Below are positions 1 to 64,000 of a DNA stretch of 64,000 nt, piece after piece. Position numbers and translations under genes: made by a program. How positions within the stretch are numbered: position 1 is the first letter of the stretch; the number at the start of each line of letters is the position of its first letter. The notes beneath the pieces are model-generated. The model did no database searches, had not been told where the DNA came from, and saw only the letters and a program-made list of their open reading frames with translations. Source of the stretch: a virus; IMG/VR virus record IMGVR_UViG_3300042402_000989, positions 2,379 to 66,378 of that record; one strand, written 5' to 3'.

Positions 1-6
1 GCAAGT

Positions 7-3000
7 ATGGAAAAATACAATTACGGTAAGCAGCACTTAACTGCAGTTACACATATGTTTGATTCTATTTCAAATCCATTGACAGCGATTGTTGGCCAAT
101 CAACATGGAGCCTTGCATCGTACAGTATTACCGACGAGTGGGACCCGATCGGTTATAACAAAGGCGATCAAGTAAAAGTTACAATCAGCGGTAACATCAC
201 TTATTGGGACTGTGTACAAACTCATACAGAAGCAAAAAATCCAACATTTTTTGAAAACAGAAGCTACTGGAGAGAAGTGTCATCTAAGGCGTTAGTGAAT
301 GGAGACACTATATTATTTGCTAAAAATGCAACATCTACATATAACAAAAAGATTTTTAGAGTGGGCGGTGTAGGCAGCAGTATCACATTAACTGAGATTT
401 ATAATACTACCAATTACACTCTGTATGATAAAGTTATTGTAAAAATAGGTTATAATAATGTTTTCGGTGATTCAGTTGACAGCTTAATTTATGCCGGTAG
501 TGAATGGTATTGGGATGGAACAAACTGGATCTATGGACAACAAAAAGATTCTAGAAGTGTTGCTCCTAAATTTAATCTGTACGATCATGAACAAGTTTTA
601 TTATCAAATACAACAACATATCCAAATACAACATTTGCAGGCGATACTATATTTGATTATACAAGAACATCTGGCGTAATTGACCACGCCTTGGGGTTTG
701 CACCTAAATATGTTGACTATGGCAATAATCCGGGTTACGAGTTTGATATTGGTTTAGGAGCAAAACGTTACACTTATAACAGCATAAACGAATATATCGG
801 ATATCAAGCCGACACTGACGTTGTTAATATAGAAGAAATTAAAGGCTATTATTACTATAAGAATTTAAACACAGGTTTTTACTGCAATGGGTGGGCACAA
901 TTACGCAACGATCAACCTATCGAAAAGCACATTCGTTATGTTGTCGAAAGTGTTAGCAGCGATCACATTTTTGATATCGGCACAGCTAACATCAACTTAG
1001 ATGACAAGTTCAGATTTAAATTAAGTAATAACGGTAATTTAAAAGTATATAGTGAAAACACATTAAATGAACGTGATAAACCAGAACTAATAAATGGTGT
1101 TAATCCTGCTATCTTTATGAGTAAAGGTAAAACATATACTATTCAAACAATGTTTGATATAACTGATTTTGAATTAGTTAATGTAGATGGCTCTGCAATT
1201 TCTACAGGGCTGACACTTACATCAACATCGACTAATACTCAGACAATGGCAATTAGCAGTTCAATTGCCATTGACTATATTAAGTATAGATTAGTATCTG
1301 ATAATTCGATATTTGGCATAATTTATTTAGATGACAACACTTCATCAAAAAATCTAATAGTAAAGATAAATGGTGTTGAGACAACCGACTACACCTTATC
1401 CGGCACACGAGTTACTGTAGAAAATATATACCCGTTAGATACTGTTATTGAAATTAGCTGGTCATCTTATGACATATTAACATCAGATCAAGGAATTTTC
1501 CATACTGCAGATACTCATGTGTACAACCCGCAAAATGAGTGGTTAACTAATGCAACATTTGGTGATTTGCAAGCACACATCAAATCACAAATGTCTGGCA
1601 TACCTGGATTTAGTGGTGATTACTTTGGCGATAACAATTATACATCATTGCCACAAATACATGAATTCGGCGGAACAATAAGACAACAGCCATTTAGCAC
1701 TGAATTATTAGCAGTAACATTAGATGATGCTAATACAAATCCATTTGCTAGTTTAAAATTTATTTCAAATAGTTACGCTAAATTTAGACAACAACTCATA
1801 CGTAAAATAACACAGTTACATTTTAGTCAACCAATTGATGTTCCAATATACAAACTAGTTGATACGTCGTTAGAACAATTAAATCTTGGTAAAACTAATA
1901 ATTCTCCATTTGCATACAGTAATATGTTATTGTATAGAGACTTTAAAGAAGTAGAACATGTTTGGGTTACAGGTGATGATAAAGTATTCGATGTACCTGA
2001 TACAGTAAACACGTATGGTGATCTAGAAAATCATGTACATGTGTATGTTTATGATCGTGATGGGGGTACAACTAACCCGTATTGGAGAGTACTTGTAAAA
2101 AACGTAGATTATTCATTCGACAATAAAAAAGAAATTAATATCTCTGACTCGTTTACAGCAGATGTTAACGGCAGAGTTAAAGTATTGATCAGATGGTTCC
2201 CTATAGACAGTGTTAGCTTTATGCCGCCTAGCGCAGTTAAACTAGGGTTAACTAAACCGTATTGTCCTCAAAAAGTTGCTAACTTTGATATAGAAGACAA
2301 CGGCGGCGGTAGTAGCAATGCAATTATATGCCACGATGGATCTATACATATTTTATTAAACAACAACATTGTTAATAGAGATTCGGCTAGTTTTGATATT
2401 GAAGGCGCTGCAATATGGGAAATAGAAAACAGAGTCTTTAATAACTTAGTTGGTAATTATGATAACGTAATAGATTATCTAGAAGCAATGCCTACTGCTA
2501 ATAGAAAAACGCCATACACCTGGAACGAACTAAATGCAGCTATGGAAAGTGAGTTTAACAGTTGGAAAGTTAGAAATAACATTACCACGCTTAACGATCC
2601 CGGCGCATATGATTCGTTAAACGAATTTACTTGGAATTATAGTAGTGTTGGTAATGGTATAGGTGGTTGGAAAGGTATATATCATTATTACTTTAACACT
2701 GACAAACCACACACACATCCGTGGGAAATGTTAGGTCACACAGATCAGCCTTCTTGGTGGAATACATATTATACATGGTTAAACACTGCTAATGGCGGCA
2801 ATGATGCAAAACGAGCTGCATTAATCGAAGCATTAAAAACCGGTCATTGGAACAGTCCAGCAGAATCAGATAAACGTTATGATATAACATATTGCTATTC
2901 TGCATACGACTGGGATGCAGAAACACTGGTCACTGTTGCAGGTGTGTTAAACGGGCCTGTTACTGCAGGTATTGTCACTGCACCTACTTCTGCAGAAAAA

Positions 3001-6000
3001 CAAAAAGACTTTGTATATGGCGATTGGGGGCCGGTGGAAAAACGCTGGAGACGAAGTTCAGAATATAACATAAATCGTGCATTGGGATTATTAAGATTAA
3101 GACCGTTATGGTTACTTAATAGTTACTTTGATAGCAATAATAGAAAATTTGATTATCATCCATTGGTAATTACACCGCAAGTGTTGTTTGAAGATACTGG
3201 TTTAATAGGTAATAATACAGAACCTAAACTAAGTTATAAAAAATACGAAGATAGTATTATAGAACTTATAAATGTTAGAAATGGTGGCGCCGGATACACT
3301 AGCAATACACGTATAGAAATTTACGGTAACTTTGGCAGCGGTGCTACCGCAGAAGCTATTGTCCGTAATGGTAGTATTATTGCAGTAACTATTACAAATC
3401 CAGGTAGTAATTATCAAAGTAAACCGACTATACTAGCAATAGACGATACAGCAACAATTACGCAAGAAGCAAGTTTTGAAGCTATATTGTCTTCTAATGT
3501 TAGACAGTATTACAGTGGATTAAGCAACGCTATTATTGAATTTGGGTTCTTTAACACAATTAGTATCGACAGCATACAAGAAAAATTCGAAACAGCAATA
3601 TACAACCCTGTGATAAAACTAGGTGGTTTTGTTAACAAAGCAAATCAACGGTTTGTATTAGATAGCAGTCAAGACAAAGGTAAAGTAACATTACCGGAAG
3701 AAAATTATGTTGTATCTCTATATAAAAGTCAGCCTATATTTGATACATTCTATGGTGCAATAAAAGTAACATTAACAGATGAAGGATACATGATATCTGG
3801 TTATGATAATAGTAAAATGTATTTAGAATATAACCCAGTATCATACAACAGTAAAAAAACTATTGTCCCAATTGGAAATACTAATATTATAAAATATAAA
3901 GAATTTACCAATGATATTGTTAGACTAGAATACAATGCAGTTTTAGTTAAAGAACAAGATGTATATAACATTATTAGAGGCTACGGACATTATCTAAACA
4001 CCTTTGGATGGGTCCCAAGTTGGGATGCAGCCGCAACAGCATTTTTATCTTGGGCAGATAATTCTCCAGTGACCGGCGATATTATTAATGTTATACCAGT
4101 AACAGATTCGATTGAAATATCAGAGGGCGCTACTGGATATTTCGATAACTTGCAAAACAAGTATGACGGTGTTTATAATCTAATAGATCAAACTGGTCGA
4201 CAAGTTCTATCTAACAAAGTTATAGTTGAAAGACAAGTATTAGAACAATCAGATGCTATAACTAAAATCACACCAAAGTCTTCTGATTTAACATTGTATG
4301 GTGTAAGATTGTATTCCGTAGAATTAGAACACGTCGTAGTGTTTGATAATTACACAGGGTTTGACGATGTAATTTATAATCCAGCACTAGGACAGTTGCA
4401 CACAAGAATAAAGTGGATCGGTAGCAGAACTAAAAACTGGAATGGCAAACTTTATGCACCGGGCTATATTGTAGATAATAATACCATTTATAATAACTTT
4501 GACAGAACAGTATTAGACATTGATCAAATGTATGATGTTGGTAATAGCATTGTAAACAATTCTATTAAAAATGCAGCAAGATCCAACATTGGGTATAACA
4601 CACCGTCTTGGAAACAATACACAACGCTTGACGACAATACTGTATTTGAATTTGTTAAAGGTATTGGAAAATACAGGGGTACAAAGTATGCATTAAACGC
4701 ATTCTTGAGAAACACTTCTATATTTGGGACACAAGCAGATGTTACTTTGTTTGAAGAATGGGCAATCAGAACTGCAGATTATGGTGACACAAGATCGAGA
4801 GATACAGTCGAATTTAATGTTAGCAAAGATTTAGTGTTAACAAGTCCGCAAGTAATAAGACTTAGAGACACAAATGAAAGCGATGCGTTAAGCGATGTGT
4901 ATATTGATATCACTCCTAACAGCGAGTTATTAGTTACTGGAACAGTTGGCAATAACTTCCAAACAAGATTGCCTAAGGTGTTCTCATATGATACTTTAAG
5001 TAAAGAAGGTCCTTATAAAAATGACTTTATTACTTCCGGAACACCATTAACTACAGAAACAGATTATCGTGTGTTAGATTATGCTGCATTTGCTATGTTC
5101 CCTGAACAAGAAAACAACTATTACGATTTCAGTGGCAGTTGGCAAGACATTAAACAATGGGACAATAAAACATCATACAAATACGGTGATAGAGTAATTT
5201 ATCAAGGCCGTGTTTGGGAAATGGTAGATGCGAACAGTAGCACAGGATTAGCAACTCCTAATGATCCTATCATTGTTACTGGCACAATATCATTGCCTAT
5301 CGTGGCTAATGGTAGAACGTTGATATTAGACGGGAACACAATTACATTTAATAATTCAACTACATCAACAACCTCTACAACCATAACTGTTACCGGAACA
5401 AATGATATTGGTACTACTAACGTTGTTACACCTGGATCTACACTAGTGTTAGGTGCAACTTCGGCTACTGCAGAAACTGTTGTATTCAGTAATACGGTAT
5501 CATCAACTACATATAATAATATAGTTGTAACCGGAAATGTTATTAATCCTTCCTTTGTAGGCAGTTCGACTGAAAAGTTAACAATAGATGGCGTTGACGT
5601 GATGTTTAATCAAACATCTGGCACTTCGACTAATATTACTGCACAAGCTGCATTTGAAAATGCATTTAACGGTTGGGTAATAAACAATAATGCTGGTGCA
5701 AAGACTTCGGCAGCGAACGCAAGAATTTCAGCAATTGAAAATCTTAGAAGTGCATATACTGGAACTTGGTCAACATTTTTATCAAGTTACTTTAGTAGCA
5801 GTGTTGCCGGAATAAACATAAGTCTATTGTTAAGCGAAATCGCAGCTACTCCTAGTTATCAAGCACAAGTGGAAGCGTTGTTAGACAGTGACATAACACT
5901 AATAAACAATTATGCCAATAAAACATATATTACTGCAAATGTTATCGCAGGGTCGGAAACAGTTCTGGCAGGAGATATTACAACTGCACAGACTTTAATG

Positions 6001-9000
6001 TCTGCAGGAACATACACAGAAGATGTCAAAGATTGGTTAATAGCAAACACTTCAACTGCGTTTACCGTATCAACTGTTGTGTTTACTTCTTCTGGTACAA
6101 CATTTGTAACATATACTATAACAGACATTGTTAACAGAATCAATAGTGCAAGTATACCAAATGTCACTGCATCTAACAGTGCAGGCAGTTTGAGATTGAC
6201 AAAAACCACTGCTACTCCTACAACACAATTTAGTCTAGTCATTGCTAGCGCAACTGCTAATAGTGACGTAGGGCTTGATGCAGGAACATATATTAGTAGT
6301 AGTTCTACAACAACAACTACTCCAAACTTGTCTATTGCTCAAGTTATAGCGCAAATTAATGCTGCGGGTATATCTGGTATAACTGCAGCGGCATTGGCAC
6401 CAACTGGTATATTACTCACTATATCTAGTACAAATAGTTCATTATATATAGGTAACGGTACTGCAAATAGTGTCATTGGTTTAACGACCGGTGTTACTGC
6501 AGCTACATCATCTGTAACTACTGTTAATATCAGTAGTTATATAAACGACATAGTAACACAAATTAACTTAGCTAACGTGTCAGGTGTAAGAGCTACAAAC
6601 AGTAACAACAGGGTTAAGCTAACAAGCACAAATCCTACACTAATCATAGGTGCTGGTACTGCTAACAGTGACATTGGTTTCACCGCACAAACATATACTG
6701 CAACACAAACAACAGTTAGTAACATATTTGAAGCAATTGTTGATGGAGACGTTATATTCCGCAGAATGGACTACGATCCTAACGTATTCAGTATATGGAT
6801 TGCAAAATGGAAAGCAGATGAACTAACAAGTTCACAAATCGACAGCGATGTTGGATTTGCAGCATATCAAACAATGGATATGGGATGGTATATTACACGG
6901 GCTTGTGCTGGCATAGATGCTGCAGATGATGCACAACTTACAATAGCAACACCATCCGGTGCTGCCGCTGCACACAGCTTACAAGTGGGAGACTTTGTAT
7001 TAATCAGAGGAAGTAATACAGAGCCTAACATAGATGGTATACACCGTGTTACCGGTATAGACACAAACAATGTTAATAAGTTCTTTATCGATGTCTACAT
7101 TAATAAAGAAGGTAATGTAGGGAACGTTTATCCTATCAGAAATGTAAGATTCTCATCGTATCAAGATTTGTTAGCCAATTACAATTCTAGAAATGCTGCA
7201 AACATGTATTACTATAACTTTGCTGGTTATAGACAAAATACTACAACAAGACCAATATATGCGTTTATTGATCGAATTAGCGATGCAGAACCTGTTTCCG
7301 GTGTCTACAAGTTCTACGGAAGTTTCTCTACTGTAACTGGGCATAACGGCAGTTGGCAACTAGTTAGAGAGGGTAACGAACAAGCTCGTAATGATCTAAT
7401 AGAAAATGTTAAAGTATATGATGCAATTAACAAAACACTGATTACTACTATTGAAACATTTGATCCGGCAAAAGGTATACTACCTGGCTTTATCGACAAT
7501 GAAATCGACTTTGCGACCACTGCAGATTTTGCAGTTTATAATTACGATAGTGTTAATGGAAATAGTGAGTCTAGAAAAACATGGGGCGTAGATCAACTAG
7601 GTTTACGTTGGTGGAATTTAAATACAGCGATCTATTTGGATTACGAACAAGGTCCTTTAGACTATCAACAAAACAACTGGGGTAGATTATTCGATGGTGC
7701 ATCAGTCGACATCTATGAATGGACTGAAAGCACTGTATTACCGGATCAATGGGAGCAACTAGTAAAAGCAAATGCAACTGTTAACGGTAGACGTGTCACA
7801 GGCGACGTTTATAAAGTTAAAAACAACGACGAATACGTTTACTATTGGTCAGAAGCTTCAATTCTCGATCCTGTACAAAACAGAACTAAAACTGTTTATT
7901 ACTTCTGGGTTAAGAATAAATTAGATACTGTAGGTAATAGAATCTATAATACAAAACAGCTATCTAATTACCTAGCAAATCCTAATAGTTTTGATCAGCT
8001 ATGGGCAGCAGCTTCACAATCAAGTAACTTACTAATTAACAATTTAGATAAGGTTGTAAGTGATAATACAGTTGTTCAGATTAATCAAATTGTTGAAAGT
8101 GACGCTTTACCTTTAAGTGAATGGGTATTACTACACGACAGTGATCCTGTTGAATTGATCCCTGAGCAACTACACATTAAAATGCGTGACAGCATTGTAG
8201 GTTGGAATAATGCAGTTAAGAGATATTCATATACAACTTACAGTAGTTCGACAACATATAGCATCGACGATGTTGTAGTCGACGGTAGTAATCGCTATTA
8301 TATTAGTTTGAAGAATATCAACTTAAATCATACTCCGTCAACTGACACTACAATGACATGGTGGAGACGTATATACGAGTATGAGCTTCCAGCAGATACT
8401 CCTGCAAACGATATAGATGTTTGGATGGGTCAACCACTCCCAGACCTTAACTTGCATCCGTTTAATAGATATGGACATTTAACAAGACCAAATCAAAGTT
8501 TGGTTAGAGATTTAAAAACTGCAAGACAAAACTTTGTTTATGCAGCAAACGATTTATTATCTAGAATTTGTGTAATTAACGAAATACCAGAGTGGGACAC
8601 AATTTTTGAAGAAATCATAACAGACGGAACAGTCGAATATGAAATGGACAAGTATTGGATTTATAGTGATTGGTATCGCAAAGAATACAATAACGATGGA
8701 TCGTTATTAAGCGTGTTTGACAAATCAATTCTCCCTGATTTGTATGTCGATATTAAACAAGAGCTGATACCAGAATTAGGAGAAGATCCGTTATCAACTG
8801 AAGAAGGAACACTTGTTTATGTTAAAAAGGCATTGCACAGTGACGGTGTAAATAGACCAGAGATTTACAAACTGGTTAATAACGAGTGGGTAATACAATG
8901 GAAATCTAAAGGCACAATACAGTTGAGCGAAGAACTTTGGAATTTAGAAAAGTTCGGATATGGGTTCGACGTTGGGCCATTTGATATGAACGGGTTTGAT

Positions 9001-10068
9001 GCCGAACCAAGTCCAGTTATAAAAGCCATATTTGATTTATTAAGAAATAAAGTATTTGTAGGTCAATACAAGTCTTACTATAATAAACTTTGGTTCAAGT
9101 GTTTATATCATTCAGTAACTGATAATACTACAGATGACTTTGCATTTAAAACAACTTACGCAAAGATTCGTGTAGAACATCCTGTTCTAACAAATGCAAT
9201 AAACTACCAGCCAACCGGAACTGAAGTAGTCGAGGAGTTCTTTAATTCAATAAAGCCTTATCACACGAAGCTTCATAGCATTGATCGTGCAGTAACACAC
9301 ATGGACGAAAATGATGTAGAAGTAACTGAGCTAGACCTTGATTCAGAGATTACATTAAGATACAACGATCATGGTGTTAAAGATTACGAAGACTTTGATG
9401 AAATTCTAACAGGTGGAACATTTACGAGTGTAGTAACTAACACAGATAGTTCAACATTTACTACGTTAGATGCAGCTCTTGAATATATATATGATGGGAA
9501 CGGATTTAACACTGTAGTCAGAGATAATTGGGGTGAAGAATTATATCCTGTTGATTACTCGGAAAACATTCGTATCCGTGTTCAAACTAATAGTAGCGGC
9601 AGCACAGTAACCAGTGACACAAGAACATTTGATATGGTTTATTATTCACCATATCAAATCGAAGAAAGCACAGTTGTCGTTAATACTGCAAAAACAACAT
9701 TGTCTAGCAGCCTAAGTGCTACGGCAATTAGCATAGCTGTAGCAAACGCATCAACATTAACAGTGCCGATCGAAAGCCAAGTCGGGGTTGTGTGGATAGA
9801 TAATGAACGTATAGAATACCGTGCTATAGAAGGCAATACATTGCGCTATTGTACAAGAGGAACACTTGGAACAAGTGCAACAACACACGCTTCGGGTGCA
9901 ACTGTAACCGATGCAAGTTGGATTTATAAAATTCCAACACTAGAACATTTTATTGATTATGGTGATGATTTGGGTTTTGCCTATAATGATACAGGAATAA
10001 GCCTAAGTGCAACAGGAACAACACCTATGCATATATTCATAAGAAATGCAGGTTCCGGAACGTTATAA
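7..10068 (+). CDS. Giant virion structural protein (baseplate wedge/tail-associated), probably 5'-truncated by the window
   Basis: 3353-aa ORF with the frame open back to base 1. Contains a myovirus-type repeat (NVRNGGAGYT...VTITNPGSNY), three CBM5/12-like W/Y motifs, a Thr/Ser-rich repeat region, a GFDxxPFD motif and a C-terminal RGTLGTSATTH motif typical of phage structural proteins. Confidence 0.75.
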   Translation: MEKYNYGKQHLTAVTHMFDSISNPLTAIVGQSTWSLASYSITDEWDPIGYNKGDQVKVTISGNITYWDCVQTHTEAKNPTFFENRSYWREVSSKALVNGDTILFAKNATSTYNKKIFRVGGVGSSITLTEIYNTTNYTLYDKVIVKIGYNNVFGDSVDSLIYAGSEWYWDGTNWIYGQQKDSRSVAPKFNLYDHEQVLLSNTTTYPNTTFAGDTIFDYTRTSGVIDHALGFAPKYVDYGNNPGYEFDIGLGAKRYTYNSINEYIGYQADTDVVNIEEIKGYYYYKNLNTGFYCNGWAQLRNDQPIEKHIRYVVESVSSDHIFDIGTANINLDDKFRFKLSNNGNLKVYSENTLNERDKPELINGVNPAIFMSKGKTYTIQTMFDITDFELVNVDGSAISTGLTLTSTSTNTQTMAISSSIAIDYIKYRLVSDNSIFGIIYLDDNTSSKNLIVKINGVETTDYTLSGTRVTVENIYPLDTVIEISWSSYDILTSDQGIFHTADTHVYNPQNEWLTNATFGDLQAHIKSQMSGIPGFSGDYFGDNNYTSLPQIHEFGGTIRQQPFSTELLAVTLDDANTNPFASLKFISNSYAKFRQQLIRKITQLHFSQPIDVPIYKLVDTSLEQLNLGKTNNSPFAYSNMLLYRDFKEVEHVWVTGDDKVFDVPDTVNTYGDLENHVHVYVYDRDGGTTNPYWRVLVKNVDYSFDNKKEINISDSFTADVNGRVKVLIRWFPIDSVSFMPPSAVKLGLTKPYCPQKVANFDIEDNGGGSSNAIICHDGSIHILLNNNIVNRDSASFDIEGAAIWEIENRVFNNLVGNYDNVIDYLEAMPTANRKTPYTWNELNAAMESEFNSWKVRNNITTLNDPGAYDSLNEFTWNYSSVGNGIGGWKGIYHYYFNTDKPHTHPWEMLGHTDQPSWWNTYYTWLNTANGGNDAKRAALIEALKTGHWNSPAESDKRYDITYCYSAYDWDAETLVTVAGVLNGPVTAGIVTAPTSAEKQKDFVYGDWGPVEKRWRRSSEYNINRALGLLRLRPLWLLNSYFDSNNRKFDYHPLVITPQVLFEDTGLIGNNTEPKLSYKKYEDSIIELINVRNGGAGYTSNTRIEIYGNFGSGATAEAIVRNGSIIAVTITNPGSNYQSKPTILAIDDTATITQEASFEAILSSNVRQYYSGLSNAIIEFGFFNTISIDSIQEKFETAIYNPVIKLGGFVNKANQRFVLDSSQDKGKVTLPEENYVVSLYKSQPIFDTFYGAIKVTLTDEGYMISGYDNSKMYLEYNPVSYNSKKTIVPIGNTNIIKYKEFTNDIVRLEYNAVLVKEQDVYNIIRGYGHYLNTFGWVPSWDAAATAFLSWADNSPVTGDIINVIPVTDSIEISEGATGYFDNLQNKYDGVYNLIDQTGRQVLSNKVIVERQVLEQSDAITKITPKSSDLTLYGVRLYSVELEHVVVFDNYTGFDDVIYNPALGQLHTRIKWIGSRTKNWNGKLYAPGYIVDNNTIYNNFDRTVLDIDQMYDVGNSIVNNSIKNAARSNIGYNTPSWKQYTTLDDNTVFEFVKGIGKYRGTKYALNAFLRNTSIFGTQADVTLFEEWAIRTADYGDTRSRDTVEFNVSKDLVLTSPQVIRLRDTNESDALSDVYIDITPNSELLVTGTVGNNFQTRLPKVFSYDTLSKEGPYKNDFITSGTPLTTETDYRVLDYAAFAMFPEQENNYYDFSGSWQDIKQWDNKTSYKYGDRVIYQGRVWEMVDANSSTGLATPNDPIIVTGTISLPIVANGRTLILDGNTITFNNSTTSTTSTTITVTGTNDIGTTNVVTPGSTLVLGATSATAETVVFSNTVSSTTYNNIVVTGNVINPSFVGSSTEKLTIDGVDVMFNQTSGTSTNITAQAAFENAFNGWVINNNAGAKTSAANARISAIENLRSAYTGTWSTFLSSYFSSSVAGINISLLLSEIAATPSYQAQVEALLDSDITLINNYANKTYITANVIAGSETVLAGDITTAQTLMSAGTYTEDVKDWLIANTSTAFTVSTVVFTSSGTTFVTYTITDIVNRINSASIPNVTASNSAGSLRLTKTTATPTTQFSLVIASATANSDVGLDAGTYISSSSTTTTTPNLSIAQVIAQINAAGISGITAAALAPTGILLTISSTNSSLYIGNGTANSVIGLTTGVTAATSSVTTVNISSYINDIVTQINLANVSGVRATNSNNRVKLTSTNPTLIIGAGTANSDIGFTAQTYTATQTTVSNIFEAIVDGDVIFRRMDYDPNVFSIWIAKWKADELTSSQIDSDVGFAAYQTMDMGWYITRACAGIDAADDAQLTIATPSGAAAAHSLQVGDFVLIRGSNTEPNIDGIHRVTGIDTNNVNKFFIDVYINKEGNVGNVYPIRNVRFSSYQDLLANYNSRNAANMYYYNFAGYRQNTTTRPIYAFIDRISDAEPVSGVYKFYGSFSTVTGHNGSWQLVREGNEQARNDLIENVKVYDAINKTLITTIETFDPAKGILPGFIDNEIDFATTADFAVYNYDSVNGNSESRKTWGVDQLGLRWWNLNTAIYLDYEQGPLDYQQNNWGRLFDGASVDIYEWTESTVLPDQWEQLVKANATVNGRRVTGDVYKVKNNDEYVYYWSEASILDPVQNRTKTVYYFWVKNKLDTVGNRIYNTKQLSNYLANPNSFDQLWAAASQSSNLLINNLDKVVSDNTVVQINQIVESDALPLSEWVLLHDSDPVELIPEQLHIKMRDSIVGWNNAVKRYSYTTYSSSTTYSIDDVVVDGSNRYYISLKNINLNHTPSTDTTMTWWRRIYEYELPADTPANDIDVWMGQPLPDLNLHPFNRYGHLTRPNQSLVRDLKTARQNFVYAANDLLSRICVINEIPEWDTIFEEIITDGTVEYEMDKYWIYSDWYRKEYNNDGSLLSVFDKSILPDLYVDIKQELIPELGEDPLSTEEGTLVYVKKALHSDGVNRPEIYKLVNNEWVIQWKSKGTIQLSEELWNLEKFGYGFDVGPFDMNGFDAEPSPVIKAIFDLLRNKVFVGQYKSYYNKLWFKCLYHSVTDNTTDDFAFKTTYAKIRVEHPVLTNAINYQPTGTEVVEEFFNSIKPYHTKLHSIDRAVTHMDENDVEVTELDLDSEITLRYNDHGVKDYEDFDEILTGGTFTSVVTNTDSSTFTTLDAALEYIYDGNGFNTVVRDNWGEELYPVDYSENIRIRVQTNSSGSTVTSDTRTFDMVYYSPYQIEESTVVVNTAKTTLSSSLSATAISIAVANASTLTVPIESQVGVVWIDNERIEYRAIEGNTLRYCTRGTLGTSATTHASGATVTDASWIYKIPTLEHFIDYGDDLGFAYNDTGISLSATGTTPMHIFIRNAGSGTL
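6118..6690 (+). repeat. Three ~70-aa tandem protein repeats (I-x-x-I/V-x-x-x-IN-x-A ... TANS-x-x-G) in the giant protein
   Basis: ITDIVNRINSASIPNVTASNS..ATANSDVGL / IAQVIAQINAAGISGITAAA..GTANSVIGL / INDIVTQINLANVSGVRATNS..GTANSDIGF. Confidence 0.75.
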
Positions 10069-10071
10069 ATA
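10064..10071 (+). promoter_or_regulatory. T4-type late promoter TATAAATA
   Basis: Exact T4 gp55 late-promoter consensus, overlapping the stop of the giant gene, 20 nt before ATG 10091. Confidence 0.6.
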
Positions 10072-10090
10072 TTATAAATGGAAAAAAACT

Positions 10091-10687
10091 ATGAGTAAGA
10101 TAATTGAAAAACCAGTATTCGGAATAGAAGGACACATAACAATATGGGATCCTGATAACGGTGAAATTTTAGTTCGCCGTCGTAATGCTATTAACTATGA
10201 AAATATGAGTGTTGCCCTTGCAAATTTATTAGCAAATGAATCTGGCGGTATCGGAACGTATGCAATAGCACAAATGCGTTTTGGTAATGGTGGTACTATT
10301 ATCGATGGGTTAGGTGCAGTTACATACAAAGCAACAAACACCAATATCACATCTGGTGCGCTATATAATCAAACATATGCACAAACAGTTGACGAAACTA
10401 TAACCGGCTCAGCAACAAACAGTGTTGAAGTAACACATACTTCCGGCGAGTTATATAGTGATGTGGTAGTGACTTGCACACTTGATTACAACCAACCAGC
10501 AGGTCAAGATACATTAGATACAAGTGTTGATATGAACGGCACTTATGTTTTTGACGAGCTTGCACTTTATACTGCAAATAGCACAATGTTAACTCATGTT
10601 ATTTTCCATCCGGTTCAGAAGAGCGCAAATAGAAAAATACAAGTAATATATACTTTAAGAATCAGAACATCGTATAGTGATGTATAA
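10091..10687 (+). CDS. Virion structural protein (baseplate/tail-collar-like)
   Basis: Start moved to ATG 10091, downstream of the late promoter. Motifs EGHITIWD..N-AI, FGNGGT, FDELALY and HPVQKSANR..QVIYTLRI resemble phage tail-collar/baseplate proteins. Confidence 0.65.
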   Translation: MSKIIEKPVFGIEGHITIWDPDNGEILVRRRNAINYENMSVALANLLANESGGIGTYAIAQMRFGNGGTIIDGLGAVTYKATNTNITSGALYNQTYAQTVDETITGSATNSVEVTHTSGELYSDVVVTCTLDYNQPAGQDTLDTSVDMNGTYVFDELALYTANSTMLTHVIFHPVQKSANRKIQVIYTLRIRTSYSDV

Positions 10688-10698
10688 AGGAAGAAAAG

Positions 10699-11616
10699 AT
10701 GCCGTATACAGTTGATTGGCCAGATGCAGGTAAAACACCTATTATCGTTAACGATGGAACAGTAGACACCAGCACTACACTAAAACTCATCGGACGAAAC
10801 TATAGTAGGTTTGGCGAAGCACTAAATGAAAATTTTTTAAGATTACTAGCCAACAACGCAGATGACACTGCGCCAACAAATCCGAACGAAGGTCAGCTAT
10901 GGTATAACACCACTGAAAGTCAATTGTATTTGTATGATAACGGTGCGTGGTGGCCTATAGGTTTCCAAGCAGGCGGAACACGAGTTGTTGCTAGAAGAAG
11001 ACTTGACACATTGGGTGTTTACCATTATACAATAGAAACTATAGTCGATAGCGATATCGTTACTATACAAGTCAGCGACACAACAGCATGGACACCTGCA
11101 ACAACTGAGTATTTAGAAGACGGCTTAACGCTGTTAAGCACACAGTTTCCTGTATTACAAGCAGGCGACAACATGAATACTACAGCAAATTTTAAATTTA
11201 GAGGCACTGCTACTAGTGCAGAATATGCTGACCTTGCAGAACGTTATGCTGCTGACAAAGAATACGACCCAGGAACTGTAGTGATATTAGGCGGTGAAAA
11301 AGAAATAACAGAGTCAACTGATTCTGCAAGCATAAATGTGTTTGGAATAATTTCTACCGCACCGGGGTTCGAAATGAACAGTGGCGCAGGTAGTGACGCA
11401 ACACATCCGTATGTTGCGTTAGCAGGTCGTGTTCCATGTAAAGTAATTGGTCCTGTTAAAAAAGGCGAAAGACTTGTGACTAGCGAGGTCGCTGGACATG
11501 CTCGTGCAGCATATCCAAATGAATTGGGAGATTATAGACGCATTATTGGCAGAGCTCTTTCAAGTAAAGAGACACTCGACGCAGGTACTGTCGAAGTGGT
11601 CGTAGGAGCAAAGTAA
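10699..11616 (+). CDS. Tail fibre/baseplate-attached protein with C-terminal peptidase-G2/IMC-like domain
   Basis: N-terminal LIGRNY..GE..NENFLRLL...P..GQLWYN anchor; C-terminal ADLAERY..YDPGTVV...GRVPCKV.G.VKKGERLVTS motif; AAGGAAG RBS. Confidence 0.65.
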   Translation: MPYTVDWPDAGKTPIIVNDGTVDTSTTLKLIGRNYSRFGEALNENFLRLLANNADDTAPTNPNEGQLWYNTTESQLYLYDNGAWWPIGFQAGGTRVVARRRLDTLGVYHYTIETIVDSDIVTIQVSDTTAWTPATTEYLEDGLTLLSTQFPVLQAGDNMNTTANFKFRGTATSAEYADLAERYAADKEYDPGTVVILGGEKEITESTDSASINVFGIISTAPGFEMNSGAGSDATHPYVALAGRVPCKVIGPVKKGERLVTSEVAGHARAAYPNELGDYRRIIGRALSSKETLDAGTVEVVVGAK

Positions 11617-11619
11617 GTA

Positions 11620-12891
11620 ATGGCTGTTACTCCGGGGTCAAAGGTATACGGTAGCGAGTATAATGGCGTTGCAACACTTGTAAACAAAGTGTTCGGCGAT
11701 AACTACCCTACTGCTACCCCGTTGACTTCTACAGAAGCAAGTGCAACAACACCTGCATTTAATACATCACAATACGCAAACATCAGTCGTGGCACCGATA
11801 TAAACGGTGCTCCTGCGATTTATGGTAACTATAGATTTGGATGGGGCGCAGTAAATATTGCTAACAATATTGCTGTTGGTGATTTAATTACTGCAGAAAG
11901 ATTACAGTATTTGGTTGATCGTGTAAACATCATGGTTGATCACATTAACGTAAACGATACAATACTAATTTTCGCAGTGCCAACTGGTAGAAACACAGTT
12001 GACAAATATACATTAATACGAGCAGAAGACTTAAATGTTGTCGAAAATAAAATCAACAATACTGTTATACCTAACTATAATTACAACTCGATCGATCCAA
12101 CAGATGCAAGTTTACTAATCGCAACGCAAACACCAAGCGATATGGAAAGAACAGCGCCATGGACAAATAAAATAACTGGCGAATATAAATGGGTATTTGA
12201 CGATTATAATCATGCAAGACATTTTTTCAATAGCGGCGGACAACTGCGTGTTCAGTTAGAAATGTCAGGCGGCTGCACTGCAGGTTATTATAACTGGTCA
12301 GATGTTATAAATGAAATGGGTGTATTGACGTTTACTGTTGACAACTTTTATCAAAGCAACAACCATTATACTGCAGGAACAAGTTACGGTAAAGGGTTTT
12401 ACCATCTAACAGAAAACTATGGTGATGGAAGTGATACTTCAACTAATGAAGGGTTGTTGTTTGAAAGTTCTGGAGTTACAGTTAATATAGGTTTTAGCAA
12501 TTACGGGTATGGCTACGGGTATGGTTCTGCATATAGTGGTTACTACGGATTTGTAAGTTCACCTATGTCTGGATATACAACTGGCTATCATTTTTGTCCG
12601 CCTTCAACTTCAGTATATGCATCTTCGTATGGTGCGTATAGTGGTTATGCAAGTTTAAGATTTAAAATTTACGGTAAGTGGGATGTCAGCGGCACCGAGT
12701 TGCACTTTAAAGTAATATTAGATGACACTGCATATGATCAGACAATCGACGGTCAGATTGCTTCTAACTTTACATATCTCATGCCAGAAACAATAACAAG
12801 AACTAGTTGGGCAGGATCTGCAACGTTTGACGTTAACCCGGATCCTTATGTTGTAATTACAGACAATTTCAACACAATGGATGATAGCTAA
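11620..12891 (+). CDS. Putative virion structural protein with Tyr/Gly/Ser-rich insertion
   Basis: 423 aa in the structural module; ARHFFNSGG.LR motif; YGYGYGYG segment. Confidence 0.6.
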   Translation: MAVTPGSKVYGSEYNGVATLVNKVFGDNYPTATPLTSTEASATTPAFNTSQYANISRGTDINGAPAIYGNYRFGWGAVNIANNIAVGDLITAERLQYLVDRVNIMVDHINVNDTILIFAVPTGRNTVDKYTLIRAEDLNVVENKINNTVIPNYNYNSIDPTDASLLIATQTPSDMERTAPWTNKITGEYKWVFDDYNHARHFFNSGGQLRVQLEMSGGCTAGYYNWSDVINEMGVLTFTVDNFYQSNNHYTAGTSYGKGFYHLTENYGDGSDTSTNEGLLFESSGVTVNIGFSNYGYGYGYGSAYSGYYGFVSSPMSGYTTGYHFCPPSTSVYASSYGAYSGYASLRFKIYGKWDVSGTELHFKVILDDTAYDQTIDGQIASNFTYLMPETITRTSWAGSATFDVNPDPYVVITDNFNTMDDS

Positions 12892-12898
12892 AAATAGC

Positions 12899-12927
12899 TT
12901 GACAAACTGATAATAAATAGTTATAGT
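12899..12927 (+). promoter_or_regulatory. Sigma70-type promoter TTGACA-N17-TATAGT with AATAAATA embedded in the spacer
   Basis: TTGACA at 12899-12904, TATAGT at 12922-12927, AATAAATA at 12912-12919, RBS AAGGAG at 12941-12946. Confidence 0.7.
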
Positions 12928-12954
12928 AGCAGTTAATTATAAGGAGAAACTCGC

Positions 12955-13302
12955 ATGGATGAGAGGCTCGAAAAAGCTCTAGACTTCGCAAATTATCGAC
13001 AAACATTAGCAAATCAAAAACGTAACATTCGTAGCAGAATGCAAATGTTACAAATGGTTCATTATAACAACGGAAGTTTTTTAGCTGATGCTGTTACAAT
13101 CGGGCTTGTTAACGGGTTGTTAACAGCTAACAAAAAAAGTGCTATTCTATTAGACACAAAAGAAACTCCGGTTAAAATTGAAGATTTGACAGATTTTCTT
13201 AATTTGCTTATTGAAAAATATACCGAAGCAACAAACGAATATCTAACATTGTTAGATAAAGTAAACAAGGCAAGAAATATTAAGAAATTAATGGACTGGT
13301 AA
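12955..13302 (+). CDS. Hypothetical phage protein (first gene of the modification island)
   Basis: 115-aa ORF with strong RBS; overlaps the next gene by 1 nt. Confidence 0.7.
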   Translation: MDERLEKALDFANYRQTLANQKRNIRSRMQMLQMVHYNNGSFLADAVTIGLVNGLLTANKKSAILLDTKETPVKIEDLTDFLNLLIEKYTEATNEYLTLLDKVNKARNIKKLMDW

Positions 13303-14204
13303 TGAGTGAAGAAGAAAACGGTATATGCATGTTTGCATATAACAATAGTCAAATTGATTATGTTAAAATAGCTCACATTGCAGCCGCATATGTTAAGCAA
13401 AATATGAAAAATAACTCTGTAACATTGATTACAGATAATGGTACGTATGATTGGTTAAAAGAATCAACAAACAAAAAATGGCACAGTCAGTGCTTTGACA
13501 ATGTTGTTATTCAGGATGTTGAACACAAGTCTAATCCACGAAAGCATTACGACAGTCCGTGGACTGAATTTAATGCCCAATTTAGTAACAGCAACAAACA
13601 CGACATTTTTCAACTTTCTCCGTATAACAAAACATTATTAATCGACACCGATTATTTTATACAAAACAATTATTATGATTTCTTGTTCGAAAGTTCGACT
13701 CCATTGGCGTTGCATCGAGATGCAATATATATGGAAGGACAACGACCGTATATGAACGAATGTGACTTAAACGAAACAGGAATTCACCACTGGTGGTCTA
13801 CGGTAGTATATTTTGACAAAAGTGACGAAGCAGAATTGTTTTTTGATATATGGTCACATGTAAAAGACAACTGGGATTATTACTATTTGTTATATCAATT
13901 CCCACCTGCGCTATTCCGAACAGATTTTTGTGTTAGCATTGCTGCACATTTAATGAACGGCTTTACAAATGAATCATTTGTCGAAGGTCTGTCAATACCA
14001 TTACTCAACATGGATCAAAAGGATGATTTGATAGAGGTTAAAGACACAAATGATCTGATTATGTTAAGCCATAATAGAAAAGAGCCTTGGAAGAATATTC
14101 TTGTTAGATTAGAAAATACAAATATACACGTTATGAATAAAAGGGCAATCAGTAGACACGCCGATCTTTTTATTGAAAAATTACAGGCAAAATTTAATGT
14201 CTAA
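13302..14204 (+). CDS. Glycosyltransferase-like protein (GT-A fold, GT8-like)
   Basis: SPYNKTLLIDTD DxD motif; W-STVVYFDKS segment; paralog of the next gene. Confidence 0.65.
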   Translation: MSEEENGICMFAYNNSQIDYVKIAHIAAAYVKQNMKNNSVTLITDNGTYDWLKESTNKKWHSQCFDNVVIQDVEHKSNPRKHYDSPWTEFNAQFSNSNKHDIFQLSPYNKTLLIDTDYFIQNNYYDFLFESSTPLALHRDAIYMEGQRPYMNECDLNETGIHHWWSTVVYFDKSDEAELFFDIWSHVKDNWDYYYLLYQFPPALFRTDFCVSIAAHLMNGFTNESFVEGLSIPLLNMDQKDDLIEVKDTNDLIMLSHNRKEPWKNILVRLENTNIHVMNKRAISRHADLFIEKLQAKFNV

Positions 14205-15066
14205 AGGTTTCGTTACACTCGGTATTAATACCGATAAAGATATGATAAAATACAGCTACGGCCTTGCACTAAGTATCAAAGCCAGTGACCCAACTGCAGA
14301 AACTTGTCTTATTGTAGACAACGGTAAATCAGACTTAGTGCCATCAAAATACTTTCATGCTTTCAATTATATAGCAGAGCTTCCATTTGGTAACACAGCT
14401 CACAAAGATGGCTTTCATGGCATGAATCTTTGGCAACTTATACATGCTACACCATTTGATGAAACAATTTACGTAGACTATGATACAGTATTCAATAATG
14501 TAAACGTTGAGTTACTATGGGATCAGATGACTGCTAATTCGAACGGATTTGCAGTCTCTAGTTTGTCAAGAACATTTAGAAACACAGTTATTAATTACAA
14601 TCAGTATTTTGATATTGAACTGCATTACAATTTACCTACAAATTTTAATAATTTAATATATTTTGATCGCAATTCACCATTAGCCATTGAATGGTTTAAA
14701 ATGGCGGATCCAGTTTTCCAAAATTGGAGAAGCGTGTATAGTAAATTGTTGAACGACAAAAAACCACTGACCTTTGATAAAAATGTATTAGCAAATATTG
14801 TAACACATTTATTAGATGTAAGTAGTGAAATAACTGTTAGCTTGAACAACTTGTACGATTTAGATTTAAGAAGCCAAGGGTTATGGAATGAAGATATACC
14901 GATAAATTGGACAGAAATGTTAAACCATTGGTATACCGACGACGAGAAGTTGATTATCGAAAATTATGTTATTAATTCGGGCATCATTCACTATCACGAT
15001 AAGTCGTTTTTAACAGAAGATATTATAGATGTCATTAGAGCCAAGATTAATTCAAATAGTAGATGA
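14197..15066 (+). CDS. Glycosyltransferase-like protein (GT-A fold, GT8-like)
   Basis: TPFDETIYVDYD DxD motif; C-terminal IIHYHDK; start taken at ATG 14197. Confidence 0.65.
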   Translation: MSKGFVTLGINTDKDMIKYSYGLALSIKASDPTAETCLIVDNGKSDLVPSKYFHAFNYIAELPFGNTAHKDGFHGMNLWQLIHATPFDETIYVDYDTVFNNVNVELLWDQMTANSNGFAVSSLSRTFRNTVINYNQYFDIELHYNLPTNFNNLIYFDRNSPLAIEWFKMADPVFQNWRSVYSKLLNDKKPLTFDKNVLANIVTHLLDVSSEITVSLNNLYDLDLRSQGLWNEDIPINWTEMLNHWYTDDEKLIIENYVINSGIIHYHDKSFLTEDIIDVIRAKINSNSR

Positions 15067-16042
15067 GGGTAAATCTTTACCCAAGTACTATGTATATTAC
15101 GACGACTGGACAGGTGAGATCAAAAGTATCACCGGTAAATACAAACAGCAAATTTATCCCTACATTATAACAGAAGATGAAACTGCTGCAAAATTAATGA
15201 TGGGCATTTTAAATCCTAAAAAATATGTGGTGAGTGATTTCGTAGACGAGATGAAACTGTTACCAAAATCAGACGTACTTGCTATTAAAAAAGCTGAGGA
15301 AATTTTAACTAAAATACCTAGAGTAAAAAACTTTATAGATAGTGATGTTAATGTTATTTTGTATACAAATGATTATAGAATGGAAATTAACTTAAATCAA
15401 GATACTATCTATAGAATGACAGGTAAACGATTTAACAATCGTTACGACACTGCTGAAACATCAGCTGATAGTTACTTAGTATTGTATCTTATCAAAAAGA
15501 ACAATCCAAACCATCTATTAGAAACGATAAAAATCAAAGTAAAAGATATTGTGACAACCGGTTACACCATCTTAGATTTAGCGCACTTGCAAAATATACT
15601 CGACTTCGCAAATATAGACGTGTTGACAAGACGAATTTTTAAAAATTATGGCTTGAAAATAAAACAAAACTATGTTAACATAGATTATCATACTAGACGA
15701 AGCAACAAGAGAACACACACTACAATTCATGAGTCAACTGACGACTGGAGCACATTTTCAATTAGTCCGTCGACTGAAGGTTGGATTATCAAAAGTAATT
15801 TTGCCAATCCGCAAGAACAAAAAATATACAGAGATCTTAAGATTTTTTTAACAGGCAATGATCCTAATATACTGCTTGACAAGATAATTATACCTTACGA
15901 TCAAATCGGCAATTTTAAAGAATACATAGTAAAGACTACGATAGATCCTACTACTTGTAAATTATTATTAGGCGAAGAAGGCAAAAATATAACTTTTAAA
16001 TTTGAGGAAATTGAATATGTCAAATCTGGTAAGTATAAATGA
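15029..16042 (+). CDS. Hypothetical protein within the glycosyltransferase cluster
   Basis: 337-aa ORF overlapping both neighbours; no recognisable catalytic motif. Confidence 0.6.
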   Translation: MSLEPRLIQIVDEGKSLPKYYVYYDDWTGEIKSITGKYKQQIYPYIITEDETAAKLMMGILNPKKYVVSDFVDEMKLLPKSDVLAIKKAEEILTKIPRVKNFIDSDVNVILYTNDYRMEINLNQDTIYRMTGKRFNNRYDTAETSADSYLVLYLIKKNNPNHLLETIKIKVKDIVTTGYTILDLAHLQNILDFANIDVLTRRIFKNYGLKIKQNYVNIDYHTRRSNKRTHTTIHESTDDWSTFSISPSTEGWIIKSNFANPQEQKIYRDLKIFLTGNDPNILLDKIIIPYDQIGNFKEYIVKTTIDPTTCKLLLGEEGKNITFKFEEIEYVKSGKYK

Positions 16043-16994
16043 TTTTGATATTGTCTACATTAGCTACGACGAGCCTAATGCAGATGAAAACTACGCAGAC
16101 TTATTAACTAAATGTCCTTGGGCTAAACGTAGTCATGGTGTATGGGGCAGTGATGCTGCACACAAAGCGGCCGCTGCGTTAAGTGAAACTGAAAGATTCG
16201 TTACAATCGATGCCGATAACATTGTTAACGAAGATTTTTTTAATGTTGAAATTGACATGGACAGAGTTCGTAGTAACGATGTTATTAGTTGGGCTGCTCG
16301 TAATCAGATCAACGGGTTAATATACGGCAACGGCGGCATTAAATGCTGGCCTGTTGATGTGGTAATGCGTATGCGAACACACGAAGCAGCGCCTCCCACT
16401 GATAAGCGGGCGCAAGTAGATTTCTGTTGGAATATTCACTACGTTCAAATGAATAACTGGTATAGTCATGTGTACAACAACGGCAGTCCATTGCAAGCAT
16501 GGCGTGCAGGTTTCCGTGAAGGTGTAAAAATGGGATTAGAAAACGGTGATGTGGTTGATCCTAGTAAACTTAAGAAAATTCATAGAGAAAACTATAAGCG
16601 TTTGTTAGTTTGGATGAGTGTAGGCGAAGATGCACCAAACGGTTTGTGGGCTGTATACGGCGCAAGATTGGGATGCTATATGACAAATATATTGCGTCAT
16701 GAATGGGACTGGAAAAACGTTAGAGACTTCGATTGGTTAAGCAATTACTTTAACACAGAACTAGCACCCCAATTTGAAGATGGAACAGAACTTTGCCCAC
16801 GTACAGGATACAATTGGGATCCGATCAAATTAAAAGCAGAAACAGTAAGACTTGGTAATGAATTAAGAAGTAACCTTGATCTTGAAATTGCTGATTTAGA
16901 TTGGTCCGGTAGCCGCTTCTTTAAAACAACTTATAAAAATCCTGCAAGACTTGGCGCTATGATAAAAGAAACCGAAGTAGTAGATACAATATGA
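16017..16994 (+). CDS. Glycosyltransferase-like protein (GT-A, DAD motif)
   Basis: ISYDEPNADENY, AHKAAA, TIDADN, NGLIYGNGG, AWRAGFRE; paralog of 35932..36645; start ATG 16017 follows GAGGA. Confidence 0.65.
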   Translation: MSNLVSINDFDIVYISYDEPNADENYADLLTKCPWAKRSHGVWGSDAAHKAAAALSETERFVTIDADNIVNEDFFNVEIDMDRVRSNDVISWAARNQINGLIYGNGGIKCWPVDVVMRMRTHEAAPPTDKRAQVDFCWNIHYVQMNNWYSHVYNNGSPLQAWRAGFREGVKMGLENGDVVDPSKLKKIHRENYKRLLVWMSVGEDAPNGLWAVYGARLGCYMTNILRHEWDWKNVRDFDWLSNYFNTELAPQFEDGTELCPRTGYNWDPIKLKAETVRLGNELRSNLDLEIADLDWSGSRFFKTTYKNPARLGAMIKETEVVDTI

Positions 16995-17629
16995 TAACTA
17001 GTGACGATTTTGAGAAAATCTTAGCAATACCAGGGTACATGTCATACGATAAGTTGTTAGCACTCAGTAATATAGTAAGCAACAAAAAAAACGTAAAAAC
17101 GGTGGTTGAAGTTGGGTCATACTGCGGCCGAAGTTCGGTTTGTATGGCAATGTCTCTCGACAGCACTGTTAATATTAATTGTATAGATCATTTTAATACA
17201 AATCGAGTTGCAGGTGGCATTTATGCAGATGGCAAAGATGGTAGACCCCTCGTAGGGGAAAGCATGAATCAATTTGATGAGTTCAAAAAACACACAAGCA
17301 ACTATAAAAATATAAAAATGATATCAGGACATTGTCCTTATGACGTAACATGGTCAGGCGAGGACATTGATATTTTTTTCTTAGATTCAGATCACAAAAA
17401 CCCCGAAGACTTCGATATTCTGTCTTATTTTTGTAGTTTTATGAAAACTGGCGGAATAATTATAGGAGACGATCATCTAGAAGATTACATCCACGGGCGT
17501 AACGTTATCGAAAATGTTAAAATTCTAGAAAATGCGTATGGGGTTAATGCACAATTCTTTGGCGATAGAAAAGATTTGTGGCTAATTGAAGTTACGAAAG
17601 ATAATATCTGTTTAAAGGAATATGTATAA
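16991..17629 (+). CDS. Class I SAM-dependent methyltransferase (Methyltransf_24-like)
   Basis: VEVGSYCGRSS motif I, IDHF, DIFFLDSDH, GGIIIGDD. Confidence 0.8.
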   Translation: MITSDDFEKILAIPGYMSYDKLLALSNIVSNKKNVKTVVEVGSYCGRSSVCMAMSLDSTVNINCIDHFNTNRVAGGIYADGKDGRPLVGESMNQFDEFKKHTSNYKNIKMISGHCPYDVTWSGEDIDIFFLDSDHKNPEDFDILSYFCSFMKTGGIIIGDDHLEDYIHGRNVIENVKILENAYGVNAQFFGDRKDLWLIEVTKDNICLKEYV

Positions 17630-17632
17630 AAA

Positions 17633-19201
17633 ATGTCAGGAACATTAGAAGAATATGGACTTGCAAACTTAACTTTTGCAGACAACAGCGAGCAAAATGT
17701 AAATAAAGTCAAATCATTGTTAAATTCTACCGGCTGCGGGTTTTGTTTAGCTAAATTTAGGCAAGTAACACTACATTTAGGTACAGGAATGACACACTCT
17801 TGTCATCACCCATCTCCACATAAGATCGAACTAGCTGAAATAAAAAATAATCCTGCTGCACTATTCAATACTAAAGTTTTGAAGTCTGCCAGAAAACAAA
17901 TGTTAAATGGGGAGCGCCCAGATGAATGTGACTATTGTTGGAGGGTTGAAGACAATGATGGTATTAGTGATCGATTTTATAAAAGTTTAGAACCATGGGC
18001 ATTGCCAGATCACAATAGTATTACACAGTTAACGGGTGATGAAGATATATATCCTCGATATTTAGAAGTAAGTTTTAACAATGCATGTAATTTAAAATGT
18101 GTTTATTGTGGTCCCGAATTTAGTAGTAAATGGGTAGAAGAACTTAAACAGTACGGCCCGCTGAAAGTACTAGAAGGCACTAAAGATGAAAAATGGGTAC
18201 AAGGGTTTCAAGACCTTGACTCTCTAAATTATAAAAATCGAGAATTTAATCCTTATGTTGATGCATTTTGGAAATGGTTCCCAGAGGCTAGTAAACACTT
18301 AAAGCATTATCGTATCACCGGCGGTGAACCGTTAATGAGCAAAGAAACATTTAAAAGTATGGATTTGATAATTGAAAATCCAAACCAAGAGTTGGAATTT
18401 AGCGTAAATAGTAATCTCAGTGTACCCGAACAACTGTGGGAACCGTTTATCGAGAGACTTAAAATAATAGCTGACAATAAATTGGTTAAGAAGTTTACAG
18501 TGTATACTAGTGTAGAAGGCTGGGGCGAACGTGCCGAGTATGCCAGGACTGGGTTGAATTTCAACTTGTTTAAAAAACGAGTTGAGTTTCTAGCAGCTAT
18601 GAACAATGTTAGAGTTGTTGTAATGGCAGCCTTTAATATGTTTAGTATTACCAGTTTTGACAAGTTATTAGATTGGATCTACAAATTAAAATTAGAACAT
18701 AATCCGTGTAACTTTGCTGCAACATTAGAAGAAAAAACTGGTTTCAACGTTGCACCTGCAAGAGAATATCTAGATAGGAAAAAACTAAATCCTAGTCATA
18801 GTGTAACCGTTGGTATAGATATACCGTATCTGCGGCATCCTACTATGCTAGATATACATTTCTGCACACATCAACTGTTAGAAGATTATCTGTTTAAGTG
18901 TGTAGAATTTATGGCTGCACGAACTAAAAATGATTCATGGACATATCCTGGTGGATTCGAATCATATGAAGTTGAAAAAATGAAACGTATTGTAATGCAC
19001 AGACTGTATTATAATGAAAAAAATAAACCAGAAAGAGATTCGGGGGAAGATATCATACGCAATCGTGCAGAGTTTTACGAATTTATCAACGAAATGGATA
19101 AACGACGCAATACCGACTTTCTAAAAACATTTCCAGAAATGACAGAATTCTATGAAGAATGCAAACGTTGCAACATAGTGTATTATAACAATGCAAAATA
19201 A
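17633..19201 (+). CDS. Radical SAM protein with N-terminal Twitch/SPASM-like Cys domain
   Basis: CNLKCVYC, ITGGEP; N-terminal FCLAK..SCHHP..ECDYCW. Confidence 0.9.
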   Translation: MSGTLEEYGLANLTFADNSEQNVNKVKSLLNSTGCGFCLAKFRQVTLHLGTGMTHSCHHPSPHKIELAEIKNNPAALFNTKVLKSARKQMLNGERPDECDYCWRVEDNDGISDRFYKSLEPWALPDHNSITQLTGDEDIYPRYLEVSFNNACNLKCVYCGPEFSSKWVEELKQYGPLKVLEGTKDEKWVQGFQDLDSLNYKNREFNPYVDAFWKWFPEASKHLKHYRITGGEPLMSKETFKSMDLIIENPNQELEFSVNSNLSVPEQLWEPFIERLKIIADNKLVKKFTVYTSVEGWGERAEYARTGLNFNLFKKRVEFLAAMNNVRVVVMAAFNMFSITSFDKLLDWIYKLKLEHNPCNFAATLEEKTGFNVAPAREYLDRKKLNPSHSVTVGIDIPYLRHPTMLDIHFCTHQLLEDYLFKCVEFMAARTKNDSWTYPGGFESYEVEKMKRIVMHRLYYNEKNKPERDSGEDIIRNRAEFYEFINEMDKRRNTDFLKTFPEMTEFYEECKRCNIVYYNNAK

Positions 19202-20675
19202 AGAAACCCCGATACAATGGCGAGATAGAGTACTAAACGCTAAAAGCAAAAGTTTTTGCGGCGCAAAATGGTATAATGCAACAATATGGCTAGGTAATGG
19301 TGCAACTACAAGTTGTCACCATCCTCCTTCTCATAAAATAGATCCAGAAGAAGTAAAACACAATCCAAGTGCATTACATAATACTACATACAAAAAACTA
19401 GTAAGAAAGCAAATGCAAGAGGGCATTCAAACTAAAGAGTGTGATTATTGCTGGAAAATAGAAAATTTAGACAACAACTTAATAAGCGATAGATTTTACA
19501 AAAGCGAGTTATATAGTGAAGAAGATTTACAAGCTGCATTTGATGCGGATTGGCGACAAGATTTTAACCTGAAAACACTAGAAATTGCGTTTGACAACAA
19601 TTGTAATTTTGCATGTAGCTATTGTAACGCAGGGTTTAGTACAACCTGGGCGCATGATGTTAATAAAAATGGTACATACAAAAATCTTTGTAGCGACGGA
19701 TGGGGTGCATTTAGCACCAACGGTAAATGGGCTAGCCCATACGGATCTAAAAACGAAAACAATCCATTTATTGAAGCATTTTGGAAGTGGTGGAACGCTG
19801 AATTACAACACAGTCTTTACCAATTGAGAGTAACTGGCGGAGAAGCAACTGTAAGTAATGATTTCTGGAAGTTAGTAGAATGGTACGAAAATAATCCAAC
19901 TTGCAAAGTACGTCTCGGGGTCAACACAAATCTCGGAGTTAAAAAAGCTGCATTAGATAGACTTATTAAACTCAGCCATTCTGGCGTTAAGTTAGATATG
20001 TATACTAGCAACGAATCTATGTTAAGTCATGCTGAATACATACGAGACGGGTTAATATGGAACGAGTGGGATAACAATTTTAGACGTTTAATTAGCGAAT
20101 CTGCTGTAAGCTACATACACATAATGTGTACAGTTAATGCGTTGTGCCTCGGTAGCTTGGATAAGTTTTTAGAGTATGTTATTGACCTGAGGGAAAATCA
20201 CAATCCCAATAATATGGAAATCACTACTAGTATGAATATACTGCGATTCCCAAGTTTTCAAAGTATTACAACTTTACCAAAATACATCAGAGAAGAGCGA
20301 GCAGCACATTATAGAAACTGGTTATCTAATTTTAAATCAAAGCTAATGGACCACGAAATCGACAGTATAGAACGTACTATACAATATATAGAACATATAG
20401 AAAGTGGTCACAGTGTTAAAACACTAAGTGATGTCGATATCAGACAAAATGATTTCTACAATTTCTACACTCAGTATGACAGCCGCAGAAACAAAAATAT
20501 CAAGGAATCGTTTAACGATTGGCCCGAATTAATAGAATGGTTTGATACTAGAAAAAACAATAGCAACGAAAACCCAGTAAAAGATATAATTCAAGCGGAC
20601 GCCACTGAGTGGGGAGAAGACATTCAAAAAGAAGTGTTTGCTGCCGCTCGTGATAACAAACTAATTAACGAATGA
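19191..20675 (+). CDS. Radical SAM protein with N-terminal Twitch/SPASM-like Cys domain
   Basis: CNFACSYC, VTGGEA; N-terminal FCGAKW..SCHHP..ECDYCW; paralog of the preceding gene. Confidence 0.9.
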   Translation: MQNKETPIQWRDRVLNAKSKSFCGAKWYNATIWLGNGATTSCHHPPSHKIDPEEVKHNPSALHNTTYKKLVRKQMQEGIQTKECDYCWKIENLDNNLISDRFYKSELYSEEDLQAAFDADWRQDFNLKTLEIAFDNNCNFACSYCNAGFSTTWAHDVNKNGTYKNLCSDGWGAFSTNGKWASPYGSKNENNPFIEAFWKWWNAELQHSLYQLRVTGGEATVSNDFWKLVEWYENNPTCKVRLGVNTNLGVKKAALDRLIKLSHSGVKLDMYTSNESMLSHAEYIRDGLIWNEWDNNFRRLISESAVSYIHIMCTVNALCLGSLDKFLEYVIDLRENHNPNNMEITTSMNILRFPSFQSITTLPKYIREERAAHYRNWLSNFKSKLMDHEIDSIERTIQYIEHIESGHSVKTLSDVDIRQNDFYNFYTQYDSRRNKNIKESFNDWPELIEWFDTRKNNSNENPVKDIIQADATEWGEDIQKEVFAAARDNKLINE

Positions 20676-20690
20676 CATAAAGGCAGTGAT

Positions 20691-21980
20691 ATGAGCAAGT
20701 ACGAAGAATACATCAAGAAACCTAATTTTTGTTTAGCACCATGGATACATCTACATGTACTACCTAACGGTTCTACTCAACCATGTTGCATGTGGGATAA
20801 CTACAGTGCAGATAATAAGAATAATCCAAATAGATTTGCTAACATTAATAATTATGATAACGTACATGATCTTTTAAACTCAGAGGGGTTTAACGATCTG
20901 CGTAAAACCTTTGCTTTCACTGATAAAATGGAATTAGCATGTGAGAGATGCTATGATAGAGAGAAAAACAACGGACCAAGCATGAGGAGTTGGTTTAACA
21001 CTACCTTTGCCAACGATGCATCTGTAAAAAGTGTAGAAAACACAACTGCCGACGGTAAGATAACTGATCTAAGTGTACAGTACTTGGATATTCGTTTTGG
21101 TAACATATGTAATTTAAAATGCCGTATGTGTGGGCACGAATTAAGTAGCAGTTGGTATGAAGAAGGCAACAAAATTGCAGAATTAAAGGAATGGCAACAA
21201 AGTAAAGAAAAGTTTGTTCATGTTGATTGTTACGATAAGATAGAACCGTTACTTGGTGATGTAGCAGAAATTTATTTCGCTGGTGGTGAACCAACACTAT
21301 ATCCTGAACACCTAATGATATTGGATAAACTTATCGAGTTAGGTAACACAGACTTAAGTATCAAATATAATTCAAATTTAACAACTTTGAAATACAAAGG
21401 CAGAAACTTTATTGATGTATGGAAACATTTTAAAAATGTTAACATAGGTGCTAGTATCGACGGTATGAATGACACTGTTGAATACATTAGAACTAACTTA
21501 AAATGGTCAGACATCGTTGAGAACTTTAATACAATTAAACGTGACGCACCTCATGTTTGTATTGCACCATCTCCAACAATAGGAATATTAAACATAGAAG
21601 ATTTCCACGAGTTTGAAAAATACGCCATCAAAAATGGATGGTACGACAACATGATGTTCACACTGAATTATGTAATGGTACCATTGGTAATGAATATCTA
21701 TGTGCTACCAATTTGGTATAAAGAAAAAATTATAAAAATTTACCAAGACCATATTATATGGCTAGAAAATGAAAACGTAACAGGTCAATCAGAAAAAATA
21801 CAAGAATTAATCAGTAGGTTAGAAGTTAACAATTATACCGACGACGAAATCGATAATCATATGATTAAATTAGAACAACGTCTCGATATGTTTGATATCA
21901 CTGGTAACTTAAATTGGCGCAAACAAATTCCTCTTGTATACAATATGTTAGAAGAACACAAGCGTAGAAAGGCAAATTAA
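20691..21980 (+). CDS. Radical SAM protein with N-terminal Twitch/SPASM-like domain
   Basis: CNLKCRMC, FAGGEP; N-terminal FCLAPW..PCC..CERC. Confidence 0.9.
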   Translation: MSKYEEYIKKPNFCLAPWIHLHVLPNGSTQPCCMWDNYSADNKNNPNRFANINNYDNVHDLLNSEGFNDLRKTFAFTDKMELACERCYDREKNNGPSMRSWFNTTFANDASVKSVENTTADGKITDLSVQYLDIRFGNICNLKCRMCGHELSSSWYEEGNKIAELKEWQQSKEKFVHVDCYDKIEPLLGDVAEIYFAGGEPTLYPEHLMILDKLIELGNTDLSIKYNSNLTTLKYKGRNFIDVWKHFKNVNIGASIDGMNDTVEYIRTNLKWSDIVENFNTIKRDAPHVCIAPSPTIGILNIEDFHEFEKYAIKNGWYDNMMFTLNYVMVPLVMNIYVLPIWYKEKIIKIYQDHIIWLENENVTGQSEKIQELISRLEVNNYTDDEIDNHMIKLEQRLDMFDITGNLNWRKQIPLVYNMLEEHKRRKAN

Positions 21981-23152
21981 TGGATTCGTTTTGCACAATG
22001 CCGTGGAATGGCATTGAAATAAACACAAACGGACATTTAAGACCTTGCTGTAAATTTGCAGAATCGCAACTTACAGAAGCCGTTAACGGCCGACCATTCA
22101 ACGTATCAACGCATACATTAAATGAATATCTCAACTCGTCTGAACTGCGTAGCATAAAGCAAAAAATGTTAAACGGTGAATATGTGCATGAATGTAGAAA
22201 ATGTTACGAAGAAGAAGATGCAGGTGTTAAAAGTTTGCGACAGCGCAAGAACAGTTCAATCAATGTGCCTATTAAAAAAGTTGAACATATTAATGTTAAA
22301 ACATTAGACATAAAATTAAGCAACTTATGCAATCAAAAATGTGTAATATGCAACCCAGCTGCTAGTAGTATGACTGCTGCTGAAACTGCGATAATACGTC
22401 CAGACAGAATGCAAGGATTCATCGAAGACCAATATAATTGGTATAAGTCTGAACAAATTTGGACTGAAATTTTTGACATTACGTCTGATATTACCCATTT
22501 AGATTTCTATGGCGGTGAACCATGGCTTATTAAAAAACAGTGGGAATTAGTGCGTTATCTAGTAGAAACTGGTAGAAGTAAAAATATATCACTTAACTAT
22601 GCTACAAATGGCAGCGTGTTTGATGATAAATGGTTTACTGACTACTTTTCTAAATTCGATCGAGTTTCTATATTGTTTAGCGCAGACGGTATAGGCGATG
22701 TGTTTGAGTACAACAGGTTCCCAGGTAAATGGAAAGTGTTCGAAAACAATATCATAAAAACAAAACAATATCAATCAAACGGTATAGTGTCCTGGATAGG
22801 AATATCATATACTATTAGTAATTACAGTGCATTTGATATTATTAATAGTTTGAAGTTTTATACTAAAAATAACATAGAAGTGTATTTTAATTCTGTTAAC
22901 GAAAATGAGTATATGATCAACTGTATGCCAGAACCGCTAAAACAACGTTTTTTAAATTATATTAAAGACAACTGGGATAATTCATTTTTAACACTAGACA
23001 ATGTAGATTTTGCATATTTTGAAAAATTGTTAGCAAATAATACTAGCGATATAAATTGGTGGGAAGTTTTTTGTGATGTGACAAAAGGCAAAGATAAATA
23101 TAGAAACAATAATATATTAGACGTAGTGCCAGAATTTAAAGGTTATATGTGA
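21980..23152 (+). CDS. Radical SAM protein with N-terminal Twitch/SPASM-like domain
   Basis: CNQKCVIC, FYGGEP; N-terminal FCTMPW..PCC..CRKC. Confidence 0.9.
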   Translation: MDSFCTMPWNGIEINTNGHLRPCCKFAESQLTEAVNGRPFNVSTHTLNEYLNSSELRSIKQKMLNGEYVHECRKCYEEEDAGVKSLRQRKNSSINVPIKKVEHINVKTLDIKLSNLCNQKCVICNPAASSMTAAETAIIRPDRMQGFIEDQYNWYKSEQIWTEIFDITSDITHLDFYGGEPWLIKKQWELVRYLVETGRSKNISLNYATNGSVFDDKWFTDYFSKFDRVSILFSADGIGDVFEYNRFPGKWKVFENNIIKTKQYQSNGIVSWIGISYTISNYSAFDIINSLKFYTKNNIEVYFNSVNENEYMINCMPEPLKQRFLNYIKDNWDNSFLTLDNVDFAYFEKLLANNTSDINWWEVFCDVTKGKDKYRNNNILDVVPEFKGYM

Positions 23153-23156
23153 CACA

Positions 23157-24431
23157 ATGAGAATTAGCCGTAACGTTTGCAGTAGATTGTGGACTGATAC
23201 TAATATTAGTTTTGCTAAAAAATCAATTAAACACTGCTGTAAACAATCAGATAATATAATAAATTTGGACACAATTGATACTCTGGGTCCTGACGTATTT
23301 GAGAAAAATCAACAAACTATTAACGACAAAAATAGTATGATAGTAAACAACTGTTTACCCGACAGTTGTTTATATTGTAAAGAAAATGATGAACACAGTA
23401 TTAGGCACGTTTGGAATTCGTGGTCTGATGCATTTATTGACCATTATAATACCGAATTGTTAAATTCTAACTTTGTAGAATATTTTGAATTCGATATTGG
23501 TAAAAGTTGCAATTTGGCCTGTATATATTGCGGACCATGGAGTAGCACATCCTGGGCAAAAGAGTTAGGCGAATCGGACGACAGTTCTGATCTAGATCAA
23601 AGCTGGAAAACAAAAATATTAACTCAACTTGCAATATATCTAACTCAACTACCGAAAGATAGAAGAATAGTGTTTAACATTTTAGGCGGTGAACCACTGC
23701 TTATAACCGACACTTATGATATATTAGAATATATTGCAAAGCACTGTGATGATTTTGAAGTCAAACCGCTAGTTATGATTACCACAAACCTTATGGTCAA
23801 GCCTGCGTTAATGGACAGATTGTTAAAAACTGTTAACAGTACTAAAAACAAACTAGAATGGAGTATCGCTATCAGCATAGAAGACATTAAAGATCGAGCT
23901 GAAAAAACCAGATTTCATCTCAATTGGGAACAATTCGAATCGAATGTTAATCTAATCAAAGATAAAGTAGATAAAATTTACTTCACAACTACTTTTAACT
24001 TTTTCAATTACCCGAAATTTGACGAATTTTTAGATTGGGTGTTCGGTATAATGGGATATGCTAATTATGGTACATATTGGAATTTAACTCTTAATGTTGT
24101 GCAAGGCGGGTTTACTGATATTGCATATATGCAAAAAGAGTTTGTTGACCATAACAGATTAAAAAATGAATTTTCAAAACATATAAATCGTGTATTACAA
24201 ACTCCGGGTCATACTGCAACTAAGGTTAAATTAGATTCATTAATAGGAAATTTTAACGAGCATATAAATAACCTATATGCAAGGGCAGGCACTAAAAAAA
24301 TAAACACGCAATTCATTGGTTGGTGGCAACGCATGGATGAACGTAGAAATATGTCCTATTTGGATACATACCCTTTGAATAAAATGCTTTTAGAGCATTT
24401 TTATAACTTTAACCTAGATTTAACAGAATGA
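23157..24431 (+). CDS. Radical SAM protein with N-terminal Twitch/SPASM-like domain
   Basis: CNLACIYC, LGGEP; N-terminal CSRLW..HCCK..CLYC. Confidence 0.88.
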   Translation: MRISRNVCSRLWTDTNISFAKKSIKHCCKQSDNIINLDTIDTLGPDVFEKNQQTINDKNSMIVNNCLPDSCLYCKENDEHSIRHVWNSWSDAFIDHYNTELLNSNFVEYFEFDIGKSCNLACIYCGPWSSTSWAKELGESDDSSDLDQSWKTKILTQLAIYLTQLPKDRRIVFNILGGEPLLITDTYDILEYIAKHCDDFEVKPLVMITTNLMVKPALMDRLLKTVNSTKNKLEWSIAISIEDIKDRAEKTRFHLNWEQFESNVNLIKDKVDKIYFTTTFNFFNYPKFDEFLDWVFGIMGYANYGTYWNLTLNVVQGGFTDIAYMQKEFVDHNRLKNEFSKHINRVLQTPGHTATKVKLDSLIGNFNEHINNLYARAGTKKINTQFIGWWQRMDERRNMSYLDTYPLNKMLLEHFYNFNLDLTE

Positions 24432-25579
24432 TAAAGTTCGAGCAATTAGAAAGAATACATGTAGAGTTAAGTAGCGCATGTAATGCAGCTTGCCCAAGTT
24501 GCCCACGTAATGTTGATGGCGGCTACACTATACCATGGCTTATACCTAAAACAATGTCGTTAGAAGATTTTAAAACAATATTTTCTGCAGAAGTTTTGCA
24601 GCAAGTTAAATTTTTTCTAATGTGCGGTAATTACGGAGACCCAATCTACTGCAAGGATTTACCAGATATTTTAAGTTATATCCGTATGTTAAACCCATCT
24701 ATAGTTTGCAAGATACACACCAATGGTGGTATTAGGAATACTGCATGGTGGTCACAACTGGCAAAATCTAATTCTAACATTCATGTGGTCTTTAGTATTG
24801 ATGGTTTGGCTGATACCAATCATATATATAGACGGAACGTGATATGGGACAGAGTTATAGAAAACGCCCAAAGTTTTATTGACGCAGGTGGTAGTGCTAC
24901 ATGGGAATTTTTGGTATTTGCACATAACGAACATCAAATTGAAGACGCCAGAAGTACTGCAACAAGAATGAAATTCGATAACTTTAAAGTAAAACGACCA
25001 TTTGGGTTTGAATTTTTTCACGAATCTTATAGTACTATGCGTGTTATAGACGAAGATGGCACTTTTGCATACTTTATCAATCAAGCAAGCGATCCCACAT
25101 TACAAAACAAAGCACACAGCATAACACCTGATACAACACGTATGCGGTATGATATGCCTATTAATAAGTTTAAACAAGCAACAGAACAGTTACTGCCACA
25201 TACAACCGAGTATCTAAAAAAAGAGTTAGCTGCATTTTCATATTTAGATGATACTGAAATAAGTTGTATGACTTCTAACAATCGAGAAATTTACGTAGAC
25301 AGCAATGGCGATGTACATCCGTGTTGTTTTCTAGGGGTGGAAAGTCAGTTGCACAACGGCACACCAGATGCATTACAATATCAACACTGGTTAGAAACCA
25401 ACATCAATAAAACAGAAATCAACGCTAAAAATAAGTCGTTAAAAGAAATTGTCAACGGCGAGTTTTTTAAAAAAATAGAAGAAACATGGTTGCATACACA
25501 TGAAAACGGCAGAATGTTGTGTTGTTCAAAGATGTGTGCAAAAAAACCAAAAAATTATACTACTAATTTATATGTTTAA
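24428..25579 (+). CDS. Radical SAM protein with C-terminal SPASM/Twitch domain
   Basis: CNAACPSC, MCGNYGDP; C-terminal C..YVDSNGDVHPCC..CSKMC. Confidence 0.88.
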   Translation: MIKFEQLERIHVELSSACNAACPSCPRNVDGGYTIPWLIPKTMSLEDFKTIFSAEVLQQVKFFLMCGNYGDPIYCKDLPDILSYIRMLNPSIVCKIHTNGGIRNTAWWSQLAKSNSNIHVVFSIDGLADTNHIYRRNVIWDRVIENAQSFIDAGGSATWEFLVFAHNEHQIEDARSTATRMKFDNFKVKRPFGFEFFHESYSTMRVIDEDGTFAYFINQASDPTLQNKAHSITPDTTRMRYDMPINKFKQATEQLLPHTTEYLKKELAAFSYLDDTEISCMTSNNREIYVDSNGDVHPCCFLGVESQLHNGTPDALQYQHWLETNINKTEINAKNKSLKEIVNGEFFKKIEETWLHTHENGRMLCCSKMCAKKPKNYTTNLYV

Positions 25580-25593
25580 AGGTACACACTAAT

Positions 25594-26358
25594 ATGCATC
25601 TGCACAACTATTACACTATGAATAATATACGTGAACAAATGAAAGTTATGTCAGAGACTCCGGACATTATTGTTTCAAGTTTATTACTACAATCGATAAA
25701 TCCTCGAGGAGCAATAGAATTAGGTGCCGGTAGTGGCGGCTGGCCTAAAACACTGTATAAGATAGGGGGTATCGACGATTGTCATTGGATATTGTTTGAA
25801 AACTTCAATTGGATAGAAAATAACTTCAATGATGAAAATTATTACTGGCCGACAGATGAAGCAGATTTTTATAGATTCTTAGAACAAACTGCACCTGGAC
25901 TGAAAACTACCCTAATAAGCCACGACGTTAACACTGTTAAAAACACAAATATTTTGTCACAAACATTAAACTTACATCCGAACTTAGCATTTGATTTGTT
26001 AAGGCTAGATTGTCCAATCGACTGGGACATAATGGAGTATTGCATCAGTGTATTAAGCGACGATGCATTAGTGTTCATTGACGATCATAGAGCAAACTGC
26101 GGTATGCAACGTATCATAATAGGTGTTGATATGGTAAGAAAAGGGCTACTATTCCCAGTTTGGTTTGGTGAAAAAGAAGCTGTATACTGCAAAAATTTAA
26201 ATCGTGCAAATGAATTGAAACGTATAATTACTGATATAATACCTAAATATTATGACAACATTTTCCCTACCAGGCAGCTTCACTATACAATGCCAGGGGA
26301 AACTTGGGAATTTGTTGCAACCACAAGTTTTAAAGTATTTACTACTGGAGACAAATAA
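25594..26358 (+). CDS. Putative methyltransferase-fold protein
   Basis: IELGAGSG motif I-like, FDLLRLD, VFIDD. Confidence 0.55.
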   Translation: MHLHNYYTMNNIREQMKVMSETPDIIVSSLLLQSINPRGAIELGAGSGGWPKTLYKIGGIDDCHWILFENFNWIENNFNDENYYWPTDEADFYRFLEQTAPGLKTTLISHDVNTVKNTNILSQTLNLHPNLAFDLLRLDCPIDWDIMEYCISVLSDDALVFIDDHRANCGMQRIIIGVDMVRKGLLFPVWFGEKEAVYCKNLNRANELKRIITDIIPKYYDNIFPTRQLHYTMPGETWEFVATTSFKVFTTGDK

Positions 26359-26359
26359 A

Positions 26360-27208
26360 ATGCGTATATCGTTAAACGATGTAGATATCGAAATAAAAAA
26401 TTCAAATACAGATTTTACCGATTATTGGATGTCAACTGTTTTTAAATCGACTGATCAAGTATTAGCAGATGTAAACAACGATTATCTACTATCATTGAAA
26501 CAGCAATACGATGCTGCATGGAACAAGCTGAGATCATTGCTAGATACTGTTAACGAACTAATAGTTAAACATCAGCTCGACAATAGCTTAATTTATCGTA
26601 TAGAAAACACACCTTCTACCAGATTTTTAGAATTAACTCACGAACAATGGGCTGCATTTAGCAGCGAAGCATTAGAAAAACACAACAAAAACATATACAA
26701 TCCGGACACAAACGAGATTTACCATCTGTTAAACAATGATTTAAAAAACAAAAATACAAGTACAGATCATATTAATAATATGGTACATACACTGGAATTT
26801 ATCTATAGACATAGTGCAATTCACAATATACGTCTATCTTCTGTTAATTTTGTCTATAACGATTATAAAGTTAAACCTGGTGATACGATATTTGGTCATG
26901 ATTCGCTCGTTGTTCCGTTTATGGATATAGGTAGACCACAATACGAAAAATGGTCTATTAGCGGGCACGTATCTCATAACGAAATAAGCAATTATGATCG
27001 AATTACTAATTATATAGACTTTTACTTCTGTGCACCTAGTAGGATTGTACCAAACCAACAATATATCGAACAATGCAAAACAGAAGACGTACCGGCTTGG
27101 GGTAATGTGTTAAGTATAGGTACTGCAAAGTATCACAATTTTGACGATGTTGGATATTTGTTTGTTAATGCATTAACTACAGATAATTCATTGGGTATTA
27201 AAAAATGA
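26360..27208 (+). CDS. Hypothetical protein
   Basis: ORF with start taken at ATG 26360 after GGAG; no recognisable motif. Confidence 0.6.
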   Translation: MRISLNDVDIEIKNSNTDFTDYWMSTVFKSTDQVLADVNNDYLLSLKQQYDAAWNKLRSLLDTVNELIVKHQLDNSLIYRIENTPSTRFLELTHEQWAAFSSEALEKHNKNIYNPDTNEIYHLLNNDLKNKNTSTDHINNMVHTLEFIYRHSAIHNIRLSSVNFVYNDYKVKPGDTIFGHDSLVVPFMDIGRPQYEKWSISGHVSHNEISNYDRITNYIDFYFCAPSRIVPNQQYIEQCKTEDVPAWGNVLSIGTAKYHNFDDVGYLFVNALTTDNSLGIKK

Positions 27209-28386
27209 CTGTGCGACCATTCTCTAATAAAAGTATAGATGATAAAATTTTTGGTAAAGTCTGGAAACGAGACACATTTAATACAGTTGTATCTGAAAAT
27301 AACTTGTCTGGAAAGTACTGTTCTAAATTGTTTAATTCTATAGAAATAACACACGACGGTAGTTGCTGGTTGTGTTGTCCTGCATGGTTGCCTTATAGGA
27401 TAGGCAATATATTAACTGACGATTTTGAAACAGAAATATGGAACGGTGACAAAGCCAAATTACTAAGAAATCAAGTATTCACTGGAAATTGGCAATATTG
27501 CGATGCAGTATTATGCCCATTTATTTCTAGTAACACGCTTCCGGATTTGTCATCCATTGACAACGATCATCACATTGACGATGAAACCAGAAACACTATA
27601 AAATCACAAAAATTGGAAGCTGAACTACCAGTTATAATATCATTCAGCGAAGACGAAAGCTGTAATTTGCGATGCCCAAGTTGTCGTACAAAGAAAATAA
27701 TGTATGATGAAGGTAGTGAAGAATACAAGCGTAGATTGGAAATTAATCAAAAAATAATAGATACATTTTTGTCTAAGCCTAGTACACGGCAAATGGAAAT
27801 AGTTGTCACTGGTAGCGGCGATCCATTTGCAAGCAAAATCTATAGAACTATGTTGCAAAACATAAACGGTGATATTCTGCCTAATTTACGAGTCAAACTT
27901 TTAACAAACGGTGTAATGTTTACTGAAAAAATGTGGGATAGTTTACACAAAATACATAAAAATCTAGGCCATATACGTATAAGTTTTGATGCCGGTACAA
28001 AATCAACATATGAAAATATTACCAGAATCGGTGGACATTGGGAACAGTTAATCGAAAACGTAATGTTTTTAAATCAACAAAGCAAGACCAATCCTAGAAT
28101 AAAATTAGCATTTGACTTTGTAGTACAAGCTGGTAACTTTAAAGAAATGCCCGAGTTTGTCAAATTAATTAAAAACATATGCGACAACTATTCTAGCATA
28201 AATTTTAGTATGTTAGCAGATTGGGGAACTTGGAACAAAGAAGATTTCGAAAAAAGAACCATAGTTAAACAGAATCACACACAGTATAACGAATTTTTAG
28301 AAGTGTTAAGAGATCCGGTATTAAAAACTGATCGTGTTTACTTAAACAATCTTACGCCATTATATAATCTAGCTAACGGCAATTAA
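27205..28386 (+). CDS. Radical SAM protein with N-terminal SPASM-like domain
   Basis: CNLRCPSC, GSGDPF; N-terminal YCSKLF..CWLCCPAW..YCDAVLCP. Confidence 0.88.
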   Translation: MTVRPFSNKSIDDKIFGKVWKRDTFNTVVSENNLSGKYCSKLFNSIEITHDGSCWLCCPAWLPYRIGNILTDDFETEIWNGDKAKLLRNQVFTGNWQYCDAVLCPFISSNTLPDLSSIDNDHHIDDETRNTIKSQKLEAELPVIISFSEDESCNLRCPSCRTKKIMYDEGSEEYKRRLEINQKIIDTFLSKPSTRQMEIVVTGSGDPFASKIYRTMLQNINGDILPNLRVKLLTNGVMFTEKMWDSLHKIHKNLGHIRISFDAGTKSTYENITRIGGHWEQLIENVMFLNQQSKTNPRIKLAFDFVVQAGNFKEMPEFVKLIKNICDNYSSINFSMLADWGTWNKEDFEKRTIVKQNHTQYNEFLEVLRDPVLKTDRVYLNNLTPLYNLANGN

Positions 28387-28909
28387 TTAATGTAATATTT
28401 AATTGGTCTAACCATTGATTCCAGATTTCAGTTTCTATGTTATTATTCACAATAGGTAATATATAATGATCAATGAATTTGTTTTTTATTTTTTTATCTT
28501 CTATACTGCTTATTCGTTTCCAAAACAATGTAACCTTCATAAAAGTGACGTAATCACACATGTATAGATCGTATACAGAACTACTAGATTTTATTGTAAA
28601 CAGTGTTCGATAAGAATGATCTACTGGTCTATCTAATAGTTCGGGTATGTGCATGTAAGTTTTACTAGTTGCTGCTACTACATAATTTTTGGTATTTATC
28701 AACGCATTTCTTCTTTCATTAAACATTTTTATACCCAAATGCCAATGATTATAAGACACTGAAATTAAGTTTTGGAATCTGTCATTGATTATAATTTGTG
28801 GTGTTATATTAGCATGATACACTTTAATATTTGCGAAGCTTGTCAACGACGCAACACAGTTTTCGTAATCACTACTCTCACCGTAAAAAACAATAGTCGT
28901 CTTATGCAT
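28373..28909 (-). CDS. Hypothetical protein (inverted two-gene cassette)
   Basis: 178-aa minus-strand ORF overlapping the upstream minus gene; no long + ORF in this interval. Confidence 0.55.
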   Translation of the reverse strand: MHKTTIVFYGESSDYENCVASLTSFANIKVYHANITPQIIINDRFQNLISVSYNHWHLGIKMFNERRNALINTKNYVVAATSKTYMHIPELLDRPVDHSYRTLFTIKSSSSVYDLYMCDYVTFMKVTLFWKRISSIEDKKIKNKFIDHYILPIVNNNIETEIWNQWLDQLNITLINCR

Positions 28910-29759
28910 TGAACTCTTTTAATTTTCTATTATAGTTAACGTCTAAATACTGTTGATAGTGCCTATCAATGGACGTAGGATCGAATACATCCAGACTTAA
29001 ATCAGAACTAAGACGTATTATAGAACTTTTAATATTAACATTGTTAACAGCATTATTCCATAGTTCTAAGTTGATTGTGTTTTTTAAACATAATCTATAA
29101 AACAAATCATGCGGATCACTAAACATAGGAACAATTGTTTTATTTGAATTTGCAGTTTTGTCGGTCCCCGAAGCATATCCGATATAATTGATAAGGTCAA
29201 CACCTAACATATCCATTACTACATTAGAACCGCCTACCCAAATGTCATTTATACCTTTCGGTGAAAAAATAGATGTGGGTGTCTCATTGTCGGACAAATA
29301 ATACAATGTACAGTTGTTTTTATGGATATTAGACCATTCACTATTAAAAAATTGCTCTAATAGATTTACTGGATGTACAATGGCGTCAAAACGTTGTAAA
29401 AATACAAAATCATAAAACTCTGGAGTTTCATATTCGTGTTGTTGTTTTAACATGATGCTATCAACGATAGTATGGTATATATTTCTATGGTCGTCTGCGT
29501 GTGAATATTCATCTGAATAATTAATCACTGAGTATTTTTTTGGACTGTATGATTGTATTATATCCGATATTTCGCATTGTGTGATTTCAGTAACTGATGA
29601 ATCTTTGTATTCACCCGTCATCTGATATGATTTAACCGATACAAAATAATCGACTTCAACATTTGGTATATCGTAAAATTTTAATATGTATGGTAAACAG
29701 TATTTCCATGTTCGAGGCTGACCATACATACATACTGCTATTTTTTTATTTTTTTTCAT
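28902..29759 (-). CDS. Putative glycosyltransferase-related protein
   Basis: KIAVCMYGQPRT N-terminus and YDFVFLQRFD motif, seen in GT-like proteins of polysaccharide loci; start taken at ATG 29759. Confidence 0.55.
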   Translation of the reverse strand: MKKNKKIAVCMYGQPRTWKYCLPYILKFYDIPNVEVDYFVSVKSYQMTGEYKDSSVTEITQCEISDIIQSYSPKKYSVINYSDEYSHADDHRNIYHTIVDSIMLKQQHEYETPEFYDFVFLQRFDAIVHPVNLLEQFFNSEWSNIHKNNCTLYYLSDNETPTSIFSPKGINDIWVGGSNVVMDMLGVDLINYIGYASGTDKTANSNKTIVPMFSDPHDLFYRLCLKNTINLELWNNAVNNVNIKSSIIRLSSDLSLDVFDPTSIDRHYQQYLDVNYNRKLKEFNA

Positions 29760-29781
29760 AATGAAACACAACACAGAAATT

Positions 29782-29789
29782 TATTTATA
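29782..29789 (-). promoter_or_regulatory. T4-type late promoter TATAAATA on the minus strand
   Basis: TATTTATA on the + strand, 23 nt upstream of the minus-strand ATG at 29759. Confidence 0.55.
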
Positions 29790-29939
29790 AGTGATGTCTA
29801 CACAACTTAACACCGTCAACCTAATGTTGATAAATACCAGTGATGGAATTGTCAGATGTTACGCAGTGCGAAATCAATTTACTTAATCTTAGATTCATAT
29901 AATATATGACTTTATCTATTTATATTTCATAAAAACCTA

Positions 29940-30704
29940 ATGAAAATATTACATACATTTAACAAAGGAAGATCTAATAGTATTGTTCAATTGGCATCAG
30001 TTGACAATACAGTCGGAGTATATAAAACTAATGTTTCTAATGTCCCCGACGTAGTGCAAAAATGGAATTCATTGCCGTTTAATAAACCCTTATTGCATTT
30101 TCATACCAATGATAGTATATTTATGGAGTATATCCCGGGTATCTCTATAAAAACTTATTTAGAACATGCAACTATCAAAGACTTGGACAGACTAATAGAG
30201 TTTATATCTTCTTATATTGACTACTGTTATGAAAACTCTAATACATTGTTTGATTACAAATACGTAATAGAGTCAAAATTTGAAAATTACAAAAAATACA
30301 TACCCAACGTTACAACATATGATTTTAATACAGTGTTACCAAAATCTATTACGCACGGAGACTTCACCTTAGATAATATATTGTATTATGATAATAAGTT
30401 TTATCTAATAGACATAAGTCACACGGTGTGGGATAGCATATATTTTGATATTAATAAATTAAGACAAGATTTAACTGGACTATGGTTTGTTCGAGACGAA
30501 GATATTAAGCATAACTGGAAAATTTCGTGCGATTATATATACGCTAAGTTGAATGAAAAATACACAGGTTTATTCAATGATGAAATTTACAAGTTAATGC
30601 TGTCGAGAATACTACCTTATAGCAAAATACAAAGTGAAACCGAGTTTTTATTAAAAGAGATTAACAGACTAAATGAAAATAATAATACCTTGCGCTGGTC
30701 GTAG
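29940..30704 (+). CDS. Phosphotransferase (APH/choline-kinase-like)
   Basis: MEYIPG, HGDFTLDNI Brenner motif, YLID. Confidence 0.8.
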   Translation: MKILHTFNKGRSNSIVQLASVDNTVGVYKTNVSNVPDVVQKWNSLPFNKPLLHFHTNDSIFMEYIPGISIKTYLEHATIKDLDRLIEFISSYIDYCYENSNTLFDYKYVIESKFENYKKYIPNVTTYDFNTVLPKSITHGDFTLDNILYYDNKFYLIDISHTVWDSIYFDINKLRQDLTGLWFVRDEDIKHNWKISCDYIYAKLNEKYTGLFNDEIYKLMLSRILPYSKIQSETEFLLKEINRLNENNNTLRWS

Positions 30705-31704
30705 TAGTAGATATCCGGGGTCGAGACCTAAGTATTTGTTAACAATGCCCAATGGCAATTTGATGTTCATGAATGCTGCAATGCAATATTATGGAAAGTA
30801 TCCTATAACATTTGTTATTGTTAAGGAGCATTGCGAAAAGTACGATGCATATAACACTATAAAAAATGTATATGGGGATACAGTTGACATAGTAGTGCTC
30901 GACCATTTTACCAATGGCCCTGCAGAAACAATATATAAAGTAGTTAGTAATTGGGAAGAAGATACCCCTTTTTTAAGTCATGATTGTGATAGTTTTTATA
31001 ATCATACGTTAACTAACGATAATTTTATAACATATATAGATTTAAAAAACTATCCTAATTTAACTAATGTTGCAGCAAAAAGCTTCATTACATTAGAAAA
31101 TAACATTGTTAACAAAATTGTAGAAAAAAGAGTAGTAAGTAATAATATTTGTGTCGGCACTTATAGTTTTAATAGCAGCTTTCGTTATATGAAATGTTAT
31201 GAAAAAATAAGTAAGTCCTCTGACGAAATCTTTTTAAGTCACATTATTAAATTTGATATAGACTATAACAACTCGATTTATAAAGGAATCGAAGTTGAAA
31301 ATTACATTGATTGCGGCACATATCAGGATTATATAAATTATATCAACAAATCTATAACAATTTTTAGTGACATAGATGGTGTTATTTTTGAAAATCAAAG
31401 TAGATATTTTTCTAATAATTACAACACTGAGCCTGATCTGATTACAAATGCAATAGATTTTTTACTACAAAAGCAAAACAATGGCGCTACCTTAGTTTTT
31501 ACGACTAGTAGACCAGAAGAGTATAAAGAAAAAACAAGTGAAATATTATACAGAATTGGATTTAAAAATTTTGTATTAATATGTGGTTTACCACATGCAC
31601 CTAGGATATTAATCAATGATGTAAGTCCATCAAACCCACTGCCGAGCGCAGTTGCGATTAATGTTCCTAGAGATAGTAATGATTTTTGGAAATCAATAAG
31701 ATGA
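30673..31704 (+). CDS. Nucleotidyltransferase (GlmU/LicC-like) fused to a HAD-family phosphatase
   Basis: IIIPCAGRSSRY...PKYLL, HDCD and DCGT; C-terminal FSDIDG, TTSRP and ILIND HAD motifs. Confidence 0.8.
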   Translation: MKIIIPCAGRSSRYPGSRPKYLLTMPNGNLMFMNAAMQYYGKYPITFVIVKEHCEKYDAYNTIKNVYGDTVDIVVLDHFTNGPAETIYKVVSNWEEDTPFLSHDCDSFYNHTLTNDNFITYIDLKNYPNLTNVAAKSFITLENNIVNKIVEKRVVSNNICVGTYSFNSSFRYMKCYEKISKSSDEIFLSHIIKFDIDYNNSIYKGIEVENYIDCGTYQDYINYINKSITIFSDIDGVIFENQSRYFSNNYNTEPDLITNAIDFLLQKQNNGATLVFTTSRPEEYKEKTSEILYRIGFKNFVLICGLPHAPRILINDVSPSNPLPSAVAINVPRDSNDFWKSIR

Positions 31705-32384
31705 ATTGGAATGATGTAATTAATAAAAAAGACTTTGTGTGGAATAAAAATACAGATTCGATAACACACAGTCTAACAGTAACTGATAGCAAGGAGTCGA
31801 GTTATAAACTACATAGTTCGATTTTTAAAATTGATCAGTCGTCATATTATGATTTTATAAATTTCTTAGAAAATGAAGTAGGAAGCATTAGTTCTATATT
31901 TGAATATGGTTGTGGTAACGGTGCATTGCTATATTATTTTAAAAACTATAAAAACATCAATGTAGGCGGTTGTGACATTAGTGAGTATTTTGTCGAATAC
32001 TGTAATAAAATAATAGAAAAAAATAATTTTTTTAACAACACAACGTCGATTAAAAGTAACAGCTATGATTATTGTATATCTAACAGTGTATTTCAATACT
32101 TTCCAGATTACGATTATGCGTCATCAGTTATAAATCAAATGCGTAGGATATCAAACGTAGGAGTTATGATAACAGACATTAAAGATATAGAAACACAAGA
32201 TATCTTTTTAGAAACACAAGCGTACAGACAACAGTTGACTATTAGTCAATTAAAAGAAAAATACAAGACCACTCCGCTAATGTTTTATAGCAGAGATTTT
32301 TTTAAAGATTTTGATATTATTGAAATGCCCGCTAGCTATCCAGATTCTGATTTAAAATCCTTTTGTGCAAAGCTAATACTATGA
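31701..32384 (+). CDS. Class I SAM-dependent methyltransferase
   Basis: FEYGCGNG, GCDIS, NSVFQYFP. Confidence 0.8.
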   Translation: MNWNDVINKKDFVWNKNTDSITHSLTVTDSKESSYKLHSSIFKIDQSSYYDFINFLENEVGSISSIFEYGCGNGALLYYFKNYKNINVGGCDISEYFVEYCNKIIEKNNFFNNTTSIKSNSYDYCISNSVFQYFPDYDYASSVINQMRRISNVGVMITDIKDIETQDIFLETQAYRQQLTISQLKEKYKTTPLMFYSRDFFKDFDIIEMPASYPDSDLKSFCAKLIL

Positions 32385-33283
32385 TAGAATACGCATACAT
32401 CGAAACAACAAATCATTGCAATTTACAATGTAGTTTCTGTAACAGGCACGAAGTAATCGGTGATTTGCAGCATATGTCAGTTAGTAAATTTAAACGCTTA
32501 TTAGACAAAATAGCGCATCATCCTATCAAAGAAGCAAAATTAATGGGCATGGGAGAACCCTTTTTACATCCAGAGTTTAATGTTATATGCAAAACATTTA
32601 AAGACTATTTTCCTAATGCACGACTTATTAGTGCTACTAATTGTCAATATAGTATGAATGTAGCTACTTGGTTTCCCGACAGTTTAAAGTATATTGACTA
32701 TTTGTATCTAAGTATAGATGGATATAAAGAAACATACGAGCGTGACAGGTCACCAAGTAAATGGTCTAAACTAATTAAATTTTTAGATGAATTACAAAAG
32801 GTAGACAGACATGATTGTCAAATTACATGCAACTATGTAGTTAATCCTAGTAATATCGACGATATACAAAAAGTATATGATGAAATTGTTTTACCTTATA
32901 ATCTAACTGAACTTAGATTAAACATTGCACAAGACTGGAGTGAAACGAGGTCTGTGCCGTTAGAATATACCGACGAACAACTAACCTATCTTAAAACAAA
33001 ATGGCAGTCTAGTATTAAAGGCCGAGGCGACTGGAATTTTAAGGATTGTTTTTGGGTTAAAACAGGATTATATGCAACAGTAGAAGGACGTATATTAGCT
33101 TGTTGTATGAATACCGCAGCAAAAAGTTTTGGTAATATATTTGAAAAATCAATTGAAGAAATACACAATGGAGTTGATTTTCAGAACGTCAAGCAAGGCT
33201 GCTTATCGAATACTCCTACTAAACATTGTGCTAGTTGCAGCTATAAAGAATTGGCGCCTGTATTAACTCAGCTAGGAGTATAA
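32381..33283 (+). CDS. Radical SAM protein with C-terminal SPASM domain
   Basis: CNLQCSFC, GMGEP; C-terminal CFW..GRILACC..FGNI..CASC. Confidence 0.9.
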   Translation: MIEYAYIETTNHCNLQCSFCNRHEVIGDLQHMSVSKFKRLLDKIAHHPIKEAKLMGMGEPFLHPEFNVICKTFKDYFPNARLISATNCQYSMNVATWFPDSLKYIDYLYLSIDGYKETYERDRSPSKWSKLIKFLDELQKVDRHDCQITCNYVVNPSNIDDIQKVYDEIVLPYNLTELRLNIAQDWSETRSVPLEYTDEQLTYLKTKWQSSIKGRGDWNFKDCFWVKTGLYATVEGRILACCMNTAAKSFGNIFEKSIEEIHNGVDFQNVKQGCLSNTPTKHCASCSYKELAPVLTQLGV

Positions 33284-33284
33284 T

Positions 33285-34307
33285 ATGATTAAGTATAATA
33301 AACATATAGATAACATAATTCGTAATGATACAGCATATGGTTCAATCGATGCATTAAGATTACATGCAAGCGAACGTGATAGTGTTTTTATACATAATAT
33401 GTGGAACGATTTTAAAAGCTCGTTAAGTCAATCAGATATCAGATACTATCCAGATATCGGCAAAGGTTATAGATTATTAGAAGATATTACTAAAATTGAC
33501 AAAAGTCATTTGATGTTATTTGACGGAAGCGACAGAGCAATACGTAATATATTTCAAATATATGTAGAACCAGGATCAAACGTTATAACAACGTCTCCAG
33601 GGTTTCCTATGTATGAAGTTTATACAAAAATGTTTAACGGTAATTTAATTGATATCTGTTATAGTAATATGCAGTGTCCAACAGATGTGATAGTTTCAGC
33701 TATCAATGATAAAACTAATTTAGTAATATTAAGCAACCCTAATAGTCCGTTGGGTAATTTAATTGACATAACTGATATTAACCGAATATTAGAAACATGT
33801 ATCAAATATAACATAATGCTTGCGATAGACGAAGCATATATAGAATTTAGTAATCAAAGTTCGATGTGCGAGTTAGCTAAAATTCATCCTAATTTAATAG
33901 TTATAAAAACATTTAGTAAAGCATTTGGAAGTGCAGGTATACGTGTAGGTTATACAGTATCTACAAAATCTAATAGAGATCTTTTGAACAAAATAAAAAG
34001 CATGAACGATATTACATCAATGAGTATATCATGGCTAGAAGTGTTAAGTAAATACAAAGATCAAATTGATAATTATGTCAATGATGTTAAGATAAATCGA
34101 CAGCATTTACTTCAGACATTAAAAACACACAACGTTAACCATATTGGTAGTTGCACTAATTTTATACATATTGATTTAAAAAAAGAGTTATCGAACATTT
34201 TAACCAAACAATGTCGAATTTTTAACACTAATTATGTAAGAGTTAGTATACCTGGTGATGAACAAAACTATAAACTATTATTAAATCAGATTCTGGAAAG
34301 TATATAA
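33285..34307 (+). CDS. PLP-dependent aminotransferase class I/II (HisC/CobD-like)
   Basis: GSDRAI, SNPNSPLG, IDEAYIEF, KTFSKAFGSAGIRVGY. Confidence 0.85.
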   Translation: MIKYNKHIDNIIRNDTAYGSIDALRLHASERDSVFIHNMWNDFKSSLSQSDIRYYPDIGKGYRLLEDITKIDKSHLMLFDGSDRAIRNIFQIYVEPGSNVITTSPGFPMYEVYTKMFNGNLIDICYSNMQCPTDVIVSAINDKTNLVILSNPNSPLGNLIDITDINRILETCIKYNIMLAIDEAYIEFSNQSSMCELAKIHPNLIVIKTFSKAFGSAGIRVGYTVSTKSNRDLLNKIKSMNDITSMSISWLEVLSKYKDQIDNYVNDVKINRQHLLQTLKTHNVNHIGSCTNFIHIDLKKELSNILTKQCRIFNTNYVRVSIPGDEQNYKLLLNQILESI

Positions 34308-34308
34308 T

Positions 34309-35820
34309 ATGATAATATGGGGATGGACAGGCATGTCCCACGATGCTAGTTTAGCAGTATTTAAACATAGCAGAAAAGGACTGTCAAATAAAACTGAATT
34401 AAAATTATTGTTTGCTGCACATAGTGAGCGTTACAGTAGAATCAAAAACGATAAGAACTTACACCCTGACTTGATCTCGGAAGCACTCACATATGGCGAG
34501 CCAACGGAAATTTATTACTATGAAAAACCGTGGCTCAAGAAAATAAGACAACTATACGCAGGACAATACAAGTTACTACGCAAAGAATCTCCTACTACAT
34601 ATATGCGTAGATACTATGCAGACGCACCTAAGTCTACTACAACTAGCCATCATTTAAGTCATGCAGCCGCAGGTTACTATACATCAAATTTTGACAATGC
34701 TGCAGTATTGGTTGTTGATAGTATCGGCGAGTGGGACACAATCAGTGTATGGCATGGAAAGAAACATAAGCTAAAGCGTACTTGGCATCAAACATATCCA
34801 GACAGTGTTGGTATATGGTACAGTGCAATGACGCAACGCTTAGGTCTTAAGCCGCAAGAACATGAATATATTCTAATGGGCATGGCTGCAATTGGTAAAT
34901 CTAAGAATGTATATCATCGTATGCGTAAAGACTTTATACTAAAAATGCCAACAGTTGACGATCCACGTGTACTATTTAAAGATAACTATCATCGTGGCTG
35001 TATGGGATGGGCGCCAGAGTTAACTAGTGTACAAGATTATGCTGATATTGCTGCAGCCACACAACGGTTATACGAAGAAATATTTGACGGCCTGGTACAA
35101 TATACTAAGAAACATGTTGGCACTGATAACTTAGTGCTAATGGGTGGGTGTATTTTAAATTGTGTAGCGAACAACATTGCTACAAAGTATTACAAAAATG
35201 TTTGGATTATGCCAAACCCAGGAGATGCGGGCAGCGCAATAGGTGCAGTGTTAGCACACAAGAAACAGTTTATTAATTACGATGTATATAGTGGAACAGA
35301 CATCCCTGGAGCGTATCCTGTACAAGAAGTTATTGACGAGCTGCTAGAGAATAAGATAACTGCAGTTGCATCTGGTCGTGCAGAATTTGGGCCGAGGGCT
35401 TTAGGTCATCGTAGTATACTCGCTGATCCACGTGGTGTAGAAGTCAAAGATCGTGTTAATAATATTAAACACAGAGAAGCGTTTAGACCGTTTGCTCCTA
35501 TGATACTAGCAGAAGATGTACAAGACTATTTTGAAATGCCAGTTGACAGCAGCCCTTATATGCAGTATATTGCAAGATGCAAGCATCCGGATCTGTTTCC
35601 TGCTATTATACATTACGATGGCACGAGTAGGGTTCAAACAGTAGGACCAAATGATTGTCCAGATGTTAGAGCATTATTAATTAAGTGGAAACGTTTGACT
35701 GGTTGTCCAATGCTTTTAAATACTAGCCTTAATATTAAAGGCGAACCATTGGTTAATAATAAGGACGATGCTGAGCGTTGGTCTAAAACGTATGGGATTA
35801 AAATATGTTTACCAAAATAA
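34309..35820 (+). CDS. O-carbamoyltransferase (NodU/CmcH family)
   Basis: HDAS, ERYSRIKND, HHLSHAA, MGGCILN, PGDAGSAIG, EFGPRALGHRS, REAFRPFAP, LLNTSLN. Confidence 0.92.
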   Translation: MIIWGWTGMSHDASLAVFKHSRKGLSNKTELKLLFAAHSERYSRIKNDKNLHPDLISEALTYGEPTEIYYYEKPWLKKIRQLYAGQYKLLRKESPTTYMRRYYADAPKSTTTSHHLSHAAAGYYTSNFDNAAVLVVDSIGEWDTISVWHGKKHKLKRTWHQTYPDSVGIWYSAMTQRLGLKPQEHEYILMGMAAIGKSKNVYHRMRKDFILKMPTVDDPRVLFKDNYHRGCMGWAPELTSVQDYADIAAATQRLYEEIFDGLVQYTKKHVGTDNLVLMGGCILNCVANNIATKYYKNVWIMPNPGDAGSAIGAVLAHKKQFINYDVYSGTDIPGAYPVQEVIDELLENKITAVASGRAEFGPRALGHRSILADPRGVEVKDRVNNIKHREAFRPFAPMILAEDVQDYFEMPVDSSPYMQYIARCKHPDLFPAIIHYDGTSRVQTVGPNDCPDVRALLIKWKRLTGCPMLLNTSLNIKGEPLVNNKDDAERWSKTYGIKICLPK

Positions 35821-35921
35821 AAAACTTTATAATGTATCCATGGACACGTTACAAAGAAAATCAACGTTTAAAAAAACGTTTAGAAGAATTACGCAAGCGT
35901 GATCCTTTTATATATGATTAA
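35805..35921 (+). CDS. Small 38-aa protein ending RKRDPFIYD (not in ORF track)
   Basis: MFTKIKNFIMYPWTRYKENQRLKKRLEELRKRDPFIYD; fills the gap between the carbamoyltransferase and the next gene, overlapping the upstream stop. Confidence 0.6.
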   Translation: MFTKIKNFIMYPWTRYKENQRLKKRLEELRKRDPFIYD

Positions 35922-35931
35922 GGTTTAAAAT

Positions 35932-36645
35932 ATGTTAGATGTAGTTCAAATAAGTTATTACGAAGAAACCGCAGACGAAAACTTTGAATACTTAAAATTA
36001 TTTGCACCCCACGCAAAACGTGTACAGGGTGTTAACGGCATTTTTAATGCACATAAGGCTGCAGCGGAAATTGCAGAAACAAGTCATTTTTATGTTATAG
36101 ATGCTGATGCTATTATAGAAGAAGATTTTAAATTCAGCTTTAGGCCAAATGCACGTAAGCTAGAATACGGTCATGTTCCAGAAACAGAGTGCGTATATGT
36201 ATGGCGCAGTCGAAATCCTGTAAACGACCTTGTTTATGGATATGGAGGTGCGAAATTATTTCCACGCAAAGAATTGCTAAAAGCTAAAAAATGGAATGTT
36301 GACATGACAACCACAATCGGGTGTCCATTTGTTCCTAAGTTTCAAATTAGTAACATTACTGCATTCAATACCAATCCGTTTGAAACTTGGAAAAGTGCAT
36401 TTAGAGAATGTGCTAAACTTGCAAGTAGCATCATTCCCAACGGTGATAACATAGATAATGAATATAGATTAAACATTTGGTGTAGTCGTGGTAAAGATAG
36501 ACCTTACGGCGAATACTGTATTATGGGCGCAAACCAAGGACGTGAGTTTGGATCTTATTATCGTAACGATCTAAAATCATTAAAAAAGATCAATGACTTT
36601 GAATGGTTGCGTAATCAATTTGAAAAAACAGTCGGCGAAGATTAA
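35932..36645 (+). CDS. Glycosyltransferase-like protein (DAD motif)
   Basis: ISYYEETADENF, AHKAAA, VIDADA, NDLVYGYGG, WKSAFRE; paralog of 16017..16994. Confidence 0.65.
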   Translation: MLDVVQISYYEETADENFEYLKLFAPHAKRVQGVNGIFNAHKAAAEIAETSHFYVIDADAIIEEDFKFSFRPNARKLEYGHVPETECVYVWRSRNPVNDLVYGYGGAKLFPRKELLKAKKWNVDMTTTIGCPFVPKFQISNITAFNTNPFETWKSAFRECAKLASSIIPNGDNIDNEYRLNIWCSRGKDRPYGEYCIMGANQGREFGSYYRNDLKSLKKINDFEWLRNQFEKTVGED

Positions 36646-36653
36646 CTATATCA

Positions 36654-37592
36654 ATGATTGATTATATTTTTCCGTTGCAAACACACGAAATTTTAGATCG
36701 TTACGAATTGCTGTATAGCAATAACGAACCAATATCTGATCTTAGACGAGCATATATAGATCATGATTTGAGTAGTGTGTTTAGGCTAGTTGGCTACTCT
36801 AAAGTAACTGGTAATGCGGATGATTTACGACGGGCAGTTATGGAGCAAAATTTGCATAGTATTTTCCGACTTGTCGACAATGACGAGTTAAGAAAATTAA
36901 TACTAGAAGACAACACATGGAAACTATGGCCGTTATTGTCTATGTATACTGATACGCAATTTACTAGTGCGTTAAAAAGTTTGTTTGTTAATAATGTTAA
37001 GTTTGATCCAGATTGTTTTAGCAGAGGTCAATTGCAAAGCAAGCAATGGGTTATTACGGAATTAGAGAAAATCAATAAACCTCTTGGCACAGTATTTTTA
37101 TGTGCAGGGTGGTATGGTATATTAGCCACTATGATTTTCGAATCGAATATACAAGTAAAAGCTATTAGAAGCTTTGATATAGATGAAACAACAGTTGATA
37201 TTGCGGAAACGTTTAATAAGCAATGGTTTGTCAATAATTGGCAATTTAAAGCATTGCCAATGGACATCTTAGATATTGATTATAATTCCTTAACTTGGCA
37301 ATATTGGAGTAACAAAAATGATAGAATGAGTTATCCTATTAGTGACAAACCTGATACGATAATTAATACTAGTTGTGAACATATTACGGAATTCAGTCGT
37401 TGGTATAACATGTTACCGGATAACAAGTTACTAGTATTACAAGCGAATGATTATAATGATTTAGATATGCACACTAATTGCTACAATAGTTTAGATGAGT
37501 TTGCAACACATACACCTATGAAAACAGTATTGTATTCAGGAGTATTGCAGCTAGAAAAGTATAATAGGTTTATGAGAATTGGATATAAGTAA
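36654..37592 (+). CDS. Class I SAM methyltransferase-like protein with N-terminal helical repeats
   Basis: LCAGWYG, SFDID, INTSCEH, RFMRIG; three DLRR-type repeats. Confidence 0.65.
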   Translation: MIDYIFPLQTHEILDRYELLYSNNEPISDLRRAYIDHDLSSVFRLVGYSKVTGNADDLRRAVMEQNLHSIFRLVDNDELRKLILEDNTWKLWPLLSMYTDTQFTSALKSLFVNNVKFDPDCFSRGQLQSKQWVITELEKINKPLGTVFLCAGWYGILATMIFESNIQVKAIRSFDIDETTVDIAETFNKQWFVNNWQFKALPMDILDIDYNSLTWQYWSNKNDRMSYPISDKPDTIINTSCEHITEFSRWYNMLPDNKLLVLQANDYNDLDMHTNCYNSLDEFATHTPMKTVLYSGVLQLEKYNRFMRIGYK

Positions 37593-37830
37593 TTTAACAC
37601 TACGAGAACTACAAACAGAATCAGCCCGGGCAATGGCGTGCATCGAAGCAACAAACAATAACATACATCGCTTTAATAAAGTTGCACATCATGACAGTCA
37701 AAAATGGTATCGTGCAGTTATCGAGTGGTATATAAAAGAATACAACGGGTTGCCCTCAATGGTAGGACCAGGTAAAGAAGTAATACTATTGCACGATAAC
37801 AGTACGTCTTTTATAAAAGATAAAAAATAA
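37579..37830 (+). CDS. Hypothetical protein
   Basis: 83-aa ORF (TTG start) filling the gap in the operon. Confidence 0.55.
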   Translation: MDISNLTLRELQTESARAMACIEATNNNIHRFNKVAHHDSQKWYRAVIEWYIKEYNGLPSMVGPGKEVILLHDNSTSFIKDKK

Positions 37831-37854
37831 TAATTTAAAGAGAAAATATTTAAT

Positions 37855-38592
37855 ATGACACAATTAATTTGCCTTGCATATCAACCTGGCGCATATGGTA
37901 GTTTTGTAAGTTGGGTTGTTGATAGATTTAGTGTAGAACGCAAAAAGCATCAACCAGTAGTTACTGATAATCCTTTGCTGCCAGACGGTAGTGGACACAA
38001 ATACGTTACTTACTGTAAAATACAAAACAATGACAATTTTATTGCAATGATGGATTTAGCAAGATCCAAAGAAAAACCATGGGACTATAATATATACGCA
38101 GGCTGGCCTGTGGGTGTTAGAGAAAAACTAAACCCTAGTATAGAAACTGCTATTAGTAATTTGCAAAATAACGATAAGATGATTTTGATAGAATGCACTA
38201 CAGCGGAAGAGCATTTAATGCGATACCTTCGCAATGAACCAACAATGGATCAAGCACGTTGGTACGGGATGATAGAAGCTACAGATGAGGATGACTTGCT
38301 TGTTAGACTCAAGGCAGATATTGCAGCAGAGTCGTTTAATAAAAAATACAGCAATGAAAATCTGCTACGTGTTAACATGCACGATGTCAATCATTCTAAA
38401 CCAACAGAGTTTTTTGATAAAATTTCTAATTTTCTTTCTTGGGAAGTTTGTGATTATGAATTGTTTGCTGAAGTATTCGAATATAGAAAAACACTTCAAC
38501 AGCCGTACTACGAGCAGTTGAAAAGAGTAGAGTTTGGCGATGTAAGTACACCTGCTGAACGAGTAGTATATAGATACATTAAAGGAGAATAA
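37855..38592 (+). CDS. Hypothetical protein, possibly sulfotransferase/P-loop-like
   Basis: N-terminal YQPGAYGSFV glycine loop. Confidence 0.5.
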   Translation: MTQLICLAYQPGAYGSFVSWVVDRFSVERKKHQPVVTDNPLLPDGSGHKYVTYCKIQNNDNFIAMMDLARSKEKPWDYNIYAGWPVGVREKLNPSIETAISNLQNNDKMILIECTTAEEHLMRYLRNEPTMDQARWYGMIEATDEDDLLVRLKADIAAESFNKKYSNENLLRVNMHDVNHSKPTEFFDKISNFLSWEVCDYELFAEVFEYRKTLQQPYYEQLKRVEFGDVSTPAERVVYRYIKGE

Positions 38593-38593
38593 A

Positions 38594-40054
38594 ATGGATC
38601 TAACAAGTTTATTTCCGTTGTTTAACCAATCAGCTGGTTGGATGTTAATATTACTGTATGGTGCCGTAGTATTTGCACTGACTGCGTGTTATGTTAAAGG
38701 CTATGCCGATAACAAGACTAGCTTTTTGGTTGCACGTAGAGAAATCGGTGGAACCGCAGGGGCGATGAGTACCGCCGCTGCATGGGCATGGGCACCTGCG
38801 TTGTTTATTTCAGCCCAGATGGCTTACATGAACGGTATTGCTGGGTTGTTTTGGTTTACGATCGGTAACTTTCTAAGTCTGATTATATTTGGCTTATTTG
38901 TACACAAGCTACGGGCAAGTCAACCATTGGGCTTTACACTGCCGGGCTACATTAAAGAAAAGTTTAGCAGCCGTGTGCAAAATATCTTCTTGTTAGAACT
39001 TTGGATGCTAGCAAGTTGTGCGTTTGCGATCAACGCACTTGCAGGATCTCAGGCAGTTCAAACTATTACAGGAATCAACTATAATTTGGTTACAGTTGCT
39101 CTTGCTGCTATTGCACTAGTTTATGCATTGCGTGGAGGCTTAAAAGCGTCCGTTGTAACTGAAATCTTTAAGATTGTTGTGTTATGGGTCGGTATACTTG
39201 TAGTTATTCCATGGGCATGGAGTGCTGCAGGTGGAAGCCTTACACTTTCAATCGGACTTGGTGGTATAACTGGCAATGGTGCAAGCCTAGTTAACGATTT
39301 TGCACTTGGTGTGTTTATGGCAGTAGGTATGAGTACCGCACTTGGACACCTTGGTGCGCCATGGGGAGACAACGGCTTTTATCAGAGAGCATTTGCTATC
39401 AAGCAAGATCGTATTAAGGCAGCGTTTATCGGCGGCGCATTTATCTTCGTATTTGTACCTTTGATGATCGGTTCACTTGGATTTGTTGCTGCAGGTGCTG
39501 GCTTAGAAATTCCAAAAGAACTAGTAGGTATGACTACAGTTATTACCATTGGTAGCTTCTTGCCAAGCTGGACAGTGCTTATTGTGTTGTTCATGTTGCT
39601 TGCAGGTCTTGTTGCAGTATTAGACAGTCAACTTAATAGTGCTGCATCACTAGTAGGACATGACATCAAAAACAAGTTTAGCAACGACGATAGCGAAGCA
39701 GCTAATATCAAATGGTCAAGAGGTGGTATGCTAGCACTAGCTACTATGGCACTTGTAATTGCAAACTGGCCAGGAATGACACTGTTGACAATTTTCTTGT
39801 TCTTTGGTGTGATGAGAGCAACTGTATGGTGGCCAATGATGCTGCACTTATGGAAGCCTGAATTAATCACTGAACGTGGTATGTTCTGGGGTATTGTAAT
39901 TGCGTTTATTGTTGGATTCCCTATATTTGTGTATGGTCAACAATTTGGCGGAGGCCCAGTGTTAACTATGACAGGAACACTAATAGCAATTTTCGGTTCT
40001 GGAGCATTAGCTTATCTGATAAGTGCTGTTGATAAAAAGAGAGTCGCAGTATGA
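38594..40054 (+). CDS. Sodium:solute symporter (SSS family, urea/amino-acid-like)
   Basis: About 13 hydrophobic segments; SFLVARR, STAAAWAW, GGLKASVVT, QRAFA, LDSQLNS; AAGGAG RBS. Confidence 0.88.
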   Translation: MDLTSLFPLFNQSAGWMLILLYGAVVFALTACYVKGYADNKTSFLVARREIGGTAGAMSTAAAWAWAPALFISAQMAYMNGIAGLFWFTIGNFLSLIIFGLFVHKLRASQPLGFTLPGYIKEKFSSRVQNIFLLELWMLASCAFAINALAGSQAVQTITGINYNLVTVALAAIALVYALRGGLKASVVTEIFKIVVLWVGILVVIPWAWSAAGGSLTLSIGLGGITGNGASLVNDFALGVFMAVGMSTALGHLGAPWGDNGFYQRAFAIKQDRIKAAFIGGAFIFVFVPLMIGSLGFVAAGAGLEIPKELVGMTTVITIGSFLPSWTVLIVLFMLLAGLVAVLDSQLNSAASLVGHDIKNKFSNDDSEAANIKWSRGGMLALATMALVIANWPGMTLLTIFLFFGVMRATVWWPMMLHLWKPELITERGMFWGIVIAFIVGFPIFVYGQQFGGGPVLTMTGTLIAIFGSGALAYLISAVDKKRVAV

Positions 40055-40680
40055 AAATGATTGTTCTTGTAGGACCACAAGGTTCGGGTAACCATTTATT
40101 TGGTAAAATATTCAGCTTGCATGAAGAAGTGCATGGTTGGAAAGATGCACTTACACCCGAGGGGTATTTTATACCCCACTACAAGGAACCATTTAACTAT
40201 TACTGGAATAATACAAACGAAATTGATATAAACATAATGGGCGGTAAAAAATACGCCGTAACAAGTATATCAAATCCTTATATCGAAAACTGGTTGCCTA
40301 AAGTGCCGCCAGTTTTTGATTTTATAAAAAAAGTAGAAGAGATCGGAATCAATGTTCAACTGGTAATTATTGGCAGAGACAAAAATATCTTAACACATCA
40401 ACAAACAAGACTACGTGGCGGCCCGACGTGGGGGAATATGCACCAACTTATACAACACTTAAAGTTGCCTCCGTTTTATATTAGTCAAGAATTACTATAT
40501 CTATATAAACAACACTATGTTAAGAGTTTAGCTCACTGGCTAGATTTCCCAATGGCATGGGATCATCCGCAAGTGGATGAAATATTAAAACAAGATGCTA
40601 ATGAAAAGTATATACATTCTACTCAACCAGGTTGGCTAGACGAGCATGTTAAAAAGATATTAACTCCGCCGACTGAGTAA
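40051..40680 (+). CDS. Sulfotransferase-like/P-loop protein
   Basis: LVGPQGSGNHLFGKIFSLH, IIGRD. Confidence 0.55.
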   Translation: MKMIVLVGPQGSGNHLFGKIFSLHEEVHGWKDALTPEGYFIPHYKEPFNYYWNNTNEIDINIMGGKKYAVTSISNPYIENWLPKVPPVFDFIKKVEEIGINVQLVIIGRDKNILTHQQTRLRGGPTWGNMHQLIQHLKLPPFYISQELLYLYKQHYVKSLAHWLDFPMAWDHPQVDEILKQDANEKYIHSTQPGWLDEHVKKILTPPTE

Positions 40681-40684
40681 CTCA

Positions 40685-41227
40685 GTGAAAGATTGCAAAT
40701 TAATGGACAAACACAAATTAATAAACTATTTTGAGAAAAGCTGGCAACCAGACTTTTCTAAATTCACACACAGTGGGTGGGCATTACTCGACGAAATCGC
40801 TCCATGGGAATCTGTATTAGATATCGGCTGCGGATATAACTTGTTTAAAGAACACTTAGGAACAAGATTACTAGGAATTGACCCTGCAAACGATGCAGCA
40901 GACATTCGTGTAAGCATTGAAGAATTTGATCCCGGCGATGTAAAATGGGACGCAATATTTTGCTTAGGCAGTTTAAACTTTGGAGATCACCATACTGTAT
41001 TCCAACAAGTAATGAAAGCAGTTTCAATGTGCAGATCAGGCGGTAGAATATACTGGAGGCAGAATCCAGGAATCAACGATCATCCTTTTAAAGGTGTTGA
41101 GGAAGTTGTATTCTTTCCTTGGACAGTTGAATTAAACTATGAATGGGCAGAACTACTAGGATGCACAGTAAGAGAATGCAAGTGGGACGGTAGTCGCATT
41201 TATAGTGAATGGCACAAAAATGTATAA
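40685..41227 (+). CDS. Class I SAM-dependent methyltransferase
   Basis: VLDIGCG, GIDP, DAIFCLGSLNF; start may be ATG 40703. Confidence 0.8.
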   Translation: MKDCKLMDKHKLINYFEKSWQPDFSKFTHSGWALLDEIAPWESVLDIGCGYNLFKEHLGTRLLGIDPANDAADIRVSIEEFDPGDVKWDAIFCLGSLNFGDHHTVFQQVMKAVSMCRSGGRIYWRQNPGINDHPFKGVEEVVFFPWTVELNYEWAELLGCTVRECKWDGSRIYSEWHKNV

Positions 41228-42302
41228 CTACAGTGATATACGTATGGTTCACTTAGAAGTTACGCAACGATGTCAAGCAGCTTGTCCAATGTGTGATCGT
41301 AATGTGAATGGTGGTCCAGACAATCAACATATCACAAATGCAGAACTTAGCTTAGAGGATTGTAAACGTATCTTTACACCTGAGTTTATTGCACAGCTTG
41401 ACACAATGTATATGTGTGGCAACCTGGGTGATCCAATTGTTGCGAAAGATACATTAGAAATATTTGAATATTTTAGACAACATAACACAAAGATGTGGTT
41501 AAGCATGAACACAAATGCCGGTGCAAAAGATGTGTCGTGGTGGACTAAACTAGCTAGTGTGTTTGGACGTAACGGTGCAGTTATTTTTAGTGTTGATGGA
41601 TTAGAAGATACAAATCATTTGTATAGGCAAAACGTTGTATGGGATAACATTAAAAGAAATATGCAAGCATTTATTGCAGCTGGCGGCAGAGCTCGCTGGG
41701 ATTATATTGTGTTTCAACACAATGAACATCAAATTGAACAAGCAGAAGCACTAGCAAAGGAATGGGGCGTTGAAAAGTTTATCAAGAAAAAGACAGGTCG
41801 TTTCATTACAGCGCATAGCATTAGTAAAGATGCACATCAGGCTCAAAATCGAAAAGGCGAGAAAACAACAGTTATTGCAAAACCGACTGATAAGGAAAAT
41901 CAAAATCTCGCACTTCTTAAACAAGCAGAAATCGAAAAGTCTTATGGATCTATGCGAGAGTATTACGATACTTGTAAAATAAAATGTAAGGCAATCGATA
42001 AAAAAGAAATATTCATTACAGCAGAAGGACTATTAATGCCGTGCTGTTGGACTGGAGGTCGCATGTATAAGTGGTGGCATAAAGATTATCGTGTAGAACA
42101 AATTTGGGATCACATTGATGCTGCGGGCGGCAAAGATACTATTAACGTTGTAAACAATAGCATAGAATCTGTAGTAAGCGGACCATTGTTAAGCAGCATT
42201 GAGGATAGTTGGTCAAGGTCAAGTCTTAAGGACGGTAAGTTAGGAGTATGTGCAATGAAATGCGGAGCAGAGTTTGATCCGTTTAATGCACAATTCATTT
42301 AA
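41220..42302 (+). CDS. Radical SAM protein with C-terminal SPASM/Twitch domain
   Basis: CQAACPMC, MCGNLGDP; C-terminal GLLMPCCW..CAMKC; paralog of 24428..25579. Confidence 0.9.
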   Translation: MYNYSDIRMVHLEVTQRCQAACPMCDRNVNGGPDNQHITNAELSLEDCKRIFTPEFIAQLDTMYMCGNLGDPIVAKDTLEIFEYFRQHNTKMWLSMNTNAGAKDVSWWTKLASVFGRNGAVIFSVDGLEDTNHLYRQNVVWDNIKRNMQAFIAAGGRARWDYIVFQHNEHQIEQAEALAKEWGVEKFIKKKTGRFITAHSISKDAHQAQNRKGEKTTVIAKPTDKENQNLALLKQAEIEKSYGSMREYYDTCKIKCKAIDKKEIFITAEGLLMPCCWTGGRMYKWWHKDYRVEQIWDHIDAAGGKDTINVVNNSIESVVSGPLLSSIEDSWSRSSLKDGKLGVCAMKCGAEFDPFNAQFI

Positions 42303-43216
42303 TGGTAAATCGCATAACATTAAACAAGCCCTGGAAAAAAGTAGTTTGGATTACAACCACTGTATGTAACTATTCGTGCAGTTATTGTGCTTCAGATCTA
42401 CACGATGGGAAATATCGATGGGTTGATAATTATGATAACGTTATTAAGGTTATTAACAACTTCAGAAAAAACTCTCCTCTTATACTAGACTTAATGGGCG
42501 GTGAGCCAACGCTATGGCCCGAATTTGAATCATTTTGTAATGCAGTTAACGAACACTCAGAAAAAACTTCTATACAGTTTACTAGTAATGGATCACGCAC
42601 TGTTAGATATTGGGAAAATTTCAATGCACCCATTGATACATTAGGGTTTAGTTTTCATCCCGAATTTGCAACCGAAGATCATTATTTTAAAATACTTAAA
42701 GTTTTACATAATAAGTATAATGTGAAAGTATTTTTAATGATGCCCCCGGGGTATTACGATAGAATAAAAAAGTTTTATTATGATATTGAAAGTAGTGATT
42801 TAAATGTTGATGTTGCTGTTAAATTAATTAAAAATCATGACGGCAGCGGTCTTATAACTGGTTACACAGACGAACATCGTAAATTTTCATTGAATAGATT
42901 ATGGAAATCAAAAATAGATATCATTGATGATTTGCAACCTTTGTATAATGGTAAACCGTTTACTCCACAAAATTTAATCAATGAAGGCAAAGACATGTTT
43001 AAAGGGTGGGGTTGTAATATTGGCATAGATAGGTTAGCTATACAATCCAATGGCGATGTTTATGGTTCTACTTGTTATATAACTCCTCCTTATGGTAACA
43101 TATATAAAGATACCGACATAAAATTACCCAACAGTCCTACTACATGTAATAGAGATTACTGTAGCTGCGGCGCTGATATTGCGATATCGAAAGAAGAAAA
43201 TGTACGCCAGAATTGA
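42302..43216 (+). CDS. Radical SAM protein with C-terminal SPASM-like domain
   Basis: CNYSCSYC, MGGEPTLWP; C-terminal GWGCNIG..GDVYGSTC..CNRDYCSC. Confidence 0.9.
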   Translation: MVNRITLNKPWKKVVWITTTVCNYSCSYCASDLHDGKYRWVDNYDNVIKVINNFRKNSPLILDLMGGEPTLWPEFESFCNAVNEHSEKTSIQFTSNGSRTVRYWENFNAPIDTLGFSFHPEFATEDHYFKILKVLHNKYNVKVFLMMPPGYYDRIKKFYYDIESSDLNVDVAVKLIKNHDGSGLITGYTDEHRKFSLNRLWKSKIDIIDDLQPLYNGKPFTPQNLINEGKDMFKGWGCNIGIDRLAIQSNGDVYGSTCYITPPYGNIYKDTDIKLPNSPTTCNRDYCSCGADIAISKEENVRQN

Positions 43217-43625
43217 TTTAACTAAAACAAATTATAATGTAATTCAACACAGTAAAGTGCTAACAACTGCTCCTGTTGTTGAGTTGCAGCAGATATATAA
43301 AGAGTATTGCAATCACAAAAAATTTAAAAGCGTTATGCCTATATTTGATAGCGAGTTTAACGATATTAATAATGATATCATAGGATATTATGATAACGAT
43401 CAGTTAGTAGGATTTAGTATATTAAGACGATATGATACTAAGAATGTAGAAGCAATACAATTTGCGTGGGATTATAAAAAACCTAAGCTAAGGCTAGGTA
43501 TTAGTAGTTTACAAAGCGAATGTGCGTATTATAAAGAACTAGGCTTTAAGTATCTATACTTGGGCGGCGCTGATGAATATAAAAGTAAAATAGACGGGTT
43601 TGAAATATTAGGCCCGCTGCAATGA
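43200..43625 (+). CDS. Arginyl-tRNA-protein transferase C-terminal (ATE_C/GNAT)-like protein
   Basis: YYDNDQLVGFS..FAWDY..LRLGISSL..E..Y.K..GFKYLYLG matches the ATE/Bpt C-terminal pattern. Confidence 0.6.
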   Translation: MYARIDLTKTNYNVIQHSKVLTTAPVVELQQIYKEYCNHKKFKSVMPIFDSEFNDINNDIIGYYDNDQLVGFSILRRYDTKNVEAIQFAWDYKKPKLRLGISSLQSECAYYKELGFKYLYLGGADEYKSKIDGFEILGPLQ

Positions 43626-43634
43626 GGAATGTAA

Positions 43635-43964
43635 ATGAACTATTATCATATATGGGCTAATCCCAAAGAAGGTGTAGAAGCTAAAGACTTTGCACTAAAG
43701 ATGCGTAAGTTTTTAGATCAACTTGTCTCAATGGATCGTATGCATTCATACAAACTAACACGAATGAAGCTAGGATTCAGAAGCATTGACTTGCCAGAAT
43801 TTCATGTTATAATGGAATTTAAAAATATGCAACAACTAGACGATGCTATGACTGCAGTGTTAGAAGATGAAGATAGTATTGAAACTGTGCATGTTGCATT
43901 TAATCAATTAGTAGACGGTGAAACTATTCACCATGCATTATATAGAGACTATCCAGATGAGTAA
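43635..43964 (+). CDS. Small dimeric alpha/beta-barrel-like protein (DUF6614-like)
   Basis: YHIW, RMKLGFRS..LPEFHVIMEF..M.QLD.A, LYRDYPD; GAGGA RBS. Confidence 0.55.
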   Translation: MNYYHIWANPKEGVEAKDFALKMRKFLDQLVSMDRMHSYKLTRMKLGFRSIDLPEFHVIMEFKNMQQLDDAMTAVLEDEDSIETVHVAFNQLVDGETIHHALYRDYPDE

Positions 43965-45141
43965 TATAAACAGTTGGGATGAATTTCAACCACTAGAAGA
44001 ATTGTTAGTAGGTAGTGTATACGATAGTAGCTTCTTTGACGATGTAAAAAATGTTAAAATACGAGATGCACTAAAAAAGATTGTAGACGAAACAAACGAA
44101 GATTTAGAATATTTTAAGTCTACGTTAAAACAACACAATGTTAAAATATATCAAGCAACACCAACTGAGTTGGGATATAAAAGCAGCATCTTAGAATATG
44201 TTAACGAAAAAGGCGAGCTTGGTTATAAACGCAACGTAGGCGGATCTTTCTTCACAACAGGCGTTAGTGCTAGCTTAATCCCTAATCCTCCGTTGCAGCC
44301 TAGAGACGACAGCATTATTATGGGTAACAAGATTATTGTTACTGATCCTAATACATATGCTATTAAAGCATTGCTACCTAAGTTTGAAGAATGGTTTGGT
44401 AAAGAAAACATTGATACTTCAATGAAGGACGAGCAAGTTCAATTGCCTCGCAGCGACAAAAACTTAAAGAATTACTTAACACGCAACAACATAGAGCCTA
44501 CAGAAGAAAACTTAGAAGCAGCAAGAGCAACAGAAACATTAGGCGGCTTTTGCAGTCCAACACTAACACGTTTAGGTAAAACATGTTTTGTAGATACATG
44601 GCAAGTGCCTACAGTGGTAGAAGATTTCTTAAGTGTTAAAGTCCCAGAGTTTGATTATAAAAAGATCACTATAGGCGGACACAACGATTCTATCTTTAGT
44701 GTTATTAAACCTGGACTAGTAGTTGCAACGAGAGAACTAGAACCATACAAGCATATTTTCAAAGGCTGGGAGATCATTTGGTTTGATGATCCTAACTGGG
44801 GTAATGTTAGACATTGGCTAGACTTACGTGCCAAGAATCGTGGCAAGTGGTGGGTACCAGGTGAAGAAGAAAACGATGAGTTTACGTTCTTTGTTGAGAA
44901 GTTTCTAAGCAACTGGACAGGCATGGCCGAAGAAACAATCTTCGATGTTAACTGTTTAGTTATTGACGACAAGCATGTTGTTGTTAACACAGATAATCCT
45001 TATCTGGTAGATAACTTAAAGCAGCGTGGTATGGAACCAATTGTATGCCCATTGCGTCACAGTTTTTTCTGGGATGGCGGCTGGCATTGCTTAACACTTG
45101 ATATTAAACGCAGAGGTGGACAAGTTGACTACGGAATTTGA
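43957..45141 (+). CDS. Amidinotransferase (glycine/inosamine-phosphate amidinotransferase family)
   Basis: INSWDEFQPLEELLVG, QPRDD, GHND, FDVNCL, GGWHCLTLD with catalytic Cys; start ATG 43957. Confidence 0.85.
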   Translation: MSNINSWDEFQPLEELLVGSVYDSSFFDDVKNVKIRDALKKIVDETNEDLEYFKSTLKQHNVKIYQATPTELGYKSSILEYVNEKGELGYKRNVGGSFFTTGVSASLIPNPPLQPRDDSIIMGNKIIVTDPNTYAIKALLPKFEEWFGKENIDTSMKDEQVQLPRSDKNLKNYLTRNNIEPTEENLEAARATETLGGFCSPTLTRLGKTCFVDTWQVPTVVEDFLSVKVPEFDYKKITIGGHNDSIFSVIKPGLVVATRELEPYKHIFKGWEIIWFDDPNWGNVRHWLDLRAKNRGKWWVPGEEENDEFTFFVEKFLSNWTGMAEETIFDVNCLVIDDKHVVVNTDNPYLVDNLKQRGMEPIVCPLRHSFFWDGGWHCLTLDIKRRGGQVDYGI

Positions 45142-45604
45142 AACATACATGAGTGAGTGGATACTAAACGATCTATCTGCTCCAGTTGCAATGCTAAACA
45201 ACTTTTCTAAATGTCCTTATGCTAAAACAGCATATCTGGAAAACAAAGTAAAGTTTTACGAAATATCTAATACTAACGAAATACACACGCTTGTAGCTAA
45301 TTGGGATGAGCTATTAGATGTTGGTGTTATTCGTTTGCCTGATAGTGTAAACAAAGATAACATAACAACATTAGTAGACAGCTTAAATGATTTGTATATG
45401 CCAGAAGACTTTATATTTTTAGATGACCATACTGATAATGAAGAACGCATGGGCGATATTGTTTTTAACAATGGTAAGTATAATGTTTTATTTCTGCAGA
45501 GAAAAAGCAAATTAGATATTGCAGCAAAGAAATTAGAAAAGCTCGGTTATTACAAAAACTGGACAGAAGAATATTATAAGGAGGTAGTAAGTTGGAGAGT
45601 ATGA
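45125..45604 (+). CDS. Hypothetical protein (DUF1415-like CPYA motif)
   Basis: WI...S.P...LN....CPYAK, DH, GYYKNW; start uncertain (TTG 45125 after GAGGTGG, or ATG 45149). Confidence 0.55.
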   Translation: MTTEFETYMSEWILNDLSAPVAMLNNFSKCPYAKTAYLENKVKFYEISNTNEIHTLVANWDELLDVGVIRLPDSVNKDNITTLVDSLNDLYMPEDFIFLDDHTDNEERMGDIVFNNGKYNVLFLQRKSKLDIAAKKLEKLGYYKNWTEEYYKEVVSWRV

Positions 45605-46449
45605 ATTATGTTACAGAGATCGATGTAAATGGCACGCCATATTGCATAAATGATGTAGTATACGACACCCCATACGGCAAAGTATCTATCGATATAGAAG
45701 CAGTAAATGTGAGTATTTTTTTAAGTGGCGGCATGGATAGTGCTGTTGTGCTATATTTAATTGCTAAAACATTTTCTGAACGTAACATAAAAACAGCCAT
45801 CCAGCCGGTAACAGTTAGGCGTGGTAATCCGACTGGGTTTAAATACTACGATAGAGTTAATATATTTCCGTATGCTGACCGAATTATAAATTATGTAAGA
45901 AGCGCATTTCCAAATGTTATAATATATGATACCATTAAAGAAGACGCAAATTATTGGTGGATAACGACAGTCGATCACCAAGGTCACAAAGGTAGCTATA
46001 CTACTACACAAGAAAACCTTTCTAATTTTCTAACATGGAAATATGCTGACGCTCATATCAATGAAAGATTGTCCGAACATGGTCTAGAACCACAGCAAGG
46101 AATTGACACGCTTTATTGCGAATACTCCGGTGTCACTAAAAATCCACCTAAGGACGCCGATGTTCCTCCTAGCGACGAGTTTCACAGAGATCACACTCAT
46201 AATTATGTAGATGGTTTTGCTACTGCAGTAATGTATGAGAAATTTCACAAGTATTATGAACCAATCAGAAATGCTGATAAGCGAATCACAATGTGGTTAG
46301 CACACGAACTAAATATTTTAGAAGAGTTGCTTTCCATCACAAAAAGTTGTGAAGGCGGAGCAATTGAGACAGAAAACTTTACCAAAGAGTGTATGGAGTG
46401 TTGGTGGTGCTTAGAGCGCCATTGGGCATTAAAAAATTTTAATAAATGA
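45601..46449 (+). CDS. QueC-like PP-loop ATP pyrophosphatase
   Basis: LSGGMDS PP-loop; DKR..., TKSCE..CMECWWCLER Zn motif. Confidence 0.75.
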   Translation: MNYVTEIDVNGTPYCINDVVYDTPYGKVSIDIEAVNVSIFLSGGMDSAVVLYLIAKTFSERNIKTAIQPVTVRRGNPTGFKYYDRVNIFPYADRIINYVRSAFPNVIIYDTIKEDANYWWITTVDHQGHKGSYTTTQENLSNFLTWKYADAHINERLSEHGLEPQQGIDTLYCEYSGVTKNPPKDADVPPSDEFHRDHTHNYVDGFATAVMYEKFHKYYEPIRNADKRITMWLAHELNILEELLSITKSCEGGAIETENFTKECMECWWCLERHWALKNFNK

Positions 46450-47846
46450 CATATAATATAAGTCCAACATTTTGTGCGCTGCCATGGTTACATTTAAGCA
46501 GTAGACCAGATGGCAAAATGCGTACATGTTGCACAAGTAATGCTAGCAGTGTTCAAGATCCAGACAGTAGTAATAAAATAGGCGGCGGCGAAGTTGGCGT
46601 GTTAAAAAACGACGACGGTGTTCCTGCTAACTTTAATACCACAACATTGGCAGAAGCATGGAACGGTGCATACATGCGTAACGTTCGTAAAATGATGTTG
46701 CGGGGCGAACAACCGGCTAGCTGTCTTAAATGCTACAAAGAGGAAAGTGCCGGGCATTTAAGCAAACGTAACTGGGAAACAGACTACTGGGGGCATCGTT
46801 ACGACTTACAACAGCTAGTAGACGAAACTGCAGAAGATGGATCGGTTCCAACTGTAATACGTTATATTGATTTGCGTATGGGAACAAAGTGTCAACTGGC
46901 TTGTGTGATGTGCAGCCCGCATGATAGCTCAGGCTGGATTAAAGACTGGCAGTCTATTACTCCGCAAATTAAAAATGACAAACTAGCACAAACTAGCAAC
47001 TGGAATCGTGGCACCGATACTGGGGCAAGTTATAATTGGCACAAAAACAATCCAATGTTTTGGGATGAACTATACGAGCAAGTGCCTAACTTATATCAAT
47101 TGTATTTTGCCGGTGGTGAAAGTCTCGTAATTGAAGAACATTATGATTTACTAGAAGAATGTATCAAACGGGGATATGCAAAAAACATAGAGTTACGTTA
47201 TAACAGTAACGCCGTTGAATGGCGTGATGACTTGTTTGACTTATGGGCAGAGTTTAAACGAGTTAGATTTCATTACAGCATTGATGCGTATGGTGAGCAA
47301 AATGATTACATACGTTATCCAAGCAACTGGGCGCATCAAGAACGTGTATTTCATTTATTAGATAATACTGCGCCGCAAGTAGAAGTAACAACTGCAACAA
47401 CTATAATGGCGCTTAATATAGCATATATCCCTGAGTTTGTTAAATGGAAAACTCAACAAGGATTTAAAAAAATAAGTGCATGGCCTCTCGGTGCTGGCGG
47501 AATTAATATGCATTTTGCATATTGGCCTCCGCAGTTAAATGTAAAAGTATTGCCTGCACATATTAAACAGCAAATTACAGACAAATATGAAAATGAGTTT
47601 TATCCATGGATAGAAGATAATTGGCAACAGTTTACCAAGGTAAAAGAAAACGATATCGATAAAGAAACGTTTATGAATAACCCATATGGAATCAAACGTT
47701 TTAAAGGCATAATTAATTTTATGAACAGCGAAGACTGGAGTGCAAGATTGCCAGAGACAAAAGAATATTTGCAGTTAGTTAATAGACAACGTAATTGGGA
47801 TAATAAGTTTTTAGAAGTGTTTCCGATTTTTAAGGATATATTATGA
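46446..47846 (+). CDS. Radical SAM protein with N-terminal Twitch/SPASM-like domain
   Basis: CQLACVMC, FAGGES; N-terminal FCALPW..RTCC..CLKC. Confidence 0.9.
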   Translation: MTYNISPTFCALPWLHLSSRPDGKMRTCCTSNASSVQDPDSSNKIGGGEVGVLKNDDGVPANFNTTTLAEAWNGAYMRNVRKMMLRGEQPASCLKCYKEESAGHLSKRNWETDYWGHRYDLQQLVDETAEDGSVPTVIRYIDLRMGTKCQLACVMCSPHDSSGWIKDWQSITPQIKNDKLAQTSNWNRGTDTGASYNWHKNNPMFWDELYEQVPNLYQLYFAGGESLVIEEHYDLLEECIKRGYAKNIELRYNSNAVEWRDDLFDLWAEFKRVRFHYSIDAYGEQNDYIRYPSNWAHQERVFHLLDNTAPQVEVTTATTIMALNIAYIPEFVKWKTQQGFKKISAWPLGAGGINMHFAYWPPQLNVKVLPAHIKQQITDKYENEFYPWIEDNWQQFTKVKENDIDKETFMNNPYGIKRFKGIINFMNSEDWSARLPETKEYLQLVNRQRNWDNKFLEVFPIFKDIL

Positions 47847-48505
47847 TTATACCGCATAGTAGACACGATTTAAATATTGCAGTAAACGATAAAATAAAAC
47901 GGATTGGATTAAAAATATCTGGTGGTGCGGATAGTGCTATTGTAGGTTATATATTATCTAAATATGTTGTTGAAGAAAGACCCGATGTGGTTATTGTTCC
48001 TATTACTGTAGAACAAGAAGGTAAAGCATTTCAAATAACGTTTGCAAAAAGAATAATAGAATATTATAAAACAGTATTCGGAGACATATTTGCAGATCAT
48101 GTTATTGGGTTTAGTCCTATTCCCGAAAGCGATAATTACGTTAGATCACAAGAAATATTAACAAAGCAATTATATCAGACAAAAGAAATTCAATTTCATT
48201 TTGCAGGCATTACACTTAATCCTCCAGCGGGTGCAATACCACAGCACATATACGAGCAAGGTTGGAAAGACCCGCCTGACAGAATAAGAACTAGTATGTT
48301 AAAAAATATATATCAAGATAGTAGATGCTTGCCGTTAATTAATTTTGATAAAAAAGATGTTGCCGAGTTATACGATTATTTTAGTGTTAGAGACACACTG
48401 TTTCCGTTAACCAGAAGTTGTGAAAAATATACAGACGACTTTAGTGAACATTGCGACAACTGTTGGTTTTGTGCAGAAAGAAAATGGGGATTCAGTAGAC
48501 TATGA
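47843..48505 (+). CDS. QueC-like PP-loop ATP pyrophosphatase
   Basis: ISGGADS; PL..FDK; TRSCE..HCDNCWFCAERKWGF. Confidence 0.78.
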   Translation: MIIPHSRHDLNIAVNDKIKRIGLKISGGADSAIVGYILSKYVVEERPDVVIVPITVEQEGKAFQITFAKRIIEYYKTVFGDIFADHVIGFSPIPESDNYVRSQEILTKQLYQTKEIQFHFAGITLNPPAGAIPQHIYEQGWKDPPDRIRTSMLKNIYQDSRCLPLINFDKKDVAELYDYFSVRDTLFPLTRSCEKYTDDFSEHCDNCWFCAERKWGFSRL

Positions 48506-48681
48506 GCGTGGCATATTGTAATATTTGTGGTAGACCTAGCCACTGTGGTATCGCATTGTGGGAAGATTATAGAGACGAACGAACACTCAAATTACATGGT
48601 CAAGTAAAAGTTTGCAACATGTGTCAGTGTAACGAATGTAAAGATAAAGATAGTATATATGACCGAAACGAAAAAAGATAA
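48502..48681 (+). CDS. Small Cys-rich protein, 59 aa (not in ORF track)
   Basis: MSVAYCNICGRPSHCGIALWEDYRDERTLKLHGQVKVCNMCQCNECKDKDSIYDRNEKR; ATGA overlap with the upstream stop; fills the gap before 48659. Confidence 0.7.
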   Translation: MSVAYCNICGRPSHCGIALWEDYRDERTLKLHGQVKVCNMCQCNECKDKDSIYDRNEKR

Positions 48682-50029
48682 GTTTTGTCCACTGCCATGG
48701 AACAGTATAAACTTACGCAATAATGGTGACTTACGTATTTGCTGTAATACAAACAGCTACAGTCCGCAGCGTGGCATTATGCGTAAAGAAGATGGCACGC
48801 CATACAATGCTGGCCGTGACGATTGGAATGAAGCACGTAATGCTACCATACTCAAAGACGTCCGTGCTACTATGCTTAAAGGCGAGTGGCATTCCGAGTG
48901 CGAACGTTGCCGACAAGAGGAAATAAATGGTATACGCAGTCGTCGTGAATACGAAAGTGATGACTGGTCAAAATGGTTTGGAAACTATATCGATTATGAC
49001 AAAGCAGCAGAAATAACCGCAGAAGATGGCACACTTGATGTAAGCAAGCAGGACATTAACTTTGTAGACATACGTTACGGAAACTTTTGTAACTTAAAAT
49101 GTCGTATGTGTGGTCCAACTGATAGCCATCAATGGTATGACGACTTTGTAAAGCTATACGATCAAACAGGTTATAAAGACACACACGAGCGCATACAACT
49201 GGTTAAAAACGATAAAGGTCGTTGGACAACTGACCAATACGATTGGTTCCAAAATAATAATATGTATTGGCATAACTTCGAAAAATATGCAGTAAACGCA
49301 CATAAACTTTATATTGTAGGCGGTGAGCCCCTTATAATAGACGAGCATACGGAAAGTTTAGAACGTATTGTTGCTAGCGGTAATGCGCCAAACATGCGAC
49401 TAGAATACAATACAAACTTAACAATGATGCCAGACAAATTGGTATCACTGTGGGAACACTTTAAAGAAGTTAGAATTGGCGCAAGCGTAGACGGGGTTGG
49501 TGAAGTGTTTAACTATCAGAGAACACCTGCTAATTTTGACGCAGTATATAAAAATCTATTAAAGTTAGATAGCAATGAACGTATTAAGCTAAAAGGATGG
49601 TTTGCATTTACTGTTACACCTTTCAATGTATTTCATTTTCCTGAGTTTATGAAATGGAAATTAACAGAGAGCGGCTTAAATCGTTTTAACAGTATAGATG
49701 ATGCAAGACCAATTGTTAGTCATCATATGTGTCATAGTCCTAAGTATTATAATATAAAAGTGTTACCGTTGTATATAAAAATAAAATTAAAAGAACATTA
49801 TGATAGTTATATCGATTGGGTTAATAGCACAGATCTATCAGCACATGTAAAAAAAGATTTTATTAAAATATGTAACGGTGTGATTAAATTTGCTATGAGC
49901 GAAGATTACAGTGAGCAATGGTTGACAGAATTTATTAATCACACTGTTAAACTAGATAGTATTAGAAATCAAAATATACTTGATATAGTGCCGCAATATA
50001 AAGCGATGTTTGATGCATATAACAAATGA
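48659..50029 (+). CDS. Radical SAM protein with N-terminal Twitch/SPASM-like domain
   Basis: CNLKCRMC, VGGEP; N-terminal FCPLPW..RICC..CERC. Confidence 0.9.
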   Translation: MTETKKDKFCPLPWNSINLRNNGDLRICCNTNSYSPQRGIMRKEDGTPYNAGRDDWNEARNATILKDVRATMLKGEWHSECERCRQEEINGIRSRREYESDDWSKWFGNYIDYDKAAEITAEDGTLDVSKQDINFVDIRYGNFCNLKCRMCGPTDSHQWYDDFVKLYDQTGYKDTHERIQLVKNDKGRWTTDQYDWFQNNNMYWHNFEKYAVNAHKLYIVGGEPLIIDEHTESLERIVASGNAPNMRLEYNTNLTMMPDKLVSLWEHFKEVRIGASVDGVGEVFNYQRTPANFDAVYKNLLKLDSNERIKLKGWFAFTVTPFNVFHFPEFMKWKLTESGLNRFNSIDDARPIVSHHMCHSPKYYNIKVLPLYIKIKLKEHYDSYIDWVNSTDLSAHVKKDFIKICNGVIKFAMSEDYSEQWLTEFINHTVKLDSIRNQNILDIVPQYKAMFDAYNK

Positions 50030-50912
50030 AAACCATGATTGCTGCTTTGTAACAATGTTTGTTCATACAGTATGTAACTTTAAATGTTCGTACTGTAATG
50101 ACTTTCATAATGACGGGTCGTATCGTTGGCCGACTGATTGGGAACCTTATTTAGAGTTTATTCAAAAACTTAAGCAAAGAAAAAAGCATTTGTATATTGA
50201 CTTATTGGGAGGCGAACCTACACTATGGCCTAAGTTTCAAGAGTTTATTAATACAATTACAGACGAAAACGTGTTTATTGAATTTGGAACAAATGGCAGC
50301 AGAACACTGCGCTATTGGGAAGATTTTAATGTTGAACGAGCATTTGTATTTTTAAGCTGGCATTATGAGTTTATTGACGACGATCACTTTTATAACGTAG
50401 CTAAAATATTGCAAGACAAAGTTACAGTTAGTGTTCCGCTTATGGTAACACCCGATAATTTTGAACGTGCTAAAGTAATGTATGATCGCTTAAAAGATTT
50501 AAGAATAGAAATTACTCCTAAGTTTGTTAGAACTAATATAAGCGGGTTTGATTATTATCCATATACAGATGAACAAAAAGAATGGATTGTAAATAACTAT
50601 TATAACAAACAAAAGCCATTTGGTATTAATTGGAAACTGCCACAAGAATTATATTTTAACGGTGTTAAGAAAAAGTTTAACGAAGTGTTAGATACAAATA
50701 TGCACAAGTTCGAAGGCTATACTTGCACTGCTGGTATTAATAGAATAGTAGTCGATCCATCTGGAAATGTTTTAAGATGTAATAAGCGTGTGGGCGGCAG
50801 CTTAGGTAATATATTTAAAAACAATTACGTGTTGCCCGACGATCCAATTGTGTGTGATAAGTTTTCATGCCCATGTAAATCAGATGCTATAGTAGAAAAA
50901 TGGAAATATTAA
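50013..50912 (+). CDS. Radical SAM protein with C-terminal SPASM-like domain
   Basis: CNFKCSYC, LGGEPTLWP; C-terminal CTAG..GNVLRC..CDKFSCPC; paralog of 42302..43216. Confidence 0.9.
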   Translation: MHITNENHDCCFVTMFVHTVCNFKCSYCNDFHNDGSYRWPTDWEPYLEFIQKLKQRKKHLYIDLLGGEPTLWPKFQEFINTITDENVFIEFGTNGSRTLRYWEDFNVERAFVFLSWHYEFIDDDHFYNVAKILQDKVTVSVPLMVTPDNFERAKVMYDRLKDLRIEITPKFVRTNISGFDYYPYTDEQKEWIVNNYYNKQKPFGINWKLPQELYFNGVKKKFNEVLDTNMHKFEGYTCTAGINRIVVDPSGNVLRCNKRVGGSLGNIFKNNYVLPDDPIVCDKFSCPCKSDAIVEKWKY

Positions 50913-51829
50913 GTTACGAAGATATAACTAAAGCAATGCTGGGAACAAGGCGACAACGTCCTATGTACCTATCTGCATTTACTAAGTTTAGAGAAACACT
51001 AGACATGCAGACATATCCACGTGACCCGCACAAGTATCGTCATACCTTTTTAGAAGCAATTGACAATTGGATACAGTCTCACACCAGAGTAAAATATCTA
51101 GGTCTAGACAGTTTTAGTCGTCGTGACGCTATACTAGGGACAACACATCAGTTAGACGAACTGCATCAACTGCATAGTAAAAACATTACTGTTTACAAAG
51201 GTGAATACAAATATCACCGTCGGCTAACAGACTTTACTGTAAATGAAATTACACATTGGGATCAACTACAGCCGGATAATGTATTTGTTGCAAGCTATCC
51301 AAGTTGCATAACTACACGTTACCTGCCAGAGTTTGACAAGTTGCTAGATCATTGCTATAATAACAACATACCAGTTCACATTGACGGTGCTTGGTTTGGT
51401 CAGTGTCGTAACTTCGAGTTAGACGTTACACACCCTGCTATACATAGCATAAGCGTAAGCCTAAGTAAAGCATACGGCATGGGCAGTCAACGCATAGGTA
51501 TACGCTACACAAGAGAGCGTGTCAATGGGCCAGTTGCTATCATGAACGACTTTGAGTATGCAAATGTAAGTGATATGTGGATTGGTGTAGAGATGATTAA
51601 AACATACGGACCCGACTATTGGTGGGGCAATTATGAACAGTTATACTCTAAAGTATGCAGAGACTTTGAATTAGAAGAAAGTGATAGTATACATGTAGGC
51701 TGGCAGCACGACAATAACAATAAGCATCAATTCGGTGTAAGAACTCCGTTGCGTTACTTAATTGAAGGTGTGTTTGACGAGCGTGGCACAGACCGTGGAT
51801 TAAATCAAATTGAACGAGAGGAAAGATAA
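50900..51829 (+). CDS. PLP-dependent fold-type I enzyme (aminotransferase/aldolase/decarboxylase-like)
   Basis: VHIDGAWF, SVSLSKAYG..RIG (PLP-binding Lys). Confidence 0.7.
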   Translation: MEILSYEDITKAMLGTRRQRPMYLSAFTKFRETLDMQTYPRDPHKYRHTFLEAIDNWIQSHTRVKYLGLDSFSRRDAILGTTHQLDELHQLHSKNITVYKGEYKYHRRLTDFTVNEITHWDQLQPDNVFVASYPSCITTRYLPEFDKLLDHCYNNNIPVHIDGAWFGQCRNFELDVTHPAIHSISVSLSKAYGMGSQRIGIRYTRERVNGPVAIMNDFEYANVSDMWIGVEMIKTYGPDYWWGNYEQLYSKVCRDFELEESDSIHVGWQHDNNNKHQFGVRTPLRYLIEGVFDERGTDRGLNQIEREER

Positions 51830-52567
51830 ATGGTAGCTAATTTATATATTAATGATAACTGGAAACGTATTGGTGTCAGGTTAAGTGGTGGTGCGGATAG
51901 TAGTATATTATATTATGCTATCTGCAATCATTTTAAAGATCGCCCTGATGTTGAAATATATCCGTTAACAATGGACACGCATTACAAATGGTGGTACAGT
52001 AGGGGTGCAAAGATTGTTATTGATCGTGTAGCAGAGTTGACAGGTAAGCATCCAAAAGAACACGTTGTTCATTATTATCCTCATTTCACTGAATATGAAT
52101 TCAGAAACAATACACAACGGTATGTAGATGGCGTAGATGAGCTGCAGCGTCTTGCTATTTTAAAATATAACTTGGATGCAATTTATATAGGTTTAACTGT
52201 AAATCCCCCTATAGCTGATATGAAAGCATATTTTAACAAAAACGAACATGGTTTAGACGTTGAGCGAGCAATGGAATTTATAAATTCCAGGGACTGTACA
52301 AGAGACATACAAGAAGAGCGTGAAGTTATGACAGTTCATTATGATGTGGGCGATGATGAGATTACAGCTCAACAGATTATACCTTTTGCAAATGCGGATA
52401 AGAGTGCAGTAAAACAGATGTACGATCACTATAATATGATTGAGGATTTATATTCAGTGACTTACAGTTGCGAAGAAGTTCCTACTAATAAAACACAACC
52501 CTTAGTTCATTGTGGGCATTGTTTCTTTTGTTTAGAGAGATGGTGGGGTTTTGGTAGAATATTATGA
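51830..52567 (+). CDS. QueC-like PP-loop ATP pyrophosphatase
   Basis: LSGGADSS; PFANADK; TYSCE..HCGHCFFCLERWWGF. Confidence 0.78.
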   Translation: MVANLYINDNWKRIGVRLSGGADSSILYYAICNHFKDRPDVEIYPLTMDTHYKWWYSRGAKIVIDRVAELTGKHPKEHVVHYYPHFTEYEFRNNTQRYVDGVDELQRLAILKYNLDAIYIGLTVNPPIADMKAYFNKNEHGLDVERAMEFINSRDCTRDIQEEREVMTVHYDVGDDEITAQQIIPFANADKSAVKQMYDHYNMIEDLYSVTYSCEEVPTNKTQPLVHCGHCFFCLERWWGFGRIL

Positions 52568-53313
52568 ACACTAGAGAATATAACAACATAGAAGATGTTC
52601 CTGCTATTAATTTTGGAACATATAACACTGATTTAGATATCAATTTTTATAATCAACAAGCTGACAAGTTGTTAAATTCAGATAAAGTAAAACACACAGG
52701 TGCCAATAACGTTAATGTGTTTTGTAATATAGATGCAGAATCTAAACAATTTTTAATGGAGTATCTTAATAAAAAGATAGGTGTAGACTTTGATTGGAAT
52801 TTTGAATATTTTAAATCAAGTGAACCTGCTGGACTGCACACTGATTACGAAAGTTTTGAAAACAGTTGGAAACCAAAAGAGATGGGTGTTATTACTCATG
52901 ACTGCCATTTAGTAGTTGGTGTTATTATTCCATTGGAATGGAATTGTAAACAACCGCACACTGTAAACTATGATCGTGTTTCCGGCATACCACGTAAGTT
53001 AATATATCGCAAAGGCGAAATGCGTTATAAAGACAACAACGAAGTATTTGCATATAGAGATGCATGGAATTATGACCCTGAAGTATTAAAATACAATCCT
53101 GAAGGAACGGAATATTATAGAGAGTATGCAGATTTAAAAGTGCATAGTGTTTATGAATGGGCGTTAGGAACAATGATGGTGTTTGATACAGCTCGTTGGC
53201 ACAGTAGCAGTTGGTTTCTAGCTACCGATCATGTAGTTACGCCACCAGTCGAATATAAGAAATCAATCGTTGGGTTTGGTTCAATTGATGTAATAAGAGC
53301 AGAGTTTCAATGA
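52564..53313 (+). CDS. 2OG-Fe(II) oxygenase-like (DSBH) protein
   Basis: GLHTD (HxD), IIPL, FDTARWHSS distal His. Confidence 0.6.
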   Translation: MNTREYNNIEDVPAINFGTYNTDLDINFYNQQADKLLNSDKVKHTGANNVNVFCNIDAESKQFLMEYLNKKIGVDFDWNFEYFKSSEPAGLHTDYESFENSWKPKEMGVITHDCHLVVGVIIPLEWNCKQPHTVNYDRVSGIPRKLIYRKGEMRYKDNNEVFAYRDAWNYDPEVLKYNPEGTEYYREYADLKVHSVYEWALGTMMVFDTARWHSSSWFLATDHVVTPPVEYKKSIVGFGSIDVIRAEFQ

Positions 53314-54461
53314 ACAATACTTTTTGTGTATTACCATGGACACACCTTTGTGTTAGACCTGACAATGTGTTAAAGCCATGCTGCAGATTTTTATCTGATA
53401 ATCCTAGCAATGAGTTTAAAACTACGCTAGACGATATTCATCAGCAGTCAGAAGATGCAATGAACACTGACTATTTTAAAAGCATTAGAACACGTATGCT
53501 AAATGGTGAGCGTATATCAGGCTGTCAAAAATGTTATACACAAGAAGAAAACAAGTCTAGAACTAAATTAAGTGCTAGAGAATTGCATAACAAAGAAATA
53601 CCTGTTGATGTTAATGTATTAACTGATCAATTTTTTAAAACAAAATATATCGAAATGTCTGTAGATAATATATGTAATTTGCAATGTAGAATCTGCGACA
53701 GTAAGTTTAGTAGTAAATTACAGCGGCGTGATAAGTTTTTAGGTCATACTGTTTTCAAAAAACTAGAGCCAAACTTTTATAAACTAACTAATTTAGATTT
53801 ATCGGAATTAATTAAAGTTAAGGTGTTAGGCGGTGAACCATTTATTACTCCTAACTTTGAAAAATTTATAGACTTTTTATTTGAACATTCAGATCCTACT
53901 AAAATCGATCTTGATATATCTACTAACGGAACAAGTGTCCCAAGTAAACGTATAATTAACAAACTTAATAAATTTAATCATATGTCTATTAATGTAAGTT
54001 TGGATGCAGTAGATCCTGCAAACGATTATCAACGGTCAGGCGGGTCTTATACACAAACACTTTCAAATGCAGAAACATATGCTAAACTGTTTAACAAGTG
54101 TATAATATCTCATCATATTACAGTGTCTACAATTACTGCTAATAAGCTAGCTGTAACAATATCACATTTACAAGAACATAATAAATTATTCTCTATAGAC
54201 TTTGTTAGAGATCCAGAACACTATTCATTATTATACACGCCTGATGTATTTAAAGATTGGATATTAGAAGTTAACAAAGACAATAATATAGCTTATACGC
54301 TATTCAAAAATTTTATATATCAAAAGAGTTATAAGCCAGAAGTATGGCAAACATTTATCGATACCACTGAAAAGTTAGATAAGTATTATGATATTAAGCT
54401 AGAAGAATACAACAGTGAATTGTATCAATATATTCAACACATCAATGAAAGCAAAGAATGA
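53310..54461 (+). CDS. Radical SAM protein with N-terminal Twitch/SPASM-like domain
   Basis: CNLQCRIC, LGGEP; N-terminal FCVLPW..PCC..CQKC. Confidence 0.9.
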   Translation: MNNTFCVLPWTHLCVRPDNVLKPCCRFLSDNPSNEFKTTLDDIHQQSEDAMNTDYFKSIRTRMLNGERISGCQKCYTQEENKSRTKLSARELHNKEIPVDVNVLTDQFFKTKYIEMSVDNICNLQCRICDSKFSSKLQRRDKFLGHTVFKKLEPNFYKLTNLDLSELIKVKVLGGEPFITPNFEKFIDFLFEHSDPTKIDLDISTNGTSVPSKRIINKLNKFNHMSINVSLDAVDPANDYQRSGGSYTQTLSNAETYAKLFNKCIISHHITVSTITANKLAVTISHLQEHNKLFSIDFVRDPEHYSLLYTPDVFKDWILEVNKDNNIAYTLFKNFIYQKSYKPEVWQTFIDTTEKLDKYYDIKLEEYNSELYQYIQHINESKE

Positions 54462-55144
54462 AACACGTTTGTTTTGAAAATGTTATTCCTGTAGAAGTTT
54501 GTGAATACATTAGAAACTTCTTTGAGACTAGAACAGATTTACATGTTATCAAACCTAATAATCCAAATGTTATTAAAATAAATCACCCATGGCGTCATTT
54601 AAAAGAAATATTAGATCCGGTATTCTCAAAATACTTTACTACTAATAATGGCAACGGTGGGAACATTTATAAACATACAAACGTATACACTACGCATGTA
54701 GACAGTTTTGAAACACATCAGATGATTAATGCAATGATACCTATATATGCACCGCCAAGCGATGAGCAGCAACATTTTGTTGTATTTGACCAATGGGTAG
54801 ACAACGGGTTTGGTCAAACATGGTATGGAGACAGGAACGATATTGCTGACCATGGAGACTTTGATTATAATAAAAAGCTAGCACAGACTCCGTATAATGA
54901 TCCACGTGTGTATGATAAAGTTGAAGATGATATAAGCAATGACTTTTATCGCAATTACTTAGATGCAAACTGTCACAAGACAGAATATTTTAAAGGGTTA
55001 ACAGGTGCAGCATATCCGTTTGTACCAGGACATTTGATATTGTTTAACTCTAATCAATTGCATACTACAGGTAAGTTAACAAGTGACTGGAAGATGGGAC
55101 TGCATATTAACTTTGATGGAAGTTTGGAAGAATTACTAGTATGA
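54458..55144 (+). CDS. 2OG-Fe(II) oxygenase-like (DSBH) protein
   Basis: THVDS (HxD), MIPI, FNSNQLHTT distal His, K.GL. Confidence 0.6.
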   Translation: MKHVCFENVIPVEVCEYIRNFFETRTDLHVIKPNNPNVIKINHPWRHLKEILDPVFSKYFTTNNGNGGNIYKHTNVYTTHVDSFETHQMINAMIPIYAPPSDEQQHFVVFDQWVDNGFGQTWYGDRNDIADHGDFDYNKKLAQTPYNDPRVYDKVEDDISNDFYRNYLDANCHKTEYFKGLTGAAYPFVPGHLILFNSNQLHTTGKLTSDWKMGLHINFDGSLEELLV

Positions 55145-56577
55145 CAGATATTGTGATATGTATATTACCTAAAATAGATCCTGACGCACCAACAGTTGGT
55201 CCTGCTATATTAAAGTCGCATTTAGAAAGCGAAGGCTTTAGCACCACTGTACTAGACTTTAATATTGAACTTTACAGATATTTAGAACGTTTTAACAAGC
55301 ACGATTATTATTATTTCGAAGATGATTTTTTGTTTAGTTCTGACAACGAACGTGTTAATGATGAATTTCATGACTTTTTTGCAAAGTATAGCAGAATATT
55401 TTATAAATGGATTGCAGTATTAAGACGTATTAATCCGAAGTATGTCGGGTTGAGCTTATTATCGAATTACAGTCAATCGGTTGCAATAAAATTAAGTGAG
55501 TTAATAAGACATTATTTGCCTAATGCTATTATAGTATGGGGCGGTGCTCAAGTAATACCCGAGACTAAAGTTATTAAAGAACATAATTTATGCGATTATT
55601 ACATATTAGGTGACGGCGAATTCACTATTGTTGAATTGCTAAAACAAAATTATACTGCACCCGGTATTAACAGTGAAACATTTGCACAAGTTGATAATTT
55701 TGATAAAGTAATGATGCCTAATTATGATGATATTAAATGGGATTTGTATCAGGATATAAATGATCACAAGCCTGTTTATATCACTGGTAGTCGTGGATGT
55801 GTTAAACGCTGCACATTTTGTTCTGTCCCTTATCTGTGGCCTGAGTATAAGTTCCGCAGTGGTAAACACATTGCAGATGAAATTATACACATAAAACAAA
55901 AGTATGACAGAAAAACTTTTAAATTCACCGACAGTTTAGTTAACGGCAGTATGAAAGCATTTAGAGATTTACTAGATACATTAACTGAATATAGAAAAAC
56001 AGATGATGATTGGATTTGGATGAGTCAATGGATTATACGATCTCCTAAACAAAGTCCAGAAGAAGATTATAAAAAGATGAAGTCCAGTGGTTGTTTAGAT
56101 TTAGATATCGGTGTAGAATCTTTTTCTCAATCAGTGCGATGGCATATAGGTAAAAAATTCACCGATGAGGAAATGTGGTTTTGTTTTGATATGTTGAAAA
56201 AATATAATATTACTAGCAATTTGTTGCTTATAGTAGGATATCCGACGGAAACACAAGATGATCATTTACACGGAATGGAAGTAATTAAAAAGTTGTTTAA
56301 AGATAATTATGCTGTTGATCCTATTACAGGTAAAAAGTTAATGACTTTTGGGTTCACACCTATGTTGTTAGCAGGAAGAATTTATGATATGATCGAACCA
56401 GACATGGAATATTATAATAATCAACGTGATTGGAAATATAAAGACAACGATACTGAAACAAGAATCCGCAATCATCATGAATTGATAACCCTGACAGAAA
56501 CGTTGCACGGCGATAAAACTAGTTGGCTCAACGCAAAAGATTTAAATCTATATATGGATAATTTATCGAAATGTTAA
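55141..56577 (+). CDS. Cobalamin-binding radical SAM protein (class B methyltransferase-like)
   Basis: N-terminal B12-binding domain (P..GPAILKSHL, VGLS, WGGA, GDGE); GSRGCVKRCTFC; GVESFS; VGYPTET. Confidence 0.88.
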   Translation: MTDIVICILPKIDPDAPTVGPAILKSHLESEGFSTTVLDFNIELYRYLERFNKHDYYYFEDDFLFSSDNERVNDEFHDFFAKYSRIFYKWIAVLRRINPKYVGLSLLSNYSQSVAIKLSELIRHYLPNAIIVWGGAQVIPETKVIKEHNLCDYYILGDGEFTIVELLKQNYTAPGINSETFAQVDNFDKVMMPNYDDIKWDLYQDINDHKPVYITGSRGCVKRCTFCSVPYLWPEYKFRSGKHIADEIIHIKQKYDRKTFKFTDSLVNGSMKAFRDLLDTLTEYRKTDDDWIWMSQWIIRSPKQSPEEDYKKMKSSGCLDLDIGVESFSQSVRWHIGKKFTDEEMWFCFDMLKKYNITSNLLLIVGYPTETQDDHLHGMEVIKKLFKDNYAVDPITGKKLMTFGFTPMLLAGRIYDMIEPDMEYYNNQRDWKYKDNDTETRIRNHHELITLTETLHGDKTSWLNAKDLNLYMDNLSKC

Positions 56578-57278
56578 AATGCAAATACAAGGCTTGAATT
56601 GACAAACTTACTTGTATCTATGGGAATATTATAATCAATCCAATCACACAATAGCTTAAACATCACGTTGTGATTTTTTTCGGATAAATGGTTTACTCTA
56701 GGATCTAAACAGTAATCATAATTGTTATTGTCGAGATCTACTAAATTATAATCAACAACTGTAGTGTTATTAACATTCTGTATAGTGATAGGTAGTAAGT
56801 CAAAGCATGGCCATATTAACGTTTTTTTAAATGATTGCGATAACAGTTGTATAGAGCTAACAATTTTAAGCAGTTCTGTTTGTTTAAACGAATCAGTCGA
56901 TATAAACTGCATCCACAAATCATTTATAAACGGCAACCATTGTTTATATCGACTTTTCTTTTGATTAAACAAATCATTTTCTATATCGTTATTATTAGTT
57001 AAAAAGTTGTATATTAGTGTTTGATCTTTGGGTTCAAAAAAATCTAAATCTAGTCTAAATATTTCACTAACAAAGAATATTAGTGTAACATCGCTACAAT
57101 TGCTATTTTGCATTTCATTTATTAAATGATGTAAACTCCATGTCGGACCTGTTCCTGACTTTCCAAAGTTTTTTATTGCATATTTTTTTTCTAATTCTCG
57201 TGGCCAGTTATAATTACCGTCAGACCCTGTATAATTCCTGTCAACATAAGAATCGCCGAATATCCATACTTCTTTCAT
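56574..57278 (-). CDS. SGNH/GDSL hydrolase-like protein
   Basis: IFGDSY block I, NFGKSGTG block II, C-terminal NHLS. Confidence 0.7.
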   Translation of the reverse strand: MKEVWIFGDSYVDRNYTGSDGNYNWPRELEKKYAIKNFGKSGTGPTWSLHHLINEMQNSNCSDVTLIFFVSEIFRLDLDFFEPKDQTLIYNFLTNNNDIENDLFNQKKSRYKQWLPFINDLWMQFISTDSFKQTELLKIVSSIQLLSQSFKKTLIWPCFDLLPITIQNVNNTTVVDYNLVDLDNNNYDYCLDPRVNHLSEKNHNVMFKLLCDWIDYNIPIDTSKFVNSSLVFAF

Positions 57279-57282
57279 GAAA

Positions 57283-57300
57283 ATATTTATCGATAAATAT
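57283..57300. promoter_or_regulatory. Perfect 18-bp palindrome ATATTTATCGATAAATAT, equal to back-to-back GATAAATA late-promoter-like sites
   Basis: Lies between divergent ATGs at 57278 (-) and 57326 (+). Confidence 0.6.
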
Positions 57301-57325
57301 AAAATAACAGTTAAAGCATATTATA

Positions 57326-58579
57326 ATGAATGACAAAGTACTAAAATGCAAATATGCATGGAGCCATTTAGATTTCCTCCAGGGTCAATATGGTCCATGC
57401 TTTCGCTATAAAGTAAACAAACAACCTATAGCTAAGGTATCGGAGAAACTTCCAAGCGAAGTTATTAATAGCGAAGAAATGCAATCTGTCAGACGTAGTT
57501 TACAGCAAGGAGTGTTTCCCCCCGGTTGTTTTGATTGTGCTTTAAAAGAAGGTAGAGGTCTGAAATCATACAGACAACAAGTAATGGAACATCATTGGGA
57601 AGATGAAGATAAAATAAATTATAATTCTGCAGTTGTCGATAGGATATTAGATTTAGAACTAAAGTTTAGTAGAACATGTAATTTTTTATGCAGACATTGT
57701 TACTCTGAATCAAATAGCATGTTTGAAGTAATAGGTAAAAAACATCCAGACATTCATAACAAACTATTAACACAAGGATTTGACCAATTTGGTATAGCAG
57801 ATTCACCCATAACAGAAGTCTCAGAAGAAGTAATAGATGATCTTGTTAATAATGTAATACCCGATTGTAAGAACATCAGATTTAGTGGCGGTGAGCCGCT
57901 ATATCATTTGCAGCACTATCAGTTTTTAGAAAAGTTAATTGATTCTCCTAATATTGATACTAAATCACTCAGTTTATTTTATAATACAAATTTAAGCATG
58001 ATACAGTTTAAAGATTATAATCTTAATAAATTATGGAAGAATTTTAAATCAATATACGTTGTTGTTAGTTTAGACGGCACTGGTAGTTTGTTTAACTATT
58101 TCAGAGAACGTGGCGATTATGACACTGTAATTAACAACATAGAAACCTTAGCACAAACATCTACTAATATAGAAAGTTTTTTGTTTGTATGTACATCTAC
58201 TGCATACCAGGCGTTTTATGCAGATGTGATATTTAGAGATTTAACAGCACTAGCCGAACGAATACAACGTGAGTATAACATACATTGTACAACAAAGCCT
58301 ACCTTTGTTCATTCAGCTAACATCGATATGGTAGATCTGGAAGTCGAAACGAAACAGTTTATAATCGGCAATTTAGAGAAAACGTTACCGTCGGGAAATA
58401 ATATGTATGATTATGCGATAAAAGAAATAATCACACATCTCGAAGGCGATAAAAGAAACTTCAATGGCGATTTCAAAGAAATAGTAAAATTACAAGATCA
58501 ACTATATGAAAAGGATGCGTTTGCGATGGCACCCAGAGTAGCTGAGTATGTATATAATAATACGTTAACATGGATTTAG
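57326..58579 (+). CDS. Radical SAM protein with N-terminal Twitch/SPASM-like domain
   Basis: CNFLCRHC, FSGGEP; N-terminal CKYAW..PCF..CFDC. Confidence 0.88.
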   Translation: MNDKVLKCKYAWSHLDFLQGQYGPCFRYKVNKQPIAKVSEKLPSEVINSEEMQSVRRSLQQGVFPPGCFDCALKEGRGLKSYRQQVMEHHWEDEDKINYNSAVVDRILDLELKFSRTCNFLCRHCYSESNSMFEVIGKKHPDIHNKLLTQGFDQFGIADSPITEVSEEVIDDLVNNVIPDCKNIRFSGGEPLYHLQHYQFLEKLIDSPNIDTKSLSLFYNTNLSMIQFKDYNLNKLWKNFKSIYVVVSLDGTGSLFNYFRERGDYDTVINNIETLAQTSTNIESFLFVCTSTAYQAFYADVIFRDLTALAERIQREYNIHCTTKPTFVHSANIDMVDLEVETKQFIIGNLEKTLPSGNNMYDYAIKEIITHLEGDKRNFNGDFKEIVKLQDQLYEKDAFAMAPRVAEYVYNNTLTWI

Positions 58580-58580
58580 A

Positions 58581-59732
58581 ATGAATAATACACTGTGTAG
58601 TTCGGCTTGGACCGATATTAATTTAGACTTTGCTAGTAGGTCAATACGTCATTGCTGTAAAAGTCTAGAGGTACCGTTCCCTGAAACGTTAACTGTTGAT
58701 TTTTTTAATAATAGTAAAAGAATAAATCAAACCAGAACAGATTTATTAAATGGTATAGAATCACCTGATTGTGTACGTTGTTGGGATGATTACAAGTTAA
58801 CCGGCAATGCATACAGAGACTTCAAGAATGAATGGAACTCGAATTCGCAAGTTAATAATAAGATTGAATTTATAGAGATATTCTTAGATAACCTATGTGA
58901 CATGTCGTGCATTTATTGTGATGAAATTGCTAGCAGTAAAATAGCATCCGAGAAAAAAGTTAATAATCCAAAAAATGCTAATTTTGACGAAGACTTAAAA
59001 GTATTTGTTGAATTTTTAGAAACAGTTGCTAAACAGCAAGATGACATTAATTTAAGTTTTTTAGGTGGCGAAGTCACATACAGTAAAAAGTTTTTTTATT
59101 TTGTAGAACAATTACTAGAAAATGACATACTGTTAAAAAGTAACGTAAACTTTAGCATATTAACTAATTGTAATAGTAGTGACGCTGCTATGCTAAAAAC
59201 AATCACACTGTTTAATAAAATGCCAGAACATTGGCATGTTCATGTGAGTATAAGCAACGAGTCAACAGGTGATGTAGCAGAATTAGTCAGATACGGATTG
59301 TCTTGGGATAGATTTTTAAGAAATTTTAAAATGTATTACCAACACAGAAAAGTAAGGTCGTTATTAATTGCACCAACACTATCTATATTCACTGTTAAAA
59401 CATTCCCTGATTTTATTAAAACTATAACAGATATAATAATAGAATTAGGGAATACTAAGCCATTTAAAGTGACTGGTAATTGGATATTGGAACCAGAAAT
59501 TTTAAATCCAGTGTATGCTAAGGCAGAGTATAAAGCTAGTGTCAATGACTTGAAAAATTTTGTAATTGGTAGTGATGTTATTAGTAATGCAAATTTTATA
59601 ACATTTTTAGAAAAGTTAGAACACAGAATAGGTTCGATAGAATTAGATTACAACAGGTTGGATGAGTTTTTAGAAGATTTAGTGGAACAAAAATCCGACA
59701 ATAACATATGGAAATTAAAAGATTTACTATAG
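58581..59732 (+). CDS. Radical SAM protein with N-terminal Twitch/SPASM-like domain
   Basis: CDMSCIYC, LGGEV; N-terminal CSSAW..HCCK..CVRC; paralog of 23157..24431. Confidence 0.88.
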   Translation: MNNTLCSSAWTDINLDFASRSIRHCCKSLEVPFPETLTVDFFNNSKRINQTRTDLLNGIESPDCVRCWDDYKLTGNAYRDFKNEWNSNSQVNNKIEFIEIFLDNLCDMSCIYCDEIASSKIASEKKVNNPKNANFDEDLKVFVEFLETVAKQQDDINLSFLGGEVTYSKKFFYFVEQLLENDILLKSNVNFSILTNCNSSDAAMLKTITLFNKMPEHWHVHVSISNESTGDVAELVRYGLSWDRFLRNFKMYYQHRKVRSLLIAPTLSIFTVKTFPDFIKTITDIIIELGNTKPFKVTGNWILEPEILNPVYAKAEYKASVNDLKNFVIGSDVISNANFITFLEKLEHRIGSIELDYNRLDEFLEDLVEQKSDNNIWKLKDLL

Positions 59733-59767
59733 CGGAAATAAATAGTATTATAACAAGGAGTCCTCCA

Positions 59768-60400
59768 GTGATTTTAGAACATATAGACATCAAGAAAGCA
59801 GTTATCAGAAGTCAGCACTGCCAAAGAAATTTCGACTTAACAAACGAAATTCCAGAGCAAGATGTAGAAACATTAGTGTATGCTGCAACAAACTGCCCAA
59901 GTAAGCAAAACATTGCATTTTATAATTTGCATGTCATTAAAGATAGATCAATAATTGAGCGTGTGCATGATTTGGCACCAGGTACACATGCATACAATGA
60001 AGCAGGCGAAATGATTGCAACCACTAATAGTCAAGTATTAGCAAACGTTATATTTGTATACGAACAACTAGAACTGTCAGATCTTACTGAACGTGGATTT
60101 ACTAAGTGGCAAAATGCAGACGAGTCTGATATCGAAACATTTAAGCGTGATCGTGCAACTGCGATTGGCATTGCTAGTGGTTATGTTAACTTAACTGCAA
60201 GTATGTTAGGTTACAGCACAGGTTGCTGCCAGTGTTTCTTAGCACATGATATTAAAGAATATCTGGGCTTAAAGAACAATCCAGCAATGATTCAAGGTGT
60301 TGGTTTTAAGGATGCATCACGCAATCGTAGACTGCACGAAAAGAACGGATTAATTTTCCCTACACGTAAAAAAGAAGCAATTGTAACAACTTATAGATAA
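59768..60400 (+). CDS. Nitroreductase-family flavoprotein
   Basis: RSQHCQRNFD, AATNCPSKQN, AIGIASG..L.A..LGYSTG; GTG start after AAGGAG (59755-59760) and AATAAATA (59737-59744). Confidence 0.75.
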   Translation: MILEHIDIKKAVIRSQHCQRNFDLTNEIPEQDVETLVYAATNCPSKQNIAFYNLHVIKDRSIIERVHDLAPGTHAYNEAGEMIATTNSQVLANVIFVYEQLELSDLTERGFTKWQNADESDIETFKRDRATAIGIASGYVNLTASMLGYSTGCCQCFLAHDIKEYLGLKNNPAMIQGVGFKDASRNRRLHEKNGLIFPTRKKEAIVTTYR

Positions 60401-60405
60401 TTTTT

Positions 60406-61476
60406 ATGTCTGACAATATTCGGCCTTTTTGTGTCGCACCGTGGGCAAGTATTCGTTACGGTGCGTTACTTCATGGAGGAGGAGTGACTCCTTGTTGCGA
60501 ATGGAGAGGCGATACGTTTAACGGTTCTTTAGAATCTTATTTTAAGAGTGAGTTATTAGAACATATTAAACATGCAATGATAACTCACAACTATTCACTT
60601 TTAAATGAATCGTGCGAAACTTGTATTTCTTTGGAAACCTTAAACATAACATCTACCAGGCAACAACTGCATAATAAGAAATTAGCGATTTCCGACGGGT
60701 TGCGTATAATTGATTATCGACCTAGCAATTTATGCAACTTGAAATGCAGAATGTGTTTTGCTGGCAGTAGTTCATTGATTGCAAAAGAAGAGAATAAAAA
60801 AATAACACAATTCGATACAAGTGATATCTATTCGATGGATTTTACAAATTTATGTCAATTAAAGGTTCTTGGCGGCGAACCTACTATTTCAGATGATGTA
60901 ATCAATCTATTGAACTTTTTAGTAAAAAACAATTTCGCTAAAAATATTGATCTTATGTTTACTACTAACGCAACAAACGCAACTAAGAAATGGATGGATT
61001 TAATTAGTAAGTTCAGAAATTGTTTTGTAGTTATAAGTTTAGATGGCATCGGTAAAGTTTATGATTATATCAGAACTAATGCTAATTGGAGTAGTGTTTT
61101 AAAAAATGTTGAAATATACGAACAAAGTGATTTAGATGTGTTTTTTCAAATAACTGCGTCAATGTATAATATGCCTGTTGTAGAAGATTGGATTGAATGG
61201 TTTTTTAATAAAACAAACGTAGATATATATCCAGTGGAAGGACGACCTGAATTAACGTTAGCTGCATTGCCAGATGATATAAGACAAGAAAAAATTGATT
61301 ACCTAAAAAAGTTTAATAATAAAATAACAAATGACGCAATAGCTATATTGTCTGCAGATCGGTTTGATAAATCAATACATGATAAATTTAAAAATTATAC
61401 ATATACTAAAGATAAAATAAGAAACACTAATATATTAGACGTGTCTCTTGTATATGAAAGAGTTATGAATATATGA
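60406..61476 (+). CDS. Radical SAM protein with N-terminal Twitch/SPASM-like domain
   Basis: CNLKCRMC, LGGEP; N-terminal FCVAPW..PCC..CETC. Confidence 0.9.
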   Translation: MSDNIRPFCVAPWASIRYGALLHGGGVTPCCEWRGDTFNGSLESYFKSELLEHIKHAMITHNYSLLNESCETCISLETLNITSTRQQLHNKKLAISDGLRIIDYRPSNLCNLKCRMCFAGSSSLIAKEENKKITQFDTSDIYSMDFTNLCQLKVLGGEPTISDDVINLLNFLVKNNFAKNIDLMFTTNATNATKKWMDLISKFRNCFVVISLDGIGKVYDYIRTNANWSSVLKNVEIYEQSDLDVFFQITASMYNMPVVEDWIEWFFNKTNVDIYPVEGRPELTLAALPDDIRQEKIDYLKKFNNKITNDAIAILSADRFDKSIHDKFKNYTYTKDKIRNTNILDVSLVYERVMNI

Positions 61477-62012
61477 TAATAACAGGTAATAAAAACAAAG
61501 GTATAGCAAAAGAACTGCTTGCAATATACCCTAATGCTACATTCTGCAGTAGAGAAACCGGTTATGATCTTGTTGCTAAAGAAGGTAGGGAACAATTTGC
61601 TAACGAAGCTATAAATCATGACATTATAATACTTAATTCTGCACTATGGCAGTTCCAACAAACTGTACTACTAGATACAGTATACAAGGCACTCATTAAT
61701 GCTAATAAAACAGCATATATTGTATGCATTGGTAGTACAACCGATCGAGTTAACAAAGGTACAAGTTGGCTTTATAATGCAGAGAAAAAAGCGTTGCGTG
61801 ATTACTGTAATAGTTTAAGTTTGTTAGGTGTATGGAATGGTGGACCAAGAGTCTCTTATATTAGCTTTGGAACGTTGTCTAACAACCAGCATAAGCACCT
61901 GGATCGTGCGTGTATGGATATATCTATTGCAGCAAACTATATAAAATGGGTAATAGATCAGCCTATTCATATTAATGAAATTAGCTTAGATCCGATACAA
62001 CCCTCTCAATAA
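61473..62012 (+). CDS. Short-chain dehydrogenase/reductase (SDR)-like protein
   Basis: IITG...GIA, ILNSA, IGS, YNAEK (YxxxK). Confidence 0.75.
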   Translation: MIITGNKNKGIAKELLAIYPNATFCSRETGYDLVAKEGREQFANEAINHDIIILNSALWQFQQTVLLDTVYKALINANKTAYIVCIGSTTDRVNKGTSWLYNAEKKALRDYCNSLSLLGVWNGGPRVSYISFGTLSNNQHKHLDRACMDISIAANYIKWVIDQPIHINEISLDPIQPSQ

Positions 62013-62033
62013 ATACAGAAGAAAGTTATTACA

Positions 62034-63476
62034 ATGTTAGATTTATTAATTTGCATCATACCTAAGATTAATCCAGATGCACCGACTGTCGGGCCTGCGG
62101 TATTAAAATCACATTGTGAAGCAGCAGGGTTTTCGTGTGAAGTAGTAGACTTTAACATTAAACTGTATAATGAATTAAAAAACAAAAACAAGGATAATTT
62201 ATACTTTAAAGACGATGCGTTGTTTGCAATAGAACATACTGCACCAGATTTAACGCCGGACTTTGAATTATTTTATAATGAGTTTGAATATGTGTTTCTA
62301 GATTGGATTGAATTAATCAAAAGAAAGAATCCACGTGTAATCGGATTAAGTTTGCTAACAATTTTTAGTTTAGGTGTAGCAACACGCCTAGGGGAATTAA
62401 TTAGAATTCACATACCTGATCTCAAAATATTATGGGGCGGTGCTGCAGTTGAATGGGGTATCGACGTTTTTAAAGAGCGCAACTTACTTGACGATTATAT
62501 CTTCGGCGACGGTGAGTTGAGTGTAGTTGAATATCTCAAAGGTAATATGAATTACAAAGGCATAAACAGCTTAGATGTAAATCAAATTAATAATTTAAAC
62601 GAAATATTGTTACCTAATTATGATGATATCAACTGGGATGAATATTATGATATGGATGGAGATTTGCCCGTCTATATCACTGGTAGTAGAGGGTGCGTCA
62701 AACGTTGCACGTTTTGTAACGTCTTTGATGTTTGGCCAGACTTTAGATATCGCAGCGGTAAAAATATTGCAAGCGAGATTATTAGTCTTAAAGAACGATA
62801 TAACAGATACACGTTTAGATTTACTGATAGTTTGATCAATGGCAGTATGAAAGCGTTTAGAAATTTAATGACAGAGTTAATCGAGTACAGAACGATAAAC
62901 GACACATTCGGTTGGAGTAGTCAATGGATTATTCGTTCTAAAAGTCAAAGTCCCGAATCGGACTATGCAAACATGAAAAAAAGCGGTTGTGCTATGTTAG
63001 AAATTGGGCTAGAATCATTTAGTCAAAGAGTACGATATCACATGGGTAAAAAGTTTTCAGATTCTGATATGTGGTGGTGTTTGGAGCAGTTAAACAAATA
63101 TAAAATACCCCATGTATTATTAATGATTACTGGTTATCCAACAGAAACCGAAGAAGATCATCAAACTACATTGCGATCAGTTAGAAAAATATATGAAATG
63201 AATTGGAAATATACAACATTTAGTTTTGGTAATACACTAATGCTATCAAATGCACAACCATTGTATAAATTAATCGAAGACGACTTAGAATATTTTAATA
63301 GTAACGTTGATTGGAAGTATAAAGATAACGATTTAAAAACACGAGTCCGTCGGTTTAACGAGGTCAATGGTTTAATAAGTGAGTTAACTAATCAGCCCGA
63401 GTTGTACTGGATGAATGAAAGGGCAATTCAGAATCATAATAGTGCAATTGAAAACAAGGATGTTAGAATTACTTAA
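62034..63476 (+). CDS. Cobalamin-binding radical SAM protein (class B methyltransferase-like)
   Basis: B12-binding N-terminus; GSRGCVKRCTFC; GLESFS; TGYPTET; close paralog of 55141..56577; AATAAATA at 62008-62015. Confidence 0.88.
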   Translation: MLDLLICIIPKINPDAPTVGPAVLKSHCEAAGFSCEVVDFNIKLYNELKNKNKDNLYFKDDALFAIEHTAPDLTPDFELFYNEFEYVFLDWIELIKRKNPRVIGLSLLTIFSLGVATRLGELIRIHIPDLKILWGGAAVEWGIDVFKERNLLDDYIFGDGELSVVEYLKGNMNYKGINSLDVNQINNLNEILLPNYDDINWDEYYDMDGDLPVYITGSRGCVKRCTFCNVFDVWPDFRYRSGKNIASEIISLKERYNRYTFRFTDSLINGSMKAFRNLMTELIEYRTINDTFGWSSQWIIRSKSQSPESDYANMKKSGCAMLEIGLESFSQRVRYHMGKKFSDSDMWWCLEQLNKYKIPHVLLMITGYPTETEEDHQTTLRSVRKIYEMNWKYTTFSFGNTLMLSNAQPLYKLIEDDLEYFNSNVDWKYKDNDLKTRVRRFNEVNGLISELTNQPELYWMNERAIQNHNSAIENKDVRIT

Positions 63477-63557
63477 CGATTGTCAGCTGTTATAATTTTT
63501 AATTTTACCTGCATTGTGTTCCATAGTAATATTTATTGGTATTAAATACATACACAA

Positions 63558-63585
63558 TTGACAAATATCTAGATGGTGTTATAAT
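63558..63585 (+). promoter_or_regulatory. Sigma70-type promoter TTGACA-N16-TATAAT with extended -10 (TGn)
   Basis: TTGACA at 63558-63563, TG at 63577-63578, TATAAT at 63580-63585; ATG at 63592. Confidence 0.75.
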
Positions 63586-63591
63586 ATAACT

Positions 63592-64000
63592 ATGACTGAA
63601 GATTTAAAATGGAGCAACTATGACTTTACCAAAATCCCGTTTGACGACATTGTTCAAGTCGGCCAGCGGACACTCTTATATAGAGACTTATTTACTGTAT
63701 CTTGGCTCCTTGGCAGATACTGCAACTACAGATGCTCCTACTGTTGGCCGTATGCCAGATCTAACACCAAAGATCATAGACCTACAGAACTATGCTTCAA
63801 AACGATCGACGAAATAAAGCGTCAAGCTCGTGATAACGGCTTTAATAGCTTTCATTTTTCTTTATCTGGCGGTGAGCCTACTTTTCACCCTGGTTACTTG
63901 GACATTCTCAAATATCTTGCCGATGATGTTTCTAATACTAATTATACTAGTATTCATATGACATCTAATTGCTCAAGACCTGTTAAATGGTTTGAGCAAT
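63592..64000 (+). CDS. Radical SAM protein, 3'-truncated by window end (not in ORF track)
   Basis: Own translation: MTEDLKWSNYDFTKIPFDDIVQVGQRTLLYRDLFTVSWLLGRYCNYRCSYCWPYARS...FSLSGGEPTFHP...MTSNCSR. Confidence 0.88.
   Translation, partial: MTEDLKWSNYDFTKIPFDDIVQVGQRTLLYRDLFTVSWLLGRYCNYRCSYCWPYARSNTKDHRPTELCFKTIDEIKRQARDNGFNSFHFSLSGGEPTFHPGYLDILKYLADDVSNTNYTSIHMTSNCSRPVKWFEQ

Follow-up and report, generated by a model that had tools for sequence, protein, structure and literature searches.

A hypervariable island beside the tail genes of a jumbo phage, most likely for glycan assembly and tailoring

What is made by a 51-kb island of enzyme genes that lies directly 3' of the tail genes of a phage? 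The island was examined in a window of 64,000 nucleotides, i.e., the whole stretch analysed (features are on the + strand unless stated otherwise). The DNA was initially annotated as phage from its letters, and this is borne out: the contig is an IMG/VR record and a jumbo phage fragment, 17% complete, related to the Rak2/GAP32 group. The source habitat is freshwater. The contig is viral and non-chimeric, since, besides its IMG/VR record, positions 1–16986 are collinear with the relative G005 at 89.4% across the virion-gene/island junction, and X4 record 16, a contig obtained independently, spans 12616–13393; the concern that it might be cellular or chimeric is thereby removed.

Upstream of the island, g01 (7–10068) encodes a giant virion structural protein (phrog_10938, E 8e-214) that is 25–29% identical to its giant structural counterparts in 93 Rak2/PA5oct-type jumbo phages and has a weak CBM_5_12 match. 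It is followed by the virion-associated protein g02 (10046–10687; phrog_11259, E 2.8e-65), which shares 42–46% identity with proteins in 93 jumbo phage records, some annotated as structural, and by the tail-fibre-like g03 (10699–11616), whose several PHROG matches include tail fibre and tail families. The final gene ahead of the island, g04 (11620–12891), is 92% identical in G005 and has no Pfam or PHROG match. The matches of g01 and g02 agree with the claim that the island begins right after virion genes. All four genomes that show the upstream side (the window, G005, G001 and RsoM2USA, a cultured phage) have the tail genes followed by the island, which answers the synteny check proposed earlier; as judged from gene order, the link of the island to the tail genes is positional, yet conserved.

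A sigma-70-type promoter, TTGACA-N17-TATAGT (12899–12927), ends 27 nt before the start codon of g05. Of 15 relatives, 12 have such a hexamer pair, likewise spaced by 17 nt and ending 21–27 nt ahead of the start codon; 11 of these pairs have no more than one mismatch and one has two. Their upstream regions are otherwise about 60–65% identical, the exception being the close relative L092 (113/120). By this conserved predicted promoter, the island is a transcription unit of its own, apart from the upstream virion genes.

Between g05 (12955) and the end of the window, 55 ORFs (52 on +, three on −) fill 98.6% of the span; 34 of the 54 junctions overlap and 15 have gaps of 0–25 nt, as expected from the initial description of more than 50 kb of near-continuous, co-directional genes. 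The island also passes the window end, as had been claimed, with about 6 kb more in G005 beyond the matching point. The CX3CX2C motif is present in exactly 20 island ORFs, against 0.125 sites predicted from composition and a mean of 0.136 proteins (maximum 2) in 1000 within-protein shuffles. Pfam Radical_SAM matches all 20, so the original count of radical SAM proteins holds; 16 lie above the gathering score, and among those below it (g12, g14, g35 and g42), g35 shares 32% identity with its paralogue g16 and the other three pass the cut-off (170 bits) of NF033640, an uncharacterised NCBIfam family of radical SAM proteins with an N-terminal twitch cluster. The HMM annotation once suggested as a check places 11 of the 20 in this family.

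These N-terminal-twitch enzymes comprise g11 (17633–19201; 312.5 bits; 33% identical to RsoM2USA ORF349), g12 (19191–20675; 275.7 bits; 31% identical to g11), g13 (20691–21980; 344.5 bits), g14 (21980–23152; 296.4 bits), the conserved core copy g42 (46446–47846; 414.5 bits; orthologues on 88 viral contigs, 67–88%), g44 (48659–50029; 349.2 bits), g49 (53310–54461; 235.9 bits), g53 (57326–58579; 229.8 bits) and g56 (60406–61476; 210.1 bits). The divergent g15 (23157–24431; 160.8 bits) and g54 (58581–59732; 161.5 bits) fall slightly below the cut-off and retain the invariant cysteines, every one of them in g15. The solved cores nearest to the AF2 model of g13 (pLDDT 88.1) come from MoaA, BlsE and viperin-like enzymes (E 1e-5 to 4e-5). 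A C-terminal SPASM domain accompanies Radical_SAM in g16 (24428–25579) and g25 (32363–33283; Radical_SAM E 8.3e-16, SPASM E 3.9e-8). The SPASM domain is N-terminal in g19 (27205–28386; SPASM residues 39–99, Radical_SAM 153–289), which is distant from the twitch family (NF033640, 68.9 bits only). The g16 paralogue g35 (41205–42302; Radical_SAM E 2e-6) belongs to the core, with orthologues of 63–65% in G001, G003 and G005. Two small radical SAM proteins, 31% identical, are g36 (42302–43216; E 2.9e-11; weak STM4011-family and QueE matches) and g45 (50010–50912; E 9.9e-10; STM4011 family E 2e-15, sub-cut-off). The B12-binding g51 (55141–56577; B12-binding E 3.3e-10, Radical_SAM E 1.5e-15) has its best NCBIfam matches, all sub-cut-off, in B12-radical SAM lipid, P-methyl and C-methyltransferase families, and its paralogue g58 (62034–63476; 51% identical) has the same Pfam matches. 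The last, g59 (63592–64000; E 1.4e-11), is cut at the window end and has a full-length orthologue of 370 aa in G005; a TTGACA-N16-TATAAT sequence lies at 63558.

The conserved core of the island consists of g05–g07, g09, g28–g30, g35, g42 and g43, and a minimal form of the island follows the tail genes in RsoM2USA, a Ralstonia phage. Four of the four to five glycosyltransferase-like proteins first counted are supported. The GT8-like g06 (13302–14204) and its core paralogue g07 (14173–15066; 16–21% identity in alignment A5) share a profile match to glycogenin-1 (E 1.1e-5) spanning the DxD region, with D115 and D117 invariant; the closest named Atlas clusters of g06 are Mannosyl_trans3 and Glyco_transf_8 (score 0.96). 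The very widespread g09 (16002–16994; at least 7994 metagenome homologues) has a GT-A fold with a helical C-terminal domain. Its AF2 model (pLDDT 87.7) finds GT2-type enzymes as best Foldseek matches (SunS, 5.5e-4) and aligns with B4GALNT1 over 139 residues at VIA Z 10.3 and rmsd 3.0. Both D70 and D72 are invariant. The GT-A-like paralogue of g09, g28 (35932–36645; 34% identical), shares the invariant DxD (alignment A4) and has orthologues of 46–70% across the clade.

Among the smaller core proteins, g05 (12955–13302) has orthologues of 31–37% across the clade and in RsoM2USA, and Pfam and PHROG searches gave no match; across 56 distinct orthologues, the helical g30 (37579–37830) shows even conservation along about 75 aa, and its core contains no variable segment. 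As a lead only, g29 (36654–37592; orthologues 41–63%) may be methyltransferase-like: its closest named Atlas cluster (score 0.95) is viral, 21% of the members of that cluster carry Methyltransf_31, and Pfam and PDB profile searches gave no match. The core PP-loop ATPase g43 (47843–48505) yields a profile (A7) with invariant SGGxDS and C-terminal C193/C204/C207/C210 that matches ThiI, asparagine synthetase and TtuA-type thiolase (E 2e-4 to 4e-4). Together with the QueC-like g41 (45592–46449; QueC E 1.6e-6, N-terminal Asn_synthase and NAD_synthase matches) and g47 (51830–52567; QueC E 3.7e-4; 27% identical to g43), it accounts for the three QueC-like enzymes of the initial annotation.

The carbamoyl-, amidino- and methyltransferases read from the sequence are likewise present. 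The O-carbamoyltransferase g27 (34309–35820; Carbam_trans_C E 1e-51, Carbam_trans_N E 2.2e-33) matches NovN-type (2.1e-46), GdmN and TobZ structures; the amidinotransferase g39 (43918–45141) matches HsvA (1.2e-11), SxtG (9.1e-9), AGAT and StrB1 over its C-terminal 60 residues; and g10 (16991–17629; Methyltransf_24, E 3.2e-10) and g24 (31686–32384; class I, Methyltransf_12/11/31/25, E 1e-8 to 1e-7) are methyltransferases. A nitroreductase-family flavoenzyme was also correctly called (g55, 59708–60400; PF00881, E 5.9e-11). The kinase, nucleotidyltransferase and SDR calls find weak matches only, in g22 (29940–30704; APH E 1.1e-3 and RIO1 E 2.2e-3, both sub-cut-off), g23 (30673–31704; NTP_transf_3 E 3e-3 with HAD-type matches, residues 3–212 matching the nucleoside-diphosphate-sugar pyrophosphorylase 4evw at E 3.3e-3) and g57 (61473–62012; SDR models E 2e-3). 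Profile searches gave no match supporting sulfotransferases (g31, 37855–38592; g33, 40051–40680) or 2OG oxygenases (g48, 52564–53313; g50, 54458–55144); all four ORFs are without a family match. Further enzymes are the HisC-like class I/II aminotransferase g26 (33285–34307; PF00155 E 6.8e-39; top PDB matches histidinol-phosphate aminotransferases, E 1e-22) and g37 (43179–43625; PF04377 E 9.7e-7), ATE_C-like with a GNAT-type aminoacyl transferase fold. Also encoded are a sodium:solute symporter family transporter (g32, 38594–40054; PF00474 E 2.3e-22; top PDB relative the urea symporter DUR3, E 3.4e-17) and a DUF6614 protein (g38, 43635–43964; PF20319 E 5.3e-25). The conserved g46 (50900–51829; orthologues 46–78%) is possibly PLP-dependent, a lead only, from one transaminase match (E 0.046) and an S-x-S-K lysine motif spotted by eye.

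The island is hypervariable, with swappable cassettes around the conserved core: a relative with an 89%-identical flank lacks any equivalent for 60% of it. The methyltransferase gene g10 is such a presence/absence cassette, missing from G005; contigs from two independent runs have 50 nt in its place (joint 16997->17625). ORFs without a family match include g08 (15029–16042), found in G005 only among four records compared; g18 (26252–27208), missing from the four; g20 (28373–28909), g21 (28902–29774) and g52 (56574–57278), all on the − strand and missing from the relatives compared; and g17 (25594–26358) and g40 (45098–45604). A single methyltransferase match (E 0.035) was obtained for g34 (40685–41227). 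A 59-aa cysteine-rich ORF (48502–48681; eight cysteines), whose ATG overlaps the g43 stop codon, is possibly not a gene; no counterpart was found among the relatives compared.

The locus is hypervariable and most likely serves to assemble and tailor a glycan, for which virion proteins are a possible acceptor. A pathway building and tailoring a carbohydrate is favoured because the contig is phage, the radical SAM density is real, four core proteins are GT-A-type glycosyltransferase-like and the closest solved relatives of the tailoring enzymes act in small-molecule and amino-sugar pathways (the NovN/GdmN/TobZ O-carbamoyltransferases and the HsvA/SxtG/StrB1 amidinotransferases); on these points, the phage glycan or protein-modification pathway first proposed is supported in part. 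With its four glycosyltransferase-like and 20 radical SAM enzymes, the island would build and decorate a sugar coat. A DpdA gene, a conserved thymidylate-synthase-type gene and a peptide precursor were looked for and not found. The 55 genes may or may not all serve one pathway, 60% of the island being exchanged from one close relative to another.

The initial statement that the island is without a known parallel has to be qualified, since two uncharacterised cases have been described. A T4-like marine phage genome contains 12 radical SAM genes (PMC5332604), and in pelagimyophages, hypervariable islands that resemble the one described here but are smaller combine GT8 genes with radical SAM cassettes beside a giant structural gene (PMC7029224).

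The 51 kb of DNA that follow the virion genes of this phage are read here, with a probability of roughly 45%, as a hypervariable island for the assembly and tailoring of carbohydrate in a freshwater jumbo phage. The region is described by its gene content, the folds of its proteins, its division into a recurring core and exchangeable cassettes, its hypervariability and a conserved promoter, while we infer its substrates, its product and the acceptor of that product.

The source record is linear, 66,378 bp long and 17% complete by CheckV, and the window (bases 2379–66378) is tiled by 59 ORFs of at least 80 aa (g01–g59). The first four are virion genes; g01 encodes a protein of 3353 aa that matches PHROG 10938, 'virion structural protein' (E 8e-214), and g02 matches phrog_11259. 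The same 93 phage records are matched by g02 and by the middle of g01, at 25–46% identity, and nearly all of them are jumbo phages of ~290–490 kb of the Rak2/GAP32/CBB/BF/PA5oct type. Residues 1717–1746 of g01 (window 5155–5244) weakly resemble carbohydrate-binding module 5/12, with an E of 1.1e-4 that lies below the cut-off. The island extends from g05, at 12955, to the window end and comprises 55 ORFs, 52 of them on the + strand; this span is 98.6% coding, and neighbouring ORFs overlap at 34 of the 54 junctions. Neither a tRNA nor an Rfam family was found in the window, and the stretch 12955–64000 showed no member of a tail fibre family, though many ORFs in that interval lack a family assignment. 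About 20 of the 55 island proteins have no family match whatever, and NCBIfam gave nothing for 16 of 20 unassigned proteins.

Past the window end, the arrangement can be followed in a close relative (G005), in which the g59 orthologue encodes a 370-aa radical SAM protein and is followed by seven further co-directional genes over ~6 kb, including those for an SDR-like protein and an AMP-binding fragment. Beyond the island of this relative (locus L089, 11603–13415), genes for an ABC-transporter permease (BPD_transp_1, E 1.2e-26) and an aldo-keto reductase (E 1e-61) run convergent to it, and still further on lie a thymidylate synthase and a small NrdG-like radical SAM protein. DNA nearly identical to that of the window is present in 20 public runs from 15 studies, one of which is possibly the source sample, and no RNA run is listed among them. 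These runs are mostly metagenomes of lakes, rivers and other fresh waters, on which ground a marine origin is rejected for this genotype; Tara records are present in the wider family of g09 and g13.

Upstream of g05, the sequence TTGACA-N17-TATAGT occupies 12899–12927 and ends 27 nt ahead of the start codon; the coordinate at which the initial annotation had placed the beginning of the island is that of its −35 hexamer, at 12899. Of 15 relatives, 12 have the hexamer pair ahead of their g05 orthologue, with the same 17-nt spacing and at the same position; one of them differs at two bases of the pair and the other 11 at no more than one. The remaining upstream sequence in these relatives is ~60–65% identical, apart from the close relative represented by locus L092, which agrees at 113 of 120 positions. 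We take this conserved site to be a real promoter, which would make the island a transcription unit of its own, and by analogy with T4-like phages it may be transcribed early by the host polymerase. The claim is limited to the site before g05. Counted over the full window, sigma-70-like sites with at most one mismatch show no enrichment: the + strand has 6, where shuffled sequence gives 2.7 on average and up to 8. A perfect TTGACA-N16-TATAAT at 63558–63585 (+) lies only 6 nt ahead of the annotated ATG of g59, so placed that either translation really starts further downstream or the mRNA has almost no leader, and a second perfect consensus site, at 51333, falls inside g46.

The 20 radical SAM proteins counted in the initial annotation were recovered in full: the motif CX3CX2C is carried by exactly 20 ORFs and absent from the other 39, and the Pfam Radical_SAM model matches all 20. 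When residues were shuffled within each protein, the motif appeared in a mean of 0.136 (~0.14) proteins, with a maximum of 2 in 1000 trials. Sixteen of the 20 exceed the PF04055 gathering score of 29.5 bits; among the four below it, g12, g14 and g42 pass the NCBIfam model NF033640, which describes radical SAM proteins with an N-terminal twitch cluster, and g35 is a paralogue of g16. All-against-all BLAST sorted the 20 into a family of 11 belonging to NF033640 (g11–g15, g42, g44, g49, g53, g54 and g56; mutual identity 19–31%), the pair g16/g35 with a C-terminal SPASM domain, the radical SAM trio g36/g45/g59, the B12-binding pair g51/g58 (51% identical) and the singles g19 and g25, which amounts to 11 N-terminal-twitch, 2 B12-dependent and 7 other enzymes.

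Against the NF033640 cut-off of 170 bits, nine members of the large family score 210–414, and g15 (160.6–160.8) and g54 (161.5) fall just below. Because the four N-terminal cysteines (C10, C28, C93 and C96 in g42 numbering), CX3CX2C and GGE are invariant in the alignment of all 11, every member looks catalytically intact. The auxiliary-cluster domain precedes the radical SAM core, and Pfam SPASM is placed at residues ~5–100 in g13, g14, g42 and g49. No sequence in the PDB matches g42; a literature search on the family returned no paper, and its database entry is that of a named subfamily without an assigned function. It is nonetheless large, since a profile search of 1.84 billion cluster representatives yielded 6480 representatives at E 1e-30 or better, tandem-fused proteins of 800–1100 aa among them. 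Many of these relatives are 790–1466 aa long with two or three full-length matches, i.e., tandem fusions of N-terminal-twitch units. The AlphaFold model of g13 (pLDDT 88.1), for which Foldseek alone was used, is nearest to MoaA, BlsE and viperin-like enzymes (E 1e-5 to 4e-5), with the peptide-modifying CteB, anSME and SuiB close behind and EpeE also among the matches. Viperin and MoaA are likewise the next-best NCBIfam sequence families for the N-terminal-twitch proteins, and weaker matches to sactipeptide, ranthipeptide and other maturases all lie far below the family cut-offs.

Pfam and NCBIfam recognized no glycosyltransferase among the window proteins; more sensitive tests support four glycosyltransferase-like proteins, namely g06, g07, g09 and g28. 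The profile built from g06/g07 orthologues aligns with glycogenin-1 of family GT8 (E 1.1e-5) over positions 15–120, a segment that includes the DxD motif with D115 and D117 invariant, and in a protein atlas g06 is nearest to Mannosyl_trans3 and GT8 clusters with a score of 0.96, which serves as a lead only. The model of g09 (pLDDT 87.7) has an N-terminal GT-A fold, for which the best Foldseek matches are the GT2-type enzymes SunS, hyaluronan synthase, WrtF and TarS/TarP; aligned with VIA-align, it superimposes on B4GALNT1 with Z 10.3 and an rmsd of 3.0 over 139 residues. Viral proteins matched by the same structure include PBCV-1 A64R, mimivirus R699 and STIV A197. Since nucleotidyltransferases of the same fold, IspD and MobA, reach Z 8–9 in VIA-align, the fold alone does not fix the activity, and it is the DxD motif, with D70 and D72 invariant, that points to glycosyl transfer. 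On this basis, g09 and its paralogue g28 (34% identical) are putative glycosyltransferases.

Several further enzymes would act as tailoring catalysts alongside these proteins. The initial annotation had listed carbamoyl-, amidino- and methyltransferases, three QueC-like proteins and a nitroreductase, all of which were found again; its kinase, nucleotidyltransferase and SDR returned weak matches, and its sulfotransferases and 2OG oxygenases found no profile support. The O-carbamoyltransferase g27 matches its Pfam family at E 1e-51 and the solved NovN-type enzymes, GdmN and TobZ at E 2e-46 to 3e-35, and the amidinotransferase g39 matches HsvA (E 1.2e-11), SxtG, AGAT and StrB1 in the PDB. A HisC-like aminotransferase (g26), the methyltransferases g10 and g24, the nitroreductase g55, the ATE_C-like g37 and the DUF6614 protein g38 are also present. 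The PP-loop ATPases g41, g43 and g47 share an invariant SGGxDS and four invariant C-terminal cysteines; their likeness to QueC is confined to the C-terminal part and reaches 25 bits against a cut-off of 150. The kinase match of g22 lies below the cut-off, as does the nucleotidyltransferase match of g23, which may also have a HAD domain (NDP-sugar pyrophosphorylase at E 3e-3), and the SDR assignment of g57 is similarly weak. A PDB profile search with g29 gave no match. The product of g32 (38594–40054, +) is a sodium:solute symporter, conserved at 91% in G005. Its best match among solved structures is the urea transporter DUR3 (E 3.4e-17), and it may take up nitrogen for the nitrogen-rich amidino, carbamoyl and amino tailoring steps.

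Two small ORFs were considered in addition. The product of g30 is evenly conserved across 56 distinct orthologues, without a variable core, and because of this even conservation it was rejected as a RiPP precursor. A 59-aa ORF at 48502–48681 (+), whose ATG overlaps the stop codon of g43, encodes eight cysteines (CxxC...CxxCxCxxC); it has no counterpart in the relatives compared, among which it was rejected as a conserved gene, and it may have arisen recently or may not be a gene at all.

Gene-by-gene comparison with related viral contigs separates the island into two parts. The recurring core comprises the small proteins g05 and g30, the GT8-like g06 and g07, the GT-A-fold proteins g09 and g28, the methyltransferase-like g29, the SPASM-type radical SAM protein g35, the N-terminal-twitch protein g42 and the PP-loop ATPase g43, often accompanied by g46, g51/58 and g59. 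This core spans only ~10 kb in compact relatives, and in the window it is interrupted by the inserted blocks g10–g27 and g31–g41, with more blocks thereafter. The swappable cassettes carry radical SAM proteins, O-carbamoyl-, amidino-, amino- and methyltransferases, PP-loop proteins, the nitroreductase and the possible kinase and nucleotidyltransferase, and the radical SAM, PP-loop and methyltransferase classes have been redrawn repeatedly. Orthologues of g42 at 67–88% identity occur on 88 IMG/VR contigs, and g09 is 70–96% identical across thousands of sequences. Five long relatives, of 330 kb (93% complete), 307 kb (87% complete), 180, 139 and 103 kb, contain 12–23 Radical_SAM matches each within ~40–60 kb.

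The exchange of cassettes is visible between close relatives and in contigs assembled from public runs. Positions 1–16986 of the window are collinear with G005 at 89.4% nucleotide identity, and 30.5 kb of the 51-kb island (60%) have no G005 match at 75% identity or more, several blocks having been moved or inverted. In contigs from the public runs, the summed depth of g05–g09 is 8–10 times that of the stretch after 17.2 kb (two runs), g10 is replaced by 50 nt (two runs), and contigs diverge after position 16532 in all four runs. The N-terminal-twitch proteins are themselves highly diverse: 300 distinct sequences from viral loci anchored on g42 fall into 104 clusters at 50% identity, of which the g42 cluster of 69 is large by construction because of that anchoring, and 8 of the 11 window proteins are singletons among the 300. 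By analogy, the whole island appears to behave like an exposed-glycan locus under diversifying selection.

A minimal form of the core exists in culture. When g06 and g09 were searched in 50,697 phage records, only Ralstonia phage RsoM2USA was found, whose ORFs 354 to 347 correspond, in order, to g05, g06, g07, an extra gene, g09, a g11-type twitch radical SAM protein (33% identical), g28 and g29. Upstream of this module, the portion of the genome description concerned places ORF355, the structural protein ORF356, the tail sheath ORF359 and a 2541-aa structural protein, ORF361 (PMC8504454). The adjacency of the island to virion genes, as the initial annotation had it, thus recurs in all four genomes whose upstream side is visible (the window, G005, the related genome G001 and RsoM2USA). 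Three radical SAM genes in a row, at 22–27% identity to the family, are carried by the cultured, 255-kb Vibrio phage K566 (L081, 14962–19364), where the genes on either side are unannotated and PagP-like and NAD-salvage genes lie close by.

Cellular homologues, at 30–37% identity, are found in Bacteroidota, Bdellovibrionota, a Synechococcus and others. At the majority of those loci that were inspected, a single N-terminal-twitch gene is present, in varied contexts, compared with 11 copies in 44 kb here. The 91 neighbours at 15 such loci include 7 further radical SAM proteins, 6 PhyH dioxygenases and 5 GT2 proteins, which is a suggestive, not a decisive, pointer to a carbohydrate role. A 148-kb contig from a Haliscomenobacter metagenome-assembled genome (L143) holds homologues of g07, g09, g11, g27, g28 and g39 within 21 kb (g09 at 41%, g27 at 48%) and represents either a form of the island in a cellular genome or phage DNA that was binned with one. 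An Elusimicrobia metagenome-assembled genome includes ten short contigs (L096, L105, L114, L120, L122, L124, L129, L139, L149 and L155), each with an N-terminal-twitch gene, and this looks like a phage of the present kind binned into a bacterial genome.

The carbohydrate reading is favoured because the four GT-A-type transferases are conserved and the variable set of radical SAM and group-transfer enzymes has relatives that act on sugars, nucleosides and small molecules. In the mechanism proposed, sugars would be activated as nucleotide sugars and then chemically edited, with radical SAM enzymes acting at unactivated carbons and other enzymes adding amino, amidino, carbamoyl and methyl groups, before the four glycosyltransferases would transfer the edited sugars to an exposed acceptor. 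The favoured guess for this acceptor is the virion proteins encoded next door, because both the position of the island and its transferases are conserved. Among enzymes of solved structure, those nearest to g27 and g39 work on small molecules or sugars, and g23 weakly resembles an NDP-sugar pyrophosphorylase, similarities that favour such a pathway; the same is suggested by the g13 model, given that the MoaA, BlsE and viperin-like cores nearest to it all act on nucleotides or nucleoside sugars. Turnover of the kind known from exposed glycan loci and the placement of the minimal module after the tail sheath and giant structural genes of RsoM2USA favour it as well.

Other observations weigh against the carbohydrate reading. 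No enzyme of sugar-nucleotide synthesis was identified with confidence, the kinase and nucleotidyltransferase matches lying below their cut-offs, and family searches of the window detected no GT-B enzyme, flippase, polymerase or lipid-carrier enzyme. Peptide modification is the activity for which SPASM/twitch radical SAM enzymes are best known, and CteB, anSME and SuiB are among the structural matches. Adjacency to virion genes need not mean shared function, because the conserved sigma-70-type promoter sets the island apart, and the cassette turnover may be that of an island collecting independent functions rather than one pathway. The ~20 island proteins that lack any family match, the nearness of the g09 fold to nucleotidyltransferases and the mostly solitary occurrence of the N-terminal-twitch gene at the cellular loci inspected count on the same side. 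A bolder form of the carbohydrate reading, which we consider unlikely, holds that the N-terminal-twitch proteins are a large family of carbohydrate- or nucleotide-sugar-editing enzymes, shuffled as cassettes so as to give an ever-changing, exotic particle glycan, a combinatorial 'glyco-code' powered by radical chemistry and without a characterised counterpart in phages or cells; the scale behind it is that of more than 100 types at 50% identity from a small sample of one clade.

The transferases could instead serve the surface of the infected host, remodelling O-antigen, capsule or other envelope glycans and thereby blocking superinfection or altering the cell during a long jumbo-phage infection. 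This function is proposed, in the section concerned, for the GT8-rich hypervariable island of pelagimyophages, which also has radical SAM cassettes (PMC7029224); the conserved sigma-70-type promoter would fit early expression by the host polymerase, and the transporter gene g32 shows an interaction with host physiology. A flippase, a polymerase, a lipid-carrier glycosyltransferase and an export gene were all undetected, however, and the four glycosyltransferase-like genes form the conserved part of the island, whereas glycan acceptors on the host should differ from one host to another; remodelling of the host is considered improbable. An equally low standing is given to an accretion zone, in which independent accessory cassettes for counter-defence, metabolism or nutrient uptake would have gathered beside a small conserved glycosyltransferase module and would not form one pathway. 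The replacement or rearrangement of 60% of the island between two phages whose flanks are 89% identical would be expected of such a zone, as would the presence or absence of g10 as a single gene, unrelated functions such as the DUR3-like symporter and, at the far end in G005, the ABC permease and aldo-keto reductase, and the possession of the minimal module alone by RsoM2USA. Contrary to this, the common direction of 52 of the 55 ORFs and the overlaps at 34 of 54 junctions suggest operon-like translation coupling, and the cassettes are drawn from the same few enzyme classes, with the same enrichment in the five long relatives (12–23 Radical_SAM matches each).

A diffusible small molecule, aminoglycoside-like, nucleoside-like or otherwise tailored, that acts on the host or on competitors has a slighter chance of being the product. 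The joint presence of O-carbamoyl-, amidino- and aminotransferases, B12-radical SAM methyltransferase-like proteins and twitch radical SAM proteins presumably recalls aminoglycoside and nucleoside antibiotic clusters, and one of the nearest structures, BlsE, belongs to the blasticidin S pathway. The amidinotransferase and radical SAM genes of a cyanophage have been read, in the passage that treats them, as 'antibiotic synthesis genes' (PMC12801897). No scaffold-forming enzyme (cyclitol synthase, NRPS or PKS) was detected, nevertheless, the only candidate past the window end in G005 being a fragment-sized AMP-binding protein; an exporter and a self-resistance gene were also undetected, and the conserved core of four glycosyltransferases fits a glycoconjugate better. 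Direct modification of a peptide or protein by the radical SAM enzymes, giving a RiPP-like product or a non-glycan change to virion side chains, is about as doubtful. SPASM/twitch domains are typical of peptide maturases, CteB, anSME, SuiB and EpeE are among the structural matches, NCBIfam adds its weak maturase matches, and the island has an ATE_C-like transferase, a nitroreductase and B12-radical SAM enzymes, types that also occur in RiPP pathways. These maturase matches all remain far below their family cut-offs, though; no precursor-like gene was found among the ORFs considered, g30 being evenly conserved and the 59-aa cysteine-rich ORF not conserved, and neither a leader peptidase, a RiPP recognition element nor an exporter family was detected. 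Least probable of all is hypermodification of the phage DNA with glycosylated or decorated bases to escape restriction: the island shares enzyme types with known DNA-modification pathways, which include phage glycosyltransferases, QueC-like PP-loop proteins, QueE-like radical SAM enzymes, kinases and aminotransferases, and its sigma-70-type promoter would fit the early expression typical of such enzymes, but TGT/DpdA (PF01702) is found neither in the window nor in any of five related records, including those 93% and 87% complete, by a search positive in 14 of 14 control genomes, QueD occurs in only two of the five and outside the island, a thymidylate-synthase-type gene, as in hydroxymethyl-pyrimidine routes, occurs in two of the five, neither of them a near-complete genome, and the similarities to QueC and QueE are weak and partial.

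If the carbohydrate reading is right, large aquatic phages would spend about a sixth of their genome on a variable, heavily edited sugar structure, a radical SAM family of undescribed chemistry with 6480 representatives would open as a new enzyme family, and the hypervariable islands that several groups of large myophages from marine and fresh waters possess would have an explanation. Because a cultured phage carries the minimal form of seven genes (g05, g06, g07, g09, a twitch radical SAM gene, g28 and g29), the system is open to experiment. Should the cassettes prove unrelated instead, the island would still clearly illustrate the storage and exchange of accessory genes by jumbo phages.

Among the systems with which the island can be compared are those of T4-like pelagimyophages, phages of ~150–200 kb. 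Pelagimyophages and cyanomyophages possess a hypervariable 'host recognition cluster', which is interpreted as serving host-surface modification (Zaragoza-Solas et al. 2020, PMC7029224). As described in the relevant section, that cluster is a large, non-syntenic island (mean 44.6 kb in pelagimyophages) that lies in the structural region, adjoins a giant structural gene (VrlC) and holds many GT8 enzymes, with radical SAM cassettes distinguishing otherwise similar genomes; tail fibres sit inside it (PMC7029224), whereas no tail fibre family was recognized among the assigned ORFs of the present island. The features encountered here that answer to this description are the position after g01–g04, the GT8-like g06 and g07 and the turnover of cassettes, and the two are likened by description only, one being carried by T4-like phages and the other, with its 20 radical SAM genes, by a jumbo group related to Rak2/GAP32. 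A T4-like marine environmental viral genome contains 12 radical SAM genes in 183 kb (Nishimura et al. 2017, PMC5332604); it resembles the window in that many such genes of uncharacterised function are found in one phage, and differs in that the passage concerned discusses them only with regard to Fe–S cluster supply and describes neither an island structure nor glycosyltransferases (PMC5332604). None of these counterparts, be it the pelagimyophage islands, the 12-gene T4-like genome or the cyanophage genes, is characterised.

Enzymes of aminoglycoside and nucleoside antibiotic pathways, of the TobZ, StrB1, BlsE and BtrN type, are the closest solved relatives of g27, g39 and the radical SAM core; unlike in those pathways, no scaffold-forming enzyme is detected here, and the auxiliary cluster domain is N-terminal, whereas the twitch domain of BtrN is C-terminal. 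Glycosylation of mycobacteriophage virions by phage-encoded glycosyltransferases is said to have been described by Freeman and co-workers in 2023. The mycobacteriophage, chlorovirus and mimivirus systems share with the present one virus-encoded genes for glycosyltransferases, which are putative here, and to our knowledge none of them involves radical SAM enzymes. The mycobacteriophage glycans are located on capsid and tail tube subunits, according to the summary in a paper on the moraphage lineage (PMC12619734), whose text assigns that lineage four core glycosyltransferase groups and makes no mention of radical SAM. A preprint on brine-pool phages concerns queuosine-type genes only. Set beside these systems, the island is new in its scale, with 20 radical SAM genes in 51 kb, in the assignment of 11 of the 20 to one uncharacterised family, and in its core-plus-cassette anatomy with a conserved promoter and a minimal form in a cultured phage.
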